Notes under the pieces: model-generated
Told to the model about the DNA's origin: nothing
Database searches by the model: none
What the model saw: the letters and a program-made list of their open reading frames with translations, nothing else
From: Acidimicrobiaceae bacterium
GTDB taxonomy: Bacteria > Actinomycetota > Acidimicrobiia > Acidimicrobiales > Aldehydirespiratoraceae
Assembly (NCBI GenBank): GCA_009837445.1
Contig: VXTM01000021.1
Coordinates: 118,767 to 182,766 of the forward strand
Length of the DNA stretch: 64,000 nt
Reading direction: 5' to 3'
Shown here: piece after piece, positions 1 through 64,000 of the stretch
Position numbering within the stretch: the stretch's first letter is position 1
How the letters are laid out: the number at the start of each line of letters is the position of its first letter
Program-made: the position numbers and the translations under genes

Positions 1-2
1 TT

Positions 3-743
3 CCTAACATCCGCTTCGGCGTGCGCGCCCGCCTTGCCGAGGCGCGGCGCCGCTTCGAGCAGCGCGACCGCTGGCACCTCCACTTCTCCCGCCCTCGGCG
101 CCCGGGGCCGCGCCGGAGGGGCCATCGGGAGTTCGCCACCACCTTGCCACCGCGAATGCGACGAATCCAGCAGCGCCAGACACTCGTCCGGATCTCTCCC
201 GGACGGGGAAGGCCCCGCTATGCCGGTCTCCGGAGCGTGCTCGCGGCCGGGCCGAGGGCCATGCTCTCCCACGCGGCCGACGAGATGGGACGGATCGCGG
301 TTGGCAACGCGCTGGGCAAGGGCCTCCGAGGGCGGTTCCGGGCATCGATGGTGCCCCGGGTGGTGTTCACCGATCCCGAGGTGGCGTCGGTGGGAGCAAT
401 CCCGTGGCATGCGCCACCGGGAAGCCGGGTGGCCTACCTGCCGCTGTCAGAGGTGGACCGGGCGATCACCGACGGCCACACCGACGGCTTCATCGCCATC
501 GTGGCCGGGCCCCGCCGCCTGCTGCGCAACGCGGGCGGGGGCCGCATCCTGGGAGCCACCATCGTCGCGCCGAGAGCAGGCGAGATGATCCAGGAGGTCG
601 TGCTGGCCATGCGCACCGGCGCGTTCGCCGGCCGCCTGGCCCAGGCCTCGCACGCCTACCCGACGTGGTCGAGCGGCGTCCAGAAGGCCGCGGCCCAGTT
701 CTTCGGAGAGATCGACGGCCGCCAGGCCCGCCGGGTCGGCTGA
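3..743 (+). CDS. FAD-dependent pyridine nucleotide-disulfide oxidoreductase, C-terminal (dimerisation domain) part; 5' end runs off the window
   Basis: Track ORF 21..743. From about nt 270 onward the sequence (AMLSHAADEMGRIAVGNAL, VVFTDPEVASVG, GFIAIV, ILGATIVAPRAGEMIQEVVLAMRTG, HAYPTWSS) looks like the interface domain of Lpd/MerA-class flavoproteins. The upstream same-frame codons are Arg-rich and the expected AAGD motif reads AAGP, so the N-terminal part may be degenerate. Confidence 0.55.
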   Translation, partial: PNIRFGVRARLAEARRRFEQRDRWHLHFSRPRRPGPRRRGHREFATTLPPRMRRIQQRQTLVRISPGRGRPRYAGLRSVLAAGPRAMLSHAADEMGRIAVGNALGKGLRGRFRASMVPRVVFTDPEVASVGAIPWHAPPGSRVAYLPLSEVDRAITDGHTDGFIAIVAGPRRLLRNAGGGRILGATIVAPRAGEMIQEVVLAMRTGAFAGRLAQASHAYPTWSSGVQKAAAQFFGEIDGRQARRVG

Positions 744-775
744 AGGCTGCCGGACCGGGAGCGACCAGCGCCCGG

Positions 776-1525
776 CTAGCTGGTGAGGCCTCCGTCGACG
801 CTGAGGATGGCGCCGTGGATGCCGGGGCAGTCGTCGGAGGCCACGAAGGCGAACAGCGCGGCGATGTGCTCGGGCCCGCTCATCGGCTTGAAGGCCATCA
901 TGCGGCGGATGAAGTGCCGGTCGGCGTCGGGGACGATCTCGTAGTTCTGGGTCATGGGGGTGTCGACGCCGCCGGGGGCGATGGCGTTGACCCGCACCGG
1001 GGTCTTGGCCAGTTCCGCGGCCAGGGCCCTGGTCAGCTGCACCACCGCGCCCTTGGTGGCGCAGTAGTGGGACGTGTACGCCAGTCCTTGGAGCCCGGCA
1101 TTGGACGCGATGTTGACGATGTTGCCGCCTGAGGTCAGCAGATGGGGGAGTGCGGACTGGGTCAGGAAGAACATGCCCTTCACATTCACGTCGAACATGA
1201 GGTCCCACTTCTCCTCGGTGATGTCCTCCACCCGGTCCTGCCACGAGACGCCGGCGATGTTGCCGAGCACGTCGATGCGCCCGAAGGCGTCCACACAGGC
1301 GGTCGCGGCCGCCATGCAGTCGGCGACCGACCGCAGGTCGCAGTGCTGGGTGGTGATCCGGCCTCCCGACTCGGCGACCTGCGAAGCGGTCTCGGCCAGG
1401 CCGTCGTCGTTGACGTCCACACCGAACACGTCGGCCCCCTCGGAGGCCAGGCGGATCGACACCGCCTGCCCCATGCCGGAGGCCGCTCCCGTGATGAGCG
1501 CAACCTTGCCGTCGAACCGCCCCAT
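776..1525 (-). CDS. SDR-family short-chain dehydrogenase/reductase
   Basis: 249-aa ORF with Rossmann motif ITGAASGMGQA, NIASNAG and catalytic YCATK (YxxxK). Confidence 0.85.
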   Translation of the reverse strand: MGRFDGKVALITGAASGMGQAVSIRLASEGADVFGVDVNDDGLAETASQVAESGGRITTQHCDLRSVADCMAAATACVDAFGRIDVLGNIAGVSWQDRVEDITEEKWDLMFDVNVKGMFFLTQSALPHLLTSGGNIVNIASNAGLQGLAYTSHYCATKGAVVQLTRALAAELAKTPVRVNAIAPGGVDTPMTQNYEIVPDADRHFIRRMMAFKPMSGPEHIAALFAFVASDDCPGIHGAILSVDGGLTS

Positions 1526-1567
1526 TTCGTCCCGCCTCCCGTTGTCGGCGCCCGTCAGCGGCGGAGG

Positions 1568-2341
1568 CTACCGGCCCTTCGCGGCGCCGGTGCGGCGGAA
1601 GGTGACGCTCATCCGGGGCGGGGCGGAGGCAACCTTCGGTATCGAGTGCTCCCAGTCCTGCTGGCAGGAGCCGCCCATGACCAGCAGGTCGCCCGACGCC
1701 AGAGTGAACGAGCGGCTCCGGCCCCCGCCCACTGGCCTAAGTGTCCGCTCTTGTTCGCTGCGCTCACGGGCCGCTCGGGCCACGGCCTCGCCCGTATGGG
1801 CCGCATCCGCATGCCGACCCGCTCGGCCTCTGAGCAGGAACCGGCGGGGGCCTCCCAGCGACACGATCGCCACCACGGCGTTGGCGGGGTCGATCCCGAT
1901 CCGGTCACTGTGCCAGGCCACCGAGTCCCGGCCTCCGCGGTAGTAGTTGACCCAGACCGAGTTGAACCGGCAGCGGTAGCGGTCGCCCAGAGCCGAGGCC
2001 ATCTCGTCGATGACGGTGGGAACACCGACCGACCGGAGCCGCAGGTGGGCTCCCAGACGCGGTTCCTCCACCATCTGCCCGTACATCGGGCGCTCGGCCC
2101 GGGTCCACCGCAGCTCCGCAGCGAGATGCTCGAGAAGCTCGTCGCCGCCCTGCAGCCACCGGGTCGCCACCTCGATCCAGCTCCTGCCGTCCAGCTCCAG
2201 GTGCTCCACCGCCGCCGAGGCGTTCACGGCCGGCTGCCCCTGGGCGAACAGGTCACCCTGGAACGGCCCCACATCGGCCTGAGTGCCTGACCTGGTGCCC
2301 CATCTGGCGCCCGATCCTTTGCCCGATCCGGCAGTCGTCAC
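1568..2341 (-). CDS. alkB: AlkB-like Fe(II)/2-oxoglutarate-dependent dioxygenase (alkylation repair) carrying an in-frame repeat insertion of about 30 aa
   Basis: Motifs NYYRGGRDSVAWHSDRIG (HxD), DLLVMGGSCQQDWEHSIPK (distal His) and MSVTFRR. The start is uncertain: GTG at 2341 or GTG at 2272 (VGPFQGDLF). The loop between FLLR and SFTLASGDLLVM is about 30 aa longer than I recall for AlkB-family proteins and is encoded by repeat copy 1. Confidence 0.75.
   Translation of the reverse strand: MTTAGSGKGSGARWGTRSGTQADVGPFQGDLFAQGQPAVNASAAVEHLELDGRSWIEVATRWLQGGDELLEHLAAELRWTRAERPMYGQMVEEPRLGAHLRLRSVGVPTVIDEMASALGDRYRCRFNSVWVNYYRGGRDSVAWHSDRIGIDPANAVVAIVSLGGPRRFLLRGRAGRHADAAHTGEAVARAARERSEQERTLRPVGGGRSRSFTLASGDLLVMGGSCQQDWEHSIPKVASAPPRMSVTFRRTGAAKGR
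1743..1831 (-). repeat. Dispersed ~90-96 bp repeat, copy 1 (inside the alkB CDS, in frame)
   Basis: Reverse complement reads AGAGGCCGAGCGGGTCGGCATGCGGATGCGGCCCATACGGGCGAGGCCGTGGCCCGAGCGGCCCGTGAGCGCAGCGAACAAGAGCGGAC. It aligns end to end with copies 4, 5 and 6. Confidence 0.85.
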
Positions 2342-2354
2342 GAGGCCAATGTAG

Positions 2355-2368
2355 CGAACATATGTTCG
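2355..2368. promoter_or_regulatory. LexA-type SOS box (perfect palindrome CGAACATATGTTCG) in the alkB / MBOAT divergent intergenic region
   Basis: A 14-nt perfect palindrome with a GAAC-N4-GTTC core, as in the Gram-positive/actinobacterial LexA operator consensus. It lies 14 nt upstream of the GTG at 2341. Confidence 0.55.
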
Positions 2369-2425
2369 TCATCAAAGCCGGGGTCAGGTGGTCGCCTGGC
2401 AGACCGGAACTAGCGTTCCCCGGCG

Positions 2426-3964
2426 GTGCTGTTCCCCACGTTCACCTTTGCGGCGTTCTTCGCCGTGGTCCTGCCGGTGAGCTGGGCTCTGAAACGGTTC
2501 CCGACGCCGTGGAAGCTGTTCGTCCTGGGCGCCTCGTACTGGTTCTACGCGGCCTGGGACCGGCGTTTCGTGCTGCTGCTGGTGGCCATGACCCTGGTGA
2601 ACGCGGCCGCGGCCCGGATGAACCGGCGATTCGCCCACCCCGGCGCCCGCCGGGCCGCGTTGGCGGTGGCGGTGGTCTTCGACCTCGGGGTGCTGGCCTT
2701 CTTCAAGTACTACGGCTTCTTCACCCAGAGCCTGGAGAGCAGCTTCGGGATCTCCAGCCCGGCTCTGAGCATCGTGCTGCCCATCGGCATCTCCTTCTTC
2801 ACGTTCCAGGCCATCAGCTACGCGGTGGACGTCCACCGGGGTGACACCGATCCCGCGCCGCTGCTCGACTTCGCCGTCTACCTGTCGTTCTTCCCCCAGC
2901 TGGTGGCCGGGCCGATAGTCCGGGCCAGGGAGTTCCTCCCGCAGATGCGGTTCCCGCGCCGGTCCCGCCACCGGGGCAACGGATCCGGCCGGCGTGAGCT
3001 CGAGGAGCCGGTGCAGTTGGAGCTGTGGTCGGATCGGGGCCTCGACCGGATCGAGCTGGGCCGGGCGGCCCAGCTGATCGGCAGGGGGATGTTCAAGAAG
3101 GTGGTGGTGGCCGACTTCCTGGCCGGGGCCATAGTGGACGAGGCGTTCGCCTCCCCGGGCAGCTACGGCGCCGTCGACGTGCTCTTCGGGGTGTACGGCT
3201 ACGCGGTCCAGATCTACGCGGACTTCTCGGGCTACACCGACATGGCCATCGGAGTGGCCCTGCTGATGGGATTCCGTTTCCCGCAGAACTTCGACCGGCC
3301 CTACGCGGCGGTGTCGATCCAGGACTTCTGGCGGCGCTGGCATATGACGCTGTCGCGCTGGCTGCGCGACTACCTGTACATCCCCCTGGGCGGAAACCGG
3401 CGGGGCCGGGTGCGCACCTACGTGAACCTGCTCGTCACGATGGGGCTGGGCGGCCTGTGGCATGGGGCGGCCGGCGTGTTCGTCGTCTGGGGCCTCTACC
3501 ACGGCGTCGGGCTGGCAGCCGAGCGGCTGGCCGGCCAATTGCGGCCGGCCCGAGCCTTGGCCGGGAGAGCACCCGACGCCGGCCCGGCCGCGTCGCGGGC
3601 CTCGAGCGCACCTGGTGCCGGATCGGCGCTGGGGGAGTGGCTGCGGGTGCTGGCCGTGTTTCACTTCGTGTGCGCGGGCTGGGTGCTGTTCAACAGCGAG
3701 ACGCTGGCCCACGCCGGTGACGTCTTCGAGCGCCTGCTGTCGGGGTGGGGGACCGGCACCGAGCTGCTCACACCGACGGTGCTGGCCGTGATCGTGGGAT
3801 CCGTCCTGGCCCAGTACGTGCCGCTCGACTTCGCCGAACGTTGGTCGAAGCGGACGGCGGCGGCCCCCTCCGCGGTGACCGCGGCCGCGTTCGCGGTGTG
3901 GACAATGATCGTGGTGGCGCTCGGCCCCGAGGGCGTCGCCGACTACATCTACTTCCAGTTCTGA
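2426..3964 (+). CDS. MBOAT-family membrane-bound O-acyltransferase (AlgI/DltB/PatA-like)
   Basis: 512-aa polytopic ORF with GTG start. Motifs include ISFFTFQAISYAVDV, FPQLVAGPIVRA, FWRRWHMTLSRWLRDYLYIPLGGNRRG (conserved His) and LWHGA. Confidence 0.85.
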   Translation: MLFPTFTFAAFFAVVLPVSWALKRFPTPWKLFVLGASYWFYAAWDRRFVLLLVAMTLVNAAAARMNRRFAHPGARRAALAVAVVFDLGVLAFFKYYGFFTQSLESSFGISSPALSIVLPIGISFFTFQAISYAVDVHRGDTDPAPLLDFAVYLSFFPQLVAGPIVRAREFLPQMRFPRRSRHRGNGSGRRELEEPVQLELWSDRGLDRIELGRAAQLIGRGMFKKVVVADFLAGAIVDEAFASPGSYGAVDVLFGVYGYAVQIYADFSGYTDMAIGVALLMGFRFPQNFDRPYAAVSIQDFWRRWHMTLSRWLRDYLYIPLGGNRRGRVRTYVNLLVTMGLGGLWHGAAGVFVVWGLYHGVGLAAERLAGQLRPARALAGRAPDAGPAASRASSAPGAGSALGEWLRVLAVFHFVCAGWVLFNSETLAHAGDVFERLLSGWGTGTELLTPTVLAVIVGSVLAQYVPLDFAERWSKRTAAAPSAVTAAAFAVWTMIVVALGPEGVADYIYFQF

Positions 3965-5205
3965 TGCGCAGGCTCCTGGTGAGGCGGACCCGGCGGTGGC
4001 TGAGCTTCGTGGTCGAGGCTGTGGGCCGCAGGCTGCGAGGGCTGTGCCGGGCGGTGGGCCAGGTCCGACCGCCGCTCCCGGACACCGGTGACCACGAGAC
4101 ACCGACGAAGTCCGTGCGGGCCTCGGTCCTGTCGGCGACCCTGTGCCTGGGGGTGGCCGCCCTGCTCGTCAGCGGCAAGATCGTGGAGATCGCCGACCGG
4201 CTGCCTCTGGGCCCGGATCGGGACCGCTGGCTGGAGGCAGCCACCGAGACCGACGACCTGGCCAACAGCGTGTCACTGAACCGTCCCTACGACCTGCTGC
4301 GCGACCTGCGGGGTGTCGGGGACGAGGCCGGCCAGCAGATTGATGTGATCGGCGACGTGGAGGACCTCCTGCAACCCGAGGCACCCACCGAGCCCGACCA
4401 GGCGATCGACGACGCCGGGGCGCCCAGCTCGTCGGGCGAGTCCCCGGTGGCCCCGACCACCACCGCGGCCACCCCAAGCCCGACCACCACGACGGTGCCC
4501 GAGGACCCGCCGGCCTACGTTCGCCCCGTGCCGGTGACGTCCGAGACTCCCCTGAGGGTCTGGGTGGCGGGCGACAGCCAGGCCCTCTACCTCGGGCAGG
4601 GCTTGAGGCGCGACAGCCCCCTCACGGACGTGATGGAGATAACCCTCGACCAGCGGCACTCCACCGGCCTGTCCCGTCCGAGCTACTTCAACTGGCCGGT
4701 TCACCTCTTCGCGATCGCAGGGACCTACAACCCCGAGCTGGTGGTGGCCACCCTGGGCAGCAACGACTGGCAGTCCATGACAGCGCCGGGCGGCGACCTC
4801 CTCGACCGGGGGACCGACGAATGGAACGCCGAGTGGTCCCGGCGCCTCGGCGTCCTCTTCGACGTCCTGAAGCCTCGTCACCGGCACGTGATCTGGGTCG
4901 GCCTGCCCCCGACCCGCCGCGACGACTTCCGGGAGGGCTACGCGCTCATGAACCAGCTGGCGGCGGCCGAGGTGGCGAAACGAGACTTCGTCTCCATGAT
5001 CGACATCTGGGACATGTTCGGCGGCGACGAGCCCTACCGCGACGCGGTCCCATCGCCCGACGACCCCGAGGGCAGGCCGGTGCTCGTTCGCCAGCAGGAC
5101 GGGGTGCACCTCAACCGGACAGGCTCGAGCTGGGTGGTGGGCGTGATCAGCGGCGAGATCCAGCAGATCATCGACAGGATCAGCCCCCAGAGGCCGAGCG
5201 GGTAG
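3964..5205 (+). CDS. SGNH/GDSL-type hydrolase (DUF459-like), membrane-anchored partner of the MBOAT
   Basis: The ATG at 3964 overlaps the MBOAT stop (TGATG). It has an N-terminal TM segment (LSATLCLGVAALLVSG) and a Pro/Thr linker. SGNH blocks are VWVAGDSQ, TLGSNDWQ and QDGVHLN. The last 5 codons (QRPSG-stop) are encoded by the repeat-head motif. Confidence 0.7.
   Translation: MRRLLVRRTRRWLSFVVEAVGRRLRGLCRAVGQVRPPLPDTGDHETPTKSVRASVLSATLCLGVAALLVSGKIVEIADRLPLGPDRDRWLEAATETDDLANSVSLNRPYDLLRDLRGVGDEAGQQIDVIGDVEDLLQPEAPTEPDQAIDDAGAPSSSGESPVAPTTTAATPSPTTTTVPEDPPAYVRPVPVTSETPLRVWVAGDSQALYLGQGLRRDSPLTDVMEITLDQRHSTGLSRPSYFNWPVHLFAIAGTYNPELVVATLGSNDWQSMTAPGGDLLDRGTDEWNAEWSRRLGVLFDVLKPRHRHVIWVGLPPTRRDDFREGYALMNQLAAAEVAKRDFVSMIDIWDMFGGDEPYRDAVPSPDDPEGRPVLVRQQDGVHLNRTGSSWVVGVISGEIQQIIDRISPQRPSG
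5189..5205 (+). repeat. Solo copy of the repeat 5' head (AGAGGCCGAGCGGGTAG) forming the C-terminus and stop of the SGNH gene
   Basis: Reads cAGAGGCCGAGCGGGTAGgcg. Compare copy 5 aAGAGGCCGAGCGGATAGgcg and the 46854 site tAGAGGCCGAGCGGATAGggc. Confidence 0.55.
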
Positions 5206-5213
5206 GCGTCGGG

Positions 5214-5762
5214 CTAGTTGTCGGTCGGGTTGCGGGGGTACAGCCGCAGCCGGTTCAACTCCCCGTCCTGGCGGGCCATGACCTCCCACCACAGCTCCTC
5301 GGGAGCCTCCGCGAACGGGTCGGAACCGTCATGCTCGAGCACGAACCAGGCATTCTCCTCCAGCTCGCCCTCAAGCTGGCCAGGAGCCCATGCCGCATAG
5401 CCGGCGAAGATGCGCACCTGGTCCAGCCCGCCGATGTCGCCCGGGTTCTTCTCCAGATCGATGGTGCCGATCCGGCCCACGACCTGTGACCAGTGGTCGT
5501 CGGCATCGTCGAGGGCCACCGACGCCAGCGCGATCACCGACGACTGGCTGACCGGCCCCCCGACGAACACCACGCGGGGCTCGCTCACCGCGGCGTCCCA
5601 CTCATCGATGGCTCCCTTGACGGTCAACTCGCTCGGTCGGTTGAGCACCACGCCGAGAGCGCCCTCTGCTCCGTGCTCAAGCATCAGCAGCACCGTTAGC
5701 CGGAAGTTCGGATCAGCCAGGCTCGGGGCGGCCACCAGCAGCTTGCCGCGAGTCGATTCCAT
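5214..5762 (-). CDS. YqgE/AlgH-family protein (UPF0301)
   Basis: Starts at ATG 5762 (MESTRGKLLVAAPSLADPNFRLTVLLMLEH...VVLNRP...VFVGGPV...IFAGYAGWAPGQLE-like). The longer track ORF upstream is Arg/His-rich and implausible. Confidence 0.8.
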   Translation of the reverse strand: MESTRGKLLVAAPSLADPNFRLTVLLMLEHGAEGALGVVLNRPSELTVKGAIDEWDAAVSEPRVVFVGGPVSQSSVIALASVALDDADDHWSQVVGRIGTIDLEKNPGDIGGLDQVRIFAGYAAWAPGQLEGELEENAWFVLEHDGSDPFAEAPEELWWEVMARQDGELNRLRLYPRNPTDN

Positions 5763-5882
5763 GCGTCGGGTCTTCCAGGTAGGGGACTGGTGGGAGCGGC
5801 ACGGTGACGATCCGGCAACCCGATAGCGGTGGCGGTGCGGCGGGGTGGCGGTGTGGCACCATCTAGGGCCGTGGTGTCGACC

Positions 5883-6692
5883 ATGCCGCCGGTGCTGCTC
5901 ACGATAGCCGCTTCGGACCCGTTGGGGGGAGCAGGCGTGCAGGCCGACCTGGCCACGTTTTCGGCTCTCGGCGTGCATGGTGCCAGCGCGCTCACTGCGG
6001 TGACCGCGCAGTCCCTGACCGCGGTCACGGCCTCCGATCCGGTTCAGGCGAGCCTGGTGGCCGCCCAGATCGACGCCGCCGCCGACCACCTCGGGGTGGA
6101 CGGAGCCAAGACCGGGCTGCTGCGCCGCCGTGAGATCGTGGAGCTGGTCGCCGACAGGATCGAGCGGGGCGTTCTGCCCGCGGTGGTTGTCGATCCGGTG
6201 ATGGTCGACGGCCGGGGAACACGCTTCGTGTCCGACGACGTCGAGGACGCCTACCGCCGGCGGCTGTTCCCGCTGGCTCGGGCAATCACGCCGAACCGGG
6301 GCGAGGCGGAGCTGCTGGCGGGCACGTCGCTGCCGAGTGCCGAGGCGGTGCTGGACTACGCTCAGACCTTCCGGAGGCTCGGCGCAGACGCCGTCGTGGT
6401 GACCGGCGGCGCCTTCGAGGGCGATCCCGACGACGCGGTGATCACCGCGTCGGGCGACGCCTGGATCGTCCGGAACACCCGGATAGCGACCGACAACGTG
6501 AGGGGCAGCGGCTGCACGTTCTCAGCCGCGCTGGCGGCCAACCTGGCCCTCGGCCGGGATCTGCGGGCAGCGGTGAGCGCGGCCGGGCGGTTCGTGCGCG
6601 ACGCCATCGGAGCCTCGGCCGGCTGGATCCTCGACGGTCCGGGCCCGGTGTCGCACGCCCAGGCTGAACAGCCAGGCGGATCGGCCGCCTGA
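5883..6692 (+). CDS. thiD: Hydroxymethylpyrimidine/phosphomethylpyrimidine kinase
   Basis: Motifs VLLTIAASDPLGGAGVQADL, KTGLL, VVDPVMV, ITPNRGEAELL and RGSGCTFSAALAANLA. The start could be ATG 5883 or GTG 5829. Confidence 0.8.
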   Translation: MPPVLLTIAASDPLGGAGVQADLATFSALGVHGASALTAVTAQSLTAVTASDPVQASLVAAQIDAAADHLGVDGAKTGLLRRREIVELVADRIERGVLPAVVVDPVMVDGRGTRFVSDDVEDAYRRRLFPLARAITPNRGEAELLAGTSLPSAEAVLDYAQTFRRLGADAVVVTGGAFEGDPDDAVITASGDAWIVRNTRIATDNVRGSGCTFSAALAANLALGRDLRAAVSAAGRFVRDAIGASAGWILDGPGPVSHAQAEQPGGSAA

Positions 6693-6795
6693 CCCGATGA
6701 CCTCACCGTAGTGCCAGATTGGCCTTACTTTACATAATGTATATTTCCGGCGGTAGCGAGAAGGGCCTAAGCAAGCGAAGCCCCGGCGTGTAGCT

Positions 6796-8253
6796 TTGTG
6801 GGCCGTGCCCCGACGACTCGAGATCGAACTCACCAGCCGCCGAGACGACGGCACCTGGACGTGGAGGGCCGCCGGCGCACGGCAGCCCAAGGGCGAGGTC
6901 TCGGGCGACCTGGTTCCCGACGCGGCCGCGGTCGGCTCGGTGCTGAAGGCCGAGGTGGACGGTGGACTGGACGGTATAGAGATCACCGCCCTGGCAGCCC
7001 CCCGAACCCGCGCGGAGCCCGCAGGACGACTCGAGTTGATCGGAGGGAGCGCGGGACCGCCGGTTACCACCGCCCTGGTGTCGCGTTCCGGGCGCCGCAG
7101 CCGCGGCGACCGAGGCTTCTCGGACGACGATGGGCACTCCCCGGGCGGGCGGCGGCGCGGCCGTGACCAGCGCGAGGCGCGCAAGGGCCGCGACCGCAGG
7201 GACCGCTCCGAGCGTGACTCACGCCGCAAGGACCGGGGCGGCGACGGCGCCCGGGAGGGCGGCGAGGGCCGCAAGCCCCACCGCGATCGTGACGGTCGCG
7301 GCGGCCGCCGCGACCGCGACTCCGACTCGGGCCGCGACGCCGGGCGGGACCGCCGGCGCGACCGGCGCAGCGACGAGCAGCGCGCCTCGAAGGGCCCCCG
7401 GTCCAAGGAAGGCAAGCGCCCCACCACGGCTCCCCGTCCAAGGACGCCCGGCCTCAAAGCCAAGCGGGTCCATCGCCAGGCGGCGCTGGAGGCACTCCCG
7501 GAGGAGCAGAGGCCTCTGGCTCGCGAGGTGCTCAAGGGCGGGGTGCCCGGCGTGCGCCGCTCGATCGACCGCATGAACGCCAAAGCCGCCAAGGAAAAAC
7601 TCCCCCAGATCAAGTCGGATCCGATCCTGGCGCTGGCGGAGCAGCTCGCGCCCGTCATGAAGGCCGCAGAGTGGCATGACCGGGCCGACGCCGCCCTCGC
7701 CGGCATCGCCAAGATCGACCTGCGGGACATCCGCTCCGTGATCGCGGCGGCCGACCGGGCCGCCCGCGATGACGAGACCAGGGCCCTGGCCGAGAGCCTA
7801 CGAGCCGGGCTGATCCAGCGCCTGGAGGTGGACCACCGCAAGTGGCTGGACGAGTTGGCCGGAACCATCGGCGAGGGTCGCACCGTAAGGGCGCTGCGCA
7901 TCAGCTCCCGGCCGGTCAAGCCCGGCTCGCCGCTGCCGCCCGATATGGCCGAGCGCCTCGCCAATATGGCCGCCGCCGACCTGAACCCGACCGCCAACCA
8001 GCAGCGCTGGGCCACGGTGGTGGACTCGGTGGCGGTCTCCCCCGTCCGCACGCAGGTTGTCCCCGAGGGCATTCCCGAGAGACCCAGCGACGACCTGATG
8101 GCCACTATCCGCCGGCTGGCAGACCGGGTTCCCCAGATAGCAGCGCTCTTCGGCATCGAGCCAGCGCCAGCTGCGCAGCCGAGACGGCGCCCACCCCCTC
8201 CCCCGCCGAAACCCGCGGCGGACGGCGAGACGGCGGCTGAAGAGTCTCAATGA
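6796..8253 (+). CDS. Conserved hypothetical protein with a central Arg/Asp/Glu-rich low-complexity linker
   Basis: 485-aa ORF with TTG start. The N-terminal (~95 aa) and C-terminal (~270 aa) parts have ordinary composition. The antisense 544-aa ORF is Ser/Arg/Ala-rich, typical of a GC-rich shadow frame. Confidence 0.6.
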   Translation: MWAVPRRLEIELTSRRDDGTWTWRAAGARQPKGEVSGDLVPDAAAVGSVLKAEVDGGLDGIEITALAAPRTRAEPAGRLELIGGSAGPPVTTALVSRSGRRSRGDRGFSDDDGHSPGGRRRGRDQREARKGRDRRDRSERDSRRKDRGGDGAREGGEGRKPHRDRDGRGGRRDRDSDSGRDAGRDRRRDRRSDEQRASKGPRSKEGKRPTTAPRPRTPGLKAKRVHRQAALEALPEEQRPLAREVLKGGVPGVRRSIDRMNAKAAKEKLPQIKSDPILALAEQLAPVMKAAEWHDRADAALAGIAKIDLRDIRSVIAAADRAARDDETRALAESLRAGLIQRLEVDHRKWLDELAGTIGEGRTVRALRISSRPVKPGSPLPPDMAERLANMAAADLNPTANQQRWATVVDSVAVSPVRTQVVPEGIPERPSDDLMATIRRLADRVPQIAALFGIEPAPAAQPRRRPPPPPPKPAADGETAAEESQ

Positions 8254-9011
8254 TCGAGTTCACCGCTGACGGCAACGTCGCCGTCATCACCATGAACCGT
8301 CCCGAGGCCCGCAACGCGGTCAACGGCGCCATCTCCAGCGGGCTTGAGGCCGCGATCGATCGGCTCGAGGCCGACGACTCGCTGTGGTTGGGGATCCTCA
8401 CCCACACCGGGCCGGTGTTCTCCGCCGGCGCCGATCTGAAGGCCATCGCGGAGGGACGGTTCCGGGAGTTGTCCACAGCCAGGGGCGGCTTCGGCGGGAT
8501 CGTGCTGCGCTCACGGACGAAGCCGCTGATCGCGGCCATCGACGGTCCAGCGCTCGCCGGCGGAACCGAGATCGCGCTCACCTGCGATCTGCGGGTGGCG
8601 TCGACCGCGGCCCGGTTCGGCCTCCCCGAGGTGAAGCGATCGCTGATCGCCGCCGCCGGCGGCCTCGTGCGGCTGCCGCGCACCATTCCTGCGGCCATCG
8701 CCATGGAGATGGTCCTCACCGGCGACCCGATCAGCGCCGAGCGGGCCCTGGATCTCGGTCTCATCAACGAGCTGTGCGAGCCCGGCCAGGCGTTCGACGC
8801 CGCCCGGCGCCTGGCGGACCGTGTCAATGCCAACGGCCCGCTGGCGGTGAGGGAATCCCGCAGGCTGGTGCTGGAGAGCTTCACCCAGACCGATGAGGAG
8901 TCGATCACCGCAGCCGGCAGGGCCCAGATGGGCCTGCGCAGCACCGAGGACTTCGCCGAGGGCCCTCGCGCCTTCATCGAGAAGCGGCCCCCGGTCTGGA
9001 AGGGCCGCTAG
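8250..9011 (+). CDS. Enoyl-CoA hydratase/isomerase (crotonase family)
   Basis: The ATG overlaps the upstream stop (ATGA). Motifs VAVITMNRPEARNAV, FSAGADLKA and GPALAGGTEIALTCDLRVAS. Confidence 0.85.
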   Translation: MIEFTADGNVAVITMNRPEARNAVNGAISSGLEAAIDRLEADDSLWLGILTHTGPVFSAGADLKAIAEGRFRELSTARGGFGGIVLRSRTKPLIAAIDGPALAGGTEIALTCDLRVASTAARFGLPEVKRSLIAAAGGLVRLPRTIPAAIAMEMVLTGDPISAERALDLGLINELCEPGQAFDAARRLADRVNANGPLAVRESRRLVLESFTQTDEESITAAGRAQMGLRSTEDFAEGPRAFIEKRPPVWKGR

Positions 9012-9026
9012 AGGCCGAGCGCGAAC
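9009..9026 (+). repeat. Solo repeat-head-like motif (TAGAGGCCGAGCGCGAAC) filling the gap between two convergent stops
   Basis: Its TAG is the crotonase stop, and the NUDIX stop follows at 9027. It matches the head consensus in 13 of the first 14 positions. Confidence 0.45.
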
Positions 9027-9434
9027 TCAGACGATCGTCGGGATCACCCCGTGGTCGTGCAGGAACTCGGCCAGCCCGTCCACTAGCCGCAACCCGGCGA
9101 CCTCGGTCACGGGCCACCACCGGGCCTCCGATGCGTCGCTCCCGGCGCAGGGGGTCAAATCGCCACTCACCGTGGCCTCGAAGTCCAGGATCACGAAGTG
9201 GTGGTCGTCTCCGATGCGCTCCACCCAGCCCACCAGCCGGCCGCAGACCCCGTTCAGCCCGGTCTCCTCCTGCAGCTCGCGGGTCACGGCCTCCATCAGC
9301 ATCTCGCCAGGCTCGACCCGTCCTCCCGGCACGGACCACTCCCCCGCGCCCGGCGGGCGGCCGCGCCTCACCAGCAGCAGTTCGTCGGCGCGGCGAACGA
9401 TCGCGCCCACCGCGACCTCCACGTCTGAGATCAT
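9027..9434 (-). CDS. NUDIX hydrolase
   Basis: Nudix box GGRVEPGEMLMEAVTRELQEETGL. Confidence 0.85.
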   Translation of the reverse strand: MISDVEVAVGAIVRRADELLLVRRGRPPGAGEWSVPGGRVEPGEMLMEAVTRELQEETGLNGVCGRLVGWVERIGDDHHFVILDFEATVSGDLTPCAGSDASEARWWPVTEVAGLRLVDGLAEFLHDHGVIPTIV

Positions 9435-9931
9435 CGAGGAGGTTTGGCGTTGTCTGTAAGCGAGTGGTGCACGGTTATGGCCCGTGCGACCAGACCGTGG
9501 GTCTCGAAGAAGTTCTTCGTTTCCCGGTCGCCGGGCAGCGCCAGGCTGTCGACCCCGATGCAGGCGCGCCGCCGGGCCCAGTCCATCAGCGCGTCCATCA
9601 TCGCCTCCCCCACCCCGACACCCCGCGCCTCAGGCATCACATAGATGTCGGTAACTCGCCCCAGCACGGCACCGTCGTGGAGCTCGACCAGGCGGATCAC
9701 CCCGTAACCGACGACCGCTTCGTCGATGGTGCCGACCACCACCAGCGCGTCGTCTGATCGATGGTCACGGTCCAGGCTCTGCTCCAGCGGCTCGGCTCGC
9801 GCCTCCAGACGGGCCCACACGTAGCCGCCGCGGCGGGGAGCCAGCTCGGCAGCTGCGGTGACCGCCAGCTCGGTGACCGCCGCGATGTCGGAGTCGGCCG
9901 CCCGTCTAGCCCCCTCGTCTATCGAGGTCAC
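9431..9931 (-). CDS. GNAT-family N-acetyltransferase
   Basis: Acetyl-CoA binding region YVMPEARGVGVGEAMMDALMDWARRR. GTG start. The stop overlaps the NUDIX start. Confidence 0.8.
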   Translation of the reverse strand: MTSIDEGARRAADSDIAAVTELAVTAAAELAPRRGGYVWARLEARAEPLEQSLDRDHRSDDALVVVGTIDEAVVGYGVIRLVELHDGAVLGRVTDIYVMPEARGVGVGEAMMDALMDWARRRACIGVDSLALPGDRETKNFFETHGLVARAITVHHSLTDNAKPPR

Positions 9932-10448
9932 CCTGGATCCTCTCGATGGACTCGCAGGGCTCCTCGCCCGACGGGCAGACCGGATTGGCCCGCGATCCGA
10001 ACTGCGACACGCTCACGATGAGGAAGCACTGGTTGCAGGTCCATTCGTCCGAACGCGGCGGCGCCACCGACGCGGCAGCCTTGGTCTGACCGGGGGCCTC
10101 CTCCTCCTCGTCCTCCTCGTCGTCGTCACTCGCCGCGATGCGGTCCCGGAGGATCTCCTCCAGGTCGGCCTCCACGTCGCTGGGGTGAACCTCCTCGTCG
10201 TCGTCGTCCTCAGCCGGCAACGGGACATCGTCGTCGTCCTCGTCGTCCTCGTCGTTCTCCTCCAACTCGGCTTTACCGTCGTCGTCGCCGATGCCGTCCT
10301 CGTCGTCGGTGAAATCCTCGTCGTCGGTGAAATCCTCGTCATCGCCGAAGTCCTCATCGTCGCCGAAATCCTCGTCTATTTCGGCTTCGAATTCCTCCCC
10401 GTCGCCGAAGTCGAGATCGGCGTCGTCAAGAGGGTGTTTGTCGGTCAT
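9906..10448 (-). CDS. Acidic DUF4193-like protein with a C-terminal Cys cluster
   Basis: The N-terminal two thirds are about 50% Asp/Glu. The C-terminal part reads EWTCNQCFLIVSVSQFGSRANPVCPSGEEPC, which as I recall is the DUF4193 pattern conserved in Actinobacteria. Confidence 0.65.
   Translation of the reverse strand: MTDKHPLDDADLDFGDGEEFEAEIDEDFGDDEDFGDDEDFTDDEDFTDDEDGIGDDDGKAELEENDEDDEDDDDVPLPAEDDDDEEVHPSDVEADLEEILRDRIAASDDDEEDEEEEAPGQTKAAASVAPPRSDEWTCNQCFLIVSVSQFGSRANPVCPSGEEPCESIERIQGDLDRRGG
10298..10369 (-). repeat. Coding tandem repeat, 4 x 18 nt (DEDF[GT]D hexapeptide units) inside the DUF4193 gene
   Basis: Units cctcgtcgtcggtgaaat, cctcgtcgtcggtgaaat, cctcgtcatcgccgaagt, cctcatcgtcgccgaaat. 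Confidence 0.9.
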
Positions 10449-10603
10449 CTCTACTGCTGAGGGGTCGCGGCCGGGGGACGTGGGCGGATCATAGACACAG
10501 ATCGACGAAGTGCGACGGCATTTCCGGGCGGCGCGACTAGGCGACTGCTCGAGTATGCGAGCGAATCCGGCTCATACCAGGCCAGGCCGTGGCTCGAGCC
10601 GGC

Positions 10604-12247
10604 TTACAGGCTCGAGGACGGGTGGGACTGCGATGCCCTCAGTTGCTCGGCCCGCTTCTCCGCGTCGAGCCGGCCCAGCCCGAGATCCTGCTCATGGTTG
10701 ACGAACGACATGAGCTCCGCGACCGCGACGTGACCGGCCTCCTCGGCGATGAGACGGTGCATCTGCTGGCACACGCGCCGGTAGGCCGGATGTCCCTGCA
10801 GGGTGGTGCGCAGCTCGACCATGTGCATGGCCTCGCGGGCGTTCATCTGCATCGAGTAGCGCACCCGGTAGGCGAGGGCGACTGCGTAGGCGGCCTGATC
10901 CGGCAGCTCGGCGCTGAGCGCCTCGTAGAGCCGGGCCGACCGGCCCATCACCTCGTCGAACTGCTCGTCCACACCGGCCGCGCCGACCGCTTCGGGCCGG
11001 ACGAAGCCGTGGCGGGTGGACAGGGGCTGCCATTCGATGGTGAGCATCCGGTGGCGCTGCAGGTCGCGGAACGCCCCGTAGTCGGACAGCACATCGAAGC
11101 GGTAGTAGACGCGCTCGAGGGCCCGGCCGGGCCGGTGGCGGCGGTTCGTGCGCTCACCGCAATAGGACCGCACCACATCGACGCGCTCGGCGGCCGACAT
11201 GGACCTCACCCTGGCCTCGATGGTGCGCTCCGGAAGCGACGTGTGGGGGTACAGCATCGCGGTGATCACCTTCGTCTCCCCGTCGGGATCGAAGTCCATC
11301 AGCTCCACCGAGTCGTCGGTCACCGGGCCTCCGACGGCGTCGCCGAATACCCGGCCGGCCAGGTCGTCCATGGCGGCGCGGTTGCCCGCCATGTAGCGGG
11401 TGGTGAGCTCGCCCCGGTCGGGCAGGTCCACCCGCTTCAGGAACGATGGGATCACCTTGCGCAGTTCGGTGAGCATCATCTCGGCATAGGAGCGCGACTC
11501 GGGAAGGGGGTGGGCCCGCATCCGCAGCAGCAGGGCCTCATAGGACTGGCCCGTCCCGTAGATGCCCACGTTGCTCAGGGACGCAGCCGGCAGCATCCCG
11601 CGGATGGAGTCCAGCGCCCGGGCCTTGATGGCCTGCCGGTAGGCGAAGTCAGAGTCGCCCTCCTGCTTGGGAACGTTGGCCCGGAAGAAGTCCTGCATGA
11701 CCGGGACGAGCTCCGAGTAGGTCGTGAACATGCGGTCGATGTCGCCCACATAACGGGTGCCCAGCGACGAGTTGAGCACCTGGGCGTCCCGGTAGTAGCG
11801 GTACCGCCCGCCCAGCCGCTGGTCGTAGGCGATGTAGCGGGTGCTCTGCTCGAGGTAGGCCATCAGCCGGCCCCACTCCAGCACTTTGGTGAGGAGGTTG
11901 GAGGCCTGCTCGCAGGCCAGATGGACACCGCCCAACTGGGCCACGGAGTCGTCGCCGTACTCGAAGAAGACCCGGTCGTACAGGGCCTCGGCTCTGCGCA
12001 GGCCGACGGTTGCGTCGATGGTGATGTCGCCCGTGATGTCCAAGTCGTCGACGAACTCGTCGAGGAACAGCCGGCGCAGACTCGACATCGAGCGCGAGTA
12101 GCGGGCGAACAGGGCGCCCTTCACGACCTCGGGCAGGTTCACCAGCGCGAACACCGGCTGGTCCAGGTTGGTGAAGTACCGGCGCAGTATGTCGGCCTCG
12201 TCCGCAGAGAAGGACTCAGCCGCGTACAGGTTCACGGGGCGCGACAC
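10604..12247 (-). CDS. Long (547 aa) ThyX/Thy1-domain protein (FAD-dependent thymidylate synthase family)
   Basis: Motifs ALFARYSRS, DLQRHRMLT (RHR motif) and HMVELRTTLQGHPAYRRV. It is about twice the length of canonical ThyX, and the Ser of the RHRxxS signature is Thr. Confidence 0.6.
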   Translation of the reverse strand: MSRPVNLYAAESFSADEADILRRYFTNLDQPVFALVNLPEVVKGALFARYSRSMSSLRRLFLDEFVDDLDITGDITIDATVGLRRAEALYDRVFFEYGDDSVAQLGGVHLACEQASNLLTKVLEWGRLMAYLEQSTRYIAYDQRLGGRYRYYRDAQVLNSSLGTRYVGDIDRMFTTYSELVPVMQDFFRANVPKQEGDSDFAYRQAIKARALDSIRGMLPAASLSNVGIYGTGQSYEALLLRMRAHPLPESRSYAEMMLTELRKVIPSFLKRVDLPDRGELTTRYMAGNRAAMDDLAGRVFGDAVGGPVTDDSVELMDFDPDGETKVITAMLYPHTSLPERTIEARVRSMSAAERVDVVRSYCGERTNRRHRPGRALERVYYRFDVLSDYGAFRDLQRHRMLTIEWQPLSTRHGFVRPEAVGAAGVDEQFDEVMGRSARLYEALSAELPDQAAYAVALAYRVRYSMQMNAREAMHMVELRTTLQGHPAYRRVCQQMHRLIAEEAGHVAVAELMSFVNHEQDLGLGRLDAEKRAEQLRASQSHPSSSL

Positions 12248-12288
12248 TAGAGGCGCAGGCGGGGCTGGGCGCGGATCAGGAGAAGGCT

Positions 12289-13461
12289 TCAGGTCGCCGC
12301 GAATGCGGCTCGTGCGGCCGGCATCGCGGAGGCGTCCAGCCAGCAGTCCAGGGCGGTCATGGCCAGCACCTTGGCGCCGTCGATGACGGCCGCGTCGCCC
12401 TCCGGCCCGCGGGCGTACTCGGCGAAGGCCGGAGTGTGGATGGCGACGTCGTCGGGAGCGACCTTGACCATGGGGTGTATGGAGGGGACGGCATAGCTGA
12501 CGTTGCCCATGTCGGTGCTGCCCACCACCCGGGCGTCCGAGCCGGAGACGGTCTCACGGCCCACCGCGGCGAGATTGTCCAGGTAACGATCGAGCAGCAC
12601 CGGGTTGTCGTTCATGTCGGCGTACGCCGGGTCTCCCCACTCGATGTCCAGCTGGCAGCCGGCCGCGTCCGCGCCCGCCTGCAGGCAGGCGGCCACCCGC
12701 TCCTTGAGCGGCTCAACGGTGGCCAGGTTGGTCGAACGCACGTACCACTCGGTCTCGGCGGTGACCGGGACGATGTTGGCCTTGGCGCCGCCGTCGATGA
12801 AGATGCCGTGGATCCGCTCGTCGTCGCGGATGTGCTGCCGCAGCGCGGCGATCGCGTTGTAGCCGAGCACGGCGGCGTCGAGCGCGTTGCGTCCCTTCTC
12901 GGGGGCGGCGGCGGCATGGGCCGCCGCGCCGGTGTAGCGGGCGTTGAGACGCTGCACCGCCACCGCGTGGAACACCTTGAGCTCGTGGTTGGCGGGATGG
13001 ATCATCATGGCCGCGTCGGCGTCGGAGAACGCGCCCGCTCGCAGCATGATCTCCTTGCCTCCCCCGCCTTCCTCCGCAGGGGTTCCCACCACTGCCACCC
13101 GGCCGCCGGCCTCACCGGCCAGCGCGGCCAGGGCGAGGCCGGCCCCCAGGCCGGACGCCGCGATGATGTTGTGCCCGCAGGCGTGGCCGATCCCAGGGAG
13201 GGCGTCGTATTCGCAGACCACCGCCACCAGCGGCCCGTCGCCGTCGCCGGCCCGGGCCTCGAATGCGGTCTCGAGGCCGTAGGCGGCGCGCTGCACCGCC
13301 AGTCCGTGATCGGCCAGCACCCCGGTCAGCAGGTCGTGGGCGTGGTGCTCCTCGAAGCACAGCTCGGGCCGCTCATGGATGCGGTGGGACACATCGAGCA
13401 GCTCCGGTGCCAGCCGGTCGATCTCGTCGCAGGCGCGCTGCTTGGCTTCAGTGATCTCCAT
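12289..13461 (-). CDS. M20-family amidohydrolase/peptidase (AbgB/HipO-like)
   Basis: Motifs HERPELCFEEHHAHDLL, ACGHNIIAASGL and GTPAEEGGGGK. Confidence 0.85.
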   Translation of the reverse strand: MEITEAKQRACDEIDRLAPELLDVSHRIHERPELCFEEHHAHDLLTGVLADHGLAVQRAAYGLETAFEARAGDGDGPLVAVVCEYDALPGIGHACGHNIIAASGLGAGLALAALAGEAGGRVAVVGTPAEEGGGGKEIMLRAGAFSDADAAMMIHPANHELKVFHAVAVQRLNARYTGAAAHAAAAPEKGRNALDAAVLGYNAIAALRQHIRDDERIHGIFIDGGAKANIVPVTAETEWYVRSTNLATVEPLKERVAACLQAGADAAGCQLDIEWGDPAYADMNDNPVLLDRYLDNLAAVGRETVSGSDARVVGSTDMGNVSYAVPSIHPMVKVAPDDVAIHTPAFAEYARGPEGDAAVIDGAKVLAMTALDCWLDASAMPAARAAFAAT

Positions 13462-13471
13462 GGTGACGATC

Positions 13472-14131
13472 CTAGGGCCCGCCGGGTCGTGGCTGCGCTC
13501 CGGCGGGGATCCAGACCTCCAGCGCCTTGGGCTCCACCCTCAGGCTGAGGGTTCGGGCCCGTTCCAGGCGGTGGCCGTCCAGGTAGACGTCCAGTGCGGG
13601 GTCCAGGTCGTATTGGGCTGCCGCGATGCGGCGCTGGGTAATGTCCGGATGGGGCACATGGGTTCCCGAGGGCAGGCGACGGCGGGCCGCCAGGCGCACC
13701 GGGAGCGGTGGGCTGGCGTCGAACACGTCGAGGCGGCCGTCGCCGGGATGGGACCGGGGCGCCGCGTTCCAGCGGCCGATGAACGATGCGTTGGCCGCCA
13801 CCAGCAGCCGGCCCCGCCACCACGACCTGCGGGCGACGAGATGGGCGACGAACCATCCGAGCCGCCCGTCGATCAGCACCGCGCCCACATCGACCTCGAA
13901 GCGGGCCCCGGACCCGGTCGCGGGCGAGGTCTTGCGGTCCTGTGCCATCCCGAGCGTCCGGGCCAGGTCGCCGCCGGTGAGCACCACCGGCGGCACCGGC
14001 CGCCCGGCCCGACGGGCCTCGGCGACGATCCGGCCCGCGGCGGCGTCGCTGTCCGCAGTGGAGGCGCCCGCCGGGATCTCCCCCTCCTCGCCGAAGTCGA
14101 CACCCCATCCGGGGCCGCGGCCCCCGATCAC
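13472..14131 (-). CDS. Hypothetical protein (resembles the C-terminal half of DAG-kinase/YegS-like proteins)
   Basis: The GTG at 14131 overlaps the helicase stop (GTGA). The segment HPGDGRLDVFD resembles the DGxLDV motif. The longer track ORF upstream overlaps the helicase CDS. Confidence 0.45.
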   Translation of the reverse strand: MIGGRGPGWGVDFGEEGEIPAGASTADSDAAAGRIVAEARRAGRPVPPVVLTGGDLARTLGMAQDRKTSPATGSGARFEVDVGAVLIDGRLGWFVAHLVARRSWWRGRLLVAANASFIGRWNAAPRSHPGDGRLDVFDASPPLPVRLAARRRLPSGTHVPHPDITQRRIAAAQYDLDPALDVYLDGHRLERARTLSLRVEPKALEVWIPAGAQPRPGGP

Positions 14132-16248
14132 GCCGCCCCCGGCACCCTTGGTGTCACGGCGCCGGCATCGGTCTCGTCCATTGCGCCCGACGCGGCCACC
14201 ACTCCCCTGTTCAGCGCATCGACGGCTTCGCGGGCTGCCCTGGCAGTCTCGGCGCTCGGCGATACCGCCGCGATGCGGCGGGCCAGGTCGATCACCTGCT
14301 TGAGGTTGCGCACCAGGTCGCCGGCGGAGAAGCCCTCGTCCAGCAGAGCTTCGAATGACTCCTGTGCAGCCCAGCGGTGAGCCGCAGGCGCGAATCCGAT
14401 CTCCAACGATCGGATGGGTTCCACCCCGAAACGCTGCTCGGTGCGGTGCAGGTCGTCCAAATCGGTCTCGATGCGGCGCAGGCGGCGGTAGGCGACGCCG
14501 GACGGGATCCACACCTCGGGCCTCCGTCCCGGCGACCGGTGTTCGTAGGTGAACGCCGACAGCACCGAGGCGAGTTCCGGCGGGGACAACCCGTCCAGTC
14601 GCCCTGAATGCAGCGCCTCTGCCACCGCGAGGTCCGCCTCGTGGAAGACGCGCGACACCAGCGAACCCGAGGCTGTGAGCTCCCAGCCGTCGAGATGTCC
14701 CCTCCAGCGCAGCACCGCGGCCACCGCGTCGAAACGACCGGCGAGGTTCACCGGTGACGAGGATTCGTCAGCCTGATGCTGGGCGAAGGAGCGGGCCATT
14801 AGGTCGCGGGCCGCCTCGACGGGCATCCGTCCCAGCAGGCCGGCGACCATGTTGTAGGTGGGCCGGAACGCCGAGCGCAGCTCGAAGGATCGGCTGGCGG
14901 CCAGGGCTGCGACGTCGGAGAAGCTGAAGTCCTGCGACCACAGCATCACCGCCCAGCCGCGGTCGTCGATGCCGCGGCGGCCGGCCCGGCCCGTCAGCTG
15001 GGTGTACTGGACCGGGCTGAGCGGCGCGATGCGCTGGCCGTCGTACTTGGTGGGCTTGTCGATGACGACGCTACGAGCGGGCATGTTCACGCCCAGCGCC
15101 AGAGTCTCGGTGGCGAACACCACCCTGACCAGGCCCTCCGAGAAGCAGTGCTCCACCGTCTCCTTGAAGACCGGAAGCATGCCGGCGTGATGCGATGCGA
15201 TGCCGAGACGGAGCCGGTCGGCCCAGCGGCGGGCTCCCAGCGCGGCGAGATCGCCCCTGTCGAGACCGGCGAGGCGGGCCTCGACGACCTCGTCGACGCG
15301 GGCGGCCTCGGCGTCGCTGGTGTAGCGGGCGCCGTCGCGGGCCAGGCGGGCGGCGGCCTGATCGCATCCCTTGCGGCTGAACACGAACCAGATGACCGGC
15401 AGCAGGCTGCGCTCCTGCAACTGGGCCAGCAGGTCGATGCGTCGAGGAGGTCGCCAGAGCCCGCCGTCACGGTTCTGCCCGCGTGCTCCGGGATCGTTCG
15501 ACCGGCCTCGGCCCCTCCGACCGGTGCCCCGGCGCCCCCGGCCCGCGCCACCACCGGTGCGGGGACCTCGGCCCATTGCTGTGGGCTGGTCGAAGCGGCT
15601 GCCTTCGGGGTTGGGGCGGCCGCCGGCGAGGGTGGGAACGATCTGCACCGAGTCGGAGCGGCGGCGGCCCACGGCATAGAGGTTGGTCAGCGGCACAGGT
15701 CTCCGGCTCTCGGCCACCACCGCGGTCGGGCCGTGAACCCGGTTGAGCCAGTCGCCCAGCTCCCGGTGGTTGGAGACCGTGGCCGACAGGCACACCAGCA
15801 CTACATCCGGCGGAAGATGGAGGATCACCTCCTCCCACACCGGCCCCCGGTAGGGATCCTCCAGGAAGTGGACCTCGTCGAGGACGACCGCCCCGAGCCT
15901 GGCGTCCACCCCGCCTGCGTAGATCATGTTGCGGAGCACCTCGGTGGTCATCACCACCGCGTCGGCGTCGCCGGCGATGACGTTGTCGCCGGTCAGCAGC
16001 CCTACCCGCTCTGGTCCCAGCCGGCGACAGAGGTCCCGGTACTTCTGGTTCGACAGGGCCTTGATGGGCGTGGTGTAGAAGGCTCGGCGGCCCGCCGACA
16101 GAGCCGAGTCGACCGCATGGTCGGCCACCACCGTCTTGCCCGAGCCGGTCGGGGCGCTGACCAGCACCGACAGTCCGGAGTCGAGATGTCCGATGGCGCG
16201 ACGCTGGAACCCGTCAAGTACGAATCCAGCCCCTGCCCGAGCCGTCAC
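14128..16248 (-). CDS. helY: Ski2-like DEAD/DEAH-box helicase
   Basis: Walker A APTGSGKT, VLDEVHF (DEVH box), LSATVSN and TGRAGRRG. It lies downstream of tatC, as helY does in mycobacteria. It contains an Arg/Gly-rich insert. Confidence 0.85.
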   Translation of the reverse strand: MTARAGAGFVLDGFQRRAIGHLDSGLSVLVSAPTGSGKTVVADHAVDSALSAGRRAFYTTPIKALSNQKYRDLCRRLGPERVGLLTGDNVIAGDADAVVMTTEVLRNMIYAGGVDARLGAVVLDEVHFLEDPYRGPVWEEVILHLPPDVVLVCLSATVSNHRELGDWLNRVHGPTAVVAESRRPVPLTNLYAVGRRRSDSVQIVPTLAGGRPNPEGSRFDQPTAMGRGPRTGGGAGRGRRGTGRRGRGRSNDPGARGQNRDGGLWRPPRRIDLLAQLQERSLLPVIWFVFSRKGCDQAAARLARDGARYTSDAEAARVDEVVEARLAGLDRGDLAALGARRWADRLRLGIASHHAGMLPVFKETVEHCFSEGLVRVVFATETLALGVNMPARSVVIDKPTKYDGQRIAPLSPVQYTQLTGRAGRRGIDDRGWAVMLWSQDFSFSDVAALAASRSFELRSAFRPTYNMVAGLLGRMPVEAARDLMARSFAQHQADESSSPVNLAGRFDAVAAVLRWRGHLDGWELTASGSLVSRVFHEADLAVAEALHSGRLDGLSPPELASVLSAFTYEHRSPGRRPEVWIPSGVAYRRLRRIETDLDDLHRTEQRFGVEPIRSLEIGFAPAAHRWAAQESFEALLDEGFSAGDLVRNLKQVIDLARRIAAVSPSAETARAAREAVDALNRGVVAASGAMDETDAGAVTPRVPGAA

Positions 16249-16279
16249 GACCGCGCTGGGTCGCGCGCTTGCCGGCGGC

Positions 16280-17101
16280 TCACCGCCCGGCCGCCTCGCG
16301 CTTGCGTTGGCGGCGGCGGGTGAGCACGCCCCACAGGATCGAGAACTCGTAGAAGGCGTACATGGGAATCGACAGCGCCATCAGGGTAAAGGGGTCACCG
16401 CTGGGGGTGATGACCGCCACCAGTATCACGATCCCGACCACCGCGTAGGAGCGGATCCGGCGCAGGGTCCGGTTCTCGACGATGCCCATGGCCTGCAGCC
16501 CGATGAGGACTATCGGGAACTGGAAGGCGATCCCGAAGGCCACCATCATCTTCACCACGAAGCCCAGGTACAGCTTCGGGCTGAACAGCGACACCAGGTC
16601 GGGGCCGCCGATGTCCTTCAGGAAGTCGAGGGCCCGGGGAAGGCTCCAGTAGGCGAGGGCAGCGCCCAAGGCGAACAGCAGCACGCCGGCCGCCACGAAC
16701 GGGATCGCGTAGCGCTTCTCGTGGCGGTACAGGCCGGGCGCGATGAACCGCCACCCCTGCCACAGCAGCACCGGCATGGCCAGGGCCAGGCCCGAATAGC
16801 CGACCAGGGTGATCCGCACGCTGAAGGGTTCGAGCGGGCTGTGGACGAAGAGATTGCAGCCGCCGTCGGGACCGAACAGCGCGGAGTCGACCCGCTCCTC
16901 GGGCGGGAAAGTCCGGCAGTAGGGCTCCAGCAGGAAGTCGAGGATGAACGGGTAGAAGATCCAGCAGATGACCGCGCCCACGACCACCGCCACCGCCGAC
17001 TTGATCAGGCGGTTGCGGAGTTCGGCCAGGTGCTCCATGAGCGTCATGTGGCCGCCCTCGTCGAGGTTCCCCGTGCCGCCGTCGTTGTCCGTGTTGGTCA
17101 T
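16280..17101 (-). CDS. tatC: Twin-arginine translocase subunit TatC
   Basis: Reads MTLMEHLAELRNRLIKS, has six predicted TM segments and typical TatC length. The start could be 17101 or the internal ATG 18 codons downstream. Confidence 0.9.
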   Translation of the reverse strand: MTNTDNDGGTGNLDEGGHMTLMEHLAELRNRLIKSAVAVVVGAVICWIFYPFILDFLLEPYCRTFPPEERVDSALFGPDGGCNLFVHSPLEPFSVRITLVGYSGLALAMPVLLWQGWRFIAPGLYRHEKRYAIPFVAAGVLLFALGAALAYWSLPRALDFLKDIGGPDLVSLFSPKLYLGFVVKMMVAFGIAFQFPIVLIGLQAMGIVENRTLRRIRSYAVVGIVILVAVITPSGDPFTLMALSIPMYAFYEFSILWGVLTRRRQRKREAAGR

Positions 17102-17106
17102 CGCTC

Positions 17107-17592
17107 TCAGGCCGCAGTCTCGGTACCGGAGTCCGGCTCATCCGGAGGCGATTCCTCGCCATCCTCGGGCGGCTCCCAGTCGGCATCCTCCGGCATCGCC
17201 GTCTTCTCCTCGATGGGCTCCTCGGCCGCGCCCCGGAGCTCCTCATCAGCAGCCTTCAACGCCTCCTTGGACTCCTCGATGGGCTCCGCGGCCGCCTCAC
17301 GGAACTCCTTGTCGGCCGCCTTCAGGGTCTCCTTCATCTCCTTGATGGGCTCCTCGGCCGCCTCACGGAACTCCTTGTCGGCCGCCTTCAACGCCTCCTT
17401 GGACTCCTCCAGGGTCTCCTGCAGGGGCTGCGCGGCCTCTCGCAGCTCCTGCTGGAAGCCCTGCCCGATGCGGCGGACCTCGCCGACCACCCTGCCGATC
17501 TGGCGGATGGCAGGGGGCAGCTTGGTGGGCCCGAGCACGATCAGGGCGACGAGCAGGATTACAAGGACCTCTCCCCCGCCCAGATTTCCCAC
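17107..17592 (-). CDS. tatA: TatA/TatB-family translocase subunit with a repeat-expanded C-terminal tail
   Basis: N-terminus GGGEVLVILLVALIVLGPTKLP followed by an amphipathic helix. The C-terminal tail is built from 22-aa repeats. Confidence 0.8.
   Translation of the reverse strand: MGNLGGGEVLVILLVALIVLGPTKLPPAIRQIGRVVGEVRRIGQGFQQELREAAQPLQETLEESKEALKAADKEFREAAEEPIKEMKETLKAADKEFREAAAEPIEESKEALKAADEELRGAAEEPIEEKTAMPEDADWEPPEDGEESPPDEPDSGTETAA
17211..17408 (-). repeat. Coding tandem repeat, 3 x 66 nt, in the tatA tail
   Basis: Unit starts are at 17211, 17277 and 17343 (cgatgggctcc...). The peptide unit is approximately KEALKAADKEFREAAEEPIEES. Confidence 0.9.
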
Positions 17593-17601
17593 CGCGGCAG
17601 C

Positions 17602-17853
17602 CTAGCCAGGGGGTCGGCGGCGGCTGCGACCGCGCCGGGTGCCACGGACCCGGTCGGCTCGGGTCCTGGTGGCCTCGGCGTGGTCACCCAATCGGGCGGC
17701 CGAGCGGGACAGCTCGTCGCCGGCCACCGCAGTCGCCGACGACCTTCTCAGCGCCCCGGTCAGCTCCGCGGCGGCTTGACCCACGCTCCGGAGGCCCGTG
17801 ACAAGCACGACCAGTGCGATGACGGTGGCCGCTGCCGGCGCCAGCATCCACAT
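17602..17853 (-). CDS. Possible small membrane protein (83 aa)
   Basis: ATG at 17853. It has one hydrophobic segment (MWMLAPAAATVIALVVLVTGL) and a basic tail. There is no recognisable family and it lies in a GC-rich context, so it could be spurious. Confidence 0.3.
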   Translation of the reverse strand: MWMLAPAAATVIALVVLVTGLRSVGQAAAELTGALRRSSATAVAGDELSRSAARLGDHAEATRTRADRVRGTRRGRSRRRPPG

Positions 17854-17888
17854 GGCCTCCAACGCTACTGCCGGCTGCCGCCGGTCTC

Positions 17889-18635
17889 TCAGGTAGCGGC
17901 GTCGCCTGCGGGGCGGGCCAGCACCTCGACCATGCGGTCGACGTGGTCGCTGTAGACGGCGTCGATGCCCGCGTCGACCAGCTCGGCGATGTGGCGGACC
18001 TGCTGGGCGTCCCAGCCGAGGGCGTGCAGCTCGAACCGGTGGTACAGCGTGGTGAGGCCGCCGTTCCAGTCCTCGCGGTGGAAGTTGACCGCGTCGATTC
18101 CGGCTGCCGCGAGGTCGGCGGCGTGGCGCTCGGGGCCCTTCGGGAGCCGGTCCAGGCGGGTGGAGTGGACCAGCTTGACCTCGAGCGCGGCCGCCCGCCA
18201 TCCGCCCAGGACGTCGGCGCGGTGATGGCAGATCCAGAGACGCTCAGCGGCCCCGCGGGCGCGGGCCGCGGCCAGGAGGCCGTCGAAGGCGGCGTCGTCC
18301 TTGATGTCCACGCTGAGGGGCAGGTCTGTGCCGCAGGTCTCGTAGTACTCGTCGATGGTGGGGATGTGCGCGGGCAGGCTCGCCCGGGATGTGCGCCTGA
18401 TGGGCCGGCCAAACAGCCGTCGCGTCGACAACGTCGGCAGGCCCCACACGGACCCGTCGTGGTTCAGCACGACCACCCCGTCGGCGGTGATCCAGACGTC
18501 GGTCTCGATGCCGGTGGCGCCCATCTGATGGGCCAGCTTGAACGCATCCAGCGTGTTCTCGCGGGCGTGGGCCCTGGCCCCGCGGTGGGCGAAGCCGATG
18601 GGCGGGTCGAGCAGGGCCGGAATGCGAGTGGCCAT
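17889..18635 (-). CDS. Glycerophosphodiester phosphodiesterase (GDPD family)
   Basis: Motifs GFAHRGARAHARENT, GIETDVWITADGVVVLNHD. Confidence 0.85.
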   Translation of the reverse strand: MATRIPALLDPPIGFAHRGARAHARENTLDAFKLAHQMGATGIETDVWITADGVVVLNHDGSVWGLPTLSTRRLFGRPIRRTSRASLPAHIPTIDEYYETCGTDLPLSVDIKDDAAFDGLLAAARARGAAERLWICHHRADVLGGWRAAALEVKLVHSTRLDRLPKGPERHAADLAAAGIDAVNFHREDWNGGLTTLYHRFELHALGWDAQQVRHIAELVDAGIDAVYSDHVDRMVEVLARPAGDAAT

Positions 18636-18674
18636 CAGCCGCGATTTCCTCTGACCGCGGGCCGCAGACCGCGG

Positions 18675-19379
18675 CTAGACGCCGCCCAGGTCGTTGGGGG
18701 GCCAGAGCTTGAAGAAGGCCCGGCCCACCACCGTGTCCGCATCGATCGGGCCGAAGTAGCGGCCGTCGCGGCTGTCGGGGCGATTGTCGCCCAGCACGAG
18801 GAGCTTGCCCTCGGGCACTACGCAGCGATCCGGTTCGGGATCGTTGACGCAGCCGGGAATGGGCACTGTGGGATGGGTCGATCCGGCCGGTGGGAGGTAG
18901 GGCTCCTCCAGTTGGGCGCCGTCGATGTACACCTGCGTGCCCCGGATCTCGAACGTCTCACCGCCCAGGGCGACCACCCGCTTGATCAGGTCGTCGGCGT
19001 CGGCTGCCTGACCGGGCTGGCGGAAGACGATCACGTCGCCCCGGTTTACGTCGTGCAGGCGGTACCCCAGCTTGTAGACCACCACCCGGTTGTCGACCAT
19101 CAGGGTGGGCTCCATCGAGCCGGACGGGATCACGAACACCTCCACCAGGAAGGCCTTTAGCAGCAGGGCCAGCCCCAGGGCGCAGACGCCCACGACCAGC
19201 CACTCCGACAGCACGCTCCAGGCCCGCCGGGCCGCGGTCGGAGGGGTCGAGCCGGCCTCGTCGCCGTCGAGCGGCCCGTCCGGCGGGGTGCGCCACGCCA
19301 ACGGGAGCGGTTCCTCCGGTGCCTGCTCCGCGGGTGCGGCACCCCGTGGGGTGGGCTGGGGTCCGAAATCGGCGTTCAT
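18675..19379 (-). CDS. lepB: Signal peptidase I
   Basis: The ATG at 19379 overlaps the pafC stop (ATGA). It has a TM anchor, SGSMEPTL (catalytic Ser), LIKRVVALGGE (Lys) and GDNRPDSRDGRYFG. Confidence 0.85.
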   Translation of the reverse strand: MNADFGPQPTPRGAAPAEQAPEEPLPLAWRTPPDGPLDGDEAGSTPPTAARRAWSVLSEWLVVGVCALGLALLLKAFLVEVFVIPSGSMEPTLMVDNRVVVYKLGYRLHDVNRGDVIVFRQPGQAADADDLIKRVVALGGETFEIRGTQVYIDGAQLEEPYLPPAGSTHPTVPIPGCVNDPEPDRCVVPEGKLLVLGDNRPDSRDGRYFGPIDADTVVGRAFFKLWPPNDLGGV

Positions 19380-20389
19380 GTCCGGTACCGCGCCAGCATC
19401 CGTCCCGCGGTGGTCGCCCGCAGGTCCGGGTCGATGTCCGGGTCGCGGGCCAGCAGCTCCGCCTGCGGACCCAGCTGCACCAGCACACGGGCCAGCCAGG
19501 ACTCGCTCGCCACTGCGAAGACCGCGTCGACCGTGCCGTCCGGGCGCTCGGTGCGCTCCCGCGCGTCGTGGTAGTCGGCCGCCCAGGCGGCCTCGGGCGC
19601 TAGCCGGATCGCCACCGTCCGGTCTATGTCCGCCATGCCGAGGATCGGTTCCTCCCCCGCATCCAGTTGCACATCGATCGGCGTGCCGGTGACCGTGAGG
19701 GTGCGGATCCTGTCGACGCGGAACACCCGTTCGGCACCGGCGCGGTGGCACCAGCCGGACAGGTACCAGACGCCGTCGTGGCTCAGCAGCCGGGCCGGGT
19801 CGACGGCCCGAGAGGTCATGGCGTCGCGGCCGAACGAGTAGTACTCGATCTCGATCCGGTGCCGACGGCTGATGGCGCGCCGCAAGTCATCGAGGGTCTC
19901 TGACGGGGCCTGGCCCAAACACACGTCGATGTAGTCGCCGCGATCCTCCCCTTCCGGGCCGAGCGACAGCGTCAGCTTGGCCAGGGCGCGCACCAGCGGG
20001 TTGGCCTCGTCCTCGTCGACACCGCTGCCCTGCCCGCTCACCTTCGCCATGTCAAGCACGGTGCGACCGGCGGCCAGCAGCCGGGTCGCCTCCTCTCCGG
20101 ACAACTGCATGGGCCGGGAGAACCAGTCGGCGGCGTACTGGATGTCGACGATCCCATCCTCTATGAAGACGTTGATCAGCGTGTCGGGGGTGAAGGGGTG
20201 CACGCCCACGAAGAACAGCCTCTGCTCGAGGTCCTCCAACAACTGCTCGCGGGGGTAGTCGAAGCGGGCCGCGATGTCGTCGAGGTGGGCGCCATCCTGC
20301 TCCACAACCCAGGGCACGACGCCGAGCAGGCGGGCCAGGCGCTCAGCCACCGACAGCTTGGTCGGTTTCGCAGCCGGCGCCGACGTCAC
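19376..20389 (-). CDS. pafC: PafC, HTH/WYL-domain transcriptional regulator
   Basis: This is the second of two tandem WYL-type regulators directly downstream of pafA. The segment VWYLSGWCHRAGAERVFRVDRI is WYL-domain-like. Confidence 0.8.
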   Translation of the reverse strand: MTSAPAAKPTKLSVAERLARLLGVVPWVVEQDGAHLDDIAARFDYPREQLLEDLEQRLFFVGVHPFTPDTLINVFIEDGIVDIQYAADWFSRPMQLSGEEATRLLAAGRTVLDMAKVSGQGSGVDEDEANPLVRALAKLTLSLGPEGEDRGDYIDVCLGQAPSETLDDLRRAISRRHRIEIEYYSFGRDAMTSRAVDPARLLSHDGVWYLSGWCHRAGAERVFRVDRIRTLTVTGTPIDVQLDAGEEPILGMADIDRTVAIRLAPEAAWAADYHDARERTERPDGTVDAVFAVASESWLARVLVQLGPQAELLARDPDIDPDLRATTAGRMLARYRT

Positions 20390-20432
20390 CGCATCACCCT
20401 AGAGCTTCGGGCAGTGGGTGATCGATCAGGAC

Positions 20433-21344
20433 TCAGGCCAGAGCCTCCAGCCAGGCAACCACCTCGTCACGCAGCCATCCGGGTTCGAGCACCTCGGCAT
20501 GCTCAAGGAATTCCAGGACGAACGACCTGAGCGCGGCGGGCTCGCGCACCTGGAGCGTCAGCACTATCGACCCGTCCTCGCGGGGCTCGCCGTCGACGCC
20601 GGCACGGTGGCAGGCCCAGCTGGCCTGGTCGGCGTCCACCAGCACCCGGACCTCGATCGGGTCGCCCTCACCGAATTCCCAGGGCTTGACGGTGCCGGGA
20701 TCGGACCCCTCCCCCACCGGGTGGCCGGCCGGGCCCAGCTCGTCGACCGGCCCGCCGATGCGGTCGACCCGGTACGTGCGCTCGGTGCCGTGGCCGACGT
20801 CCCACCCCACCAGATACCAGTGGCCCTGGTTGAACGACAGGCGCCACGGCTCGACGTGGCGCTCGGTGTCGCGGTAGGGGAACGAGACCGCCCGTCGCCC
20901 GATCGCGGCCGCCACCAGCTTCGCCAGGGAGTCGTGGAAGGGCAGTTCGCCCACCTCCTCCACCTCGCCCGCCGCGCCGGCCGAGGCCGCTCCGCCCAGC
21001 CGGGCCAGGCCCCCGCCCGAGCCGCCCTCGAGGCGCACCAGGTTGGTGGCCAGGTGCAGCGCGGCCAGTTCGTCGGGGTCGAAGCGCACGTCGCGCCCCG
21101 CGTAGGCCCCGGCCGGGATCCGGTAGCCCTCCACCGGCGGGTCCAGGCGGTACAGGGTCGACACCTCGATGGGCACCCCGATGGCCCTCAGGTCGGCCTT
21201 GTCGCGCTCGAACATGCGCCTGAAGGCGGCCAGGTCCTCGGAGTAGGCGCCGGCCATACGCGCCCGCAGCTCGCCCGCGCTGAGCGGCTGAGCGGCGTTG
21301 CGCAGCGCCGCGGTGAGGTTCAGTAGCCGTTCGAGCTTGTCCAT
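20433..21344 (-). CDS. pafB: PafB, HTH/WYL-domain transcriptional regulator
   Basis: N-terminus MDKLERLLNLTAAL...FRRMFERDKADLRAIGVPIE as in PafB. The segment HWYLVGWDVGHGTERTYRVDRI is the WYL domain. Confidence 0.8.
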   Translation of the reverse strand: MDKLERLLNLTAALRNAAQPLSAGELRARMAGAYSEDLAAFRRMFERDKADLRAIGVPIEVSTLYRLDPPVEGYRIPAGAYAGRDVRFDPDELAALHLATNLVRLEGGSGGGLARLGGAASAGAAGEVEEVGELPFHDSLAKLVAAAIGRRAVSFPYRDTERHVEPWRLSFNQGHWYLVGWDVGHGTERTYRVDRIGGPVDELGPAGHPVGEGSDPGTVKPWEFGEGDPIEVRVLVDADQASWACHRAGVDGEPREDGSIVLTLQVREPAALRSFVLEFLEHAEVLEPGWLRDEVVAWLEALA

Positions 21345-21388
21345 CGGGTCCGAGGTTGGTCCGGGATCTCGACGCTACCGGGCCGGAG

Positions 21389-22747
21389 TTACAGGGACGC
21401 GATGAGCTTCTCCACCCGCTCGTCCTGCGACTTGAACGGGTCCTTGCACAGCACGGTCCGCTGCGACTGGTCGTTGAGCTTCAGGTGCACCCAGTCGACG
21501 GTGTAGTCGCGCCTGCGCTCCTTGGCCCGGCGGATGAACTCGCCCCGGAGCCGGGCCCGGGTGGTGTCGGGAGGGTTCTCCACCGCGTGCTGGATCTCGG
21601 CGTCGGTGACTAGCGTCTCCACCATCCGGCGGCGCTGCATCCGGTAGTAGAGGCCGCGGCTGCGGCTCACATCGTGGTACTGGAGGTCGACGAGGGCCAC
21701 CCGGGGGTCGGCCAGTTCAAGGTCGTGGCGCTCCCGGTAGGCCTCCACCAGATGGTGCTTGATGACCCAGTCGATCTCGCGGTCGAGCGTGAGGGGGTCC
21801 TGCTCGATGGCGGTCAGGCAGTACTCCCACATCGTGAGGGCCTTCTTCTCCTCGTCGGAGAGGTCGTGGTGCTCGGCGTAGCGCAGGGCCCGGTTGAGGT
21901 ACTCCGACTGGATCTCGAGCGCGCTGACCTCGCGCCCGGTGGCCAGGCGCACCCGGCGCCGGCAGGTGGTGTCGTGGCTGATCTCGCGGATGGCCCTGAT
22001 CGGGTTCTCCAGGGTCATGTCGCGCAGCACCACCCGGGGGTCCTCCAGCATCCTCAGCATCAGCGCGCAGGCGCCGACCTTCAGGAACGTCGTGTACTCG
22101 CTCATGTTGGAGTCGCCCACGATCACATGGAGGCGGCGGAAGCGCTCGGCGTCGGCGTGGGGCTCGTCGCGGGTGTTGATGATGGGCCGCGACCGGGTGG
22201 TGGCCGACGACACCCCCTCCCAGATGTGCTCGGCCCGCTGGCTGATGCAGTACATGGCGCCCCGGGCGGTCTGCAGCACCTTGCCCGCCCCCGCGTATAT
22301 CTGGCGGCTGACCAGGAACGGGATCAGCACCTCGGCGTAGTCGCTGAGGTCGTCGCGGCGGCTGGTGAGGTAGTTCTCGTGGCAGCCGTAGCTGTTGCCG
22401 GCCGAGTCGGTGTTGTTCTTGAACAGGAAGACGTCGCCGCGGATGCCCTCCTCGGCGAGGCGCTCCTCGGCATCGCCCAGGAGCTTCTCGACTATGCGCT
22501 CCCCCGCCTTGTCGTGCACCACCAGGTCGTGGGCCGAGTCGCATTCGGGGGTGGCGTACTCGGGGTGGCTGCCCACGTCGAGGTAGAGCCGCGAGCCGTT
22601 GCCGAGGAACACGTTGCTGCTGCGCCCCCATGACACCACCTTGCGGAACAGGTAGCGGGCCACCTCGTCGGGGCTGAGGCGCCGCTGGCCCCGCAGCGTG
22701 CAGGTGACGCCGTACTCGTTCTCAATGCCGAAGATGCGCCGCTGCAC
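21389..22747 (-). CDS. pafA: Pup-protein ligase PafA
   Basis: A GTG at 22747 gives [16 protein letters not shown], and I recall M. tuberculosis PafA starting MQRRIMGIETEFG. It is 452 codons long and sits in Pup-ligase/deamidase family context. Confidence 0.9.
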
Positions 22748-22803
22748 CCCGCCACCGTACCCCCCACGGCCCCACCACAACGGATCGGCCCAGTTCGGTG
22801 GGT

Positions 22804-23493
22804 TTAGGCGTCGAGGATGGTGGCTACTTCTTCGTCAGTTAGGCGGCGGAAGGCCCGGCGGCCGTTCGCCCGGTCGAGGACGGCGGTCTCGAGGCTGTCG
22901 GCGCTGAGGGTCCGGTCGGGTCCGGCCAGCGCGGCCACTGCGGCCCTGACGCCGCCGGCCAAACCCCGGGGGGCGTCGGGCAGAGCCTCCTCGAAGCGCT
23001 CCGAAATCTCCTCGGTCTCGCCGCCGAGAACGACCCAGTCGTCCTCGTCGACCACGGTGCCGTCGTAGAGGATGTGGAACAGCTGATCGCCCCGGCCGTC
23101 ATCGTCGAGGCCGATCTCGGCCACCAGGATCTCCACCTCCATCGGCTTGACCTCGTGGGTGAAGACCTGCCCGAGGCTCTGGGCGTAGGCGTTGGCCAGG
23201 CTGCGGGCGTCCACGTCCTCGCGGCTGAAGGCGAAGCCCTTCAGGTCGGCGTGGCGCACGCCGGCGATGCGGAGCTGGTCGAACTCGTTGTAGCGGCCCA
23301 CCCCCGCGAAGGCGATGCGGTCGTAGATCTCGCTCACCTTGCGCAGCGTGCTGGAGGTGTTCTCGGCCACGATGGCGATGCCGCCGCCGTAGCGGAAGGC
23401 GACCAGGCTGCGGCCCCGGGCGATGCCCTTGCGGGCATAGTCGGCCTTGTCCTTCATCACCTGCTCGGGCGGCGCGTAGAAGGGCATGGTCAT
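22804..23493 (-). CDS. prcA: 20S proteasome alpha subunit
   Basis: N-terminus [29 protein letters not shown]. The start overlaps the prcB stop (ATGA). Confidence 0.9.
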
Positions 23494-24320
23494 GACTTGC
23501 CGCCCCCGTCGGCCTCCCGCCGGCTCCGGTGGCGGCGCAGCAGCCGCTCCGTGCGCCGGCGCAGCTCGGAGTCGTCCAGGCGCTGGTACCCGTCGGCGTC
23601 GATCACGGCCACCACCGGGAACACGTCGCGCACCGGGTCGGGGCCGCCGGTGGCCGAGTCGGCGTCGGAGGCCACGAACAGCGCATCCAGCACCAGGTCG
23701 GTGGCCGCCGTCCTCGTCATCGACGGGCGGAAACCCAGCTTCACGACGGTGTCGGCGTGCAGCGAGCCCGAGCCGGTGGCCGCATGGTCGCGCTCCTCGT
23801 AGCGCCCGCCGGTGACGTCATACTCGAAGATCCTGCCCCTGGAAGCCGCTGTGTCGAAGCCCGCGAATATGGGCACCACCACCAGGCCCTGCATGGCCGC
23901 CGGCAGGTTGGCCCGCACCATCTGGCCCAGCTGGTTGGCCTTGCCCTCGAGGCTTATGGGCGTGCCCTCCACCTTCTCGTAGTGCTCGAGCTGGAGCTGG
24001 AACAGCCGCACCATCTCCGCCGAGGGGCCGGCCGCGCCCGCGATGGCCACCCCGGAGTGGCGGTCGGCCGGGAACACCTTCTCGATGCGGTGGTTGCTGA
24101 TCAGATGGCCTGCAGTGGCCCGCCGGTCGCCGGCGAGGACCACACCCGAGTCGTAGCGCACGGCCACGCAGGTCGTGCCGTGAGGGATCTCCATCGGTGC
24201 CGCCCGCGGGTGGTCGGCAGCCGCCAGCGGATTGGTGTCGGAGCCGGCGCGGCTGAGGCGCAGCAGCGCGGCGAAGTTCGGGCCGGGATCGTCGTGCGGC
24301 CCGAAGCGGGGCAGGCTCAC
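23490..24320 (-). CDS. prcB: 20S proteasome beta subunit (with propeptide)
   Basis: The GTG at 24320 overlaps the pup stop (GTGA). The propeptide ends HG|TTCVAVRY, exposing the catalytic Thr. Confidence 0.9.
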
Positions 24321-24511
24321 TCGCCGCCCTTTTGGATGTAGCTCTTCACGAAGTCCTCGGCGTTGGTCTCCAGCACCTCGTCGATCTCGTCGAGCAGGTC
24401 GTCGAGCTGGGCCTTGATGTCGGAGCCCCGCTCCGACGCGGGCGGCGACTCCTCCACCGACTGCTCGCGGGGCGACGGGGCCGGCTTGCGGATCTGCTCT
24501 CGTTCGGCCAC
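24317..24511 (-). CDS. pup: Prokaryotic ubiquitin-like protein Pup (C-terminal GGE)
   Basis: 64 aa, MAEREQIRK...[28 protein letters not shown]. An RBS GGGAGGAA lies upstream of the GTG. Confidence 0.92.
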
Positions 24512-24561
24512 TGGATTCCTCCCGGCTCGTCGTCTGGGACCTAGTTGTCCACAAGGACTTT

Positions 24562-24693
24562 AGAGGCCGAGCCGGTGGGCCGCACCCAGTCGGAACGTCG
24601 CGAGGCCCACGGGCCCGAGCGGCCCGTGAGCGCAGCGAAGGTGAGCGGGATGCGGGCCCGAGCGGCCCGTGAGCGCAGCGAACAAGAGCGGGA
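24562..24693 (+). repeat. Dispersed repeat, copy 2 (dop-pup intergenic) with an internal 43-nt tandem duplication
   Basis: The head AGAGGCCGAGCCGG starts at 24562. The core GGGCCCGAGCGGCCCGTGAGCGCAGCGAA occurs at 24611 and again at 24654. The copy ends ...AACAAGAGCGGGA, 2 nt before the dop stop. Confidence 0.85.
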
Positions 24694-24695
24694 GA

Positions 24696-26213
24696 CTACG
24701 CGCCTGCGGAGCCCAAGCGTCGCAGCAGCTCCATCGCGGAGCCGCACTCGTCGAACATGTCGCCCACGTGTGCGACCGTTCCCCGGGCCGGCTCGGTCAT
24801 GGAGACCCGCCGCAGGGAGCCCTCGCCCACATCGAACACGATCGAGTCCCAGTTGGCCGCCACCACCTCGGCCGCGAACTTCTGCAGGCAGCGGCCCCGG
24901 AAGTAGGCCCGGGTGTCGGGCGGGGGCTCGGTCATGGCCCGGACGGCGGCGGCCTCGTCCACCAGAGTCTCCAGCCCGGCCCGGGCGGCCAGGGACCGGT
25001 CCGGGCGCAGATCGTGGTACTGGATGTCGAGGGCCCGCAGCCGGACGTCCTGGAAGTCGAGGCTGTGGCGGTCCCGGAAGCCCTCCAGGAGCCTGAGCTT
25101 GGCCACCCAGTCGATCTGACCGGCCAGCCCGGCCGGGCCGCGTTCCAGGCCGCCGAGCACGTCCTCCCACCGGGCCAGCACCTGGTGGGCCACCTCGCCG
25201 CCGGCCGCGTCGGCTCCCCGCTGCTCCACATAGGTGCGGGCCGCGGCCAGCAGCTCCCACTGCACGCCGAGAGCGGTGATGGTGGTGCCGTCGGCGAGCT
25301 CCAGCGGTTGGCGCAACTGCAGGTCGCGGCTCACCTGGCGCAGCGCGGCCACCGGCGCGGCGAACCGGAACTCGCGGGGCATTGCGTCGTCCTCGGTGAG
25401 GGCCATCACCAGCGCGGTCGTGCCGACCTTGAGGAAGGTCGCCACCTGCGACATGTTGGCGTCCCCGACGATCACGTGCAGGCGCCGGTACTTGGCCGCG
25501 TCGGCGTGGGGCTCGTCGCGGGTGTTCACGATGGGACGCTTGAGGGTCGTCTCCAGGCCGACCTCCTCCTCGATGAAGTCGGCCCGCTGGGAGATCTGGT
25601 AGCCGGCCTCGTCCAGGCGCATGCCGGAGGTCTCGCTGCCCATCTTGCCGGCACCGCAGAAGATCTGGCGGGTCACGAAGTGCGCGGTGGCGTGAGTGAC
25701 GATGCGGGAGAACGGCACGGCCCGGCTCACCAGGTAGTTCTCGTGGCAGCCGTAGCTGTTGCCCTTGCCGTCGGAGTTGTTCTTGTAGACCACGATCTCC
25801 TCGCCCGGTGGCAGCAGCATCCGGGCCGCCTCCATCGAGCGGGCCGCGATCAGCTCGGCAGCCCGGTCGTAGACGACCACCGAGCGGGCGTCGGCGCACT
25901 CGGGGGTGGACAACTCGGGATGGGCGTGGTCGACGTAGTAGCGGGCGCCGTTGGTGAGCACCGCGTTCACCAGGTGGGTCTCGATCTCGGGAGCGAGCGA
26001 CCCCGCCGGCGCGCCGCCGCGGGCGTCGTTGCCGGGGGTCTCGTCGGTGAAATCCCAGCCCACCGCGGCCCGGCCCGGCTCCGGCGCGTGACCGTGGGCG
26101 ATCAGGTAGGCGTTGATAAGCAGCGACGAGGCCGAGATGGGGTTGGGCTCGGAGGCTCCCCGGTGGACGATGCCGTACTCGGTCTCGAGCCCGAGCATCT
26201 TGGGGACAGCCAT
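24696..26213 (-). CDS. dop: Depupylase/deamidase Dop
   Basis: N-terminus MAVPKMLGLETEYGIV. It is a PafA paralogue of 505 aa located next to pup. Confidence 0.9.
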   Translation of the reverse strand: MAVPKMLGLETEYGIVHRGASEPNPISASSLLINAYLIAHGHAPEPGRAAVGWDFTDETPGNDARGGAPAGSLAPEIETHLVNAVLTNGARYYVDHAHPELSTPECADARSVVVYDRAAELIAARSMEAARMLLPPGEEIVVYKNNSDGKGNSYGCHENYLVSRAVPFSRIVTHATAHFVTRQIFCGAGKMGSETSGMRLDEAGYQISQRADFIEEEVGLETTLKRPIVNTRDEPHADAAKYRRLHVIVGDANMSQVATFLKVGTTALVMALTEDDAMPREFRFAAPVAALRQVSRDLQLRQPLELADGTTITALGVQWELLAAARTYVEQRGADAAGGEVAHQVLARWEDVLGGLERGPAGLAGQIDWVAKLRLLEGFRDRHSLDFQDVRLRALDIQYHDLRPDRSLAARAGLETLVDEAAAVRAMTEPPPDTRAYFRGRCLQKFAAEVVAANWDSIVFDVGEGSLRRVSMTEPARGTVAHVGDMFDECGSAMELLRRLGSAGA

Positions 26214-26259
26214 GGCGCCCGACGCTACCGGGCCTCGCCGGGCCTGCTGGAGGCGGGGG

Positions 26260-27039
<780 letters not shown>

Positions 27040-27079
27040 GGCTTGATCCCCCTGCGGTGTGTGTCGTCTGGCGGCACGG

Positions 27080-29227
27080 CTAGCGCTCCCCTACTCCTAG
27101 CCGCTTCTCGAGGCGCTGGCTGTGCTTGGACATGTTGTAGGCGAATATCCAGTAGATGAACGAGGCAAACAGCAGGCCCTCCCGCTTGACGCCGAGGAAC
27201 TCCGACTGGGCAGAGATGACCTTGTCGGCGATCCGCAGGAAGTCGAAGATCCCGACGACGGCCAGCAGCGAGGTCTCCTTGAACGTGGCGATGACCTGGC
27301 CCACCAGCGGCGGTATCGACACCCTGAGGGACTGCGGCAGCACGATGAACAGGGTGCGTTGCACGGTGGTGAGCCCGACCGCGTCGGAGGCCTCGTACTG
27401 GCCCTGGCGGACGGCCTGGAGGCCGCCCCGGACGTTCTCGGCCAAGTAGGCGGCCGAGAACAGCGCGAAGCCGATGGTGGCCCCGGCGATGTCGGTCAAG
27501 GACATGTTGTCGGGGAGGAACAAGTTGAAGATCAGCGTGAAGAAGAACAGGATCGTGATCAGGGGCACGCCCCGGAACACCTCGATGTAGGCGGTGGACA
27601 GCACCCGGAAGATCGGCAGCTTGGACGTGCGGGCCAATGCCAGCAGCACCCCCAGCGGGAAGGCTGCCAGCAGCGTGAACACGGCCACGATGAGGGTGAT
27701 GCCGAAGCCGCCGATCAGGGCGTCGGTGGGCGTCTCGACGGTGGAAGGCGAGTTCACCAGCGTAACCAGCCAGTGAAAGACGGCCATGATCGCCACCCAG
27801 GCGGCCACCAGTCTCAACCGCTGGGTGCGGTCGCCGGCGAAGTTGTGGGCCAGCAGGGCGACCACCGCCAGCAGAAGGAAGCTGATCCGCGCCTTCTGCA
27901 GCATCGGGTACCAGCCGAAGTATGCGGCCACCCAGTTGAGCACGGCCACCCCGACCAGCACCACCGCCATGATCCGGCCGGCCTCGCCGATGCGGGGGTG
28001 GGTCAGGTACCAGACCACGAGGCCCCCGAAGACGGCGAAGAACACCGCCATCGGGATGTCGGTGGACAGAACGTGGTCCCAGTCGAGGTCGGGGTCGCGC
28101 AGCACCGCCCAGTACAGGACGAACGGGGTCATCACCCAGAGCAGGTTCAGCGGCACCCGCAGCCTCGAAACCGCCCCCGCCGTGCTCAGCGCCCGCCCCA
28201 ACAGGAAGGTGCCAACCAGCAGGGCCCACATGACCGTCCAGGGCAGCTTGGTGGTCATCGCCACCGTACTGCCGGGCTCGGAGATGAACTCGCCCTCCAG
28301 GAAGGCGTAGTGCCCCCACGGGTATAGCCACGCCGACAGCACCATGATCCCGGCGCCGGCGAAGAACACGTGGATGGCCGGCACGAAGGTGTTGCGGCGT
28401 CGGGCGTCACCCAGCCCGAACCACAGCGCCGCGCCCGAGCCGGCGAGCACGACCGCGCCCAGCCACCACCAGGCCCGGTCCGCCATGGCGTCGGCGAACG
28501 ACTCCCGGACGATCTCGCCGGTCGCGTACTGCTGCACGATCAGCACCCCGACGCTCGCCAGCATCAGCACGCCGTGAGCGACCCTCGGCTCCGGCCCGTC
28601 GCGCAGGTAGGTGCCCTGGAGGTGGAACCACGCCGCGAGGGCGACGTTGGCCAGCACCAGCACGCCGAGCACGGCCAGAGCGTTGGCGTCCAGCCAGCCG
28701 ACGAAGGAGTCGCCGACCGCGGCGGCGGGGTCGCCGTGCAGGGCCATGCCCTCGTCGTCGACCATCGCCGAGGGCTCGCGCAGCAGGATCCCCAGCCCGA
28801 TCACGCCCCCTGTGCCCATCAGGTTCATCGACAGCTTCTTCAACGAGATGCCGGCGCCGGTTCGAGCCAGCAGCCCCACCGACAGACCCGACATCACCGC
28901 GATGGCGCCGACGCAGACCCAGATGCGGATGTACTGCTCCTGGGGGTAGGCGTGGGTGAACAGGAACCGCATGTTGGTCTTGACGGCTCGCCAGGTCCGC
29001 TCCTCGCTGAACGTGAAGTTGAGCAGGCCGCGCACCGCCAGCAGCACCAGCAGCGTGAAGACGACGGTGAGCACCGAGTTGACCGCGGAGGAGAACAGGT
29101 TCTTGCTCAACCACTCCCCCGCCGACAGGCTCGGCTCCTCGGGCTTCCGGGCAGGCTCTTGCTCGCCGGCCCACGCCTCCGCCGGGTCTACGACCGTTGC
29201 AGCCGGATCGCCCATCGGCGCCGTCAT
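27080..29227 (-). CDS. Amino-acid ABC transporter permease (AapM/HisM-type core) with a very long N-terminal polytopic extension (715 aa)
   Basis: The C-terminal ~230 aa carry the His/Glu/Gln/Arg-opine permease signature region ([33 protein letters not shown]). The N-terminal ~480 aa are strongly hydrophobic. Confidence 0.8.
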
Positions 29228-29245
29228 CTCAGTGCTCCAGGCATC

Positions 29246-30781
29246 TCAGCGCTCCACGATCTTCATTCGGATGTTGAAGAAGTTCACGATCACCGAGATC
29301 GTCAGCGAGCAGGCCAGATAGAACAGCATCCACAGGGAGATCACTTCGAGCGTCTTGCCGGTCTGGTTGTAGACGATCTGGCCCACCTGGACAAAGTCGC
29401 TGTAGCCCACCGCGATGGCCAGGGAGGTGTTCTTGGTGAGGTTCAGGTACTGGTTGCCCAGCGGCGGGAGAATCACCCGGAAGGCCTGGGGAAGGATGAC
29501 GCGGCGCAGCATGGTCACCCGCCGCAGGCCCACGGCCAGAGCGGCCTCGGTCTGGCCCTTGGGCACGGCCAGGATCCCGCCCCGCACGATCTCGGCGATG
29601 AACGACGCGGTGTAGAGCACGACACCGAAGAACACCGCGGTGCCCCCCTGGGTGAGGTTCAGACCGGCCGGGCCGGGGTTGGGGAAATTGCCGATCTGCT
29701 CGACGTCGGGGGCCTTGATGTCCATGGGTCTGCCGGTGCGGCCGTCCCCGAACTTGTTGGCGATCACCTCGAGCAGGTCGGTGCCGGAGTTGATGATCCA
29801 GCTCGACAGGCCGGGCCAGCCCACCAGCACGAACGCGATTACCGCCAGCGCGCCCACCCCGGCGAAGATGATCCGGAACTTGTCGTCGTCGGTGAGCTTC
29901 ATGAGCCCCGCCGGCGTGCGGCGCCGGGCCAGGAAGCGGCGGATCCACCATGCGGCCGCCGCTAGGGCGGCCAGCGACAGCACCACTTGCACGATCACCG
30001 GCGTCAAGGAGGAGAACCCGTCGCCGATGAAGTCGAAGATGGCGCCCACCCAGCCGAAGATCGGATGCGCCACCCAGCCCACGGCGCCGAACAGCGCCAG
30101 CACCCCGACGAAGCTGGCCACCGGGTAGGTCTCCTGGCCGGTGGCGTCGTGGCGCCGGTCCTGGCGGCGCTTGACCCACCAGCCGACCAGCACGCCCGCT
30201 GCGATGAAGATGAGCCACTGGTAGAAGCCGTCATCGATGTGCAGACGTGGTACAGACACTCCCTTGTTGGAGAGGTGCAGGACGCCGTTGATGGGCCCCT
30301 GGTCCAGTTCCACGTTGGGAAGGGTGGCGACCAGCGCCCAGATGAAGATGATCTGAACCAGCAGCGGGATGTTGCGGGCCGTCTCGATGAAGATGCTGCA
30401 GATACGGTTGACGATCCAGTTGCTCGACAGCCGCCCGACGCCGACGAGCACCCCGAGGATGGTGGCCGCGATTATCCCGCCCACCGCGATGCGAATGGTG
30501 TTGACCGCTCCGGCCCACAGCGCCCGGCCGGCGGTGTCGGGGTCGGTGTCGATGCCCTCCCGGAGGTCGCTCCCCAGGCCGATGCCCAGGAAGTCGTACT
30601 TGATCTCGATCCCCTGGCGGTTGAGGTTCTCAAGGGCCTGGGTGGTCAGGAAGAAGAGCGCGAACACAACCAGCAGGAGCGTGAACACCTGAGCCAGCCA
30701 CTTGACGACGGTGGCGTCGCGGTAGAAGGGCGGACGCCCCGACTGGGTCGCAGCCAGCGTGGTCTGGTCAGTGTTGGACAC
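29246..30781 (-). CDS. Amino-acid ABC transporter permease (AapQ-type), 511 aa
   Basis: Segments IFIETARNIPLLVQIIFIW and AVGLRRVTMLRRVILPQAFRVILPPLGNQYLNLTKNTSLA (EAA-loop region). GTG start. Confidence 0.8.
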   Translation of the reverse strand: MSNTDQTTLAATQSGRPPFYRDATVVKWLAQVFTLLLVVFALFFLTTQALENLNRQGIEIKYDFLGIGLGSDLREGIDTDPDTAGRALWAGAVNTIRIAVGGIIAATILGVLVGVGRLSSNWIVNRICSIFIETARNIPLLVQIIFIWALVATLPNVELDQGPINGVLHLSNKGVSVPRLHIDDGFYQWLIFIAAGVLVGWWVKRRQDRRHDATGQETYPVASFVGVLALFGAVGWVAHPIFGWVGAIFDFIGDGFSSLTPVIVQVVLSLAALAAAAWWIRRFLARRRTPAGLMKLTDDDKFRIIFAGVGALAVIAFVLVGWPGLSSWIINSGTDLLEVIANKFGDGRTGRPMDIKAPDVEQIGNFPNPGPAGLNLTQGGTAVFFGVVLYTASFIAEIVRGGILAVPKGQTEAALAVGLRRVTMLRRVILPQAFRVILPPLGNQYLNLTKNTSLAIAVGYSDFVQVGQIVYNQTGKTLEVISLWMLFYLACSLTISVIVNFFNIRMKIVER

Positions 30782-30833
30782 GCCTGGGCGCCTCCAAGGC
30801 GGTCGGTGGCGGATAGGTGGCTACAACGGCAAC

Positions 30834-30863
30834 GGGGGTCCGGGACTGCTGTCCCGGACCCCC
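30834..30863 (-). terminator. Perfect 13-bp-stem hairpin between the binding-protein gene and the permease genes (intercistronic attenuator/stabiliser or terminator)
   Basis: GGGGGTCCGGGAC-tgct-GTCCCGGACCCCC. On the transcribed strand it is followed by GUUGCCGUUG, which is only a weak U-tract. Confidence 0.5.
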
Positions 30864-30913
30864 GTCAACCTAGACGAGAATGTTCGCTAAGTGAAGCCTT
30901 TGACGTGTCCGGT

Positions 30914-32083
30914 CTAGCGGGCCGGAGGTGCGTAGATCAGGCCGCCGTCGAGCCATCCGGCGTTGGCCGAGCCCTCGCGGGTCAGGCCGACCGGGTTCAG
31001 GTGGCGGGCGTAGATCTCGTCGTAGTTACCGACCTGGGCGATCACCTGGTAGAAGGCGTCGGGGGCCAGGCCCATGTTCGACTGCTGCTCATCGTCAGCT
31101 GCGCCGAGCAGGCGGGCCGCCTCTGCGTCGGGCGGGTTGGCCGCCATAGCGTCGACGTTGGCCGAGGTGATGCCCTTCTCATCGGCGATGATCGTGGCGT
31201 ACACGGTCCAGTTGACCACGTCCGCGAAGCGGGACTGGTTCTGACCGTAGGTCGGGCCCAGTGGCTCCTTGGAGATGGGCGTGGCCGGGAAGATCACCCA
31301 GTTCTCGCCGGCGGGCTGCTGGTTGGCCTTGCGGCCGACCAGGGCCGAGCCGTCGGTGGTGATGACGTCGCAGGCGCCGTTGATGAAGTTCTCGGTGACC
31401 TGGTCGAAGTCCTCGAACGTCGTGAGCTGAATCGAGATTCCGGCCGCATCGGCGGCATCGGCGATGTTCTGCTCGGTAGTCGTGCCGGCGTTGGTGCACA
31501 CCACCGCGCCCGCAATGTCGACCACCTGCGAGGCCCCCGAGAAGCCGGCGGACTCGCGCGCCATGAGCTGCTGGCCGTCGTAGTAGGTGGTCGGGCCGAA
31601 GTCCATGCCCACCTCGGTGTCACGGCTCTGCGTCCAAGTGGTGTTGCGCATCAGCACGTCCACCTCGCCCGTCTGCACCGCAGTGAACCGCTCAGCCGCG
31701 GTCAGCGGGGTGAACTCGACCGCGTTGGCATCGCCGAACAGCGCCGCGGCCACCGCACGGCAGTAGTCGGCGTCGAAGCCGGTCTGGGAGCCGTCGGGCT
31801 GGGTCTCAGAGAACGCCACCGCCGAACCGGACACGCCACAGTGCAGGTCGCCGCGGGCGAGGACCGTGTCGAGCAGGTCGCCTTCCTGGGTCACGATGAC
31901 CTCGTCGGCGGCAGTGGTTGTGGTCTCCTCCGGCGCCGCGGCCGTGGTCTCCGGAGCCGTAGTGTCTTCGGGCGCTGCTGTGGTGCCGGTGCCGTCTTCG
32001 TCGTCGCCGCAGGATGCAGCAATGAGCGTTACCGCGAGCATGACAGCGAGCACGCGCCAGACAAGAGCTTTCTTAAGAGTCAC
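30914..32083 (-). CDS. Amino-acid ABC transporter substrate-binding lipoprotein (AapJ-like), copy A
   Basis: GTG start with RBS GGAGGGAG. The signal/lipobox reads LAVTLIAASCG. It is about 75% identical by eye to the neighbouring copy B. Confidence 0.85.
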   Translation of the reverse strand: MTLKKALVWRVLAVMLAVTLIAASCGDDEDGTGTTAAPEDTTAPETTAAAPEETTTTAADEVIVTQEGDLLDTVLARGDLHCGVSGSAVAFSETQPDGSQTGFDADYCRAVAAALFGDANAVEFTPLTAAERFTAVQTGEVDVLMRNTTWTQSRDTEVGMDFGPTTYYDGQQLMARESAGFSGASQVVDIAGAVVCTNAGTTTEQNIADAADAAGISIQLTTFEDFDQVTENFINGACDVITTDGSALVGRKANQQPAGENWVIFPATPISKEPLGPTYGQNQSRFADVVNWTVYATIIADEKGITSANVDAMAANPPDAEAARLLGAADDEQQSNMGLAPDAFYQVIAQVGNYDEIYARHLNPVGLTREGSANAGWLDGGLIYAPPAR

Positions 32084-32121
32084 AGTCTCCCTCCGTGGGT
32101 GTGTGGTTGCGTGACGGTGCC

Positions 32122-32150
32122 ACAGTACTGACAGACCTGTCCGGTTTCAA
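32122..32150 (-). promoter_or_regulatory. Putative promoter for binding-protein gene A (TTGAAA-17 nt-TACTGT)
   Basis: The minus-strand hexamers lie at 32145-32150 (-35) and 32122-32127 (-10), about 39 nt upstream of the GTG at 32083. This is pattern match only. Confidence 0.3.
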
Positions 32151-32200
32151 GTGCTGGGTAGTCCTGAAAAAATATCTGATGATATGATCTTAAAGATTGT

Positions 32201-33358
32201 TCAACGCGCCGGTGGCGCATATATGAGGCCGCCGTCGCTCCAGCTTGCGTTGATCGAGCCGCGGGTCAGTCCCGCCGGCTCGAGGTGGCGGGCGAGGATC
32301 TCTCCGTAGTTGCCCACCTGCGAGACTGCCTGGTAGAAGGCGTCGGGAGCCAGGCCCATGGCTGACTGCAGCTCCCCCTCGCCGCCGAGCAGGCGGCGCG
32401 TCTCGGCGTCGGGCGGGCTGGCGACCATCTCGGCCACGTTGTCGGAGGTGATGCCCTTCTCGTCGGCGATGATCGTGGCGTAGACCGCCCAGTTGACCAC
32501 GTCACCGAAGCGGGACTGGTTCTGCTGGTACACGGGGACGAGGGGCTCCTTGGAGATCGGGGTGGCCGGGAAGATCACCCACTCCTCGTCGGCGGGCTGC
32601 TGCTTCGCCTTGCGCCCGGCCAGGGCCGAGCCGTCGGCCGTGGTCACATCGCAGGCGCCGGTGATGAAGTTATCGATGATCGTGTCGAAGTCCTCGAGCG
32701 TGGTGAGGGTGATGCCGATACCGGCGGCGTCGGCGGCGTCGGAGACGTTCTGCTCAGTCGTTGTCCCGGCCAGGGCGCACACCACCGCGCCGGCAATGTC
32801 GGCCACCTGCGACGAGGCGGAGAAGCCGTCGGACTCGCGGGCCATGAGCTGCTGGCCGTCGTAATAGATGACCGGACCGAAGTCCAGGCCCACCTCGGTG
32901 TCGCGGCTCTGGGTCCAGGTGGTGCTGCGAAAGAGCACGTCGATGTGGCCGGACTGCAGAGCCGCAAAGCGCTCTGCGGTGGTGAGCGAGACGAACTCCA
33001 CCGAGTCGGCGTCGCCGAAGATGGCCGCGGCGACGACTCGGCAGTAGTCGGCATCGATCCCGAAGACGCTGCCGTCTGGCTGGGTCTCCGAGAAGATCAC
33101 CCTGGTGCCGGAGACTCCACAGAGGAGCCTGCCTCGCGCTTGCACTGTCTGGAGGAGGTCAGCATCGCCCCGGTCGTCGACGGCATCGGCGGCCGTCGTA
33201 GAGGGTTGCTGGGCCTCCGACGCCGCCGCCGTTCCGGCCTCCGGCTCTCCGGTGAGCTCAATTCCTGCGGTGTCCTGCGGGTCGGGTTCTCCGCAGGCCG
33301 CCAAGGCAAGGGCGGCGGCCAACAAGGCTCCGAGCAGCCGAGACACTGTCAGGCTCAC
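32201..33358 (-). CDS. Amino-acid ABC transporter substrate-binding lipoprotein (AapJ-like), copy B
   Basis: I prefer the start GTG 33358 (VSLTVSRLLGALLAAALALAACG lipobox). The track start at 33406 lies inside repeat copy 3. Confidence 0.8.
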   Translation of the reverse strand: MSLTVSRLLGALLAAALALAACGEPDPQDTAGIELTGEPEAGTAAASEAQQPSTTAADAVDDRGDADLLQTVQARGRLLCGVSGTRVIFSETQPDGSVFGIDADYCRVVAAAIFGDADSVEFVSLTTAERFAALQSGHIDVLFRSTTWTQSRDTEVGLDFGPVIYYDGQQLMARESDGFSASSQVADIAGAVVCALAGTTTEQNVSDAADAAGIGITLTTLEDFDTIIDNFITGACDVTTADGSALAGRKAKQQPADEEWVIFPATPISKEPLVPVYQQNQSRFGDVVNWAVYATIIADEKGITSDNVAEMVASPPDAETRRLLGGEGELQSAMGLAPDAFYQAVSQVGNYGEILARHLEPAGLTRGSINASWSDGGLIYAPPAR

Positions 33359-33381
33359 GGCCGAACCGGCCGCAGCGTCTG

Positions 33382-33443
33382 TCCCGCTCTTGTTCGCTGC
33401 GCTCACGGGCCGCTCGGGCCACGGCCTCGCAAGCTAGGCCTCT
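33382..33443 (-). repeat. Dispersed repeat, copy 3 (truncated, arc stop / binding-protein B start intergenic)
   Basis: TCCCGCTCTTGTTCGCTGCGCTCACGGGCCGCTCGGGCCACGGCCTCGC followed by ...GGCCTCT. The CATAC-to-head middle part is missing. Confidence 0.75.
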
Positions 33444-35196
33444 AGAGGTACTGGCCGGTCTGCACCCGCTCGATCGAGCGCCCCCCGGAGGCTTCCTCTT
33501 CGTGGTCGCTCGACACCAGCGTGCGCACGAACACGATGCGCTCGCCCTTCTTGCCGGAGATGCGGGCCCAGTCGTCGGGGTTGGTGGTGTTGGGCAGGTC
33601 CTCGTGCTCCTTGAACTCCTGGCGCACCGAGGCCAGGAGGTCGGAGGTCACGATGCCGCGGGGGCCGCCGGAGATCTCCCGCTTGATGGCCAGCTTCTTG
33701 GCCCGCCGCACCACGTTCTCGATCATCGCCCCCGAGGCGAAGTCCCGGAAGTACATGACCTCCTTGTCCCCGTTGGAGTAGGTGACCTCCAGGAACTGGT
33801 TGGTGTCGGCCGGCCGGTACATGTCGTCCACCGTCTGCTCGATCATGCCGCGCACGGCCTTGTCGGAGTCGCCGCCCCCGACGGTGTCGACCATCTCGGC
33901 CGCGATCGGAAGGGAGGGCACCAGGTAGCGGGCGAAGATGGCCGCCGCGGCCTCGGCGTCGGGGCGTTCGATCTTGATCTTCACGTCGAGGCGACCAGGC
34001 CTCAGGATGGCGGGGTCGATGAGGTCCTCGCGGTTGGAGGCTCCGATCACGATCACGTTGCGCAGCGCCTCGACCCCGTCGATCTCGGCCAGCAGCTGGG
34101 GAACGATCGTCGACTCGATGTCGGAGCTGATCCCGGAGCCGCGGGTGCGGAACAGCGACTCCATCTCGTCGAAGAACACGATCACGGGCCAGCCCTGCTC
34201 GCTCTTCTCCCGGGCCCGCTGGAACACGAGGCGGATCTGGCGCTCGGTCTCGCCCACGTACTTGTTGAGCAACTCCGGGCCCTTGATGTTCAGGAAGAAG
34301 CTGCGGGCGTTGGCGTCTCCGGAGAGGTCCGAGACCTTCTTGGCCAGGCTGTTGGCCACCGCCTTGGCGATCAGGGTCTTGCCGCAGCCGGGCGGACCGT
34401 AGAGCAGCACTCCCTTGGGCGCGGGCAGGTCGTACTCGGCGAACAGGGCATGGTGGACGAACGGCAGCTCGACCGCGTCGGTGATCTGCTCGATCTGGGA
34501 GTCGAGCCCGCCGACGTCGTCGTAGCTGATGTCGGGCACTTCCTCGAGGATGAGGTCCTCCACCTCGGGGCGGGGCAGGCGCTCGATCACCAGGTCCCCC
34601 GAGGAGTCGATCAGCACGTTGTCGCCGCTCCGGATCGGTCCTGCGGCCACGGCCGCGCTCAGCTCAACCACCCGCTCCTCGTCGGCCCGTCCCAGCACCA
34701 GCGCGCGGTCGCCGCCGGGCAGCAACTCCTTCACCGTGGCCACCTCACCGGTGCGGTCGGGCCGGCGGGCCAGCACCACGCTGAACGACTCGTTGAGCGC
34801 GACTTCCTCCCCTGCGGACAGGTCCTCGGCCAGGTCGGGATGGACGGCCACCCGCATCTTGCGGCCGCCGGCTCGCACGTCGACGGTGCCGTCGTCGTTG
34901 CAGCCGAGGACGGTCCCGTAGCCGCTGGGCGGCTGGGTGAGCTTCTCCACCTCCTCGCGCAGCGAGCCGATGTGCTCGCGGGCGTCGCGCAGCATGGTGG
35001 TGAGCCGCTCATTCTGGGATACCGCCTGGGTCAGCCGGCCCTTGGTGTCGGCGAGGCGCTCCTCGAGCATGCGGACCCGCTTGGGCGCGTCGTGGAGCCG
35101 GCGGCGCAGGGAGGCGACCTCCCCTTCGAGCTCGGAGACGAGGCGGCGCAGGCGTTCAAGATCCTGCTTCGAGTTGTCGCTGCCGGTCTCGCTCAC
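33442..35196 (-). CDS. arc: Proteasome-associated AAA ATPase ARC/Mpa
   Basis: It has an N-terminal coiled coil, Walker A GPPGCGKT, Walker [11 protein letters not shown] and the C-terminal proteasome-docking motif GQYL. Confidence 0.92.
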
Positions 35197-35413
35197 GGCT
35201 CACCTCCTCGCTGGTCGGATCGGGCTGGATTGACGACACCCTAGACGGCGCAGGCCCCTCGCGGTGCAAGGGGGTGGTTCGCGGTGTTGGCATTTTCGGC
35301 GGCGAGTTGGCAGGCTTGGGTCTCCAGCCCCGCTATGCTGTAGTAGCTGCCGCGAGCCGCGGGCGCTCCTGGCCCCGTTCATCAGCCCGCTGAAGAGAGG
35401 TTCCTCCAAGGAC

Positions 35414-35647
35414 ATGAAGGTCTGGATTGATCAGGATTTGTGTACGGGCGACGGCTTGTGCGAGGAGATCGCCCCCGACGTCTTCACCCTCCTCGACGAC
35501 GGCCTTGCCTATGTAGTGGAGGACGGCAACGTCTTCTCGGACCCCGGTGGCCCCGACGGGCTGGCCGCAGTGCCCGCAGGCCAGGAAGAAGCCGTGATCG
35601 AGTCCGCGGAAGAGTGCCCCGGGGAGTGCATCTTCATCGAGGTCTGA
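35414..35647 (+). CDS. Small ferredoxin (single-cluster, actinobacterial type)
   Basis: 77 aa. Motifs MKVWIDQDLCTGDGLCEEIAP...AEECPGECIFIE (CxxxxxC...CP). Confidence 0.75.
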   Translation: MKVWIDQDLCTGDGLCEEIAPDVFTLLDDGLAYVVEDGNVFSDPGGPDGLAAVPAGQEEAVIESAEECPGECIFIEV

Positions 35648-35684
35648 CCCGACCCCAGGTTGGACTCGCCGTAGCCGGCCCGAA

Positions 35685-36740
35685 TTGAGTCACTCGGGGA
35701 ATCGAGACGTGCAGGATCTCCTGCCCACGACCGTGATGGGCAGCTACCCGCAGCCGGGCTGGCTCGTCGACCGCGACCTGCTGGTGGGCGAGGGGGTGCC
35801 CCGGGTGCGCGCCGAGGGCATCTGGAAGGTCGATCGAGAGTTCCGGCAGGAGGCGATCGAAGCGGCCGTGCTGAGCGCGATCGCCGACCAGGAGGCCGCG
35901 GGGGTCGACATCATCACCGATGGCGAGATCGGCAGGGAGTCCTACTTCAATCACTTCGCCAACAGCCTGAGCGGCGTCGATCCCGAGCGGCTCGGCAAGG
36001 GCGTCAACCGGCGTGGCGGCGAGGCCGTGGTCCCGCTGGTGAGCGGACCGATCCGCCGGACACGCCCCATCGAGCTCGACACGGCCCGGTTCCTCCGGGC
36101 CCATACCTCGAGCAGGACCAAGGTGACGGTCCCCGGTCCCTTCACCCTCAGCCAGCTGGCCCAGAACGACCACTACCCCGACCAGCGCTCGCTGGCGATG
36201 GCCTACGCGGCCGCCATCAACGCCGAGCTACGGGACCTGCACGCAGCCGGCATCGACGTCCTGCAGCTCGACGAGCCGTACCTACAGGCCAACGCCGAGG
36301 TTGCCCGCGGCTTCGCGGTGGAAGCAGTGGCGGCCGCGGTGGACGGCATCGATGCGACCACGACCCTCCACACCTGCTACGGGTACGCCCTCTACATGGG
36401 CGACAAGTCGGGCGGCTACCCGTTCTTGAGCGAACTCGCGGCTGTACCGGTCGACTATGTGGCCATCGAGGCCGCCCAGCCCGGCCTGGACCCCTCGGTG
36501 GTCACCGAGCTGTCACCGAGGTCGGTGGTGCTTGGGGTCCTCGACCTGGGAACCGAAGAGGTCGAGACGCCTGCCTCCATCGCCCAGAGGATCCGGTCCG
36601 TGCTCGAGCACATCGACCCCCACCGGCTCTCGGTATCGCCGGACTGCGGCATGAAGTTCCTGCCCCGCCGGGTGGCCCGAGCCAAGCTCGCCGCCATGGT
36701 CGAGGGCGCCCGCATCGTACGGTCCGAGCTGACCGCCTAG
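35685..36740 (+). CDS. Cobalamin-independent methionine synthase family protein (MetE C-terminal-domain-like)
   Basis: Segments LPTTVMGSYPQPGWL, ITDGEIGRESYF, LQLDEP, TLHTCYGY and PDCGMKF. Confidence 0.8.
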   Translation: MSHSGNRDVQDLLPTTVMGSYPQPGWLVDRDLLVGEGVPRVRAEGIWKVDREFRQEAIEAAVLSAIADQEAAGVDIITDGEIGRESYFNHFANSLSGVDPERLGKGVNRRGGEAVVPLVSGPIRRTRPIELDTARFLRAHTSSRTKVTVPGPFTLSQLAQNDHYPDQRSLAMAYAAAINAELRDLHAAGIDVLQLDEPYLQANAEVARGFAVEAVAAAVDGIDATTTLHTCYGYALYMGDKSGGYPFLSELAAVPVDYVAIEAAQPGLDPSVVTELSPRSVVLGVLDLGTEEVETPASIAQRIRSVLEHIDPHRLSVSPDCGMKFLPRRVARAKLAAMVEGARIVRSELTA

Positions 36741-38050
36741 AGCAGGCTCTCCACGCAGGAAACCAGCTGGCGCACTGTCCGCACCTCGAAAGTGCCGGCG
36801 CAGTGCCGGGCGTAGGCCTCCATCTCCGAGTCGTGGGTGTCCCACTCCCGGCGAGGCTCGGGATTGAGCCAGTACACGGCCCGGCACCGGCTGGAGATCT
36901 CCTCCAGCACGTCGGCCCGATGGTCCAGGTAGTTGGTGCGGGCGTCGCCGGTGATCATGAGCGTCGAGTGCGGGCCTAGGTCGGATTGGCCGATCTCGTC
37001 CCAGAACTGACCGAGCACCGCCCCGTAGTCGGAGTGACCGTCGCCGGCGATCACGTCGGTGTTGCGCATGAGCTGCCAGGGCTCGATCCCGTGGTCGGTG
37101 GCGGCCAGCAGGTCGGTGACCTCGTCCACCGCGTCCACGAACACGAACGATCGGCACCGGGGGATCTCGGCCGAGAGCGCGGACATGAGGGTGAGGGTGA
37201 ATACCGAGAAGTGCGCCACCGAGCCGGAGATGTCACACAGCACGAAGAGGTCGGGCCGATGGGGCCGGTTCCGGTGGTAGGCCACGTCGATGGGTGTGCC
37301 CCCGCTGGCCAGCGACCGGCGGATGGTGCGACGGAAGTCGACGCCGCGGCCATGCCGGGCCCGCCGGCGGCGAGCGAGACGGGCTGCGAGCCTGCGAGCC
37401 AGCGGCCTCACCGCATCGCGTATCTCATCGAGCTGGTGCCGGGTGGCGCTGAGGAACTCGATGTCCTGCACCGCGGTGTCCGGCAGCCTCTGGTCGGAAC
37501 TGCCGAGCCGGTAGCGCACCTCAGCTGCCATGAGGCGCTTGAGGTGCTCAATCCGCTCCCGCAGCTCGGCGGTGGGCACATCGGGATTGGCCTTGCGGGC
37601 ATCGCTCATGATCCGGGCGAGGTCAGCCGCCTTTAGGGCGCGCTGAAGGTGGTGGCGCTCACCCCGCAGCTCGCCGTCGAAGCCCCCGTGCTCGGCCACC
37701 AGCTGCGCAGCCAGGGCGGCCGGGTCGGCGTCGAACGCCACCACGCTCACGGCGTCGACGGCCGCGGCCTCCCCGCCGGTGCCCCCGCTCGCGGCGCTCA
37801 GCGGGAACAGCCTGTCGAAGGCGGCGTCGAACAGCTCGAAATGGCGTGCGTTCTTGACCAGCGTGGCTCGCAGCGCGCCCCGGAACTCCGAGCGCGAGCC
37901 CAGATCGACAAGGGTCGCGGCCTGGGCCGCGTCGATTATCTCCGCCAGGGTGACCTCCACCCCGCGTGCCTGGAGGCTGTGGCCGAGCTGGGTGACCCGC
38001 TCGGCTATGGCCTCCCCCGTGAGCGACTCCTCCGTTCGGTTTCGCGGCAT
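36737..38050 (-). CDS. VWA-domain protein (CoxE-like)
   Basis: ATG at 38050. The segment LFVLCDISGSVAHFS is a MIDAS-type DxSxS motif, and the C-terminal part is CoxE-like. Its stop overlaps the convergent metE-like stop (CTAG). Confidence 0.7.
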   Translation of the reverse strand: MPRNRTEESLTGEAIAERVTQLGHSLQARGVEVTLAEIIDAAQAATLVDLGSRSEFRGALRATLVKNARHFELFDAAFDRLFPLSAASGGTGGEAAAVDAVSVVAFDADPAALAAQLVAEHGGFDGELRGERHHLQRALKAADLARIMSDARKANPDVPTAELRERIEHLKRLMAAEVRYRLGSSDQRLPDTAVQDIEFLSATRHQLDEIRDAVRPLARRLAARLARRRRARHGRGVDFRRTIRRSLASGGTPIDVAYHRNRPHRPDLFVLCDISGSVAHFSVFTLTLMSALSAEIPRCRSFVFVDAVDEVTDLLAATDHGIEPWQLMRNTDVIAGDGHSDYGAVLGQFWDEIGQSDLGPHSTLMITGDARTNYLDHRADVLEEISSRCRAVYWLNPEPRREWDTHDSEMEAYARHCAGTFEVRTVRQLVSCVESLL

Positions 38051-38053
38051 CCA

Positions 38054-38094
38054 GTCAACCTTGGCATCCGGTCGACCTTGGTACCCGGTCAACC
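38054..38094. promoter_or_regulatory. Three direct repeats with 17-nt spacing (GTCAACCTTGG / GTCGACCTTGG / GTCAACC) in a divergent promoter region
   Basis: Repeat starts are at 38054, 38071 and 38088, between the CoxE-like start (38050) and the dioxygenase small-subunit start (38190). Confidence 0.3.
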
Positions 38095-38189
38095 AGCCGC
38101 TGCTAGCATCTGTATACCGCACGCTAGCCGTGGGGTCACACGATGCAAGGACTACGTGCTGGGCAGCATTGCCCTGCGGGAGAGGCCCC

Positions 38190-38687
38190 ATGACGGACTA
38201 CAAGACTGTGTTCGGCTCGCTTGAGGACTACGCCAAGGGCGGGGTCCATATCGTTGACGACGATCCGAAGTACTACGCCTTCTCCAACATCTTCGAGGTG
38301 GCCTCGCAAGCCGCTCCCTACGAGAAGATCGCCGTCGGCAAGAACCTCGAATACGTGCTGGAGGCGATCCGGGCCGAGGGGACCAGCGAGTGGCGGGCCA
38401 CCCCCCACGACGAGTTCGCCCTGGTCATGGACGGAACGGTGCGCATCGAGCTGTGCGATCCCGCCGCCGAACTCGTCGACGCCTCCGCCGGCGGCTCGGT
38501 AACGCTTGACGAAGAACCGAAGGGGAACTCCATGGGCACGGTGACCGCCCAGCGGGGCCACATGACCATGCTTCCGGCCGGAAAGGCCTACCGGATGCAC
38601 TGCGACGGCGTGGGTGTCGTGCTGCTCCAGACCATCGAAGGGCCCGACACCGTGTACCGGTGGTCCGACATCTGCCAGACCTTCTAG
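38190..38687 (+). CDS. Putative hydroquinone 1,2-dioxygenase small subunit (HapC/PnpC/HqdA-like)
   Basis: 165 aa with RBS GGGAGAGG. The size, its pairing with a 322-aa cupin-like partner 17 nt downstream, and the maleylacetate reductase context all fit. I could not run a sequence comparison. Confidence 0.5.
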   Translation: MTDYKTVFGSLEDYAKGGVHIVDDDPKYYAFSNIFEVASQAAPYEKIAVGKNLEYVLEAIRAEGTSEWRATPHDEFALVMDGTVRIELCDPAAELVDASAGGSVTLDEEPKGNSMGTVTAQRGHMTMLPAGKAYRMHCDGVGVVLLQTIEGPDTVYRWSDICQTF

Positions 38688-38704
38688 GCCTAGGGAGGAC
38701 ATCA

Positions 38705-39673
38705 ATGACTATCACCGACGAAGCCCCCAACCAGCTCGGGTACCGGCAGTTCCGGGTGGGCGGGTTCACGTTCAGCCGGGACGAGTACTTCGTCACCGTG
38801 GAGTGGCCGACCGGCAACCACCAGATGCCGGTCGACCACTGGCTGCGATGCACCCAACGCGACGTGGCCTGGGGGTTCTTCTACGGCATCGTCAACTTCG
38901 ACTCGGTCATCGGCACCATGAACCACTACGGCACCGTCGACATGTTCGCGGGCCGCTTCAACGAGGCCTACCGCCGGGCCGAGGTGGACTACAACGAGAC
39001 CTTCGGCCACGAGGAGCTGCTCGAATGCTTCAAGGCCATGCTCTCGGACTGGACCAACGAGGGCTACGACCCCTTCGCGGCGCCCCTCGAGACGGGCACC
39101 GCCTTCGGGCCCAGCAGCGGCAGCAACGACGAGGCCGTCACCCGCAGGCGGGTCGTGGCCGATCGCATGGTGAGCGTGCCCGGCGACGAGCCGCTGCGCA
39201 GCGACGATTCCGGCTTCCCCGTGAACCGTGCCTTCGCCGACGTCGACCAGGGCGAGCCGGTCATCGACGCCGCACCCGGGTACGAGGACGAAGTGTGCTC
39301 GTTCAACCTGTTCGCGTACCTGTCCCGGTCTGACGTCACCTGGAACCCCTCGGTGGTGTCAGCCTGCAAGGAGAGCCTCTACTGCCCCACCACCGAGGAG
39401 TTCACCCTGCCGGTGATCCACGGCAACGACCGGGTCGAGTGGTTCGTGCAGCTCAGCGACGAGATCCAGTGGGACGTCGAGGACCGCGACACCGGGTCCA
39501 AGCGAGCCCGGGTCATCATGCGGGCCGGTGACGTCGCCGCCATGCCGGCCGACATCCGCCACACCGGCTACTCCCCGAAGCGTTCGATGCTGCTGGTATG
39601 GGAGAACGGCTCGCCCCGGATCCCCGAGATGATCGCCAAGGGCGAGGCGCCGGTGCACCCGGTCGACTTCTAA
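38705..39673 (+). CDS. Putative hydroquinone 1,2-dioxygenase large subunit (HapD/PnpD/HqdB-like, cupin)
   Basis: 322 aa with RBS GGGAGG. The C-terminal cupin-like region reads VIHGNDRVEWFVQL...MRAGDVAAMPADIRHTGYS. Confidence 0.5.
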   Translation: MTITDEAPNQLGYRQFRVGGFTFSRDEYFVTVEWPTGNHQMPVDHWLRCTQRDVAWGFFYGIVNFDSVIGTMNHYGTVDMFAGRFNEAYRRAEVDYNETFGHEELLECFKAMLSDWTNEGYDPFAAPLETGTAFGPSSGSNDEAVTRRRVVADRMVSVPGDEPLRSDDSGFPVNRAFADVDQGEPVIDAAPGYEDEVCSFNLFAYLSRSDVTWNPSVVSACKESLYCPTTEEFTLPVIHGNDRVEWFVQLSDEIQWDVEDRDTGSKRARVIMRAGDVAAMPADIRHTGYSPKRSMLLVWENGSPRIPEMIAKGEAPVHPVDF

Positions 39674-39690
39674 CAAGTCGGCCCCAAGTT

Positions 39691-39724
39691 GTCCGCTATG
39701 TGGTAACTTGTCTGCATAGCGGAC
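39691..39724. promoter_or_regulatory. 10-bp perfect inverted repeat (GTCCGCTATG-14 nt-CATAGCGGAC) between the dioxygenase and maleylacetate reductase genes
   Basis: The arms are 39691-39700 and 39715-39724. It contains the two half sites TTGTCCGCTATG and TTGTCTGCATAG. A related sequence occurs at 48982. Confidence 0.4.
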
Positions 39725-39748
39725 ACCGCTGGAGAGGGGGTTCGTCAG

Positions 39749-40822
39749 TTGTCGAGGGTCGAGAGTTTCACCTACGACGCGCTCCCGGGCCGGGTCGTCT
39801 TCGGGGCGGGCTCCCGCAAGTCGCTGGCCGCAGAGGCCGAGGCCCTGGGCGCCGAGCGGATCCTGGTCATCGCGGACCGCGCCACCGACACCCTCGCCTC
39901 CGAGATCGGCGCCGTCCTCGGCGACTTGGTCGTAGGCCGGTTCGACCAGGTGGCCCAGCACGTGCCCGTCCCGCTGGCCGAGGCGGCAGCAGCCCAGGCA
40001 CGCGACGTCGGCGCCGACGCCGTGCTCACCATCGGCGGCGGCTCGGCCACCGGGTTCGGCAAGGCGGTGGTCCTCAACGTCGGCATCAAGCAGATAGCGG
40101 TGCCCACCACCTATGCCGGCTCGGAGATGACGCCGATCTGGGGAATGAGCGACGGCGACCGCAAGCAGGTGGGCGTCGACTCCAGGGTGAAGCCCGCCCT
40201 CGTCGTCTACGACCCTGAGCTGACCCTCACCCTGCCGCCGCGTATCGCGGGACCCTCCGGCATGAACGCTCTGGCCCACTCCGTCGAAGCCCTTTACGGT
40301 CCCGGCGCCAACCCGTTCATCTCCTTCATGGCGCTGGAGAGCATCCGGGTGCTGTACCGGGGCCTGCCCGCCGTGGTGGCTGATCCCGACGACCTCGGCG
40401 CCCGCACCGACGTCCTCTACGGCGCCTACCTGGGCGGTGTGGTGCTGGCCACCGGAGGCACGGCCCTGCACCACAAGACGTGCCACGTCCTCGGCGGGAT
40501 GTTCAATCTCGACCACGGCGGCATGAACGCAGCCGTCCTCGGCCACGCCGTGGCCTACAACGCGCCCGCGATCGGCGAGCTCATCGACGCCATCGCGGCG
40601 GTAATCGACGTTCCGGCGGGCCAGGTCCCCGCCTCACTCTTCGACCTCGCCGGCGACATCGGCGCACCCACCAGTCTCGAAGCCCTCGGCATGCCGGCCG
40701 GCGGGCTCGACGAAGCAACCCGACGGGTTGTGATTGAAGCGGCCGCCAACGTGCGGCCACCGACCGGAGACGGGATCCGGCAGATGCTGGACGACGCCTT
40801 CCATGGCCGCAGGCCGGCGTAG
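39749..40822 (+). CDS. Maleylacetate reductase (iron-containing alcohol dehydrogenase family)
   Basis: TTG start with RBS GGAGAGGGGG. N-terminus SFTYDALPGRVVFGAGS and the segment TIGGGSATGFGKAV. Confidence 0.75.
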   Translation: MSRVESFTYDALPGRVVFGAGSRKSLAAEAEALGAERILVIADRATDTLASEIGAVLGDLVVGRFDQVAQHVPVPLAEAAAAQARDVGADAVLTIGGGSATGFGKAVVLNVGIKQIAVPTTYAGSEMTPIWGMSDGDRKQVGVDSRVKPALVVYDPELTLTLPPRIAGPSGMNALAHSVEALYGPGANPFISFMALESIRVLYRGLPAVVADPDDLGARTDVLYGAYLGGVVLATGGTALHHKTCHVLGGMFNLDHGGMNAAVLGHAVAYNAPAIGELIDAIAAVIDVPAGQVPASLFDLAGDIGAPTSLEALGMPAGGLDEATRRVVIEAAANVRPPTGDGIRQMLDDAFHGRRPA

Positions 40823-40852
40823 CCGCCGGGGCTGACACCGAAAGGAAACCCA

Positions 40853-42217
40853 ATGGCAGAACCCAACAAGCGCACAACCTCGAGACGGCAGTTCCTGGGC
40901 AGCGCCGCCGCAGTCGGACTCGGTGGCGGGCTGCTCGCCGCGTGCGGTGACGACGAGGAGGCCGCGCCCGCAGCGACCACCACCACCGCAGCCGCGGCCA
41001 CCACCACGGCCGCGCCGACCACTACCGCAGCCCCCACCACCACCGCCGCGGGCGCCTTCTCGGACCTCCCGCCGGCCAAGATCGGCTTCGTCACGCCGAG
41101 GACCGGCCCTCTGGCCGCCCTGGGCGAGACCGACGACTTCGTGCTGGGACAGATGCGCGAGCTCTTCGGCGACCGGATCGAGATCATCGACAAGGACACC
41201 GAGACCGACGCGACCCGCGCCGGCGAGGTCACCAACGAGCTCATCGCCGAGGGCGCCCACCTGGTGCTCTGCGGCGGCACGCCCGACACCACCATCCCGG
41301 TGGCCGCGGCCTGCGACCTGGGCGAGACCCCGTGCCTATCGACGCTGGCTCCCTGGCAGCCCCACTACATCAACGTGAAGGGTGGCGCCCCGGGTCCCGA
41401 ACCGGCCTCGGTCTGGAACCATCACTTCTTCTGGGGCATCGAGCACCTCACTGCGGTGTTCCTGGACCTGTGGGCCCAGGCCGACGTGGAGCCCATCATC
41501 GGCGCCCTCTGGGGCGGTGATCCCGACGGCCTTGCCTTCGGCGACGCCGAACTCGGGCAGCCCCCCGCGTTCATCGCCGAGGGGTACACGATCGTCGATG
41601 ACGGCCGCTTCGACCTGGGCACCCAGGACTTCTCCGCGCAGATCGCGTCGTTCAAGGACAACAACGTGCAGATCGTCACCGGCGTGCTGCCGCCCCCGGT
41701 GTTCGCCACCTACCAGGCCCAGGCCCTCCAGCAGGGCTTCAACCCTCCGGTAGTGACGGTGGCCAAGGGCCTGCTGTTCAGCAGCGCAATCGCCACCTAC
41801 CCCAAGGGCGACGGTCTCAGCTCGGAGATCTGGTGGACCGACCGGTACCCGACGATGTCGTCGCTCACCGGCCAGAGCGCCAACGAACTGGCCGAGGCCT
41901 ACATCGCGGCCACCGGCCGCAACTGGGAGCAGCCGCTGGGCTACGGCCACGCGGTGTGGGAGGTCGCCATCGACGCCCTGCGGCGGGCCGGCACCACCGA
42001 GAAGACCGCGCTCAACGAAGCCATCGGCCAGACCAACCTGGACACCCAGGTCGGAAACGTCAACTTCAACGCGGGCCCCGTCCCCCAGCTGACGACGACC
42101 AGCCTGGTCGGCGGCCAGTGGGTGGCTGGTGAGCGGTTCCCGTTCGAGCTGTTCGTGGCGGTCAACACCTTCCTCCCCGACCATCCGATCGACGGTCCCC
42201 TCCGCCTGATCGAGTAG
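40853..42217 (+). CDS. ABC transporter substrate-binding lipoprotein (Leu/Ile/Val-binding-protein family) with a Tat signal
   Basis: Signal TSRRQFLGSAAAVGLGGGLLAACG (twin-Arg plus lipobox), then a Thr/Ala linker and a type I periplasmic binding fold-like body. Confidence 0.85.
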   Translation: MAEPNKRTTSRRQFLGSAAAVGLGGGLLAACGDDEEAAPAATTTTAAAATTTAAPTTTAAPTTTAAGAFSDLPPAKIGFVTPRTGPLAALGETDDFVLGQMRELFGDRIEIIDKDTETDATRAGEVTNELIAEGAHLVLCGGTPDTTIPVAAACDLGETPCLSTLAPWQPHYINVKGGAPGPEPASVWNHHFFWGIEHLTAVFLDLWAQADVEPIIGALWGGDPDGLAFGDAELGQPPAFIAEGYTIVDDGRFDLGTQDFSAQIASFKDNNVQIVTGVLPPPVFATYQAQALQQGFNPPVVTVAKGLLFSSAIATYPKGDGLSSEIWWTDRYPTMSSLTGQSANELAEAYIAATGRNWEQPLGYGHAVWEVAIDALRRAGTTEKTALNEAIGQTNLDTQVGNVNFNAGPVPQLTTTSLVGGQWVAGERFPFELFVAVNTFLPDHPIDGPLRLIE

Positions 42218-42276
42218 TACCGACACCCGGCCGCCCGGCTCATCGGGTCGCACTGCCGCGCGACTAGCTTGGGCGG

Positions 42277-43005
42277 ATGGCCCCGCTGCTTGAGGTCGTC
42301 AGCGTCGACAAGTCCTTCGGAGTGAAGGTCGTCGACGATCTCTCGCTTCAGGTCAACGCGGGCGACGCGCTCGGAATCGTCGGCCCGAACGGGGCAGGAA
42401 AGACCACGCTGCTGAACCTCATCGCCGGCGACCTGAGCTGCGACCGGGGCTCCATTCGCATCGAGGGCGAGGACGTCACCAGGACATCGTCCGATTGGCG
42501 GTGCCGGCACGGCCTGGCCCGGACCGCGCAGATTCCCCGGCCCTTCGAGGGGATGACGGTGTTCGAGAACGTGCTGGTGGGCGCGGTCTTCGGCGCGGGC
42601 GTGCCCATGTCCGAGGCCAACGCCACGCCGGCGGCGGTCGAAGCCCTGGAGCGGGCGAAGCTGCTGGCATCGGCCAACACCAGGGCCGGAGCTCTGCCCC
42701 TGTTGGGCCGCAAGCGCCTGGAGCTGGCCCGGGCCCTGGCCACCCGGCCGAAGATCCTGCTGCTCGATGAGATCGCCGGGGGCCTGACCGAGGCCGAGGT
42801 GCTGGAGCTGGTTGACACCATCCGCGACATCCACGCTGGCGGGGTGACCATCGTGTGGATCGAGCACATCGTGCACGCCCTGCTGGCGGTGGTGGATCGG
42901 ATCATGGCCATGAGCTTCGGGACGAAGATCGCCGAGGGCGACCCGGCTGAGGTCATGGCCAGCCCCGAAGTTCAGGAGGTCTACCTGGGGGTGGCGCCGG
43001 AATGA
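42277..43005 (+). CDS. ABC transporter ATP-binding protein (LivG-like)
   Basis: Walker A GPNGAGKTT and Walker B ILLLDEIAGGL. Confidence 0.85.
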   Translation: MAPLLEVVSVDKSFGVKVVDDLSLQVNAGDALGIVGPNGAGKTTLLNLIAGDLSCDRGSIRIEGEDVTRTSSDWRCRHGLARTAQIPRPFEGMTVFENVLVGAVFGAGVPMSEANATPAAVEALERAKLLASANTRAGALPLLGRKRLELARALATRPKILLLDEIAGGLTEAEVLELVDTIRDIHAGGVTIVWIEHIVHALLAVVDRIMAMSFGTKIAEGDPAEVMASPEVQEVYLGVAPE

Positions 43006-43730
43006 CCCTGCTGGAGGTGAGGGGCCTCGACGCGGGTTACGGCGATTTCCAGGCGCTGTTCGGGATCGATGTGACCGTCACCGAGGGCGAGACGCTGGCC
43101 ATGATCGGCGCCAACGGTGCTGGCAAGACGACATTCCTGCGGGTTCTGGCCGGGCAGGTGCCGACCAGAGCGGGATCCATAGTGTTCGACGGCACCGACA
43201 TCGCCGGCGTCAAGGCCCACCGGCGGGTCGGGCTGGGGATCGCGCTAGTGCCCGAGGGCCGCATGCTGTTCGGAAGCCTCACGGTGCGCGAGAACCTCAT
43301 CATCGGCGCCCACGCCGGACGCCCCGGCCGCTGGGACCTCGAGGCCGTCCTCGATGTGTTCCCCCTGATACGGCCGCTGCTGGAACGTCCCTCCCACGTC
43401 CTGTCGGGCGGTGAGCAGCAAGCTGTGGCCATCGGCCGGGCCCTGATGTCCAACCCCCGGCTGATCCTGCTCGACGAGGTCTCGCTGGGACTCGCGCCGG
43501 TGGTGGTCAAGTCGCTGTACCAGGCGCTGCCCGCCCTGTCAGAGGGGGGCGCCACCGTGCTGCTGGTGGAGCAGGACATCGGGCAGGCCCTGGAAGTGGC
43601 CTCCCGACTGGTGTGCCTGCTGGAGGGGCGGGTGTCGCTCGAGGGCAAGCCGGCGGAGGTTCCTCGCTCCGACATCACCGCGGCCTACTTCGGGCTGCCC
43701 GCCGGCAGCGGTTCAGAGGCGTCAAGCTGA
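43002..43730 (+). CDS. ABC transporter ATP-binding protein (LivF-like)
   Basis: Walker A GANGAGKTT, signature LSGGEQQAVAIGRAL, Walker B ILLDEVSLGL. It overlaps the upstream gene by 4 nt. Confidence 0.85.
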   Translation: MTLLEVRGLDAGYGDFQALFGIDVTVTEGETLAMIGANGAGKTTFLRVLAGQVPTRAGSIVFDGTDIAGVKAHRRVGLGIALVPEGRMLFGSLTVRENLIIGAHAGRPGRWDLEAVLDVFPLIRPLLERPSHVLSGGEQQAVAIGRALMSNPRLILLDEVSLGLAPVVVKSLYQALPALSEGGATVLLVEQDIGQALEVASRLVCLLEGRVSLEGKPAEVPRSDITAAYFGLPAGSGSEASS

Positions 43731-44608
43731 TGGAGTGGCTCAACGCCATCGTCCAGGGGATCATGCTGGGCGGGCTGTTCGCGCTGTTTGCCACCGGGCT
43801 CTCGCTCGCCTTCGGGGTGATGCGCTTCGTAAACCTGGCCCACGGGGACCTGGCCATCCTCGGGGCATTCGTGGCCGTGTCCGTCACCTCCGCGCTGGGC
43901 CTCAACCCGTTCGTATCGCTGGTGATCGTGGTGCCCGTCATGCTGGCCACCGGGTACGCACTCCAGCTAGGCGCGTTCAACTTCACGATCAGCGCCGACC
44001 CGCTGCCATCGATCCTGGTCACGTTCGGACTCGGAATCGTGATCCAGAACGTGCTGCTCGAGACATACAGCGCCGACTCGCGGGGCCTGGACGTGGGCTC
44101 GATCGAGATCGAGAGCATCAGGATCACCGACGCCATCGCCATCGGCTGGATCCCGCTGATCACGCTGATCGTCGCGGTGGCAGTACTCGGAGCTCTACAG
44201 CTGATGCTGTCACGCACCCCGCTGGGTCGGGCCTTCAGGGCGGTCTCCGACGATCCGCCGACGGCCCGGCTCATGGGGATAAACGACCGCAACCTCTACG
44301 CGGTGGCCATGGGCATCGCCTTCGCCACCGTGGCCGTGGCCGGCGTCTTCCTCGGAATCAGGCAGAGTTTCGGGCCCCTCGACGGTCCGGCCCAGCTGCT
44401 GTACGCCTTCGAGGCAGTGGTCATCGGGGGCCTCGGGTCGGTGTGGGGCACTCTGGTGGGCGGGCTGCTGCTCGGCGTGGCCCACACCGTGGGCGGACAG
44501 TTCGAGGTTGCCTACGGCTACGGCTCCGGCCCTCTCGTCGGCCATCTCGTGTTCCTCGTGGTGCTCGCCACCAAACCCAGCGGCCTGCTCGGGCGGAGAG
44601 CCGAATGA
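43730..44608 (+). CDS. Branched-chain-type ABC transporter permease (LivH-like)
   Basis: The ATG overlaps the upstream stop. N-terminus MEWLNAIVQGIMLGGLFALFATGLSLAFGVMRFVNLAHGD. Confidence 0.85.
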   Translation: MEWLNAIVQGIMLGGLFALFATGLSLAFGVMRFVNLAHGDLAILGAFVAVSVTSALGLNPFVSLVIVVPVMLATGYALQLGAFNFTISADPLPSILVTFGLGIVIQNVLLETYSADSRGLDVGSIEIESIRITDAIAIGWIPLITLIVAVAVLGALQLMLSRTPLGRAFRAVSDDPPTARLMGINDRNLYAVAMGIAFATVAVAGVFLGIRQSFGPLDGPAQLLYAFEAVVIGGLGSVWGTLVGGLLLGVAHTVGGQFEVAYGYGSGPLVGHLVFLVVLATKPSGLLGRRAE

Positions 44609-45672
44609 CCGGGCACCGGGTCACCCGCTCGGACCGCCAGTCCACCGCGGGGCTGGCCGTGTCGGCCGTACTGCTGGTGGTGCTGTTCCTGCTGCCCTGG
44701 TGGGACAGCGACGGCAGCCTCCGGGTGCCGCTGGTCGCGATCCTCTACTACCTGGCGCTGGCGCAGATGTGGAACCTGCTGGCCGGGTTCGCGGGGCTGG
44801 TGTCGATCGGCCAGCAGATGTTCGTGGGCATCGGCGTGTACACGTTGCTGAGTTTCGCCGAGGACTTCGGCGTCGACCCCTACCTGTCGGTGCTGCTGGC
44901 CGGTTTGGTGGCGGCAATCCTGTCCCTGCCGGTGGCCGCCTTCGCCTTCCGCCTGCGGGGCGGGTACTTCGCCATCGGCACCTGGGTGATTGCCGAGGTC
45001 TTCCGGCTGATCGCGCTGGAGAGCGACTTCCTGGGCGGAGCCAATGTCCGGACCCTCACCCGGGAGTCGCTGGGCGGTTACTCGCTCGACACCCGCAACA
45101 CCGTCACCTACCTGATGGCCCTGGGACTGGCCGCAGGGGCCACCGCCATCGTGGTGCTGGTGCTGCGGTCACGACTGGGCCTCGCCCTGCGCTCCATCCG
45201 CGACAACCAGGAGGGGGCCCGGGGCCTGGGCGTGTCCGTAGGCAGGGCCAAGCTGGCGGTGTGGGTCATCTCCGCGTTCTGGACGGGCATGACCGGCGCG
45301 GTGATCCTGCTCCACAACCCGTCGACCCGGGCCGAGTCCGCCTTCAGCGTGTTGCGCTGGACCGCGCTGGTGGTGTTCATCGCCATCATCGGAGGCGTCG
45401 GCTCCACCACGGGGCCTATCGTCGGGGTGGCCATCTACTGGTTCGTGAGGGAGTTCCTCGAGGATGCCGAGGAGTGGCGGTTCATCATCCTGGGCTTAAT
45501 CGCGGCCGCCATGGCCATCATGGCCCCCAGAGGTGTCTACGGACTGCTCCAGAAGCGGTGGCCGGTCCAGTTCTTCCCCGTCCGCCGAAGACTTGTGGGT
45601 CCCGGTGTAGGCGGCCCCGCGCCCGGTGGCCCGGCCCAGCCGGTGGCCGACGCCGGCCACCCACCGGTGTGA
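44605..45672 (+). CDS. Branched-chain-type ABC transporter permease (LivM-like)
   Basis: The ATG overlaps the LivH-like stop (ATGA). The segment LALAQMWNLLAGFAGLVSIGQQMFVGIG is present. Confidence 0.8.
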   Translation: MTGHRVTRSDRQSTAGLAVSAVLLVVLFLLPWWDSDGSLRVPLVAILYYLALAQMWNLLAGFAGLVSIGQQMFVGIGVYTLLSFAEDFGVDPYLSVLLAGLVAAILSLPVAAFAFRLRGGYFAIGTWVIAEVFRLIALESDFLGGANVRTLTRESLGGYSLDTRNTVTYLMALGLAAGATAIVVLVLRSRLGLALRSIRDNQEGARGLGVSVGRAKLAVWVISAFWTGMTGAVILLHNPSTRAESAFSVLRWTALVVFIAIIGGVGSTTGPIVGVAIYWFVREFLEDAEEWRFIILGLIAAAMAIMAPRGVYGLLQKRWPVQFFPVRRRLVGPGVGGPAPGGPAQPVADAGHPPV

Positions 45673-46856
45673 CCGGTGCCGCCTACATCGTCGACGCGGT
45701 GCGAACGCCGGTCGGCAAGATCGGTGGGGGCCTAGCCGGGGTCCGCCCCGACGACCTGGCAGCCACCGTCATCGCGAACCTGCTCGAGCGCTCCCCCGGC
45801 CTCGATCCGGCCACCATCGACGATGTCCATTTCGGCAACAGCAACGGTGCGGGCGAGGAGAACCGCAACGTGGCCCGCATGGCCGCCCTGCTGGCCGGCA
45901 TGCCCACCTCGGTTCCCGGAACGACGGTCAACCGGCTGTGCGGATCGGGGCTGGAGGCCGTTGTCGGAGCCAGCCGGGCCATCGCGGTCGGAGACGCCGA
46001 CCTGTGCATCGCCGGCGGCGTCGAGTCGATGACCCGGGCTCCGTGGGTGGTGGCGAAGCCGGAGCGTCCCTACGAGCGCGGCCATCAGCAGATGCACTCC
46101 ACCACGCTGGGCTGGCGGCTGGTCAACCCGCGCCATCCTGATCGTTGGACGGTGCCTCTGGGCGAGGGAGCCGAGATTCTGGCCGAGAAGTACGCCATTA
46201 CCCGGGCCCTGCAGGACGGCTTCGCCCTGCGCAGCCATCAGAAGGCGGCCGCAGCCTGGACCCGCGGCGAATTCGCCGACGAGGTCGTGGGTGTCCATGG
46301 CGCCGAACTCGACCGCGACGAGACGATCAGGCCCGACACATCCCTCGACGGGCTGGCTCGGCTGCGACCGGTGTTCCGCCGCGACGGCTCGGTGACCGCA
46401 GGCAACTCCTCGCCCATGAACGACGGCGCCGCCGCGCTGCTGCTGGCATCCGAGGCCGGCCTCGCCTCGACGGGGCGGACACCCCTCGCGCGGGTGATGA
46501 GCCGGGCCGTGAGCGGCGTCGACCCGGATCTCTACGGCATCGGCCCGGTCGAGGCCGCCCGCACGGCTCTCAAGCGGGCCGGCATCGGCTGGTCGGACCT
46601 GGCCGCGGTCGAACTGAATGAGGCCTTCGCAGCCCAGTCACTGGCGTGTCTGGCGGAGTGGCCCGAGCTCGACCGGCGGATCGTCAACCCGCTGGGAGGC
46701 GCCATCGCCATCGGCCACCCCATCGGAGCCAGCGGGGCGCGCATCCTCACGACGCTGGCCCATCACCTGCGGCACCGGGGAGGCCGCTACGGCCTGGCCG
46801 CCATGTGCATCGGGGTCGGGCAGGGCATCGCGGTCACCATCGAGTCCTGCGCCTAG
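45669..46856 (+). CDS. Acetyl-CoA C-acyltransferase (thiolase II; PcaF-like by context)
   Basis: The GTG overlaps the LivM-like stop (GTGTGA). It has NRLCGSGLEAV (active-site Cys), NEAFAAQ, GHPIGASGARI and CIGVGQG. Confidence 0.85.
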   Translation: MTGAAYIVDAVRTPVGKIGGGLAGVRPDDLAATVIANLLERSPGLDPATIDDVHFGNSNGAGEENRNVARMAALLAGMPTSVPGTTVNRLCGSGLEAVVGASRAIAVGDADLCIAGGVESMTRAPWVVAKPERPYERGHQQMHSTTLGWRLVNPRHPDRWTVPLGEGAEILAEKYAITRALQDGFALRSHQKAAAAWTRGEFADEVVGVHGAELDRDETIRPDTSLDGLARLRPVFRRDGSVTAGNSSPMNDGAAALLLASEAGLASTGRTPLARVMSRAVSGVDPDLYGIGPVEAARTALKRAGIGWSDLAAVELNEAFAAQSLACLAEWPELDRRIVNPLGGAIAIGHPIGASGARILTTLAHHLRHRGGRYGLAAMCIGVGQGIAVTIESCA

Positions 46857-46975
46857 AGGCCGAGCGGATAGGGCGGCGTGGTCATTCCCGCTCTTGTTCG
46901 CTGCGCTCACGGGCCGCTCGGGCCACGGCCCCGCCCGTATGAACCGGGTTTGGCTCGCCTGCCCGCGGGGCCTCT
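46855..46975 (-). repeat. Dispersed repeat, copy 4: a full 96-bp copy in minus orientation (46880-46975) abutted by a plus-oriented solo head (46855-46872)
   Basis: TAGAGGCCGAGCGGATAGGG is followed by GGTCATTCCCGCTCTTGTTCGCTGCGCTCACGGGCCGCTCGGGCCACGGCCCCGCCCGTATG...CCCGCGGGGCCTCT. It fills the gap between the convergent thiolase and dioxygenase stops. Confidence 0.85.
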
Positions 46976-46978
46976 GGG

Positions 46979-47800
46979 CTAGCCCGTCGGCTCGAGTACG
47001 AAGTCGTAGTCGCAGCGACCGCCGTTCATGTCGACGATCAGCGAGTCGCGCACACCGAAGACCACGTCACTGTCGAGGAAGTCGCTCTCGCTGTCGAAGA
47101 GGTGGGTGATCACCGTCTTGTGCCCCGGCGCCGAGACTACGAAGTGCACGTGCGCGGGACGCCAGTTGTGGCGTCCGGTGGCGTGGAGCAGCGCCCCGGC
47201 GGGGCCGTCGTCGGGAACCGGGTACGACACCGGCCGCACGGTGCGCACCTCGTAGCGCCCGTCGACGCCGGTGGTGAAGACGCCCCGCATGTTCAACGGG
47301 GTCTGATCCGAGTCCTGGACATCGTAGAAGCCGTTGCTGGCCGCCTGCCACACATCCAGTGTCGCCCCCTCGATCGGTCCGCCTCCCAGCGAGCTGACCT
47401 CCCCCAGTATCGTCAGCGGCTCGTCCGCATCCATGGGGTCCACGACTATCGAGTCGCCCATCTGGTGCGGTGTGGCTCCCTCCACGTGGAACGGGCCGAA
47501 GACGGTGGGCTCGGTCGTCCCCTCGGCCCCCATCTGGTTGATCATCTCCACCAGCATCGAAACGCCGAGCGTGTCCGACAGCAGGATGAACTCCTGGCGC
47601 TTCTCGTCGCACATGTGCCCGATGTCGGCGAGGGCCTTCATGCTCGCGAACCACTCCTCGCGAGTTAGGCCGACTTCAAGAACAAACTCGTGCATGTGCC
47701 GGATTGCGCACTTCATGATCTCAGCGAGCCTCGCGTCGGGAGCGTCATCAAAGCGGGACAGGACCTCCGCCAGGTGCTCGGCGGGCGTGATGTTGGACAC
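46979..47800 (-). CDS. Intradiol ring-cleavage dioxygenase (hydroxyquinol 1,2-dioxygenase-like)
   Basis: GTG start with RBS AAGGAG. The N-terminal helical domain (RLAEIMKCAIRHMHEFVLEVGLTREEW) and the segment GRHNWRPAHVHF are typical of catechol/hydroxyquinol 1,2-dioxygenases. Confidence 0.75.
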   Translation of the reverse strand: MSNITPAEHLAEVLSRFDDAPDARLAEIMKCAIRHMHEFVLEVGLTREEWFASMKALADIGHMCDEKRQEFILLSDTLGVSMLVEMINQMGAEGTTEPTVFGPFHVEGATPHQMGDSIVVDPMDADEPLTILGEVSSLGGGPIEGATLDVWQAASNGFYDVQDSDQTPLNMRGVFTTGVDGRYEVRTVRPVSYPVPDDGPAGALLHATGRHNWRPAHVHFVVSAPGHKTVITHLFDSESDFLDSDVVFGVRDSLIVDMNGGRCDYDFVLEPTG

Positions 47801-47892
47801 GGATGCTCCTTTCTCCGGTGCGCGGTTATCCCGCGGCCGGGCGCTCCGGACAGGCGCTCGGCCGCGGGAGTCGCGGTCGGTAATGGACGTGC

Positions 47893-48852
47893 TCAGTACT
47901 CGATGGTCTCGAGTTGGGCGAGCAGCTCCTGGCGGGAGTCCTCGAACTGGGGCGAGATCATGATCTGCGCGCCGAGGCTGTCCCTGGGCTCGTCGATGGC
48001 GAAGTGCTCGGGCTTGGTGTAGGTGGCCTCGAACAACGGTCCGCCCGGGGTGCGCACGTAGATCGAGTAGAAGTAGCCCCGGTCCTTGACGTCGGACACA
48101 TCGGTGTAGCCGAGGCCCTCCAGGAACAGCTTGACGGCCATCTGCGACTCGAGGCTGTCCACGCTGAAGGCGCAGTGGTGCACGTAGCCCTCACCGAACG
48201 TCCAGCTTCCAGGCTCGCGGTTCGGTTCGAGGATGTAGTCGACGATGGCCCCAGGGCCGCCGTCACCCATCTCGTAGCGGGTGGCGTTGCCGTCGCCCTC
48301 GACCATGCGGCTCCCCCAGCCCATCTGCATGAACTGGTCGGTCAGCTCCATGTCGCGCACCGAGCAGCTGATGCTGTGCACGCCCCGGACGCCGAACTCA
48401 TCGGGGATGTCGGGGTGGGTGGCTGGGGTGCGCTCGTCGTCGGCCACCCCGACCAGCTCGTAGTCGATCCCGCAGGGATGCTGGAAGGCGAGGCGCTTCT
48501 CGCCGAAGCGCTCGACCGGGGTCACCTCGAAGCCGTACTCCTCCAGGCGGTTGCGCCACCAGTCCAGCGACGACTCCGGCACCGACAGCGTGAGCACGCT
48601 GATCTGGCCGCTGCCCTTCTTGGCGGTGAGGCCGGCGTGACGGAACGGGAAGGTGGTGACCAGGGTGCTCTCCTCGCCGACGTCGTTGCCGTAGTAGAGG
48701 TGGTAGATGGGGGCTTGGCCGTCGTACAGGAGCGTCTTCTTGACGCTCTTGAGGCCCAGCACCTCCGTGTGGAAGTCGTAGTCCTCCTGGGCGCCGCCCA
48801 CATTCAGGGTGATGTGGTTGTGGCCACTGAGGATCGATGTCGGATTGTTCAC
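47893..48852 (-). CDS. Two-domain VOC-superfamily ring-cleaving dioxygenase (MhqO/PcpA/LinE-like hydroquinone-type extradiol enzyme)
   Basis: The GTG at 48852 lies 6 nt after RBS GAAGGAG. The segment GHNHITLNVGGAQEDYDFHTEVLGLKSVKKTLLYDGQAPIYHLYYGN...TTFPF matches my recollection of the MhqA/E/O family N-terminus. Confidence 0.75.
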   Translation of the reverse strand: MNNPTSILSGHNHITLNVGGAQEDYDFHTEVLGLKSVKKTLLYDGQAPIYHLYYGNDVGEESTLVTTFPFRHAGLTAKKGSGQISVLTLSVPESSLDWWRNRLEEYGFEVTPVERFGEKRLAFQHPCGIDYELVGVADDERTPATHPDIPDEFGVRGVHSISCSVRDMELTDQFMQMGWGSRMVEGDGNATRYEMGDGGPGAIVDYILEPNREPGSWTFGEGYVHHCAFSVDSLESQMAVKLFLEGLGYTDVSDVKDRGYFYSIYVRTPGGPLFEATYTKPEHFAIDEPRDSLGAQIMISPQFEDSRQELLAQLETIEY

Positions 48853-48981
48853 GGCGGCTCCTTCGATTGACGGGATTGCTGCCAGCCGACACGTCGAGCC
48901 CGTTGACGCGGCGACCCGGCGGGAGCGCGATACTACGCCCGTGCCGACTCTAGCAGCAGCGCCGTACGTCTGCCGGTAAAC

Positions 48982-49010
48982 TGTCCGCATAACGGTCAAC
49001 CGTCAGTTGT
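48982..49010. promoter_or_regulatory. Operator-like sequence shared with the 39709-39752 region
   Basis: TGTCCGCATAACGGTCAACC followed by CGTCAGTTGT. Compare TGTCTGCATAGCGGACACC ... CGTCAGTTGT at 39709-39752. It lies in the divergent region between two VOC genes, next to the IclR regulon. Confidence 0.35.
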
Positions 49011-49044
49011 GCCGGCGAAGCCGAACATCAGAGAAAGGACTGCC

Positions 49045-49578
49045 ATGAGCCAAGCCGTAGCCCAGAGGCTTCACCACAACGCGTACGTCACCAAGGACCA
49101 GGAGGCCACTCGGGCCTTCTACGAGGACATTCTCGGCTTCCCGCTGATCGCCACATGGTCGGAGGCCGACGAGCTGTTCGGCGCGGTCCGGGTCTACTGC
49201 CACACCTTCTTCGGCCTCCAGGACGGCAGCGCGCTGGCCTTCTTCCAGTTCGCCGAAGAAGAGGACCAGAAGCTCTTCGACCCCGCCCTCGTGCCGTCGC
49301 CGTTCCGCCACATCGCCCTCAAGGTCGACGCCGACACCCAGGCCGACCTCGAGCGGCGCATCGAGGAGTCCGGCTGGAACCCGGAGGGGGGCAGCTTCGT
49401 GCTGGAGCACGGCTACTGCCGCTCGTTCTACACCCACGACCCCAACGGCATGCTGCTCGAGTTCACCGTCGACGCCCCCGACGCGGAGGAGATCGCGGCC
49501 GACCGGGCCGCCGACGCCCACGAGACCCTGCGGCGCTGGCTAGCCGGCGACCACACCAGCAACAACAACTACCGCTAG
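49045..49578 (+). CDS. VOC-family protein (glyoxalase/bleomycin-resistance/dioxygenase fold)
   Basis: The ATG at 49045 follows RBS GAGAAAGGA. Segments LHHNAYVTKDQEATRAFYEDILGFPL and FRHIALKV. Confidence 0.7.
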   Translation: MSQAVAQRLHHNAYVTKDQEATRAFYEDILGFPLIATWSEADELFGAVRVYCHTFFGLQDGSALAFFQFAEEEDQKLFDPALVPSPFRHIALKVDADTQADLERRIEESGWNPEGGSFVLEHGYCRSFYTHDPNGMLLEFTVDAPDAEEIAADRAADAHETLRRWLAGDHTSNNNYR

Positions 49579-50393
49579 TCCGGCGCAGGCGCCTCCGAGA
49601 CTGGCAGCATGGCCAGGTTCGACCATTCGCGTGTCACCGCGGCCGCGGTGTCGAGCAGCGCGGGGAGGTACTCGCCGGTCAGGTGCTCGATGGACGTCTC
49701 GGCCGCGTACACGGTCACGTTCATGGCCGCCGCGATGCGGCACCCGTCGTCGCGCACCGGGGCGGCGATGGAGCGGATGCCGACCGTCAGCAGCTCGTCG
49801 GACAGGGCCCAGCCCCGCTCGCGCACGTCGGCCAAGTCCTCGTCCAACTGCGCCCGTGAGGGCACCACCCGCGGGATTATCCCCGACGTCGACGGCCGCT
49901 CCAGGACCGCGTCGAGCTCGTCGGCGGTGTGCTCCGACAGCAACACCTTGCCCATCGAGGTGGCTACCGCCGGGAAGCGGGTGCCGATGCTCACCGAGAG
50001 CGCGATGATCTTGGCCACCGGGACCCGGGCCGTGTACACGATGTCGCTCCCGTCGAGCTGCGACATCGAGCTCGACTCGTGCGTGCGGGCCACAAGGGCC
50101 ACCAGATGGGGACGGGCGACGTCCCACAGGCCCTGGGCCGCGATGGCAGCCGTACCGATCTCGAGGACCTTGGTGGTCAGCGAGTACGCGCCGCCCACGG
50201 AGCGGACGTATCCGAGCTGTTCAAGGGTCATCAACAGCCGCCTGGCGGTGGGCCTGGCCAACCCGGTACGGGAGGCCACCTCGCTGACGGTCAACTCGAT
50301 GGCGGTGGGGCCGAATGCCTTGAGGACGTCGAGGCCCCGGGCCAGAGCCTCCACGAACTCGCGCCGCCCCCTCTCCTCCGCCGCCGGGCTCAT
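49575..50393 (-). CDS. IclR-family transcriptional regulator (PcaR/PobR-like by context)
   Basis: The N-terminal wHTH reads FVEALARGLDVLKAF...LTVSEVASRTGLARPTARRLLMTLEQLGYV. The C-terminal part is an IclR effector domain. Confidence 0.85.
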   Translation of the reverse strand: MSPAAEERGRREFVEALARGLDVLKAFGPTAIELTVSEVASRTGLARPTARRLLMTLEQLGYVRSVGGAYSLTTKVLEIGTAAIAAQGLWDVARPHLVALVARTHESSSMSQLDGSDIVYTARVPVAKIIALSVSIGTRFPAVATSMGKVLLSEHTADELDAVLERPSTSGIIPRVVPSRAQLDEDLADVRERGWALSDELLTVGIRSIAAPVRDDGCRIAAAMNVTVYAAETSIEHLTGEYLPALLDTAAAVTREWSNLAMLPVSEAPAPD

Positions 50394-50420
50394 GACACGA
50401 ACCCGGTCGTCGAGCCGGCC

Positions 50421-51620
50421 ATGACTGCGGAGACCCGGGCCACCGACCCTTCAGCGACCGGCACGGCCGCTGAGACTGCCCCGCTCGACGGGATCCTCGT
50501 CGCCGACCTGTCCCGGGTGCTGGCCGGGCCGTACTGCACCATGCTCCTCGCCGATCTGGGGGCGACGGTCATCAAGGTGGAAAGCGCGGCCGGCGACGAC
50601 ACTCGGGCTTGGACCCCGCCGGAGAAGGACGGCATATCGACTTACTTTATGTCCATCAACCGGAACAAGCGGTCGATCGTTCTGGACTTCCGCGACCCAG
50701 ACGACGTGGCGCTGGTCCACGAGCTGTTCCGGCGGGCCGACGTGGCCATCGAGAACTTCAAGCCGGGTGCGCTGGCCAAGTTCGGGCTCGACTACGAGAC
50801 TGCCCGGGCCGTCAATCCGGCCCTCATCTACACCTCGATCAGCGGTTTCGGCACGGCCGAGGGTGCGTCGCTGCCCGGTTACGACCTGGTGGTGCAGGCC
50901 GTGTCGGGGCTAATGAGCCTCACCGGCGACGCCGACGGCCCCGCCTACCGGGCGGGCATCTCGGTGTTCGATGTCATGACCGGGCTCCACGCCACCATCG
51001 GGATCCTGGCCGCCCTCCACCACCGCAGCCTGACCGGCCAGGGCCAGTTGGTGGAGCTGAACTTGCTGTCGTCGGCGCTGTCGGGCCTCGTCAACCAGAC
51101 CGGCGCCTATACCGCTTCGGGGACCGTGCCCCACCGAATGGGCAATGCCCACCCGAGCGTCTACCCCTACGAGGTGATACCGGCCAAGGACCGGGACATG
51201 ATCATCACCGCCGCGAACGACCGGCAGTTCAAGGCCCTGTGCGAGGTTCTGGGCATCGGCGAGCTGGCTACCGACGAGCGATTCAGGCTCAACGCCGACC
51301 GCACCCGCAACCGTGACCAGATGCACTCGCTGCTCATGGAGCGGGTGGCCCAATGGAACGCCGACGACCTCTTCATCGCCCTGAACGACGCGGGAGTGCC
51401 CTGCGGGCCCATCAACTCCATCCGCGAGGGCATCGAACTGGCCGAGCGTCTCGGCCTCGAGCCCAGGGTGACCCTCGGCGCCGGCGACGAGAGTGTCGAC
51501 CTGGTGCGCAATCCCATCGGGTTCAGCAATGCCTCGCTGCGCTACGAGCACCCGCCCCCCGGACTGGGAGAGCACAGCGACGACCTTCGGGACTGGCTGT
51601 CCAAGAGGCCGAGCGGATAG
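50421..51620 (+). CDS. Family III CoA-transferase (CaiB/BaiF family)
   Basis: Segments LDGILVADLSRVLAGPYCTMLLADLGATVIKVE, ENFKPG and SGFG. The last 5 codons (KRPSG-stop) are encoded by the head of repeat copy 5. Confidence 0.85.
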   Translation: MTAETRATDPSATGTAAETAPLDGILVADLSRVLAGPYCTMLLADLGATVIKVESAAGDDTRAWTPPEKDGISTYFMSINRNKRSIVLDFRDPDDVALVHELFRRADVAIENFKPGALAKFGLDYETARAVNPALIYTSISGFGTAEGASLPGYDLVVQAVSGLMSLTGDADGPAYRAGISVFDVMTGLHATIGILAALHHRSLTGQGQLVELNLLSSALSGLVNQTGAYTASGTVPHRMGNAHPSVYPYEVIPAKDRDMIITAANDRQFKALCEVLGIGELATDERFRLNADRTRNRDQMHSLLMERVAQWNADDLFIALNDAGVPCGPINSIREGIELAERLGLEPRVTLGAGDESVDLVRNPIGFSNASLRYEHPPPGLGEHSDDLRDWLSKRPSG

Positions 51621-51699
51621 GCGAGACGATGCGGCCCATACGGCGCGAGGCCGTGGCCCGAGCGGCCCGTGAGCGAAGCGAACAAGAGCGGGAATGACC
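51604..51699 (+). repeat. Dispersed repeat, copy 5 (best full-length reference copy, 96 bp)
   Basis: AGAGGCCGAGCGGATAGGCGAGACGATGCGGCCCATACGGCGCGAGGCCGTGGCCCGAGCGGCCCGTGAGCGAAGCGAACAAGAGCGGGAATGACC. Confidence 0.85.
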
Positions 51700-51793
51700 C
51701 CCTGTCGGCGCGAGGCGCTTGCACCTATCCGCGTGGCCCCTACGCCGCAGCCCGACACATAGACAGCCGAATTACCGATCACGGGAGCGGGCA

Positions 51794-52591
51794 ATGACCG
51801 GAGCCACCTACCGCACCGGCCTCGGCACCTCCGACGCCGACAGCATCACCGTGCTGGGCCACAGCCTCGCCGACGACCTGCTCGGTCAGGTGTCGTTCGG
51901 CGAGCTCGCATTCTGGCTGATGGCCAAGCACCGCCCGACGCCGCAGCAGCGCAACATGTTCGAAGCCGTTCTGGTCGCGCTGGCCGATCACGGCTTCACC
52001 CCCACCGCCATCGCGGCCCGGGTGACGCTGCTGAGCGCACCCGAATCGATCCAGGGTGCGCTGGCGGCAGGGCTGCTCGGAGGCGGAGACCGCTTCCTCG
52101 GCGTGACCGAGAACGCGGCCCGGTTCCTGCACACCGCTCTCGAGGGCTGCGACTCGCTGCCCACCGATGAGGCCGGCTGGGACGACCTCGCCGCCGAGGT
52201 GGTGGCCCGGACCCGGGCTGAGGGCGGGTTCGTGCCGGGACTAGGTCACCCTGTCCACAAGGACGGCGACCCCCGCACGCCGGCTCTCTTCGAGCTTGCC
52301 CGCCGCAACGAACTGTTCGGCCCCCATCTCGAGCTGCTCGCAGCCATCGGCCGGGCTCATCCGGCGGTACTGGGCCGCAGGCTGCCCCTCAACGGCGCCG
52401 GCGCCTGCGGTGCGGTGCTGGGCGACATCGGCCTGCCGCTGGGCGTCGCCCGCGGCGTTGCGCTGCTGGCCCGCTGCGCCGGGCTGCTGGGCCATCTGGC
52501 CGAGGAACTCGACGACCCCATAGGCAACGACATCTTCATGGCGGTGGACCGAAACATCGACTACCGGCCGCCCCCAGCGCCGCCCGCCTGA
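51794..52591 (+). CDS. Citrate-synthase-fold protein of the short citryl-CoA-lyase type
   Basis: 265 aa. Segments HGFTPTAIAARVTLLSAPESIQGALAAGLLGGGDRFLG and VPGLGHPVHKDGDPR (GHxxxxxxDPR, as in citrate synthase/CCL). Confidence 0.65.
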   Translation: MTGATYRTGLGTSDADSITVLGHSLADDLLGQVSFGELAFWLMAKHRPTPQQRNMFEAVLVALADHGFTPTAIAARVTLLSAPESIQGALAAGLLGGGDRFLGVTENAARFLHTALEGCDSLPTDEAGWDDLAAEVVARTRAEGGFVPGLGHPVHKDGDPRTPALFELARRNELFGPHLELLAAIGRAHPAVLGRRLPLNGAGACGAVLGDIGLPLGVARGVALLARCAGLLGHLAEELDDPIGNDIFMAVDRNIDYRPPPAPPA

Positions 52592-52609
52592 CTGCGGGCA
52601 GCCGCCCAG

Positions 52610-52623
52610 CTGCTCGGCCTCTA
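52610..52623 (-). repeat. Solo repeat-head-like motif on the minus strand (TAGAGGCCGAGCAG) whose TAG is the protease stop codon
   Basis: The plus strand reads ctgctcggcctcta. It lies between convergent stops at 52591 and 52621. Confidence 0.4.
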
Positions 52624-53466
52624 GTCGCAGGCGGGGACTTCGACGGGCTGATTGAGGTCGGACGAGGCGAGCAGCGTGGCCAGCGGACCGGCCCGGGTGG
52701 CGTACGCCACCCCTCCCCCGCCGCGGCGCGACGCGCCCCAGGCGACGCCCACAGCCGTGGTCTGGCCGTCTACGCCGGTCACCAGCGCAGCGCCGGAGTC
52801 GCCCACCTCCGTCTGGGCGGCGAGGAGCCACGACTGTCGCTCGATGCGCTCGTCCCCGTTCACTATTTCCGTCCGCACCGTGACCGGACGGTCGATGCGG
52901 AACGGCGTCGGGTCCGGGGATGCCTCGGCCTCCCAGGCCAGCACCGCGCCGACGGTGCCGTCAGGAACGGCCTCGCTCAACGGCAGGGGACGCAGGCCGG
53001 CACCGGAGACCCGCAGCACGGCCAGATCGTTCACGGCGTCGAAGGCCACCAGCACCGCGCTGAGCTCCCGGCCGTCGTGCAATTCGACCGTCGGCTCGTC
53101 CATGCCGACCATCAGATGGGCGATGGTGACGACGACGTCGCCGTCCGTGACCGCGAAGCCACTCCCCTCGCGCACGATCCCGCGGCAGGCCGGACCGTAG
53201 ACCCTCACCGACGACTCCACCGCCGCGGCGAGATCCGCTCTCGACAGGCGGTGGTCGTCAGGCACCGGACCCGGGTCGGGCGGGTCGTCGAGCGGCGGCC
53301 TGATCGACGAGGTCGCTGGGACCGTCCCAGCACCTAGCGGAGCCTGTGGCTGGCGGTTACCCGACGCCGTGGTCCCGTCCTCGAGCACCGCCACCGCCGC
53401 GATGACCACGCCCGCAACGACAGCCGCGACAGCCACCCCGAGTAGGAGCCACCGCCCCGACGTCAC
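52621..53466 (-). CDS. Membrane-anchored trypsin-like (S1 family) serine protease
   Basis: It has an N-terminal TM (WLLLGVAVAAVVAGVVIAAVAVL), TIAHLM (His), NDLAVLRV (Asp) and GDSGAALV (Ser). The GTG start overlaps the trmI stop (GTGA). Confidence 0.7.
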   Translation of the reverse strand: MTSGRWLLLGVAVAAVVAGVVIAAVAVLEDGTTASGNRQPQAPLGAGTVPATSSIRPPLDDPPDPGPVPDDHRLSRADLAAAVESSVRVYGPACRGIVREGSGFAVTDGDVVVTIAHLMVGMDEPTVELHDGRELSAVLVAFDAVNDLAVLRVSGAGLRPLPLSEAVPDGTVGAVLAWEAEASPDPTPFRIDRPVTVRTEIVNGDERIERQSWLLAAQTEVGDSGAALVTGVDGQTTAVGVAWGASRRGGGGVAYATRAGPLATLLASSDLNQPVEVPACD

Positions 53467-54239
53467 TGCTCGATCAGCCGGCTGACGGTGAGGAAGCCGG
53501 TGTGGGCCACCATCCGGTGGTTGGGGCGCACCGCGTCACCCTCCACATGCCATCCCCGCTGGAGGACCTCGACCGTCTCATGGAGGTCGAAAGGAGAATC
53601 GTCCAGTGTCCGGCGCAGTCTCTGGACCTGCACGATGCTCGGCGTGTAGGCCAGCAGGATCCCGCCGGGGCGCAGGGCCACCGAGGCGTGAGGCACCACC
53701 TGCCAGGGCTCAGGCAGGTCCAGCACCACCCGGTCGAGCCCGGTCTCGTCGATGCCCTCGTAGACGTCGCGCACCTCGGTGCGGTACCGCTCCAGCGCCT
53801 CCGCCCCGCAGAAGCGCTCCACGTTGGCTCGGGCCCGGGCGCAGAAGTCCTCGCGCCGCTCGTATCCCGTCACCACCGCGCCCGCCCGCAGCAGCGCCAT
53901 CGACAGCGCCCCGGAGCCGATCCCGGCCTCCAGCACCCGTGCGCCAGGAAAAATGTCGGCCAGCATCAGGATGGGGCCGATGTCCTTGGGGTAGATGACC
54001 TGCGCCCCCCGGGGCATCTTCAGCACCGCGTCGGCCAGCGTCGGCCGCAGCGCCAGGAACGAGGAGCCCCGAGTGGACCGCAGCCTGGATCCCTCCGGCG
54101 CGCCGATGATCTCGTCGTGGGCGATCACCCCGGTATGGGTGTGGAACTCGCGGCCGGAGGCGAGGTCGAACAGGTAGCGGCGGCTCTTCCGATCGATTAG
54201 CAGGACCGGCTCGCCCGGCTCGAACGGCCGTCCGGTCAT
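53463..54239 (-). CDS. trmI: tRNA (adenine58-N1)-methyltransferase
   Basis: The ATG overlaps the ttuA stop (ATGA). Segments MPRGAQVIYPKDIGPILMLADIFPGARVLEAGIGSGALSMALL (SAM motif) and VVLDLPEPW. It resembles the Rv2118c family. Confidence 0.85.
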   Translation of the reverse strand: MTGRPFEPGEPVLLIDRKSRRYLFDLASGREFHTHTGVIAHDEIIGAPEGSRLRSTRGSSFLALRPTLADAVLKMPRGAQVIYPKDIGPILMLADIFPGARVLEAGIGSGALSMALLRAGAVVTGYERREDFCARARANVERFCGAEALERYRTEVRDVYEGIDETGLDRVVLDLPEPWQVVPHASVALRPGGILLAYTPSIVQVQRLRRTLDDSPFDLHETVEVLQRGWHVEGDAVRPNHRMVAHTGFLTVSRLIEQ

Positions 54240-55174
54240 CGTCTCTCGCGATCGGTGAAGCGCACCGGCGCCGGCCCGGCGGCGCGCTCGGCCAGGCGGC
54301 AGAAGGCGCACACCTGAGCGTCGGTGGGCGACCCGCAGCGCTCGCACGGCGCCAACTCGCCGCGGTCGCGCTCCACCTCGGCCCGGAAACGGTCCGACGC
54401 CCTGTCCAGGAAACCAAAGTAGAAGTCGTGCTTGGCGCCGGGCGACTCGACCTCGATGTCGTTGAGCGCGGCCTTGTAGGCCAGGTGCTTGTTGCCGGCC
54501 GCCATGGGGCATTCCTCGACGATGTAGTCGATCCCTCGCAGCAGGCAGTAGGCCGCGGTCTCCCGCTCGCCCAGGCGGACCAGCGGCTTGATCTTGCGGG
54601 GGAAGCCGTCGCGGGCCTCCAGCACCGGCAACTGCCGCCCGAGGTACTCGGTCTGCCACCGCAGGGTGTTGCCCATCAGCACGGCCGCCTCGTCGTCGAG
54701 GTTGTGGCCCGTGGCGAGAGCGTCATAGCCGCCGCGGCGGGCCGCGTCGTCGAAGAGGTGCCGCTTCGACAGACCGCAGGCCGAGCACGGCGCCCTCTTG
54801 GCGGCCCGGGCACCGGCGGGAACGTCGAAGCCGTGGGCCTCGGGCAGGTCGACGGTGTGGAGGGTCAGGCCCCGACTCTCGGCGTACCGGCGGGCGTAGC
54901 GGGCGGACTCCTTGCTGTAGTCGCCGATGCCGAGCCCCAGGTAGAAGCCGTCGACGGCGTAGCCGAGCTCGGTGAGCAGATCCCAAACCGCCAGGCTGTC
55001 CTTGCCTCCCGACACCGCCACCAGCACCCGGTCGCCGTCGGCCAGCATGTCGTAGCGGCGGATGGCCTTGGCCACCTGGTCCCGGCACAGGCGCAGGAAG
55101 TGCTCGACGCAGAAGTTGGCGTTGTGGCGGCGCACGTCGATCACCGCCGGCCCGCGGCACACCCGGCACTTCAT
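54236..55174 (-). CDS. ttuA: PP-loop tRNA 2-thiolation enzyme (TtuA/Ncs6-type)
   Basis: It has an N-terminal CxxC...CxxH zinc finger (KCRVCRG...FCVEHF), PP-loop VAVSGGKDS, cluster cysteines [10 protein letters not shown] and a C-terminal CERCG...CAFC finger. Confidence 0.8.
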
Positions 55175-55395
55175 GGGTGCGCTCCAGCCCGCCCGTCGCC
55201 GGCGCCGCCGGAGATCACGCTGCGCACCTCCACCTCGGAGCGGTCCGGGAGCGTCCGGTCGCCCGGCACCAGCTCACCGTTGCAGATCACCAGGTGCGAT
55301 TCCCGGTTGAGGCCGAGACGGTCGAGGAGGGCGCGCACCGTCACCGGTCCCTGCACCTCCAGTTCCCTGGTCGGGTTGCGCAGCACGACTCGCAT
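55171..55395 (-). CDS. ThiS/MoaD/TtuB-like beta-grasp sulfur-carrier protein with a 10-residue extension after the Gly-Gly
   Basis: 74 aa. The segment [29 protein letters not shown] is followed by [10 protein letters not shown]. Its stop overlaps the ttuA start (ATGA). Confidence 0.7.
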
Positions 55396-55422
55396 CCGAG
55401 CAGCGTGGCGCCTAGGGCGGCC

Positions 55423-55650
55423 TCAGGAGCCGTCCGGTTCGACGTTGCGGATCTCGATACCGGTGGACGGCTCCAGACGCTCCGACAGCACCGTCATCGG
55501 TTCGCGGGGGCCGACCGCCCTCCGCACCACCTTGACCGCGCTGGTCGCGACGAACGCCGCGAACCAGAACCGCGAGCTGCCGAGCAGGCCCCTTCGCATC
55601 GCTTGGCGGCTGATCCAGGCTGCCGCGGTCCGCCCGCCCGGGGGGCCCAC
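55423..55650 (-). CDS. Hypothetical small protein
   Basis: The ORF starts 4 nt after the upstream stop (GTG 55650; alternative ATG 55599). It has one hydrophobic stretch (FWFAAFVATSAV). No family is recognised. Confidence 0.35.
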   Translation of the reverse strand: MGPPGGRTAAAWISRQAMRRGLLGSSRFWFAAFVATSAVKVVRRAVGPREPMTVLSERLEPSTGIEIRNVEPDGS

Positions 55651-55653
55651 CGG

Positions 55654-55866
55654 TCAGATCCGCCTTACTTCGACAACTGTCCTGCGGAGCCGGCCGGCCC
55701 TGCGTCCCAGCAGGTAGGCGAGGCCGATCAGGACACTGGCGGCTGCGGCCGCACCGTAGGCGACCTTGACGAGCAGCGGCTGGGTCTCGCCGTCGATCTC
55801 GGCTTGGAGGTCGCGCAGCGCATCCTCCAGCGAATCGCGGGTTATCCGCTCGGACTCCGCGCTCAC
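55654..55866 (-). CDS. Hypothetical small membrane protein (70 aa)
   Basis: The GTG at 55866 overlaps the upstream stop (GTGA). It has an N-terminal amphipathic helix and one TM segment (VAYGAAAAASVLIGLAYLL). Confidence 0.4.
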   Translation of the reverse strand: MSAESERITRDSLEDALRDLQAEIDGETQPLLVKVAYGAAAAASVLIGLAYLLGRRAGRLRRTVVEVRRI

Positions 55867-56162
55867 CCGAGTCCCCTCTTGCCGACCTGGCGCACCAGCA
55901 GCGCTATCACGCCGCCCAGCGCCGCGACGACGATCAGGTACGGGATCCACGAGAGACTCCCGGCGAAGACGGTCCCGGTCTCGGTCTGCAGGGCCCGCAG
56001 CAGCGACAGCATCAGCAGGATCACCCCCACCACGAGCGCGAGGCTGCCGGCCAGGCCCATCGAGACCCAACGGCCAGCGCCCTGGAGCGGGCCGAGCAGC
56101 TCCTGGCGGACGTACGCCTTAACCAGGTCCACGACTTCTGCTACGCCCTGCCTGCGTGCCAA
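55863..56162 (-). CDS. Small two-TM membrane protein (actinobacterial holin-X-like family)
   Basis: 99 aa. Segments DLVKAYVRQEL, then TM1 MGLAGSLALVVGVILLMLSLL and TM2 IPYLIVVAALGGVIALLV. Confidence 0.5.
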   Translation of the reverse strand: MARRQGVAEVVDLVKAYVRQELLGPLQGAGRWVSMGLAGSLALVVGVILLMLSLLRALQTETGTVFAGSLSWIPYLIVVAALGGVIALLVRQVGKRGLG

Positions 56163-56196
56163 GGGTGGGTCCTCCGCGGTCGGTGGACTCCTGACG

Positions 56197-56844
56197 CTAC
56201 CCGCTGCCGAGCTCGATCCGGGCCCGCAGCAGCTCGGTTGCGTCGGCCACCAGGCGGCGGGCCAGCGCGAGCCTCTCGGTGGCTGTGGGGGTGCTCAACA
56301 CCTTGAACCGGTCGAAAGGTCCCAGTGGGGCCAGGGCCGCGGCCCGGTAGGAGGCCATGGACGGGTCCCGGCCCAGCTCGACGGGACCGGGCGCCTCGGC
56401 CTCCGCGTGACCCAGATGCCCGATCTGCAGGCGGAGGGCCAGTCCGCGGGCTTCGGTGACCAGTCCGGCGAGCTCGTCGATGGACTCCGGGTCCGCCCTC
56501 ACGACGGGCTCCGGCTCGTCGGGCCAGTCCTCGATCTCGGCCCAAGGATGCGGGTCGTCGATAAGCCACCGCCGGACCCGGATGCGGCGGTGTCCCAGGG
56601 CCATCACCAGCAGCCGCCCGTCGGGCACCGGCCGGGCCTCAACCACGCGGGCCATGGTGGCGACATCGCACCGCACATCGGAGCCGCCGACCTCTCGGCC
56701 CCGCTCGATCAGCGCCACCCCCATCTGCCGGTCGCCCCCGAGGACGGTCTCGAGCATGGTCAGGTAGCGGGGCTCGAAGACCTGCAGCGGCAGCGGCGAT
56801 CCGGGCAGCAGGACCGATTGGAGCGCGAACATGGGAGTGGCCAT
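56197..56844 (-). CDS. LON substrate-binding (Lon N-terminal, PUA-like) domain protein
   Basis: N-terminus MFALQSVLLPGSPLPLQVFEPRYLTMLETVL...MGVALI. Confidence 0.8.
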   Translation of the reverse strand: MATPMFALQSVLLPGSPLPLQVFEPRYLTMLETVLGGDRQMGVALIERGREVGGSDVRCDVATMARVVEARPVPDGRLLVMALGHRRIRVRRWLIDDPHPWAEIEDWPDEPEPVVRADPESIDELAGLVTEARGLALRLQIGHLGHAEAEAPGPVELGRDPSMASYRAAALAPLGPFDRFKVLSTPTATERLALARRLVADATELLRARIELGSG

Positions 56845-56859
56845 CTCGTCCGCCCGCGG

Positions 56860-58455
56860 CTATTCGCTGTCGGCCAACTCAGCGATCGGGGCGACCACCG
56901 GCTGCCTCGCCGGCGCCGGATGCAGCGCCGCGTCCGCGGAGGACGGACCGTAGGGGTGGCCCGACACCGCACGGATCAGGCCCTGCTGCAGATCGTTGCA
57001 GGTGCTCAGGAACAGGCCCTCGCGGTTGGCGATCAGAGAGAACGTGAGCACGTCGCCGTTGCGGGCCACGGTCACTCCGGCCAGCGCCGACACATCGTTG
57101 AGGGTCCCGGTCTTGGCCCACACCGTGCGGGACAGCGGGCTCTGCCCGTCGGGGCCGGCGCCGGCCCCTGCGGCCGGCTCGAGGCCGGCGTCGCAGTCGC
57201 GGAGGGTCCCGCTCTCCCCCACCACGGCCAGGCCCCTTACGAGCGGCGAGTCCGGCCCGGCCCGAAGGAGCAGCTCGGCAATGAGGTCGCAGGTCAGCCG
57301 GTTGTGAACCGACAGGCCCGAGCCGTCGGCGATGACGATCCCGGCAGTCTGAACGCCCAGCAGACGCTCCAGCACGTCCTGCACGCCCTGGACCGCCTCG
57401 GCCCGGGCCGATCCCGACAGCCGCCTGCCGATCTCCTTGAGCAGCATCTCAGCCGTGGTGTTGTCGGAGTTGCGCAGCATGCGGGCGACGATCTCCGCCA
57501 TCGGCGGCGACTCGACGGTGGCCAGCGAGCGAAGCTCCGACAGCGGCGGCGCAGTCCCCTTGCCGGCGTCGGCGGAAACACCGACTCCCCGGGCCTCGAT
57601 CAGTCCGTCCAGTACCTGGGCCGCATGGAGGGCGGGATCCGGGGCCCGCACGTTCTGGCTCCGGCTGGCGGAGTCGGCCGAGGGCGGGAAGGAGACGTAG
57701 CCGTCGTTCAGCAGCAGCGCAGAGAGCGGGCCGACCTGGTTGTTGTTGACGTAGGACCGCTTCCAGACGGAGCCGGCGTCGGGCTCGACGACCTGGGTCG
57801 TGTAGTCCCGCTCCGCCTCCGGGAAGCGGGACTCGTCGGCCACGATGCCCCCCTCGACGGTGAGGATGCCCTGCGCCCGTAGGGCAGCGGCCGCTTCGAC
57901 CGCCAACTCGGTGAAGTCGGTGTGGACGATGGGCTGGTCGAAGCGCCTCACGTAGGCGAGCGTCGACAGGACCGGATCGCCCCCTCCCACCAGGTAGACG
58001 TCGCCCACGAGCACGCCGTCGGCGGCTGTGCTCAGCGCGTCGGCGCGGACGAGCACCTCGGTCGTGTACGTCGCGGCCGGACCTGCGATCTCGAGGATCG
58101 CGGCCGCGGTGACGACCTTCATCAACGAGGCCGGCACCATCAGCGCATCAGCCCGTTCCGAAACGACGGGCGCCGCGCCGCGGTAGACGGCCAGGCACGT
58201 CTGCGGCGGAGCGCTCGGCTCCTCGACCACACCGGAGAGCCTCTCGAGCAGGCGGGTCCGGGTCACGGGCGCCGAGACCCATCCCGGCGTCCGGCGCACG
58301 CTCAGTATCGGCGTGGCCACCACCATTTCGGGCGGACCGGTCTCGGTGATCCACCCCGGGTCGGAGGAGGCGTCGGTACGCCGAGCCTGGACGAACGAGC
58401 CGACCGCGGTGGTCAGCAGGGCCGCCAGCAGGATCGAAACCAGGATCCGACGCAT
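56860..58455 (-). CDS. dacB: D-alanyl-D-alanine carboxypeptidase/endopeptidase (PBP4, peptidase S13)
   Basis: The ATG at 58455 gives the signal peptide MRRILVSILLAALLTTAVG. It has PASLMKVVT (SxxK), DGSGLS (SxN-like) and AKTGTL (KTG). The track start at 58533 lies in repeat copy 6. Confidence 0.8.
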   Translation of the reverse strand: MRRILVSILLAALLTTAVGSFVQARRTDASSDPGWITETGPPEMVVATPILSVRRTPGWVSAPVTRTRLLERLSGVVEEPSAPPQTCLAVYRGAAPVVSERADALMVPASLMKVVTAAAILEIAGPAATYTTEVLVRADALSTAADGVLVGDVYLVGGGDPVLSTLAYVRRFDQPIVHTDFTELAVEAAAALRAQGILTVEGGIVADESRFPEAERDYTTQVVEPDAGSVWKRSYVNNNQVGPLSALLLNDGYVSFPPSADSASRSQNVRAPDPALHAAQVLDGLIEARGVGVSADAGKGTAPPLSELRSLATVESPPMAEIVARMLRNSDNTTAEMLLKEIGRRLSGSARAEAVQGVQDVLERLLGVQTAGIVIADGSGLSVHNRLTCDLIAELLLRAGPDSPLVRGLAVVGESGTLRDCDAGLEPAAGAGAGPDGQSPLSRTVWAKTGTLNDVSALAGVTVARNGDVLTFSLIANREGLFLSTCNDLQQGLIRAVSGHPYGPSSADAALHPAPARQPVVAPIAELADSE

Positions 58456-58499
58456 CGCCAAGCATGGTACGCCGCGCGTCCCAGCGGACCCGCTCACCC

Positions 58500-58588
58500 A
58501 GAGGCCGAGCGGTTGGCGGCGAGCCCAGCCCATACGGACGAGGCCGTGGCCGAGCGGCCCTCAGGTCGCAGCGAACCAGAGCGGGACC
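58500..58588 (+). repeat. Dispersed repeat, copy 6 (diverged)
   Basis: AGAGGCCGAGCGGTTGGCGGCGAGCCCAGCCCATACGGACGAGGCCGTGGCCGAGCGGCCCTCAGGTCGCAGCGAACCAGAGCGGGACC. Confidence 0.75.
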
Positions 58589-58654
58589 GGGGTGGCCTGT
58601 TCGAAGTCCTCCTACACTGCCGCCAAATCCGCTCGTGCCTCCGGAGAGCCGACC

Positions 58655-59041
58655 ATGGACATCGTGGCCGCCCTGTTCATCGACGACATCCAGCTCCGCC
58701 AGGTGCCGGGACCGTCCACCCGCATCGACCTCACCGGGGTGCAGTTCTCGGCGGCTGCGCCCACCGAAGTCCCGCTGGTGTGGGCCCCCCATCTGGTGGT
58801 GATCGTGCGCTGCGCGCCCGACGAGTCGGGCGTCGGGGCCCTGGAGGTGGCGTATTTCCGGGGCGACGAGCGCATCGCTCGCAACGTGCAACCCCTGCAG
58901 GTTGAGCCGGGCAAGTTCAACTACCGGCTGGTGCGGGCCGAGCTCGAGTTCGCCGACTACGGCACGGTCGAGGCCCGGGCCCGCATCGACGCCGGACCCA
59001 TCATGGTGGTGCCCTACACCCTCCTGCCGCCCCCTGCATGA
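58655..59041 (+). CDS. Hypothetical protein (128 aa)
   Basis: The ATG follows GGAGAG. It has ordinary amino-acid composition (MDIVAALFIDDIQLRQVPG...) and no recognised family. Confidence 0.5.
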   Translation: MDIVAALFIDDIQLRQVPGPSTRIDLTGVQFSAAAPTEVPLVWAPHLVVIVRCAPDESGVGALEVAYFRGDERIARNVQPLQVEPGKFNYRLVRAELEFADYGTVEARARIDAGPIMVVPYTLLPPPA

Positions 59042-59138
59042 GGGGCCGCACCGGACCGCCCCATAGGTCGTTCCCCCCGCCGGTGGCATGTTCTATGGTG
59101 AGCCGGCGGCAGGCATCCGGCGACGGGCGGGAGGGTCC

Positions 59139-61112
59139 GTGACTCCCATCGAGCGGCTCGGCATCAACGTCATCAAGGCGCTGTCCATGGACGCGCCCCA
59201 CGCGGCCCGCTCGGGCCACCAGGGGACCGCCATGGCCCTGGCCCCGCTGGCCCACGTTCTGTGGACCCGGGTCATGCGCTATGACGCCCAGCGGCCGGAC
59301 TGGCCCGACCGTGACCGGTTCGTGCTGAGCGCAGGCCACGCCTCGATCCTGCAGTACGCCATGCTCTACCTCACCGGCCACGGTCTGACGCTCGACGACA
59401 TCAAGGACTTCCGCCAGTGGGGATCGGCCACGCCGGGCCATCCCGAGGCCGGCTGCACGCCGGGTGTGGAGGTGACCACCGGTCCGCTCGGCCAGGGCAT
59501 CGCCAACGCGGTGGGCATGGCCATCGCGGAGAGCCAGCTGCGCACCCGCTTCGGCATCGGGATCTGCGACCACCGGATCTTCGTGATCGCCGGCGACGGC
59601 GACCTGTCGGAGGGCGTCAGCCACGAGGCGGCCTCCCTGGCGGGCCATCTCGGCCTGGGCCGGCTGGTGGTCGTCTACGACGACAACGAGGTCACCATCG
59701 ACGGAGGCACCGACCTGGCGCTGTCCGACGACGCCGCGACCCGCTTCCGGTCCTACGGCTGGCATGTCATCGAACTCGGCGAGGCCGCCGAGGACCTGGA
59801 CGCGCTGGAGTCGGGCCTGCGCGACGCGGCCGCCGACGAGGACCGGCCCTCGCTGGTGATCCTGCGGTCGGTGATCGCCGCACCCGCGCCCCAGGCGTCG
59901 GGCACCCCCGCGGCCCACGGCTACGCCATCTTCGACGAGGAGATCGCCGCGACCAAGAAGCTGATGGGCCTGCCCGCCGACGAGTCGTTCCACGTGCCCT
60001 CCGAGGTGGTCGATTACTACCGGGATGCGGGCACGGCGGGCCAGGCGGAGCGCTTCGCCTGGGAGGCGAGGGCAGCCGCCTTCGACGGAGACCGCTCCGG
60101 CCTGGAGGCGTGCCTGGCCGCAACGGGCCGTCCCGGCTGGGAGGAGGCGCTCCCCGCATTCGAACCGGGCCAGTCGGTGGCCACCCGCAAGGCCTCCAAT
60201 GTCACGCTGCAGGCCCTCCTGCCGGAAGTCCCCGGGCTCACCGGCGGCGGGGCCGACCTCACCGGCAACACGGGCACGGTCCTGGCCGACAGCGGCGTGT
60301 TCTCGGCCGGCGGCCCCGGGGGACGCCAGATCTACTTCGGGGTGCGAGAGCACGCCATGGGGGCCGTCGCCAACGGCATGGCCCTGCACGGCGGCGCCAT
60401 ACCGGTGGTGGGGACGTTCCTGGTGTTCGCCGACTACATGCGGCCAGCGGTGCGGTTGGCCGCGCTGTCGGAGGCCAAGGTCGTCTTCGTCTGGAGCCAC
60501 GACTCCGTCGGTGTGGGAGAGGACGGCCCCACCCACCAGCCCGTGGAGCACGTGGCCTCGCTGCGAGCCATACCGGACCTGACGGTGATCAGACCGGCCG
60601 ACGCCACCGAGACGGTGGGGGCATGGCGGGTGGCGGTGGAGTCCGGCGGACCGACCGCGCTGATCCTCACCCGCCAGGGGGTGCCCGTGCTCGAAGGCAC
60701 CCTGGCCGAGTCGGTGGCTGCGGGGGGTTACACCGTCCTCGAGCCAGACGAACCCAGCATCACCCTGGTGGGCACGGGCAGCGAGGTATCGGTCTGCTGC
60801 GACGCTGCTGACCTGCTGGCCGCCGAGGGGATCTCGGCCCGGGTGGTGTCGCTGCCGTCGTGGGAGCTGTTCGCCCAGCAGCCCTACTCCGAGCAGGCCC
60901 GCGTGCTCCGGCCTGACCTGCCGTCGCTCTCGGTGGAGGCGGGCACCACGATGGGATGGAGCCGCTGGACCGACGAGGCGGTGGGCATCGACCGCTTCGG
61001 TGCCTCGGCGCCGGGGGCGCAGGTCATGGAGAAGCTCGGCATCTCCGCCCCCAATGTGGCCACCAGGGCCCGGGCCCTGGTGGAGGGCTCAATGTCCCGA
61101 GCGGCGCTGTGA
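59139..61112 (+). CDS. tkt: Transketolase
   Basis: The GTG follows RBS GGGAGGG. Segments INVIKALSMDAPHAARSGHQGTAMALAP, GDGDLSEGVSHEA and EDGPTHQPVEH. Confidence 0.9.
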   Translation: MTPIERLGINVIKALSMDAPHAARSGHQGTAMALAPLAHVLWTRVMRYDAQRPDWPDRDRFVLSAGHASILQYAMLYLTGHGLTLDDIKDFRQWGSATPGHPEAGCTPGVEVTTGPLGQGIANAVGMAIAESQLRTRFGIGICDHRIFVIAGDGDLSEGVSHEAASLAGHLGLGRLVVVYDDNEVTIDGGTDLALSDDAATRFRSYGWHVIELGEAAEDLDALESGLRDAAADEDRPSLVILRSVIAAPAPQASGTPAAHGYAIFDEEIAATKKLMGLPADESFHVPSEVVDYYRDAGTAGQAERFAWEARAAAFDGDRSGLEACLAATGRPGWEEALPAFEPGQSVATRKASNVTLQALLPEVPGLTGGGADLTGNTGTVLADSGVFSAGGPGGRQIYFGVREHAMGAVANGMALHGGAIPVVGTFLVFADYMRPAVRLAALSEAKVVFVWSHDSVGVGEDGPTHQPVEHVASLRAIPDLTVIRPADATETVGAWRVAVESGGPTALILTRQGVPVLEGTLAESVAAGGYTVLEPDEPSITLVGTGSEVSVCCDAADLLAAEGISARVVSLPSWELFAQQPYSEQARVLRPDLPSLSVEAGTTMGWSRWTDEAVGIDRFGASAPGAQVMEKLGISAPNVATRARALVEGSMSRAAL

Positions 61113-61134
61113 GACCGGCGAGGAGGCCCCCGAA

Positions 61135-62244
61135 ATGACCGCGACCACCAGATTGCAGGACCTCTACGCCCGGTGCGGGCAGAGTCCCTGGCTCGACAAC
61201 ATCCGGCGGGGCTGGATCACCGGGGGTGACCTGAACGACTGGGTCCAGCAGGGCGTCAGGGGTCTGACCTCGAATCCGTCGATATTCCAGAAGGCCATCG
61301 CCGCGGGTGCCGACTACGACGACGAGTTCCGCTCAGCCATCGCAGACGGCCTCGACGTCGAGTCCTCCTACTGGCGCCTGGTCACCTCCGACATCGCTGC
61401 GGCCGCCGCGATCCTGCGTCCCGTCTACGACAGGTCAGGCGGGCTCGATGGATTCGTGTCGGTGGAGGTCGCCCCCAATCTGGCACGTGACGCGGCCGCC
61501 ACCGAGGCTGCAGCCCGCGACCTGCACGAGCGGCTGGCCGTTCCCAACCTCTACGTGAAGATCCCCGGCACCGCCGAGGGCCTGGAGCCCATCTCCACGA
61601 TGATCTCGGAGGGGCGCAGCATCAACGTCACGTTGATCTTTAGCGTAGACCGCTACCTGGAGGTCGCCGAGGCCTACATCTCGGGCCTCGAGCAGGCCCA
61701 GGGCGACCTGTCGGGGGTGTCCAGCGTGGCCTCTTTCTTCGTGTCCAGGATCGACACCGAGGTGGACCGCCGCCTCGACGCCATCGGCACTCCCGAGGCG
61801 CTGGATCTGAGGGGCCGTGCCGCTGTCGCCTGCGCCAAGGTGGCGTACTCGCACTTCCAGCGGATTTACACCGGACCCCGGTGGGAGGCTCTGACCGCCC
61901 GGGGCGCCCGGCCCCAGCGGCTGCTCTGGGCCAGCACATCGACCAAGAACCCGGCCTACCCGGACACGCTCTACGTGGACGGCCTGATCGGCCCCGACAC
62001 GGTAAACACCCTGCCCGACGCCACGCTGGAAGCGTTCGAGGACCACGGCTCGGTCGAGCCCACCCTCGCTGCCGGACTCGACGATGCCATCGACGTGCTC
62101 GAGAGGCTCGCGGCCGTGGGCGTGGATCTCGACTCGGTGACGGCCCAACTCGAGGACGAAGGCGTGGCCGCGTTCACCAAGAGCTTCGACGAGTTGCTGG
62201 GCGTTCTCAGTGACAAGGCCGACGAACTCCAAGCCGCGTCCTAG
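61135..62244 (+). CDS. tal: Transaldolase (long actinobacterial type)
   Basis: The ATG follows RBS GAGGAGG. Segments [24 protein letters not shown] and YVKIPGT. Confidence 0.9.
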
Positions 62245-62258
62245 TTAACCTGCCCGCG

Positions 62259-63161
62259 GTGACGGAGCGGGACCGTCTGCAGCGCCTCGAGGACGAGAGC
62301 GTCCACATCATCCGGGAGGTGGCCGCGCAGTTCCGCAAACCGGTGATGCTGTACTCGATTGGCAAGGACAGCTCGGTGATGCTGCACCTGGCCCGCAAGG
62401 CCTTCCATCCCGGACCGATCCCCTTCCCGCTGCTGCACATAGACACCACCTGGAAGTTCTCGGAGATGATCGCCTTCCGGGACCGCATGGCCGGCGAGAT
62501 CGGTTTCGATCTGATCGTGCACACCAACCAGGACGGGCTGGCCGCGGGAATCAACCCGTTCGACCACGGATCGGCCCACTACACCGACGTGATGAAGACC
62601 CAGGCCCTCAAGCAGGCCCTCGGCGCGGGGCGTTTCGACGCCGCCTTCGGCGGGGCCCGGCGCGACGAGGAGCGATCACGAGCCAAGGAGCGGGTGTTCA
62701 GCTTCCGGGACGGCCAGCACCGCTGGGATCCCAAGAACCAGCGGCCCGAGCTGTGGAATCACTACAACGGCCGGGTCCGCAGCGGGGAGAGCATCCGCGT
62801 GTTCCCTCTGAGCAACTGGACCGAGCTCGACGTGTGGCACTACGTCGGGGCCAACGAGATCGAGATAGTGCCGCTGTACCTCGCCGCGCCCCGTCCGGTG
62901 GTGGAACGCGACGGCACCCTGTTGATGGTGGACGACAGGCGCTTCCGGTTCGAGGCGGGCGAGCGGCCCAAGACGCGATCGGTGCGCTTCCGCACGCTCG
63001 GCTGCTACCCCCTGACCGGGGCCGTCGAATCGACCGCCGCCACCGTTGCCGAGGTGGTGGCCGAGATGGCTGCAGCAACCCGCTCAGAGCGGGAGGGCCG
63101 GGTCATCGACCACGACCAGTCGGGGTCCATGGAGCACAAGAAGCGCGAGGGCTACTTCTGA
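62259..63161 (+). CDS. cysD: Sulfate adenylyltransferase subunit 2
   Basis: Segments [40 protein letters not shown] (PP-loop) and HIDTTWKF. Confidence 0.9.
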
Positions 63162-64000
63162 TGGGCGGTGAGCGGGTGGCGCCGACAGCCTCCGCCGACC
63201 TGCTGCGGGTGCTGACATGCGGGTCGGTGGACGACGGCAAGTCGACGCTGATCGGCCGGCTGCTGCACGACTCGGACCTCCTCTACGAGGACCACCTGGC
63301 CGCGGTGCGCAAGGACTCGGCCACGACCGGTCACGCCGGGGGGCAGGTCGACCTGGCCCTTCTCGCCGACGGCTTGGTGGCCGAGCGGGAGCAGGGCATC
63401 ACCATCGATGTGGCCCACCTGTACTTCTCGACGCCTCGCCGGAGCTTCATCATCGCGGACACGCCCGGACACGAGCAGTACACCCGCAACATGGTGACCG
63501 GCGCCTCGACCTCCGAGCTGGCCGTCGTCCTCGTGGACGCGGCTCGAGGCATCACCACCCAGACCCGTCGCCACAGCCTGATCGTCAACCTCCTCGGCAT
63601 CTCGTCGGTGGTGGTGGCGGTCAACAAGATGGACCTCGTCGACTACCGCCAGGACCGGTTCGAGTCGATCGCGTCCGCCGTCCGCGAGCTGGCCGCCGCG
63701 CTGGGCCTGCCCGATCCGGTGTGCATCCCGGTCTCGGCCCTTCACGGCGACGGTGTGGTCGAACCCGGCGCGAACATGGCTTGGTACGACGGCCCGTGCC
63801 TCATGGAGCACTTGGAGCAGGTGGACGCGGCAGTCCACGCGGCTGGGGCGTCCGGGATCGTCGGGGGGCGGCTGCGGTTGCCGGTGCAGCTTGTCATCCG
63901 GCCCGACCACCGGTTCCGCGGCTTCGCCGGGACGGTCTGCGAAGGCACGCTGCGGGCCGGGGACAGGGTCCGAGTCGAGCCCTCCGGCCGCACCACCGCC
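63161..64000 (+). CDS. cysN: Sulfate adenylyltransferase subunit 1 (GTPase), 3' end runs off the window
   Basis: This ORF is not in the track because it has no stop. I read it by hand from the ATG at 63161, which overlaps the cysD stop. It has [15 protein letters not shown] (G1), DTPGHEQY (G3) and NKMD (G4). Confidence 0.85.

Follow-up and report, generated by a model that had tools for sequence, protein, structure and literature searches.

The window analysed here, a stretch of 64,000 nucleotides from an Acidimicrobiaceae bacterium (GCA_009837445.1, VXTM01000021.1:118767-182766), carries a short repeat that is scattered among its genes in both orientations. A preliminary description had named six sites, and all six hold the repeat. 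The 30-nt core GGCCCGTGAGCGCAGCGAACAAGAGCGGGA has 6 matches with at most 3 mismatches in the window, compared with 0 in 100 shuffled sequences, and a 45-nt core has 4 matches at the same tolerance, where 0 are expected. A profile search (nhmmer) of the window again found all six copies, at 1744-1831(-), 24562-24699(+), 33372-33436(-), 46873-46975(-), 51604-51739(+) and 58500-58586(+), together with a decayed seventh copy. The sites first named thus stand, and three of their extents fall short: these copies continue ~20–55 nt further 3', to a tail complementary to the head, and span 46855-46975, 51604-51741 and 58500-58642. The features of the window are as follows.

Copy 1, 1739..1831, minus strand: head, variable arm and core, ~93 nt; nhmmer E=5e-24
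Solo head AGAGGCCGAGCGGGTAGGCG, 5189..5209, plus strand: its inner TAG is the stop of gene 3964..5205
Solo head AGAGGCCGAGCGC, 9010..9022, plus strand: shares bases with the TAG that ends the enoyl-CoA hydratase gene 8250..9011
Decayed seventh copy, 10549..10599, plus strand: variable arm and pre-core segment only, core lost; nhmmer E=1.5e-6, model positions 10-59
Empty site, 12181..12370, no strand: short-form element in syntenic L002 (80-89% identical), absent in the window
Probable empty site, 17778..17915, no strand: flank-to-flank gap ~116 nt shorter than in syntenic L002
Copy 2, 24562..24693, plus strand: head, variable arm and two tandem cores (24610-24693, period 43)
Copy 3, 33382..33443, minus strand: short form, head-TTGC-GAGGCC-core
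Copy 4, 46855..46975, minus strand: complete, 121 nt; head AGAGGCCCCGCGG, tail CCGCTCGGCCTCT
Copy 5, 51604..51741, plus strand: complete, 138 nt; nhmmer E=4e-35, model positions 1-135
Solo head AGAGGCCGAGCAG, 52610..52622, minus strand: shares bases with the TAG that ends gene 52621..53409 (minus)
Copy 6, 58500..58642, plus strand: diverged, variant core CCCTCAGGTCGCAGCGAAC; nhmmer E=1.5e-12

Copy 1 is contained in an AlkB-like 2OG-Fe(II) oxygenase ORF (1568..2341, minus strand; Pfam 2OG-FeII_Oxy_2), which stays open through the repeat, in agreement with the original statement that one copy lies inside a coding sequence. Copy 2 is inserted antisense into the Pup-proteasome operon, between dop (24696..26213, minus strand) and pup (24317..24511, minus strand), which match Pfam Pup_ligase and Pup, and the first bases of copy 3 overlap the TAG stop of a proteasomal ATPase gene (33442..35196, minus strand). 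Copy 4 sits between convergent genes; its tail end overlaps the TAG stop of a thiolase gene (45669..46856, plus strand), and its head lies 3 nt past the TAG stop of a dioxygenase gene (46979..47800, minus strand). The CoA-transferase gene 50421..51620 ends at a TAG within the head of copy 5 (GGATAGG). In copy 6, the head GGTTGGCGGC pairs with the tail GCCGCCAAATCC. The three solo heads (13–20 nt; at 5189, 9010 and 52622) each overlap a stop codon. At the probable empty site 17778..17915, the counterpart in L002 holds a full element, the pairwise alignment being poor across the junction. As had been claimed, no transposase or integrase is present among the called genes with a Pfam match; a few ORFs are without one.

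The exact core 23-mer occurs in at least 119 loci of Acidimicrobiia MAGs, which confirms a dispersed family and not a local duplication. These loci, from dozens of MAGs, and the shuffled sequences, with 0 matches expected, rule out both chance similarity and a duplication confined to the window. Hundreds of copies per genome, as first supposed, are plausible at about one per 10 kb in the window and about one per 22 kb in the fetched loci, the latter figure counting secondary copies within those loci. The family is present in at least three Acidimicrobiales families, its hosts being sponge-associated Acidimicrobiia, and copy 4 recurs almost identically in four further assemblies of the same organism; the window's dioxygenase is encoded in 43 assemblies. 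An Rfam scan, proposed along with the preliminary description, gave no match in the window at the gathering threshold, which accords with the view that this is not a named RNA family; in four copy-rich loci, the element was without an Rfam match at E<=1. Neither IMG/VR (phage) nor PLSDB (plasmid) contains a match to the element, and the full-text literature yielded no earlier description of these repeat sequences or of Acidimicrobiia or sponge repeats like them. The repeat family is previously undescribed, while the MITE is already known as a class. On sequence inspection, integron attC sites, CRISPR and ribozymes were rejected, there being no GTTRRRY ends, no spacer structure and no ribozyme cores.

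In order, the element comprises head GAGGCCGAGCGGATAGG, variable arm, one to six cores of ~40 nt, 3' arm and tail CCTATCCGCGCNNGCTC. In full copies, which measure 122–150 bp, the ends form a terminal inverted repeat of 18–25 bp. The earlier view, which set the family apart from classic MITEs for want of long inverted repeats, is thereby contradicted; the repeats were missed because the unit had been cut off too early. In 57 copies, 11 or more of 18 tail positions agree with the reverse-complemented 18-nt head, and the lengths of copies with matched ends cluster at 137/138 and 145–150 nt. In a 28-copy alignment, 78% of the head/tail cells are paired, as against 34–56% with the partner slid, and compensatory changes are found at columns 13/129 and 14/128. 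Where no long hairpin had been seen by eye, full copies fold with a long closing stem (-75.7 kcal/mol, z = -4.5). A strand-specific RNA signature was sought in this stem, and no excess of G.U (49 mismatches) over A.C (58) was found; the two are equally common, as would be expected of a DNA-level repeat and not of a strand-specific RNA stem. A single conserved RNA structure was likewise rejected, as the RNAalifold pairs are weak and mostly invariant and the 3' arm has no one consistent covarying hairpin. The arms can differ entirely between otherwise similar copies: L085 and L116 are 93–97% identical in flanks, head and core, and their variable arms are completely different, which counts against the MITE explanation. 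Solo heads would have arisen by deletion from full copies, and the 93-nt head-to-core form, the solo tails and the solo cores probably did so as well.

A 3-bp duplication, T-N-A, borders the copies on both sides. In 33 of 57 copies, AGAGG is preceded by the same base that follows ..CTCT, a score reached by 0 of 10,000 permutations, and the left-flank consensus reads C-Y-N-A followed directly by GAGG. About 35% of copies begin their left duplication with C and not T, which counts against the T-N-A model. In 33 of 105 heads, the junction falls exactly at the end of the stop codon of a co-oriented upstream gene. The element would insert at C-T(N)A-G sites and duplicate T-N-A; in a genome of 70% G+C, such a site is in very many cases a stop codon (TAA, TGA, or the TA of TAG), and the preference for gene 3' ends, on either strand, arises because the target coincides with stop codons. 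Copies are distributed over co-directional, convergent and divergent gaps like the baseline. In co-directional gene pairs, the sense orientation is favoured (64:27, p=1.3e-4); this bias is not predicted by a symmetric target and counts against the explanation as a MITE.

Sites that are filled in one genome and empty in another are best illustrated by AlkB. Copy 1 is an in-frame insertion of 31 codons, with the translation open throughout, and AlkB orthologues of 203–204 aa are without these 31 aa, whereas others have a 46-aa version at the same site. The locus without an insert (L124) reads CTGCTCAAACCCGCGGGT, and that with a full copy (L125) reads CTGC[TCA]GAGGCC...GCACGATC[TCA]GGTCCGCGGGC. 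The L125 insert consists of 135 nt plus the 3-nt duplication, 138 nt or 46 codons in all, and its TCA duplication is perfect; the copy in the window is the same insertion minus 45 nt internally, a 93-nt derivative, and the AlkB locus of L127 has only a solo head. Further filled and empty orthologous sites are, among others, L087/L055, L058/L048 (96% identical flanks), L105/L037, where the element in L105 is flanked by TGA..TGA, and L002/window. Several of these junctions are messy, not clean, which counts against the MITE explanation. Short in-frame repeats that leave the ORF of a conserved protein gene intact are reportedly also a feature of the Rickettsia palindromic elements (RPEs) of Ogata et al. 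2000, to which the AlkB insertions of 31 or 46 codons may be likened; here, however, a single case within a coding sequence was examined, most copies are intergenic, and the mechanism points to a DDE transposase.

Perfect head/reverse-head pairs 0.3–5 kb apart, searched for a driver of the family, enclose only housekeeping genes, and an all-against-all megablast gave synteny only and no long repeats. Extra DNA flanked by copies in L024 was rejected as a driver, as it holds ordinary genes and not a transposase. By eye, this DNA includes an aldehyde dehydrogenase and a TIM-barrel-like ORF. A partner came to light via a search for orphan tails. In L078, the ORF beside an orphan tail encodes a DDE transposase of the IS4/IS5 type, with matches to PF13340 DUF4096 and PF01609 DDE_Tnp_1. 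Homologues in Ca. Poriferisodalis and Acidimicrobiales MAGs bear the annotation IS5 family transposase, and one such protein is found in 6 different genomic places. The partner insertion sequence (IS) is 958–968 bp long, with a single ORF of ~280 aa and ends GAGG/GAGC; the 9 loci examined represent at least 8 distinct insertions, and each of the 9 has a perfect TAA/TTA duplication. Its left end, IRL GAGGCCGCGCGGATAGGCG, agrees with the head of the repeat, GAGGCCGAGCGGATAGGCG, at 18 of 19 positions, and the reverse complement of its right end, IRR GAGCGTCAGCGGATAGGTG, with the tail, GAGCGTGCGCGGATAGGTG, at 17 of 19; because the two ends match separately, the head/tail asymmetry of the repeat mirrors the IRL/IRR asymmetry of the IS. 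The genomes in which the IS was seen, a point against this partnership, are of the Poriferisodalis type or unclassified Acidimicrobiales, with the metagenome sample of the window's organism in addition; neither the window's own genome nor a named Ca. Aldehydirespirator chromosome is among them. IS and repeat occur together in the same 8-kb locus (L078), at a distance of 117 nt or less (L129), and on the same chromosomes (OZ220472.1, OZ242344.1). The IS1031 group of ISfinder comprises elements of 850–1050 bp with a 3-bp T-N-A duplication, ends starting with GAG and one ORF, and this is the group that the partner IS presumably fits best.

It is thus highly probable, in our judgement, that the repeat is a family of MITEs with a T-N-A target, a likely IS5-family driver and a cargo that is not of IS origin. 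In its sequence features, it appears as a fairly classic MITE, being short and dispersed, with terminal inverted repeats, a target duplication and an IS relative; the last two also speak against the earlier separation from classic MITEs. The likely driver would be the 958–968-bp IS with its ~280-aa DUF4096 + DDE_Tnp_1 transposase, which resides on several of the same Acidimicrobiia chromosomes and may mobilise the repeat in trans. The putative cargo between the ends would be a tandem-G.A hairpin followed by the ~40-nt core, amplifiable one to six times. IS5-derived bacterial MITEs are likewise small and non-coding, with inverted ends, a 3-bp T-N-A duplication and ends 5'-GAG; the present family differs in being G+C-rich, not A+T-rich, and in its internal, tandemly amplifiable non-IS core.

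If a tyrosine HUH transposase (RAYT/TnpA) moved the element in single-stranded form, as in REP/REPIN or IS200/IS605 elements, the strand-specific G.A mismatches in the hairpin described below, the orientation bias and the many copies in intergenic gaps would fit. Nevertheless, this mechanism is scarcely credible, since a 3-bp target duplication, not expected of the IS200/IS605-type single-strand mechanism, is present, and a DDE IS with matching ends exists. REP/REPIN sequences are imperfect palindromes of 20–40 nt with a conserved 5' GTAG and a RAYT gene, and without target duplication. Here, there is no conserved GTAG, fixed 4–5-nt left-flank target or doublet REPIN symmetry, and no RAYT/Y1 gene among the Pfam-scanned ORFs of the window and loci. 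The Correia elements of Neisseria and the REP/BIME of E. coli resemble the present family in being intergenic, numerous and inverted at their ends, with transcripts that fold into hairpins, but there is no sequence similarity, and the defining features of REP/RAYT are lacking. Correia elements are MITE-like, with a short T/A-rich target duplication (for background, see PMC3049150).

Cores also form tandem arrays with a period of 43–45, of 6 units in L113, 4 in L083, 3 in L063 and 2 in the window. Mycobacterial MIRUs are tandem units of 40–100 bp in the intergenic regions of operons, and, like the present arrays, are actinobacterial, with ~45–53-nt units in short tandem arrays between operon genes; they are not known to have inverted ends, target duplications or an IS partner. 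Small ORFs in MIRU units overlap the start/stop codons of the genes on either side; here, ATGA or GTGA comes after the core in some copies only. The reverse complement of the MIRU292 unit (PMC7977185) has GAGCGCAGCGA in common with the core and, by eye, also GAGCGG, with ATGAC downstream. A relative of MIRUs, spread by slippage or duplication and not by transposition, is all the same exceedingly improbable: under standard scoring only an 11-mer aligns, which 128 of 5000 shuffles equal (p ~0.03, for one hand-picked comparison), the array periods show no clear tie to start/stop codon overlaps, and inverted ends, target duplication and IS-matching ends are foreign to MIRUs. In architecture alone, the paired ends and tandem cores resemble the pneumococcal BOX elements (boxA - boxB(n) - boxC; Croucher et al. 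2011, PMC3049150), in which paired end modules enclose a middle module of ~45 nt in variable tandem number that interacts little with the ends. BOX belongs to another phylum and shows only weak similarity to the ends of ISSpn2 (PMC3049150), whereas here target duplication and matching IS ends are clear.

As MITEs, these elements represent a class of high-copy mobile DNA for uncultured sponge-associated Acidimicrobiia that is ignored by current annotation pipelines. They lengthen or interrupt ORFs, as at the CoA-transferase end and in AlkB (+31/+46 codons), lie within operons such as dop-pup, mark gene-content breakpoints between related genomes, and probably fragment short-read assemblies. Their landing on stop codons neatly illustrates what a T-N-A target leads to at 70% G+C, and the MITE/IS pair can readily serve as a marker, both to type strains and to follow exchange among symbiont lineages living in a common host. 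Only the invariant core could prove more than ordinary.

This core, of ~40 nt, is almost invariant and unstructured, more conserved than the element ends, absent from the IS and not derived from it; it is also found singly and in arrays. Neither its conservation nor the solo cores and arrays follow from a plain selfish MITE. A primarily host cis-element (a structured RNA or protein-binding site), selected at each locus and only secondarily mobile, could stabilise mRNA 3' ends or act as an attenuator or regulator, roles that have been suggested for REP/BIME or BOX. In the alignment, ~45 nt around the core are invariant, well past the retrieval 23-mer, while the flanking arms vary; the core invariance is nonetheless partly circular, because most of the fetched copies were retrieved by that exact 23-mer. 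Between head and pre-core segment, a helix GGCC-GA-GC/GC-GA-GGCC keeps its tandem G.A mismatch in 85 copies and has compensatory variants, GGCT/AGCC (7 copies) and GGCCCCGC/GCGGGGCC (3), which hint that one particular strand folds; a mini-hairpin GUGAGC-GCA-GCGAAC is a further candidate structure. The sense bias (64:27) and the spread over three taxonomic families also favour a cis-element. We nevertheless regard such an origin as quite unlikely: the long stem shows no excess of G.U over A.C, the core by itself is less stably folded than shuffled sequence (z=+1.5), Rfam gave no match to the element, copies spread over gap types like the baseline, their neighbours are unrelated housekeeping genes, their sites differ between close relatives, and an old copy within a coding sequence (L126) has 4 changes in 48 core positions.

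Somewhat less doubtful, yet still tentative, is a combination of both in which the MITE would have captured a functional cis-element, the ~45-nt module of G.A hairpin foot and core GGCCCGAGCGGCCCGTGAGCGCAGCGAACAAGAGCGGGA, and distributed it over hundreds of gene ends within three or more families of Acidimicrobiales. The module could serve to bind a conserved factor, of the host or of transposition, or else be a strand-specific signal in RNA or single-stranded DNA. If so, core conservation, sense bias and arm replacement would reflect selection or directed conversion and not recent descent. The variant core of copy 6 is present in L026 and L045 as well.

All six repeat sites named in the preliminary description are present in the window, as found by a mismatch search for the core and by a profile search. 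The 30-nt core GGCCCGTGAGCGCAGCGAACAAGAGCGGGA has 6 matches with at most 3 mismatches in the window and 0 in 100 shuffles, and a 45-nt version has 4 matches, likewise with 0 in shuffles. Besides the six sites, a profile from related copies finds a decayed seventh copy. The G+C content of the window is 69.7%, and a scan of it against Rfam at the gathering threshold, as had been proposed, matched no family.

Features of the repeat family in the window
1739-1831 (-): copy 1, inside an AlkB-like gene
46855-46975 (-): copy 4, the 121-nt version of the element
24562-24693: two-core copy, antisense, tandem cores at a period of 43
10549-10599: decayed seventh copy
5189, 9010 and 52622: three solo heads (AGAGGCCGAGCG..), 13-20 nt, every one overlapping a stop codon

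The two-core copy lies in a 184-nt gap between dop (Pup_ligase family; 24696..26213(-)) and pup (24317..24511(-)), within the Pup-proteasome operon (dop-pup-prcB-prcA-pafA), and could affect the coupling of the operon genes.

The anatomy of the element is based on 179 core hits, from the window and 119 fetched loci. A head, AGAGGCCGAGCGGATAGG, is followed by a variable arm of two main length classes (head-to-core distance 55/56 or 65/66 nt), a pre-core segment, GCGAGGCC, a core of ~40 nt in 1-6 tandem units at a period of 43-45, and a 3' arm, and the element closes with the tail CCTATCCGCGCNNGCTCT. Complete copies measure 137/138 or 145-150 nt.

Shorter forms of the element
Short form: head-TTGC-pre-core-core
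Poriferisodalis-type form: head GGCTGAGCC
Head-to-core form: ~93 nt
Solo forms: solo cores, solo heads, solo tails
Core-less form: head-tail hairpins

In a fetched locus, L096, the head by itself stands in three tandem units of 34-nt period at 739-840 (+) (CCTAGAGGCCGAGCGGATAACGGGAACGCCGACT), and the end module, too, is therefore able to form arrays. Another locus, L099, has at 2150-2250 (+) a head/tail frame with flanks GTAAG..GTAAG and a ~60-nt A+T-richer cargo replacing the core; thus, the same ends are evidently able to carry other inserts.

The cleanest insertion case is the AlkB-like gene, in which copy 1 lies; the preliminary description had placed one copy within a coding sequence. AlkB orthologues of 203-204 aa (77-92% identity) lack 31 residues of the window protein, and two further orthologues have 46-47 additional residues at the same position. 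An insert-free locus (L124) has the DNA sequence CTGCTCAAACCCGCGGGT, and a filled one (L125) has CTGC[TCA]GAGGCC...GCACGATC[TCA]GGTCCGCGGGC, an in-frame gain of 135 nt plus a 3-nt duplication, or 46 codons. Copy 1 is this same insertion less 45 nt of its 3' arm and tail, and 31 codons remain. At the AlkB locus of L127 a solo head alone is retained, which identifies solo heads as deletion remnants; the remaining short forms are probably of the same origin.

Across the family, 33 of 57 copies have the same base immediately 5' of AGAGG and immediately 3' of ..CTCT, a count as high in 0 of 10,000 permutations, and the flanks follow the pattern C-Y-N-A/GAGG ... CCTC/T-N-A-G (slashes at the junctions). 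This pattern implies GAGG...CCTC as the element proper and T-N-A as the duplicated 3 bp, or else a duplicated TA inside CTAG. At 33 of 105 heads the stop codon of the upstream co-oriented gene (TAG 21, TAA/TGA 9), as called by a codon-usage-based gene caller, ends exactly at the junction. Filled and empty orthologous sites are many between relatives with 85-96% identical flanks. Locus L002, which shares synteny and 80-88% identity with 11.7-19.1 kb of the window, has elements at sites empty in the window.

The view that the repeat contains no long hairpin or inverted repeats did not hold, as the head is complementary to the tail and the folding energy of a full copy is -75.7 kcal/mol (z = -4.5). 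Folded on its own, the core does less well than shuffles (z = +1.5). In a 28-copy alignment, head and tail pair in 78% of cells vs 34-56% with slid partners, with compensatory changes at two positions. Mismatches in this stem are balanced (G.U 49, A.C 58), and hence it looks like a DNA inverted repeat rather than a strand-specific RNA helix. In a second helix, head GGCC-GA-GC pairs with pre-core GC-GA-GGCC; a tandem G.A mismatch is retained there in 85 copies, with compensated variants GGCT/AGCC (7) and GGCCCCGC/GCGGGGCC (3).

The T-N-A duplication and ends that begin with GAG pointed to a transposase of the IS5 family as driver. The window had been described as free of transposase genes, and indeed there is none among its called genes matching Pfam, with a few ORFs unmatched; genes enclosed by head/reverse-head pairs are all housekeeping. 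A search for orphan tails led to L078, where a tail lies directly 3' of a 294-aa ORF with DUF4096 and DDE_Tnp_1 domains. Its homologues are numerous, are annotated at source as IS5 family transposases in Ca. Poriferisodalis, Acidimicrobiales and Acidimicrobiaceae, and in many cases lie on contigs of ~960-1000 bp. One transposase protein occurs at six different genomic places, two of them on chromosome OZ220472.1 and four within the ENA sample that also contains the 851-kb contig of the window organism. The partner IS is 958-968 bp long, with perfect TAA or TTA duplications at 9/9 loci examined (at least 8 distinct insertions). Of 19 positions, one distinguishes its left terminal inverted repeat, GAGGCCGCGCGGATAGGCG, from the head of the MITE, and two distinguish the reverse complement of the right one, GAGCGTCAGCGGATAGGTG, from the tail; the head/tail asymmetry of the MITE therefore copies that of the IS. 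IS and MITE occur together in one 8-kb stretch (L078), and 117 nt separate them in L129. The core was looked for inside the partner IS and is absent. Within the IS5 family, the partner presumably fits the IS1031 group of the ISfinder classification, whose members have 850-1050 bp, a 3-bp duplication, GAG ends and one ORF. Elsewhere, an IS5-family copy is inserted just 5' of a gene for a reverse transcriptase (RVT_1; L135-L138, ~1295-1655) and another adjoins a different transposase, DDE_Tnp_1_4 (L133); these neighbourhoods look like mobile-element clusters.

Invariance extends over ~45 nt around the core, well beyond the retrieval 23-mer, and both arms are variable, part of this apparent conservation being circular because most fetched copies were ascertained via the exact 23-mer. 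This contrast is also seen among the copies of the window itself, and in-CDS copies retrieved by protein carry 1 and 4 changes per 48 core positions. In co-directional gene pairs, sense and antisense copies stand at 64:27 (p = 1.3e-4), and 13/15 solo cores are downstream of a co-oriented gene; the distribution over co-directional, convergent and divergent gaps equals the baseline. At one orthologous insertion site (L085 ~700-900, L116 ~5400-5600), with flanks 93-97% identical and head and core identical, the two loci differ completely over the ~38-nt variable arm and the ~16 nt that follow the core; neither arm has a match among the copies compared. Such different arms within near-identical surroundings suggest conversion from another copy or re-insertion. 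Locus L024 has extra segments of ~1.0 and ~1.6 kb (492-1563 and 5021-6774), absent from syntenic L072, encoding a TIM-barrel-like ORF and an apparent aldehyde dehydrogenase (translations, by eye); copies lie on or within the borders of each segment, so that the repeats mark gene-content breakpoints.

The family is dispersed, as first proposed: in a collection of species-representative genomes, at least 119 stretches contain the exact core 23-mer, and all of the matches listed are Acidimicrobiia MAGs. The carriers span at least 3 families of Acidimicrobiales, those listed including Ca. Aldehydirespirator, Ca. Poriferisodalis, one Microthrixaceae and many sponge-derived bins. An identical version of one window protein is encoded on contigs of sponge metagenome assemblies, four of which hold copy 4 almost without change. 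The AlkB in-frame insertion is also found on a contig of Tara Oceans assembly ERZ28653960 (L126), and the family may thus not be restricted to sponge hosts. IMG/VR viral contigs and PLSDB plasmids gave no match to the repeat.

The repeat had been held to differ from REP and MITE elements alike. The former stands, as a REP/RAYT-like reading is rejected by the target duplication and the lack of GTAG; the latter does not, since the family shows every testable feature of a MITE. In architecture it resembles pneumococcal BOX, in which the end modules pair and the ~45-nt middle modules between them vary in number (PMC3049150), as its own paired ends enclose a variable number of cores; like Rickettsia RPEs, it is tolerated as an in-frame insertion. 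A relationship to MIRU is not demonstrable, the similarity to the MIRU292 unit given in PMC7977185 being confined to an 11-mer (p about 0.03). The searchable literature yielded no description of the repeat. It is a real MITE family, apparently undescribed, with an identified IS5-family relative and ordinary in kind; the invariant core of non-IS sequence is the one feature that may go beyond an ordinary MITE.

Other observations concern further genes. In a Ca. Aldehydirespirator MAG (L015), Rfam PYLIS_3 (pyrrolysine insertion sequence, mttB) matches 2091-2190 (+) at 44.9 bits (gathering score 38), within an MTTB-family ORF (978..2618) with no internal stop as called. In the window, ORFs 6796-8253 (+), 485 aa, and 9906-10448 (-), 180 aa, have good codon usage and no Pfam match, the latter with acidic triplet repeats (TRF matches 10097-10376). 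Gene 17107..17592(-) contains a 66-bp tandem repeat (17206-17420; 3.3 copies, 81% matches); the gene adjoins tatC, has a weak Apolipoprotein-like match as its sole Pfam match, and may encode a repetitive amphipathic protein.

Follow-up and report, generated by a model that had tools for sequence, protein, structure and literature searches.

A small non-autonomous transposon (MITE) has very probably landed in a TNA site within a surface loop of an alkB gene, with the reading frame kept and the gene under selection. The gene lies near the start of a 64,000-nucleotide stretch of DNA, which we call the window, from an Acidimicrobiia MAG (phylum Actinomycetota) that comes from sponge metagenomes. 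A sequence-only reading of the window had claimed that a repeat copy was inserted in frame into an AlkB-like dioxygenase, adding about 30 residues to a loop in the manner of the Rickettsia palindromic elements (RPEs). We believe the core of that claim is right. One of the borders given for the insert is not, and the history of the insert is less simple than the presence of a single copy would suggest.

The host gene is an intact ORF of 257 amino acids at 1568-2341 on the minus strand, and it encodes an AlkB/ALKBH2-3-like Fe(II)/2OG dioxygenase. It matches the Pfam family PF13532 (2OG-FeII_Oxy_2) with E=1.5e-18 and carries both the HxD...H iron triad and the RxxxxxR motif that binds 2OG. In an alignment of 59 homologues H144, D146 and H232 are invariant, and R243 and R249 are nearly so. 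Both its sequence and its predicted fold place it nearest, among solved proteins, to human ALKBH3 and ALKBH2. The ORF reads ...WHSDRIG...SLGGPRRFLLR-GRAGRHADAAHTGEAVARAARERSEQERT-LRPVGGGRSRSFTLASGDLLVMGGSCQQDWEHSIPK... with no stops and no frameshifts, and the motifs quoted earlier as flanking the insert (HSDRIG...LGGPRRFLLR upstream, LRPVGGGRSRSFTLASGDLLVMGGSCQQDWEHSIPK downstream) do stand in one frame. A protein identical to this AlkB (P0001) is recorded from 7 contigs under the name AlkB, Acidimicrobiaceae MAG, which argues against an assembly artefact. The extra loop length put forward in the first reading is also real: the distance from SLGGPRR to GDLLVM is 49 aa in the window and 18 aa in 99 among the 120 best homologues.

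Comparison with empty sites places the inserted MITE copy at 1741-1830 on the plus strand. It is a short form of 90 nt, made up of the family core, one arm and the terminal repeat of that arm; it is without the other arm and keeps one of the two terminal repeats of a full element of about 135 nt. Counting one extra copy of the 3-bp TNA target, the gene is longer by 93 nt (31 aa). On the minus strand the insert is translated as residues about 171-201, GRAGRHADAAHTGEAVARAARERSEQERT. The near-invariant 37-nt core CCGCTCTTGTTCGCTGCGCTCACGGGCCGCTCGGGCC occupies 1745-1781 (plus strand, the minus strand encoding ARAARERSEQER), and the terminal inverted repeat CCGACCCGCTCGGCCTC occupies 1814-1830 (plus strand). 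The filled and empty alignment and the TNA statistics given below identify TGA at 1831-1833 (plus strand; TCA on the coding strand) as one target-site copy. The second is TAA at 1738-1740 (plus strand; TTA on the coding strand), and its middle base is a synonymous Leu position. The sequence-only reading had drawn the repeat at 1701-1832. The insertion itself is there, but the left border is wrong: the 37 nt at 1701-1737 are host sequence (RSRSFTLA...) that merely resembles a terminal repeat.

The strongest evidence that this segment was inserted comes from relatives. We fetched eight alkB loci (L121-L128) with 3-kb flanks, and the neighbourhood MBOAT-alkB-SDR-Pyr_redox-trpA is complete in seven of them, L122 being without the MBOAT gene. 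Orthologues in this conserved synteny, at 85-92% identity, are without exactly this segment, also at the DNA level, which bears out the claim of a tolerated in-frame insertion. The empty site reads CTGCTGAGGCC in L127 and L131 and CTGCTCAAACCC in L123. The sequence-only reading would have failed if relatives free of the repeat carried a homologous loop of the same length or if the window gene held a frameshift. No loop this long is present in two outgroup orthologues or in the other homologues with the 18-aa spacing, and the window alkB has no frameshift.

The filled sites differ from one another in length. L121 has a full element, CTGC[TCA]GAGGCC...135 nt...GATC[TCA]GGTCC, with a gain of 138 nt, and the gain in L122 is 141 nt. 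The window and L128 gain 93 nt each. Trimmed alleles are found in L124 (+30 nt), L125 (+18 nt) and L126 (+3 nt), and all three remnants start with the element end AGAGGCCGAGCG. Every length state at the site (empty, +138/141, +93, +30, +18, +3 nt) is a multiple of three. All of the insert-bearing alkB genes belong to one clade. The target in this clade is CTNAGG, and the two outgroup orthologues have TTGCGG (TTGCGGCCC), which holds no TNA, so a synonymous CGG-to-AGG change in the clade probably created the target.

The insert belongs to a family of repeats, as had been claimed. The 37-nt core recurs elsewhere in the window, and the number of chance matches expected for a 50-nt probe from the alkB copy is zero. 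We count 162 copies in about 1 Mb of sequence from sponge-associated Acidimicrobiia MAGs, six of them in the window. A scan with 31 nt of the core, using one genome per species, matched at least 120 stretches; the matches listed are all Acidimicrobiia MAGs, from sponge-associated Ca. Poriferisodalis, Ca. Aldehydirespirator and relatives. Searches for the family in Rfam found no match, either for the whole window at the gathering threshold or for a full copy at E<=1. Neither was there a Pfam match to the inserted segment or a match to the family in the plasmid collection.

The family has the properties of a MITE: it is small, it has no capacity to encode a transposase and its many copies are dispersed. 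Sixty complete copies define terminal inverted repeats of about 18 nt, GAGSSNNGCGGATAGG ... CCTATCCGCTCGGCCTC, and the commonest full lengths are 135, 146 and 111 nt. A target duplication is seen when the empty CTGCTGAGGCC is set against the filled CTGC[TCA]...[TCA]GGTCC. Across the family, TNA flanks the left end in 28 of 59 copies and the right end in 20 of 59, against about 3% expected. It stands on both sides in 12 copies, with the same middle base in 8 of these against 3.7 expected (p~0.02). The family-wide statistical support for target duplication is moderate, and the T..A of the flanks could in part be repeat-end sequence. What is unusual for a MITE is that the core is conserved above the terminal repeats. 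From genus to genus it hardly changes, whereas arms and terminal repeats show 20-50% variation. DNA folding of full elements is weakly better than that of shuffled sequences (z=-2.1 and -1.5), and the core taken by itself folds no better than its shuffled versions (z=+0.6 and +0.7).

The other five copies in the window show how varied the family is. The copy at 33380-33442 (plus strand, core at 33384) is a short form in the 36-nt spacer between two minus-strand ORFs. An intergenic copy lies at 46856-46974 (plus strand, core at 46888), its right end being approximate. The full-length copy of 136 nt at 51605-51740 (minus strand, core at 51655) has both terminal repeats and overlaps the stop of the ORF at 49929-51620. 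The copy at 24563-24698 (minus strand) has its core duplicated in tandem with a 43-nt period (cores at 24612 and 24655), and that at 58501-58590 (minus strand, core at 58548) has the variant core GCGACCTGAGGGCC, which is also present in L022 and L042. In these three unrelated loci GCTGCGACCTGAGGGCC replaces GCTGCGCTCACGGGCC, and we read this core variant as a subfamily, not as random decay, going by its recurrence.

Armless head-to-tail arrays of the core, with a 43-45-nt period and from 2 to at least 4 units, are seen at 24563-24698 in the window, L081 ~1555-1725, L086 ~5574-5700 and L059 ~5821-5950, and a database ORF, P0149, contains a 22-aa repeat eight times over. It would appear that the core can multiply without the terminal repeats. 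Solo ends resembling the terminal repeat (...CCGCTCGGCCTCTAG/TGG), with no core nearby, occur at 52605-52621 and 5190-5206 in the window and at L095 ~720-830 on the minus strand, where a 34-nt unit ending in the terminal-repeat motif stands in three tandem copies. The window has other repeats as well. Stretches of about 300 and 115 nt at 30976-31401 recur at 32260-32682 with a spacing of 1281-1284 nt and 81-84% identity, and the two regions have the look of paralogous genes in tandem. At 17153-17416 there is a further tandem repeat, of period 66 nt (three overlapping 132-nt copies at 70-76% identity), which is probably a repetitive coding region.

We propose the following sequence of events. 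A non-autonomous element would have landed in the TNA within the Leu-Arg codons (CTN AGG) of the alkB surface loop and duplicated these 3 bp on insertion. The 135 nt of the element and the 3 bp of the duplication would add 138 nt and preserve the frame. One strand and frame of the element is free of stops and would encode a hydrophilic, helix-prone peptide rich in Arg, Ala and Glu. The product would thus be an AlkB still read in frame, its flexible loop enlarged, from a gene that selection maintains. The 90-nt form of the window could be a 45-nt in-frame deletion of the full insert or the insertion of a member that was already short.

The reading frame is kept for simple arithmetic reasons. 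The commonest element length together with the duplication, 135 nt of consensus plus 3 bp, comes to 138 nt or 46 codons, which is divisible by three. Two of the six frames of the consensus are fully open, and the alkB frame (GRADRRANPAHTGEAVARAARERSEQERE...) is open in those common variants in which GTGTCTC lies beside the core. The TNA straddles two codons (xTN Axx), so the duplication itself cannot make a stop.

It is likely that the family was moved by a transposase. Copies in the spacer between alkB and the SDR gene vary in presence, and those in L124, L125 and L126 differ in position and orientation. The spacer copies are full length and lie at 3643-3836 in L124, 3616-3818 in L125 and 3616-3794 in L126; one adjoins the alkB stop codon, and another is inside what was ancestrally the 3' end of the reading frame. 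The spacer has no copy in the window, L121-L123, L127 or L128. Neither in the 64-kb window nor in about 1 Mb from 131 loci did we find an autonomous partner or a transposase, and one may lie elsewhere. Paired repeat ends 0.4-3 kb apart were considered as a candidate autonomous IS and rejected, as they enclose host genes alone.

The gene that received the insert still looks functional, judging from the catalytic residues it keeps and from the purifying selection on it. In all pairwise comparisons dN/dS of the host part is 0.11-0.25, and between pairs of insert-bearing genes it is 0.11 (window and L128) and 0.17 (L121 and L122). We would expect the insert-bearing AlkB to keep its enzymatic activity. 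In the AlphaFold model most 10-residue blocks of the host jelly-roll have pLDDT 81-97, with lower values at the termini and around 141-150. The insert (172-203 in the model) has pLDDT 43-61 and is modelled with a helix at 184-196 between the strands 166-172 and 209-214. The loop placement given in the first reading agrees with the model, in which the insert is a low-confidence loop between two jelly-roll strands.

The loop in question is perhaps not an indifferent place. The insertion follows R171, 27 residues past the first iron-binding His, and R198 of human ABH2 stands at the same spacing. In ABH2 this residue opens a flexible loop (R198, G204, K205) that contacts the undamaged strand (PMC10377887). 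By alignment the insert loop of alkB would be the counterpart of the DNA-contacting loop R198-K205 (PMC10377887). The loop of ALKBH3 at the insertion position is longer, and the site appears to be a naturally variable surface loop that may touch DNA. Since the loop would match one that contacts DNA in ABH2, the insert is not obviously neutral, and an effect on substrate binding is possible.

The main disagreement among the readings we weighed is over whether the alleles at this site come from one insertion or from several. Either origin is something that we infer. The difficulty is plain in the comparison of the window with L128 (3001-3705). Their inserts differ at 1 of 87 nt, and their host genes differ by 12.5% (dS 0.46). 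On the upstream side mismatches begin again 9 nt from the insert, and on the downstream side they do so at the bordering target-site copy. We considered recombination as the source of these nearly identical inserts and rejected it: there is no flanking homology tract, and mismatches within a few bases of both borders rule out ordinary homologous exchange.

The reading that we place first, tentatively, is that the site is a hotspot hit repeatedly by family members, or that inserts have been overwritten by ectopic gene conversion; the alleles would then not form a single decay series. A near-identical 90-nt insert in diverged hosts and dissimilar inserts in close hosts are what it predicts. L124, L125 and L126 point the same way, with three independent insertions no more than about 20 nt from the stop codon of alkB, and so does the likeness of the empty target, CTGAGGCC-GCGGG, to the element end, CTCAGAGGCCGAGCGGG. 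Against this, no second copy with the same arm sequence is found among the 162 copies or in the metagenome scan. Two insertions of the identical short form with one terminal repeat would also require that this putatively mobile form really move, and the junctions of the window and L128 are identical.

Slightly less probable in our opinion, and to be regarded as doubtful, is a single full-length insertion, made long ago in the clade's ancestor and only inherited vertically since then. The 93, 30, 18 and 3-nt alleles would be products of in-frame deletion, and the empty ones would have lost the insert by precise excision at the target duplications. It is in favor of this account that the insert-bearing genes all fall in one clade and that the CTNAGG target is confined to it. 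The window form aligns to that of L121, with the junction AGTGT common to both, and the 28% difference between the inserts of L121 and L122 is near the neutral expectation for dS=0.48. The inserts are nevertheless discordant with the host tree, as the window and L128 show (1/87 nt against 12.5%). The host sequence of the window is nearest to the empty L123 (dS 0.18), and L128 is nearest to L124, with 8 of 36 nt different between the L124 remnant and the insert of L128. Short forms without the same arm also recur elsewhere (e.g. PolA L103, L030, L095), which again counts against a single insertion.

A third idea goes further, and we regard it as speculative and rather unlikely. The family might be something other than a passive MITE: the element might re-target or convert a site that resembles its own end, a kind of homing, and might have been shaped to encode an innocuous or useful Arg-rich helical loop. 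The idea draws on three things taken together: the conservation of the core over the ends, the alkB inserts that are discordant with their hosts and the use of a stop-free frame. The intragenic copies all use one of three potentially stop-free frames, and three of the five known protein hosts (AlkB, PolA and PriA) are enzymes of DNA metabolism.

Readings in which there is no tolerated insertion fare far worse. A decaying pseudogene, with an open frame that is a coincidence of high G+C, is very improbable. High G+C does give many long spurious ORFs, and many shadow ORFs are present here, but dN/dS is 0.11-0.19 in the comparisons with insert-bearing alleles, the catalytic residues are all kept, seven independent length states are each a multiple of three and the structure model is confident in its host part. 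The least credible reading, that the segment is a lineage-specific functional loop extension, a small domain or an intein-like element and not a mobile repeat, can appeal to the predicted helix and to the DNA contact of the ABH2 counterpart loop, but it is refuted as an origin by the same DNA occurring about 160 times, mostly intergenic, oriented either way and bounded by terminal repeats and target duplications, without splicing motifs or an Rfam or Pfam match to the segment, although a gain of function after insertion is possible.

The tolerated insertion of a MITE into alkB is not an isolated case. We screened six frames around the 162 copies for element-spanning ORFs with coding-type codon composition on both flanks. 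Four cases emerged, all in the same strand and frame: AlkB, PolA (L103), an XdhC-like protein (L090) and PriA (L018). The peptide ...EAVARAARERSEQER... is read in these four and in a Wzy_C O-antigen ligase. Orthologues of the PolA at 91% identity are shorter there by exactly 23 residues; in one orthologue that is more distant, a diverged insert occupies this position. The PriA has about 42-46 extra residues in its Cys-rich region compared with solved PriA. The ligase (P0162) is the sole clean internal insertion from a profile search of 1.84 billion representatives, which gave 99 matches, mostly spurious ORFs of <100 aa. Clusters in this database are represented at 50% identity, so insert-bearing alleles of conserved proteins are hidden from the search. 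It also showed C-terminal read-through into the element in IspD, a LacI-type protein and SecF, and an apparent ABC-transporter fusion was rejected as two genes joined across an open intergenic copy. A search of a word-indexed protein database with the peptide of the element consensus gave only short ORFs, 28 in all, without AlkB itself among them, and cannot serve as a census.

Intragenic copies make up about 2.5% of those sampled. The rest are intergenic, often within operons and adjoining stop codons, as in the ribosomal protein operon of L075, where a copy at ~2650-2800 lies between rpsH and rplF directly after the rpsH stop. Copies between antisense shadow ORFs in the same frame can give the appearance of gene disruption; we rejected these because their flanks are adjacent operon genes (e.g. 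rpsH-rplF in L075). No disruptive intragenic copy was seen among the 162, which fits the idea that selection removes all but the intragenic copies in a permissive frame. Dozens of deposited ORFs of 30-100 aa (P0121-P0148 and most of the profile matches) are the open frame of intergenic copies (...EAVARAARERSEQERE...), and such short ORFs are annotation noise specific to these MAGs.

The comparison with RPEs made by the first reading is a good one at the level of behavior. In alkB the frame is kept, orthologues without the insert exist and the host is under purifying selection; polA too has empty orthologues. The same family in the same frame, encoding the same peptide, is found in several unrelated proteins: besides AlkB these are PolA, PriA, the XdhC-like protein and the Wzy-type ligase. 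RPEs (Ogata et al., as summarised in PMC10969869) are likewise repeats of ~100-150 bp found in frame in unrelated housekeeping genes whose products look functional, to which they add a conserved peptide of ~30-50 aa at sites compatible with the fold.

It is important to separate behavior from descent. The hosts of RPEs are AT-rich obligate intracellular alphaproteobacteria, whereas the host here is a high-G+C Acidimicrobiia sponge symbiont, and there is no sequence relation between the two as far as can be judged from host, G+C and the absence from Rfam. Nearly half of the copies are intragenic in the RPE families that insert into ORFs (PMC10969869), against ~2.5% of the sampled copies here. 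The Acidimicrobiia family also differs in its clear terminal repeats and TNA duplication, and in that its most conserved part is the internal 37-nt core. Membership in the RPE family proper is implausible given the host phylum, the G+C content and the lack of an Rfam match.

Elements of the IS5 family and the PIF-Harbinger type, which by the ISfinder descriptions make 3-bp TNA target duplications, are possible relatives. They would share with our family a 3-bp TNA target within CTNAG and ends that start with GAG; they differ in that a transposase gene with matching ends was not found in the window and 131 loci.

Other MITEs behave in related ways. A 2024 review calls the in-frame fusion of intragenic MITEs to host ORFs 'not unusual' and names RPEs, QMITE1, ERIC, BOX and the Anabaena MITEs, with RPEs as the extreme case (PMC10969869). 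QMITE1 of Coxiella burnetii is also non-autonomous, with terminal repeats, target duplications and occasional read-through in host ORFs (PMC5896051). Intragenic ERIC, BOX and Anabaena MITEs likewise belong to non-autonomous families with terminal repeats and target duplications, which are mostly intergenic and occasionally read through in host ORFs (PMC10969869). All of these differ from ours in family and lineage, and here there are graded in-frame remnants together with a verified empty site.

A literature search of limited coverage found no report naming such elements in sponge Acidimicrobiia. The RPE type of behavior is known; its occurrence in sponge-associated Acidimicrobiia is a new lineage for it. 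Insertions compatible with protein are thus extended to a high-G+C lineage of sponge-associated Actinomycetota. The natural series at this one site is unusually complete, with an empty state, a full state and four trimmed in-frame states, and it shows a loop insertion tolerated and then pruned while the gene was under selection throughout. For those who annotate such MAGs, the inserts inflate protein lengths and seed spurious small ORFs, and the typing of sponge-symbiont strains could make use of the presence/absence polymorphisms. The features most worth following are the conserved core and the decoupling of the insert phylogeny from that of the host.

Follow-up and report, generated by a model that had tools for sequence, protein, structure and literature searches.

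Bacterial MITEs overlap the 3′ ends of genes by 1–50 bp and supply C-terminal extensions to ORFs (PMC5896051; PMC2229807). The element analysed here, in a 64-kb stretch of DNA (the window) and in related loci, resembles Correia/NEMIS, ERIC/RU-1, RUP and Coxiella QMITE1/2, which are likewise non-coding repeats of 100–200 nt with inverted ends, many copies and long stem-loop transcripts. As among bacterial MITEs in general, filled and empty sites are polymorphic between strains, the 3′ ends of genes are overlapped, and some C-termini are derived from the element. Unlike bacterial MITEs, however, the element ends in AGAG...CTCT rather than TA, its target duplication appears to comprise one base (or TNA) and not TA, its core is more conserved than its terminal repeats and may be in tandem at a 43-nt period, and its orientation is non-random; furthermore, its host belongs to the uncultivated high-G+C Acidimicrobiia, and no parent IS is known. 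The element is small, present in many copies and devoid of coding capacity of its own, as MITEs are, and is a new family within this already known kind. It is likely to be a non-autonomous, MITE-like mobile repeat that has spread through the sponge-symbiont Acidimicrobiia, inserts at stop codons, rebuilds them and sometimes rewrites C-termini. A search of the literature yielded no publication dealing with the repeats of Ca. Poriferisodalis or Ca. Aldehydirespirator.

In the ISfinder table, the ends of the IS1031 and IS427 groups begin with GAG(G), while PIF/Tourist elements, from the eukaryotic relatives of the IS5 family (PIF/Harbinger with Tourist MITEs), duplicate TWA inside CWCTTAGWG. The present element is similar to the IS5 family (IS5, IS427 and IS1031 groups) in that its ends read GAG(G) if the A/T is counted as flank, and in that its target appears to be palindromic and T/A-centred. 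Members of the IS5 family use CTAG/CTAA or three-base targets (PMC9241763; PMC11677980; PMC2516522). An IS5-type reading of the flanks would be C-Y-N-A[GAGG...CCTC]T-N-R-G; unlike the IS5 family, however, the element has no transposase that we could find in ~1 Mb of related loci, its empty sites (CTG, GGC/CAC and TGG) lack the T and A of TNA, and the likeness is one of ends and flanks.

MIRU are actinobacterial intergenic tandem direct repeats, the small ORFs of which couple stop and start codons. The element shares with MIRU an actinobacterial host, ends overlapping the flanking stop codons, a gene-following orientation and tandem copy-number variation, but differs in its inverted ends, its unique core and its mostly single copies, and the length of its 43-nt unit is not divisible by three. 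REP/BIME sequences are hairpins of 20–40 nt that are linked to RAYT transposases and abundant just after stop codons, and REPs located within ~15 nt of a stop have been reported to affect the expression of the upstream gene. The element is also abundant and placed just after stop codons; unlike REP/BIME, its head does not fold alone and its unit is much longer. Rickettsia palindromic elements (RPE) are palindromic repeats that can occur, in frame, within conserved protein genes (PMC2229807). Similarly, 93 nt of the element lie in frame in an AlkB-like gene; however, there is no sequence relationship with RPE, and only one in-frame internal copy is present in the window, most copies being at gene ends.

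The sequence AGAGGCCGAGCGG(ATAGGCG) was identified as the terminal inverted repeat of an element of 113–150 nt, both in the window and in related loci. The element is composed of a head, a spacer of 10–45 nt, the core GAGGCCGTGGCCCGAGCGGCCCGTGAGCGCAGCGAACAAGAGCGGGA, a further ~35 nt and an imperfect inverted tail CACCTATCCGCGCACGCTCT; it starts with AGAG and finishes with CTCT. The terminal inverted repeats are ~18–20 nt in length, and AGAGGCCGAGCGGATAGG represents terminal-repeat sequence. The tail can be paired with the head, AGAGGCCGAGCGGATAGGCG, the repeats being near-perfect in the window copy at 46855–46975 and in the related locus L027, and the fold of full copies is a long head:tail hairpin. 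A tail was recognized in 55 of 131 copies, while the other 76 had no recognizable tail. The head itself contains the near-palindrome GCCGAGCGGC.

The core 28-mer occurred six times in the window, compared with none in shuffled sequences. The 13-mer was found in the window as five exact and three one-mismatch matches, and with up to two mismatches allowed it was found 17 times, compared with 7.6 ± 2.7 in shuffles; in ~1 Mb of related loci, 122 matches with at most one mismatch were detected, compared with 3.8 on average for 60 permuted 13-mers. The core is carried by at least 120 loci of Ca. Poriferisodalis, Ca. Aldehydirespirator and Acidimicrobiales MAGs; these 120 loci hold at least 150 copies. 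The density of the family is roughly one copy per 7–10 kb. The core shows almost no variation between genera and is better conserved than the terminal repeats, although 20 of its bases are conserved by construction, as they formed the search pattern used to collect the copies. Conservation of an internal core above that of the terminal repeats is atypical of a purely selfish MITE. In ~1 Mb of 8-kb loci, neither a transposase nor an autonomous element with matching ends was found; a strict search of the same loci for a parent IS revealed no obvious pair of head and inverted head around a segment the size of a transposase gene, only adjacent copies in opposite orientation.

In the window, nhmmer recovered seven copies of the element, and three solo heads were also present. 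The features, including the gene end displaced by one of the copies, are as follows:

1739–1831, minus strand: head and core copy without tail, 93 nt (nhmmer and sequence comparison)
5189–5208, plus strand: solo head AGAGGCCGAGCGGGTAGGCG at the end of the DUF459/SGNH gene (3964–5205)
9010–9026, plus strand: solo head with 12 of 13 matching bases, filling the 15-nt spacer of the convergent crotonase and NUDIX genes
10530–10603, plus strand: degenerate partial copy with spacer and start of core (nhmmer 10548–10599, E = 3.8e-5)
24562–24695, plus strand: copy with duplicated core at a 43-nt period (24612 and 24655), family D12
33382–33443, minus strand: short-type copy, its head truncated to AGAGGCCtagc and fused with the core; 3′ limit uncertain, maybe ~33335
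46855–46975, minus strand: complete 121-nt copy, with its core at 46886–46934 (minus strand) and repeats at 46855–46876 and 46962–46975
51604–51741, plus strand: complete 138-nt copy, six codons before the native CoA-transferase stop
51742–51762, plus strand: displaced native CoA-transferase 3′ end, ACG CCG CAG CCC GAC ACA TAG (TPQPDT-stop), from the L127 alignment
52603–52622, minus strand: solo head with 12 of 13 matching bases; the spacer that contains it, 29 nt long, separates the S1 protease gene from the convergent citrate-synthase-like gene
58500–58586, plus strand: diverged copy with an exact head and a degenerate core, not at a gene end

The AG of the solo head at 9010–9026 completes the crotonase stop T-AG (9009–9011), and that of the solo head at 52603–52622 completes the S1 protease stop T-AG (52623–52621, minus strand). 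The complete copy at 46855–46975 spans nearly the whole spacer from the thiolase stop (46854–46856, T+AG) to the dioxygenase stop (46979–46981, minus strand), which lies 3 nt from its other end; in relatives, the thiolase–dioxygenase spacer is only 12–29 nt. The first two bases of the 33382–33443 copy are the AG of the TAG stop (33444–33442; ...QYL-stop) of the Mpa/ARC proteasomal ATPase, the 3′ end of the 24562–24695 copy abuts the TAG stop (24698–24696, minus strand) of the gene at 24696–26213, and the partial copy at 10530–10603 ends at the TAA stop of the Thy1 gene (10604–10606, minus strand). The copy at 58500–58586 probably lies in a divergent intergenic region. Two further candidates for head-derived stops, AGCGGGTAG at 56199 and AGCGAATAG at 56862, were found not to be derived from the head.

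The earlier note had regarded five gene ends in or at the head as too many for chance, namely, those of the SGNH hydrolase and the family III CoA-transferase, which end within the head, and those of the crotonase, thiolase and S1 protease, where the TAG stop is followed by AGGCCGAGC. All five proved to be real, and the end of Mpa/ARC (33442–33444) is a sixth; the motif itself is in excess over shuffles and permuted motifs. The count was in fact too low, as the dioxygenase stop, the stop of the 24696–26213 gene and the in-frame copy at 1739–1831 had not been included. The sites at 5189, 9010 and 52610 are solo heads as claimed, but the fourth, at 46854/46855, is the tail-side terminal inverted repeat of the complete 121-nt copy.

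The distance from the motif to stop codons, a check proposed in the same note, was determined for 131 heads in ~1 Mb of related loci, the gene ends being called by a GC3-based ORF rule and not by a trained gene finder. Stop codons of upstream genes were enriched at offsets of −1 (TAGAGG; n=13), −2 (n=5) and 0 (n=4) from the head, for a total of 22, compared with a background mean of ~0.5 stops per position within ±30 nt of the head. This peak persisted after orthologous loci were collapsed (n=10, 5 and 4, respectively). AGGC followed 23 of 259 called TAG stops, and 19 of 61 TAGAGGCC 8-mers were in-frame gene stops. In the window, AGGCC followed TAG four times, compared with ~0.06 expected (30 TAG stops, with an estimated chance of ~0.002 each), and 19 of 45 CTAG sites overlapped a called stop codon. 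Chance was thus ruled out as the source of the motif–stop coincidences by shuffles, permuted motifs and stop-adjacency counts. It is hardly conceivable that the heads are REP-type palindromes moved by a RAYT (IS200/IS605-like) transposase, or that the stop coincidences are an accident of a G+C-rich genome: the repeats are indeed short, abundant, mostly intergenic and chiefly at gene ends, with a near-palindrome in the head, but a head by itself does not form a stable hairpin, and the repeated unit is 113–150 nt with a unique core.

In relatives without the element, the protein stopped after the same residue, and the stop was TGA in four of five comparisons (L128 for the crotonase, L127 for the S1 protease, L130 for the thiolase, and the L033/L052 pair); only the thiolase of L132 had TAG. 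Since the same C-terminus is followed by TGA in these relatives, TAG appears to have been made from the T of the old stop and the AG of the element. The element prefers gene ends and stop codons, not TAG as such. Of the earlier suggestion that it targets TAG or gene ends, the latter part is borne out by the peak at −2 to 0, while the former is contradicted by the TGA stops of the relatives.

We propose that the element, as a MITE-like mobile repeat, would insert at short sites containing T/A (type CTAG or CTNAG), which in a 70% G+C genome would be concentrated at stop codons. Given the AGAG/CTCT ends, an insertion behind base one or two of any stop would rebuild an in-frame stop (T+AG, TA+A or TG+A), and such insertions would survive because the protein is unchanged. 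If, instead, the element landed a few codons before the stop, or if the junction stop were mutated (TAG to CAG), translation would enter the head, the third frame of which, (x)AG AGG CCG AGC GGN TAG, would yield RPSG-stop and could be the source of the common tail on two unrelated proteins.

The solo head at 5189–5208 provides, in its third frame, the last five codons and the stop (QRPSG-stop) of the DUF459/SGNH gene, and the head of the 51604 copy, in the same frame, places KRPSG-stop on the CoA-transferase. The coordinates given previously for both ends hold: cAG AGG CCG AGC GGG TAG at 5188–5205 gives ...ISPQRPSG-stop, and aAG AGG CCG AGC GGA TAG at 51603–51620 gives ...WLSKRPSG-stop. Both C-termini were compared with those of orthologues. 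The SGNH orthologues end in RISP-DTPG-stop, RISP-DPG-stop or RISP-stop, and sister strains have CAG where the window has TAG at 5203–5205. The CoA-transferase relatives end in WLS-APQPDT-stop, with APQPDT, TPASDT and similar tails among the orthologues. In L127, the flanks of which are ~96% identical and the CoA-transferase protein 98% identical, the 138-nt copy is absent and the native tail is retained; the empty site reads CTGTCGGCGCCGCAG, compared with CTGTCCA[AGAGG...CCCCT]ACGCCGCAG in the window, where the displaced tail (51742–51762) is now untranslated behind the element. Judged from these orthologues, RPSG replaces a native tail and is evidently not native to either the SGNH hydrolase or the CoA-transferase. 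The alignments directly support the earlier proposal that insertion has remodelled C-termini.

Three further RPSG-stop tails were found in other genomes, and in the L131 thiolase a head-like remnant leads to ...ESCEGPASG-stop. The copy at 1739–1831 is in frame within an AlkB-like 2OG-Fe(II) oxygenase gene (1568–2341, minus strand), to which it adds 31 residues (RGRAGRHADAAHTGEAVARAARERSEQERTL); at this position the AlkB-like orthologue of L129 shows a 31-residue gap by BLASTP, and the difference was also seen in the DNA comparison.

The state of a given site varies among relatives. What occupies the SGNH site may be a solo head, a degenerate head or a full copy: in L129, ISP-TAG is directly followed by a full inverted copy, and in L128 a degenerate head comes after TGA. 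In L128, the crotonase C-terminus is identical and followed by TGA, and at the NUDIX stop there is a head-like remnant, on the other strand. Similarly, in L127 the S1 protease C-terminus is identical and followed by TGA, and the opposite-strand head-like GAGAGGCCCTGA ends the citrate-synthase-like gene. The remnant is on opposite strands in the window and L127, and in the window and L128. ‘Empty’ sites of L072 retain AGAGGCCG stumps. From these comparisons, the solo heads appear to be deletion remnants of full copies, and may have been left by internal deletion of copies that once bridged two convergent stops.

The folding of the three solo heads did not differ from that of shuffled sequences (z = −0.47, +0.25 and −0.13), indicating no significant structure. 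The idea that the head alone is a functional 3′-end signal finds no support, since solo heads have neither a significant fold nor a U-tract terminator and vary between close relatives. Whole elements, on the other hand, showed a bias in orientation: the head faced the gene end in 57 cases and the tail in 23 (p = 2e-4), and 50 and 20, respectively, after removal of orthologous loci (p = 4e-4). Because of this bias, the full element may have a role at the transcript level. An orientation biased with respect to neighbouring genes is not predicted by random insertion.

An alternative account is that the host has selected the element, or else its head, as a 3′-end module that acts as a terminator, an mRNA stabilizer or a stop-proximal structure tuning translation termination and is held in place by selection. 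This account would explain the orientation bias and the near-invariance of the core across genera, and it fits both the long head:tail hairpins of full copies and the insertions common to several species (L043, L055 and L098). We nevertheless consider it unlikely. When 23 full copies were analysed with RNAalifold, the only structure obtained was a small invariant hairpin, and none of the 14 predicted pairs had compensatory changes; solo heads have no significant structure. No canonical terminators or promoters were detected at the copies except for one weak antisense terminator-like match within the 51604 copy; this was the only terminator-like match between 44000 and 54000, fewer than in shuffles. 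No Rfam family matched the window at gathering thresholds, or the region 51580–51760 at E ≤ 1. Moreover, copies are present or absent between strains with ~96% identical flanks, they decay in close relatives to stumps that differ in strand and length, and some copies lie within ORFs or in a divergent promoter region. The peak at −2 to 0 is sharp, and not the broad downstream preference of a 3′-end module, so that an insertion site is the simpler account.

The two views may also be combined. Stop codons may be evolved safe havens, the AGAG/CTCT ends having been selected for stop regeneration on either strand, while conservation of the core, together with the sense bias of orientation, would stem from a further role at the level of the host, in the 3′ untranslated region of the upstream gene (transcript stabilization, termination or control of translation termination). 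This proposal is tentative and on balance doubtful. If the orientation bias and core conservation do reflect function, the element would be a candidate 3′-UTR regulatory module in an uncultivated lineage.

For the annotation of sponge-symbiont Acidimicrobiia, several oddities can be traced to one mobile repeat rather than to the biology of individual genes, namely, RPSG/PASG tails on unrelated proteins, TAG followed by AGGCC, the 31-residue AlkB-like insert and ORFs entering repeats. The element would be a natural example of a small mobile element that lands on stop codons, harmlessly as its own end rebuilds the stop, and that occasionally gives rise to new C-termini. It is relevant to strain typing and genome dynamics, and the family is a likely source of assembly breaks.

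Presence and absence at orthologous sites were observed between the window and L127 (CoA-transferase), L130 and L132 (thiolase) and L129 (AlkB), and between L125 and L028. These alignments reveal the element as an insertion/deletion polymorphism between close strains. Two pairs of filled and empty sites were reasonably clean (n=2). Compared with L127, the window gained exactly one base beyond AGAGG...CCCCT, and one extra base was likewise gained in L125 compared with L028/L010. The flanks conform to a palindromic consensus, C-Y-N[AGAGG...CCTCT]N-R-G, in which N is repeated on both sides: the left flank has C in 57% and Y in 91% of copies, followed by N and then A, and the right flank has T and N, followed by R in 89% and G in 72%. 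The left and right N were identical in 25 of 54 copies, compared with 14.7 expected (p = 0.0025). Young copies (L048 twice, L089 and L106) can be read as TAA/TAA or TTA/TTA duplications of three bases, but the targets at the empty sites do not contain the T and A that a TNA duplication requires. A 1-base duplication with A...T-terminated ends and a 3-base duplication of the TNA type would both fit, and the filled/empty pairs favour the former. A 1-base target duplication is unusual for DDE transposons.

Two simpler schemes were rejected. Duplication of TA, as in IS630 or Correia-type elements, is at variance with the flanks, which were (T,A) only once in 54 copies and were enriched in identical bases instead. 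A simple TNA 3-base duplication fits the young copies, but the four TGA to TAGAGG comparisons and the CoA-transferase site would need extra mutations.

The same data bear on a further possibility, that the element is a stop-codon-homing integrative element whose joined ends (CCTCT-N-AGAGG, which contains CTNAG) recombine site-specifically with C-Y-N-R-G sites, with crossover at the central base. The flank consensus mirrors the termini of the element, only the central N is common to both flanks, and the filled/empty pairs gain one base at targets without the T and A of TNA, all of which speak for it. However, no recombinase was identified, terminal inverted repeats of ~18–20 nt are typical of DDE transposons, the young copies are read equally well as TAA or TTA duplications, and the reasonably clean filled/empty pairs number only two. 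We regard site-specific recombination as very improbable.

ARAGORN found no tRNA, and the likeness of the head to the D-arm of class II tRNA extends over only ~10 nt. The 43-nt core unit is sometimes in tandem, as at 24612/24655 in the window and in L019, which carries 6–7 units.

Each of the five gene-end coincidences with the head, the terminal inverted repeat of a MITE-like element, that were named in the earlier note is present in the window, and that observation as a whole was essentially right. The DUF459/SGNH gene terminates CAG AGG CCG AGC GGG TAG and the family III CoA-transferase gene AAG AGG CCG AGC GGA TAG, and the TAG of TAGAGGCCGAGC is the stop of the crotonase, the thiolase and the S1 protease. 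To these we add a sixth case, the Mpa/ARC ATPase, in which the conserved ...QYL is followed by TAG and then AGGCC (33444-33442). The head at 46855, previously taken for a solo head (a head of about 15-20 nt without the core), belongs to a complete copy of 121 nt (46855-46975), of which it forms the second terminal repeat; the core of this copy is on the minus strand. Of the stops in the window, 33 are TGA, 30 TAG and 4 TAA, a TAG share above that of the related loci (31%).

The window (G+C approximately 70%) derives from a sponge-symbiont Acidimicrobiia MAG of the same species as GCA_009838345.1. It contains five exact and three one-mismatch copies of AGAGGCCGAGCGG; at up to two mismatches, 17 matches were found, compared with 7.6 ± 2.7 in shuffles. 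The core, GAGGCCGTGGCCCGAGCGGCCCGTGAGCGCAGCGAACAAGAGCGGGA, begins 24-63 nt 3′ of the head, and its central 28-mer occurs six times in the window and 0 times in shuffles. Full copies continue beyond the core for approximately 35 nt and then carry the head again, inverted and imperfect, as CACCTATCCGCGCACGCTCT. The length classes are 113, 137 and 148 nt, and a further, short class seems to be tail-less. An HMM trained on 23 full copies recovered seven window copies, including a degenerate one at 10548-10599. In a scan with 20 nt of the core, using one genome per species, at least 120 loci carried the core, and those listed were all from MAGs of Ca. Poriferisodalis, Ca. Aldehydirespirator, Acidimicrobiales or Microthrixaceae. 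Copy number also varies within the element by tandem amplification of a 43-nt core unit, a length that is not a multiple of three: two units are present in the window (24612-24693) and six to seven in L019 (3355-3589; L numbers denote related loci of about 8 kb from other genomes), and head-to-tail units also occur in L016 (4302-4366) and L032. No Rfam family or tRNA match to the element was found, nor any canonical terminator at the element, except for one weak antisense terminator-like match inside the copy at 51604. The head GGCCGAGCGGataGGCg (5189-5208, 51604-51623), together with part of the core, GGCCCGAGCGGCC, resembles the D-arm of class II tRNAs (GGCCGAGCGGttgaAGGC); this is probably a coincidence, as ARAGORN and Rfam show no tRNA-like fold.

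The flank consensus is palindromic, C-Y-N/AGAGG...CCTCT/N-R-G, and 25 of 54 copies have the same flanking N left and right, where 14.7 would be expected (p = 0.0025). Young copies can be read as TAA/TAA or TTA/TTA duplications. In the two cleanest filled/empty pairs, the filled site is one base longer than the empty site plus the A...T-terminated element. The target duplication would be of 1 or 3 bases. Taken together, these features point to a target of the CTAG or CTNAG type. PIF/Harbinger elements, with the Tourist MITEs, also use such targets. The same kind of target is used by IS5-family elements (PMC9241763; PMC11677980; PMC2516522). Sites of this type are rare in this genome and concentrated at gene ends: the window has 45 CTAG sites, and 19 of these overlap a called stop codon. 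No parent IS was found in approximately 1 Mb of related loci. One copy, at about 1971 of L124 (minus strand), has a 13-nt direct repeat, CTGACGCCAGAGG, on either side; this repeat contains a second AGAGG, and the arrangement is unaccounted for by a simple insertion model.

Gene ends were called by a GC3/GC1-GC2 rule, which agrees with the deposited gene calls over the window's initial 19 kb. Among 131 core-attached heads, the T of the stop codon lay at offset -1 from the first base of the head (TAGAGG) in 13, at -2 (TAA or TGA plus GAGG) in five and at 0 (TGAGG) in four, compared with 0-5 stops (mean about 0.5) at each other position within ±30 nt; after merging loci with similar flanks, the three counts were 10, 5 and 4. 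A broad preference for sites downstream of genes could not produce this three-position spike, and therefore the insertion site must be involved. AGGC directly follows 23 of the 259 TAG stops among 838 called gene ends, 19 of 61 TAGAGGCC 8-mers are in-frame gene stops, and 6 of 22 solo heads occupy TAG stops. The proposal that the element targets gene ends or TAG is supported by the spike in its first part but not in its second, because in four of five comparisons the element-free relative encodes the same protein with the same last residue and stops with TGA:

Crotonase, TGA in L128
S1 protease, TGA in L127
Thiolase, TGA in L130
L033/L052 pair, TGA in the element-free relative

In the fifth comparison, the thiolase of L132 stops with TAG. 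This ratio is close to what background stop usage would give (64% TGA and 31% TAG in these genomes), indicating that the element does not seek TAG. Rather, it would land on any type of stop, with the T of the stop and the AG of the element forming TAG; landing after TA or TG would give TAA or TGA, the offset -2 cases. Since the element ends in CTCT, the same rebuilding would be available on the opposite strand to a convergent gene.

Comparison with relatives showed filled, empty and intermediate sites. L127 lacks the 138-nt copy at 51604, with flanks approximately 96% identical and the CoA-transferase 98% identical; the empty site reads CTGTCGGCGCCGCAG and the filled site of the window CTGTCCA[AGAGG...CCCCT]ACGCCGCAG. 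The thiolase-dioxygenase spacer is 12-29 nt in relatives versus the 121-nt copy in the window. Within the AlkB-like 2OG-Fe(II) oxygenase (1568-2341, minus strand), a 93-nt head-plus-core copy (1739-1831) forms an in-frame insert of 31 residues, which is missing in the L129 orthologue (78% identical overall) and kept in all six sister strains. Stumps such as AGAGGCCG or AGAGGC (L072 versus L088) often remain at the 'empty' sites of relatives, and the SGNH site holds a full inverted copy in L129, a degenerate head in L128 and a solo head in the window. The strand of the stump is reversed between the window and a relative in two convergent spacers, crotonase/NUDIX (L128, about 4880-4900; window, 9009-9029) and citrate-synthase-like/S1 protease (L127, about 2760-2795; window, 52580-52625). 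A full copy may once have bridged both convergent stops, as that at 46855-46975 does today, each lineage keeping a different end. The opposite-strand stumps fit such a history, and on these alignments we read the solo heads as deletion remnants of full copies. Solo heads folded no better than shuffled sequence, leaving unsupported the suggestion that the head alone is a 3′-end signal.

That the element has remodelled C-termini is borne out by the tails of element-free orthologues, which do not end in RPSG. The closest relatives of the CoA-transferase end WLS-APQPDT, more distant ones WLS-APASDG, WLS-TPASDT and similar, and no RPSG end occurs among the 120. In the window, the element lies six codons ahead of the native stop, and KRPSG* is read from the third frame of its head; the native end of the gene, ACG CCG CAG CCC GAC ACA TAG, has been displaced but persists at 51742-51762. 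SGNH relatives end RISP-DTPG*, RISP-DPG* or RISP*, and the L129 gene stops with ISP-TAG right at an element. The RPSG tail of the window protein (CCC CAG AGG...) would most simply have arisen by a change of the junction TAG to CAG, translation then running to the internal TAG of the head; sister strains have lost this TAG too and end RPSGQASG*. The same mechanism recurs at other genes and in other genomes, where three more RPSG* tails were found. The thiolase orthologue of L131 (3680-3703) ends ...ESCEGPASG* on GAAGGGCCAGCCTCCGGATAG, a degenerate head in the frame of the RPSG tails, versus ...ESCA* in other relatives. A stump gives the citrate-synthase-like protein of L127 the tail IERP* versus PPAPPA* in the window, and the M20 peptidase ORF of L009 (7391 onward) runs approximately 25 codons into a short-type element (GAG GCC GAG CTT...) before TAG, the window orthologue having an earlier stop, TGA.

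Overlap with gene 3′ ends, extension of C-termini and an in-frame copy inside a gene are features shared with bacterial MITEs. The Coxiella QMITE1/2 elements overlap gene 3′ ends by a few bases and extend C-termini (PMC5896051), and gene-end overlap, C-terminal extension and in-frame intragenic copies are known among the Correia, ERIC and RPE repeats (PMC2229807). The present element, a new family of this kind in an uncultivated lineage, stands out in that its AGAG/CTCT termini rebuild stops, its core is both conserved and amplifiable, and its orientation is biased. Relative to the upstream gene end, 57 whole copies were head-facing and 23 tail-facing (p = 2e-4), or 50 and 20 after removal of orthologues, and outside the 20-nt search pattern the adjoining core shows conservation of 90% or more between genera. 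Neither the bias nor the conservation is explained by a purely selfish element. The non-random orientation together with the conserved core makes a function of the full element in the upstream gene's transcript possible. Alternatively, the antisense strand may be the one bearing the only T-rich hairpin-plus-CUCUUGUUC stretch and be selected against inside operons. No covariation was found in the alignment of 23 full copies.

Other repeats were also observed in the window. The adjacent genes at 30914-32083 and 32201-33406 (minus strand) are tandem paralogues that share 300 nt (31102-31401 versus 32383-32682; 84% identity) as well as other segments. Tandem repeats of 66 nt lie within a coding region at 17153-17416, and at 10224-10425 an acidic (D/E-rich) repeat has a period of 18 nt.
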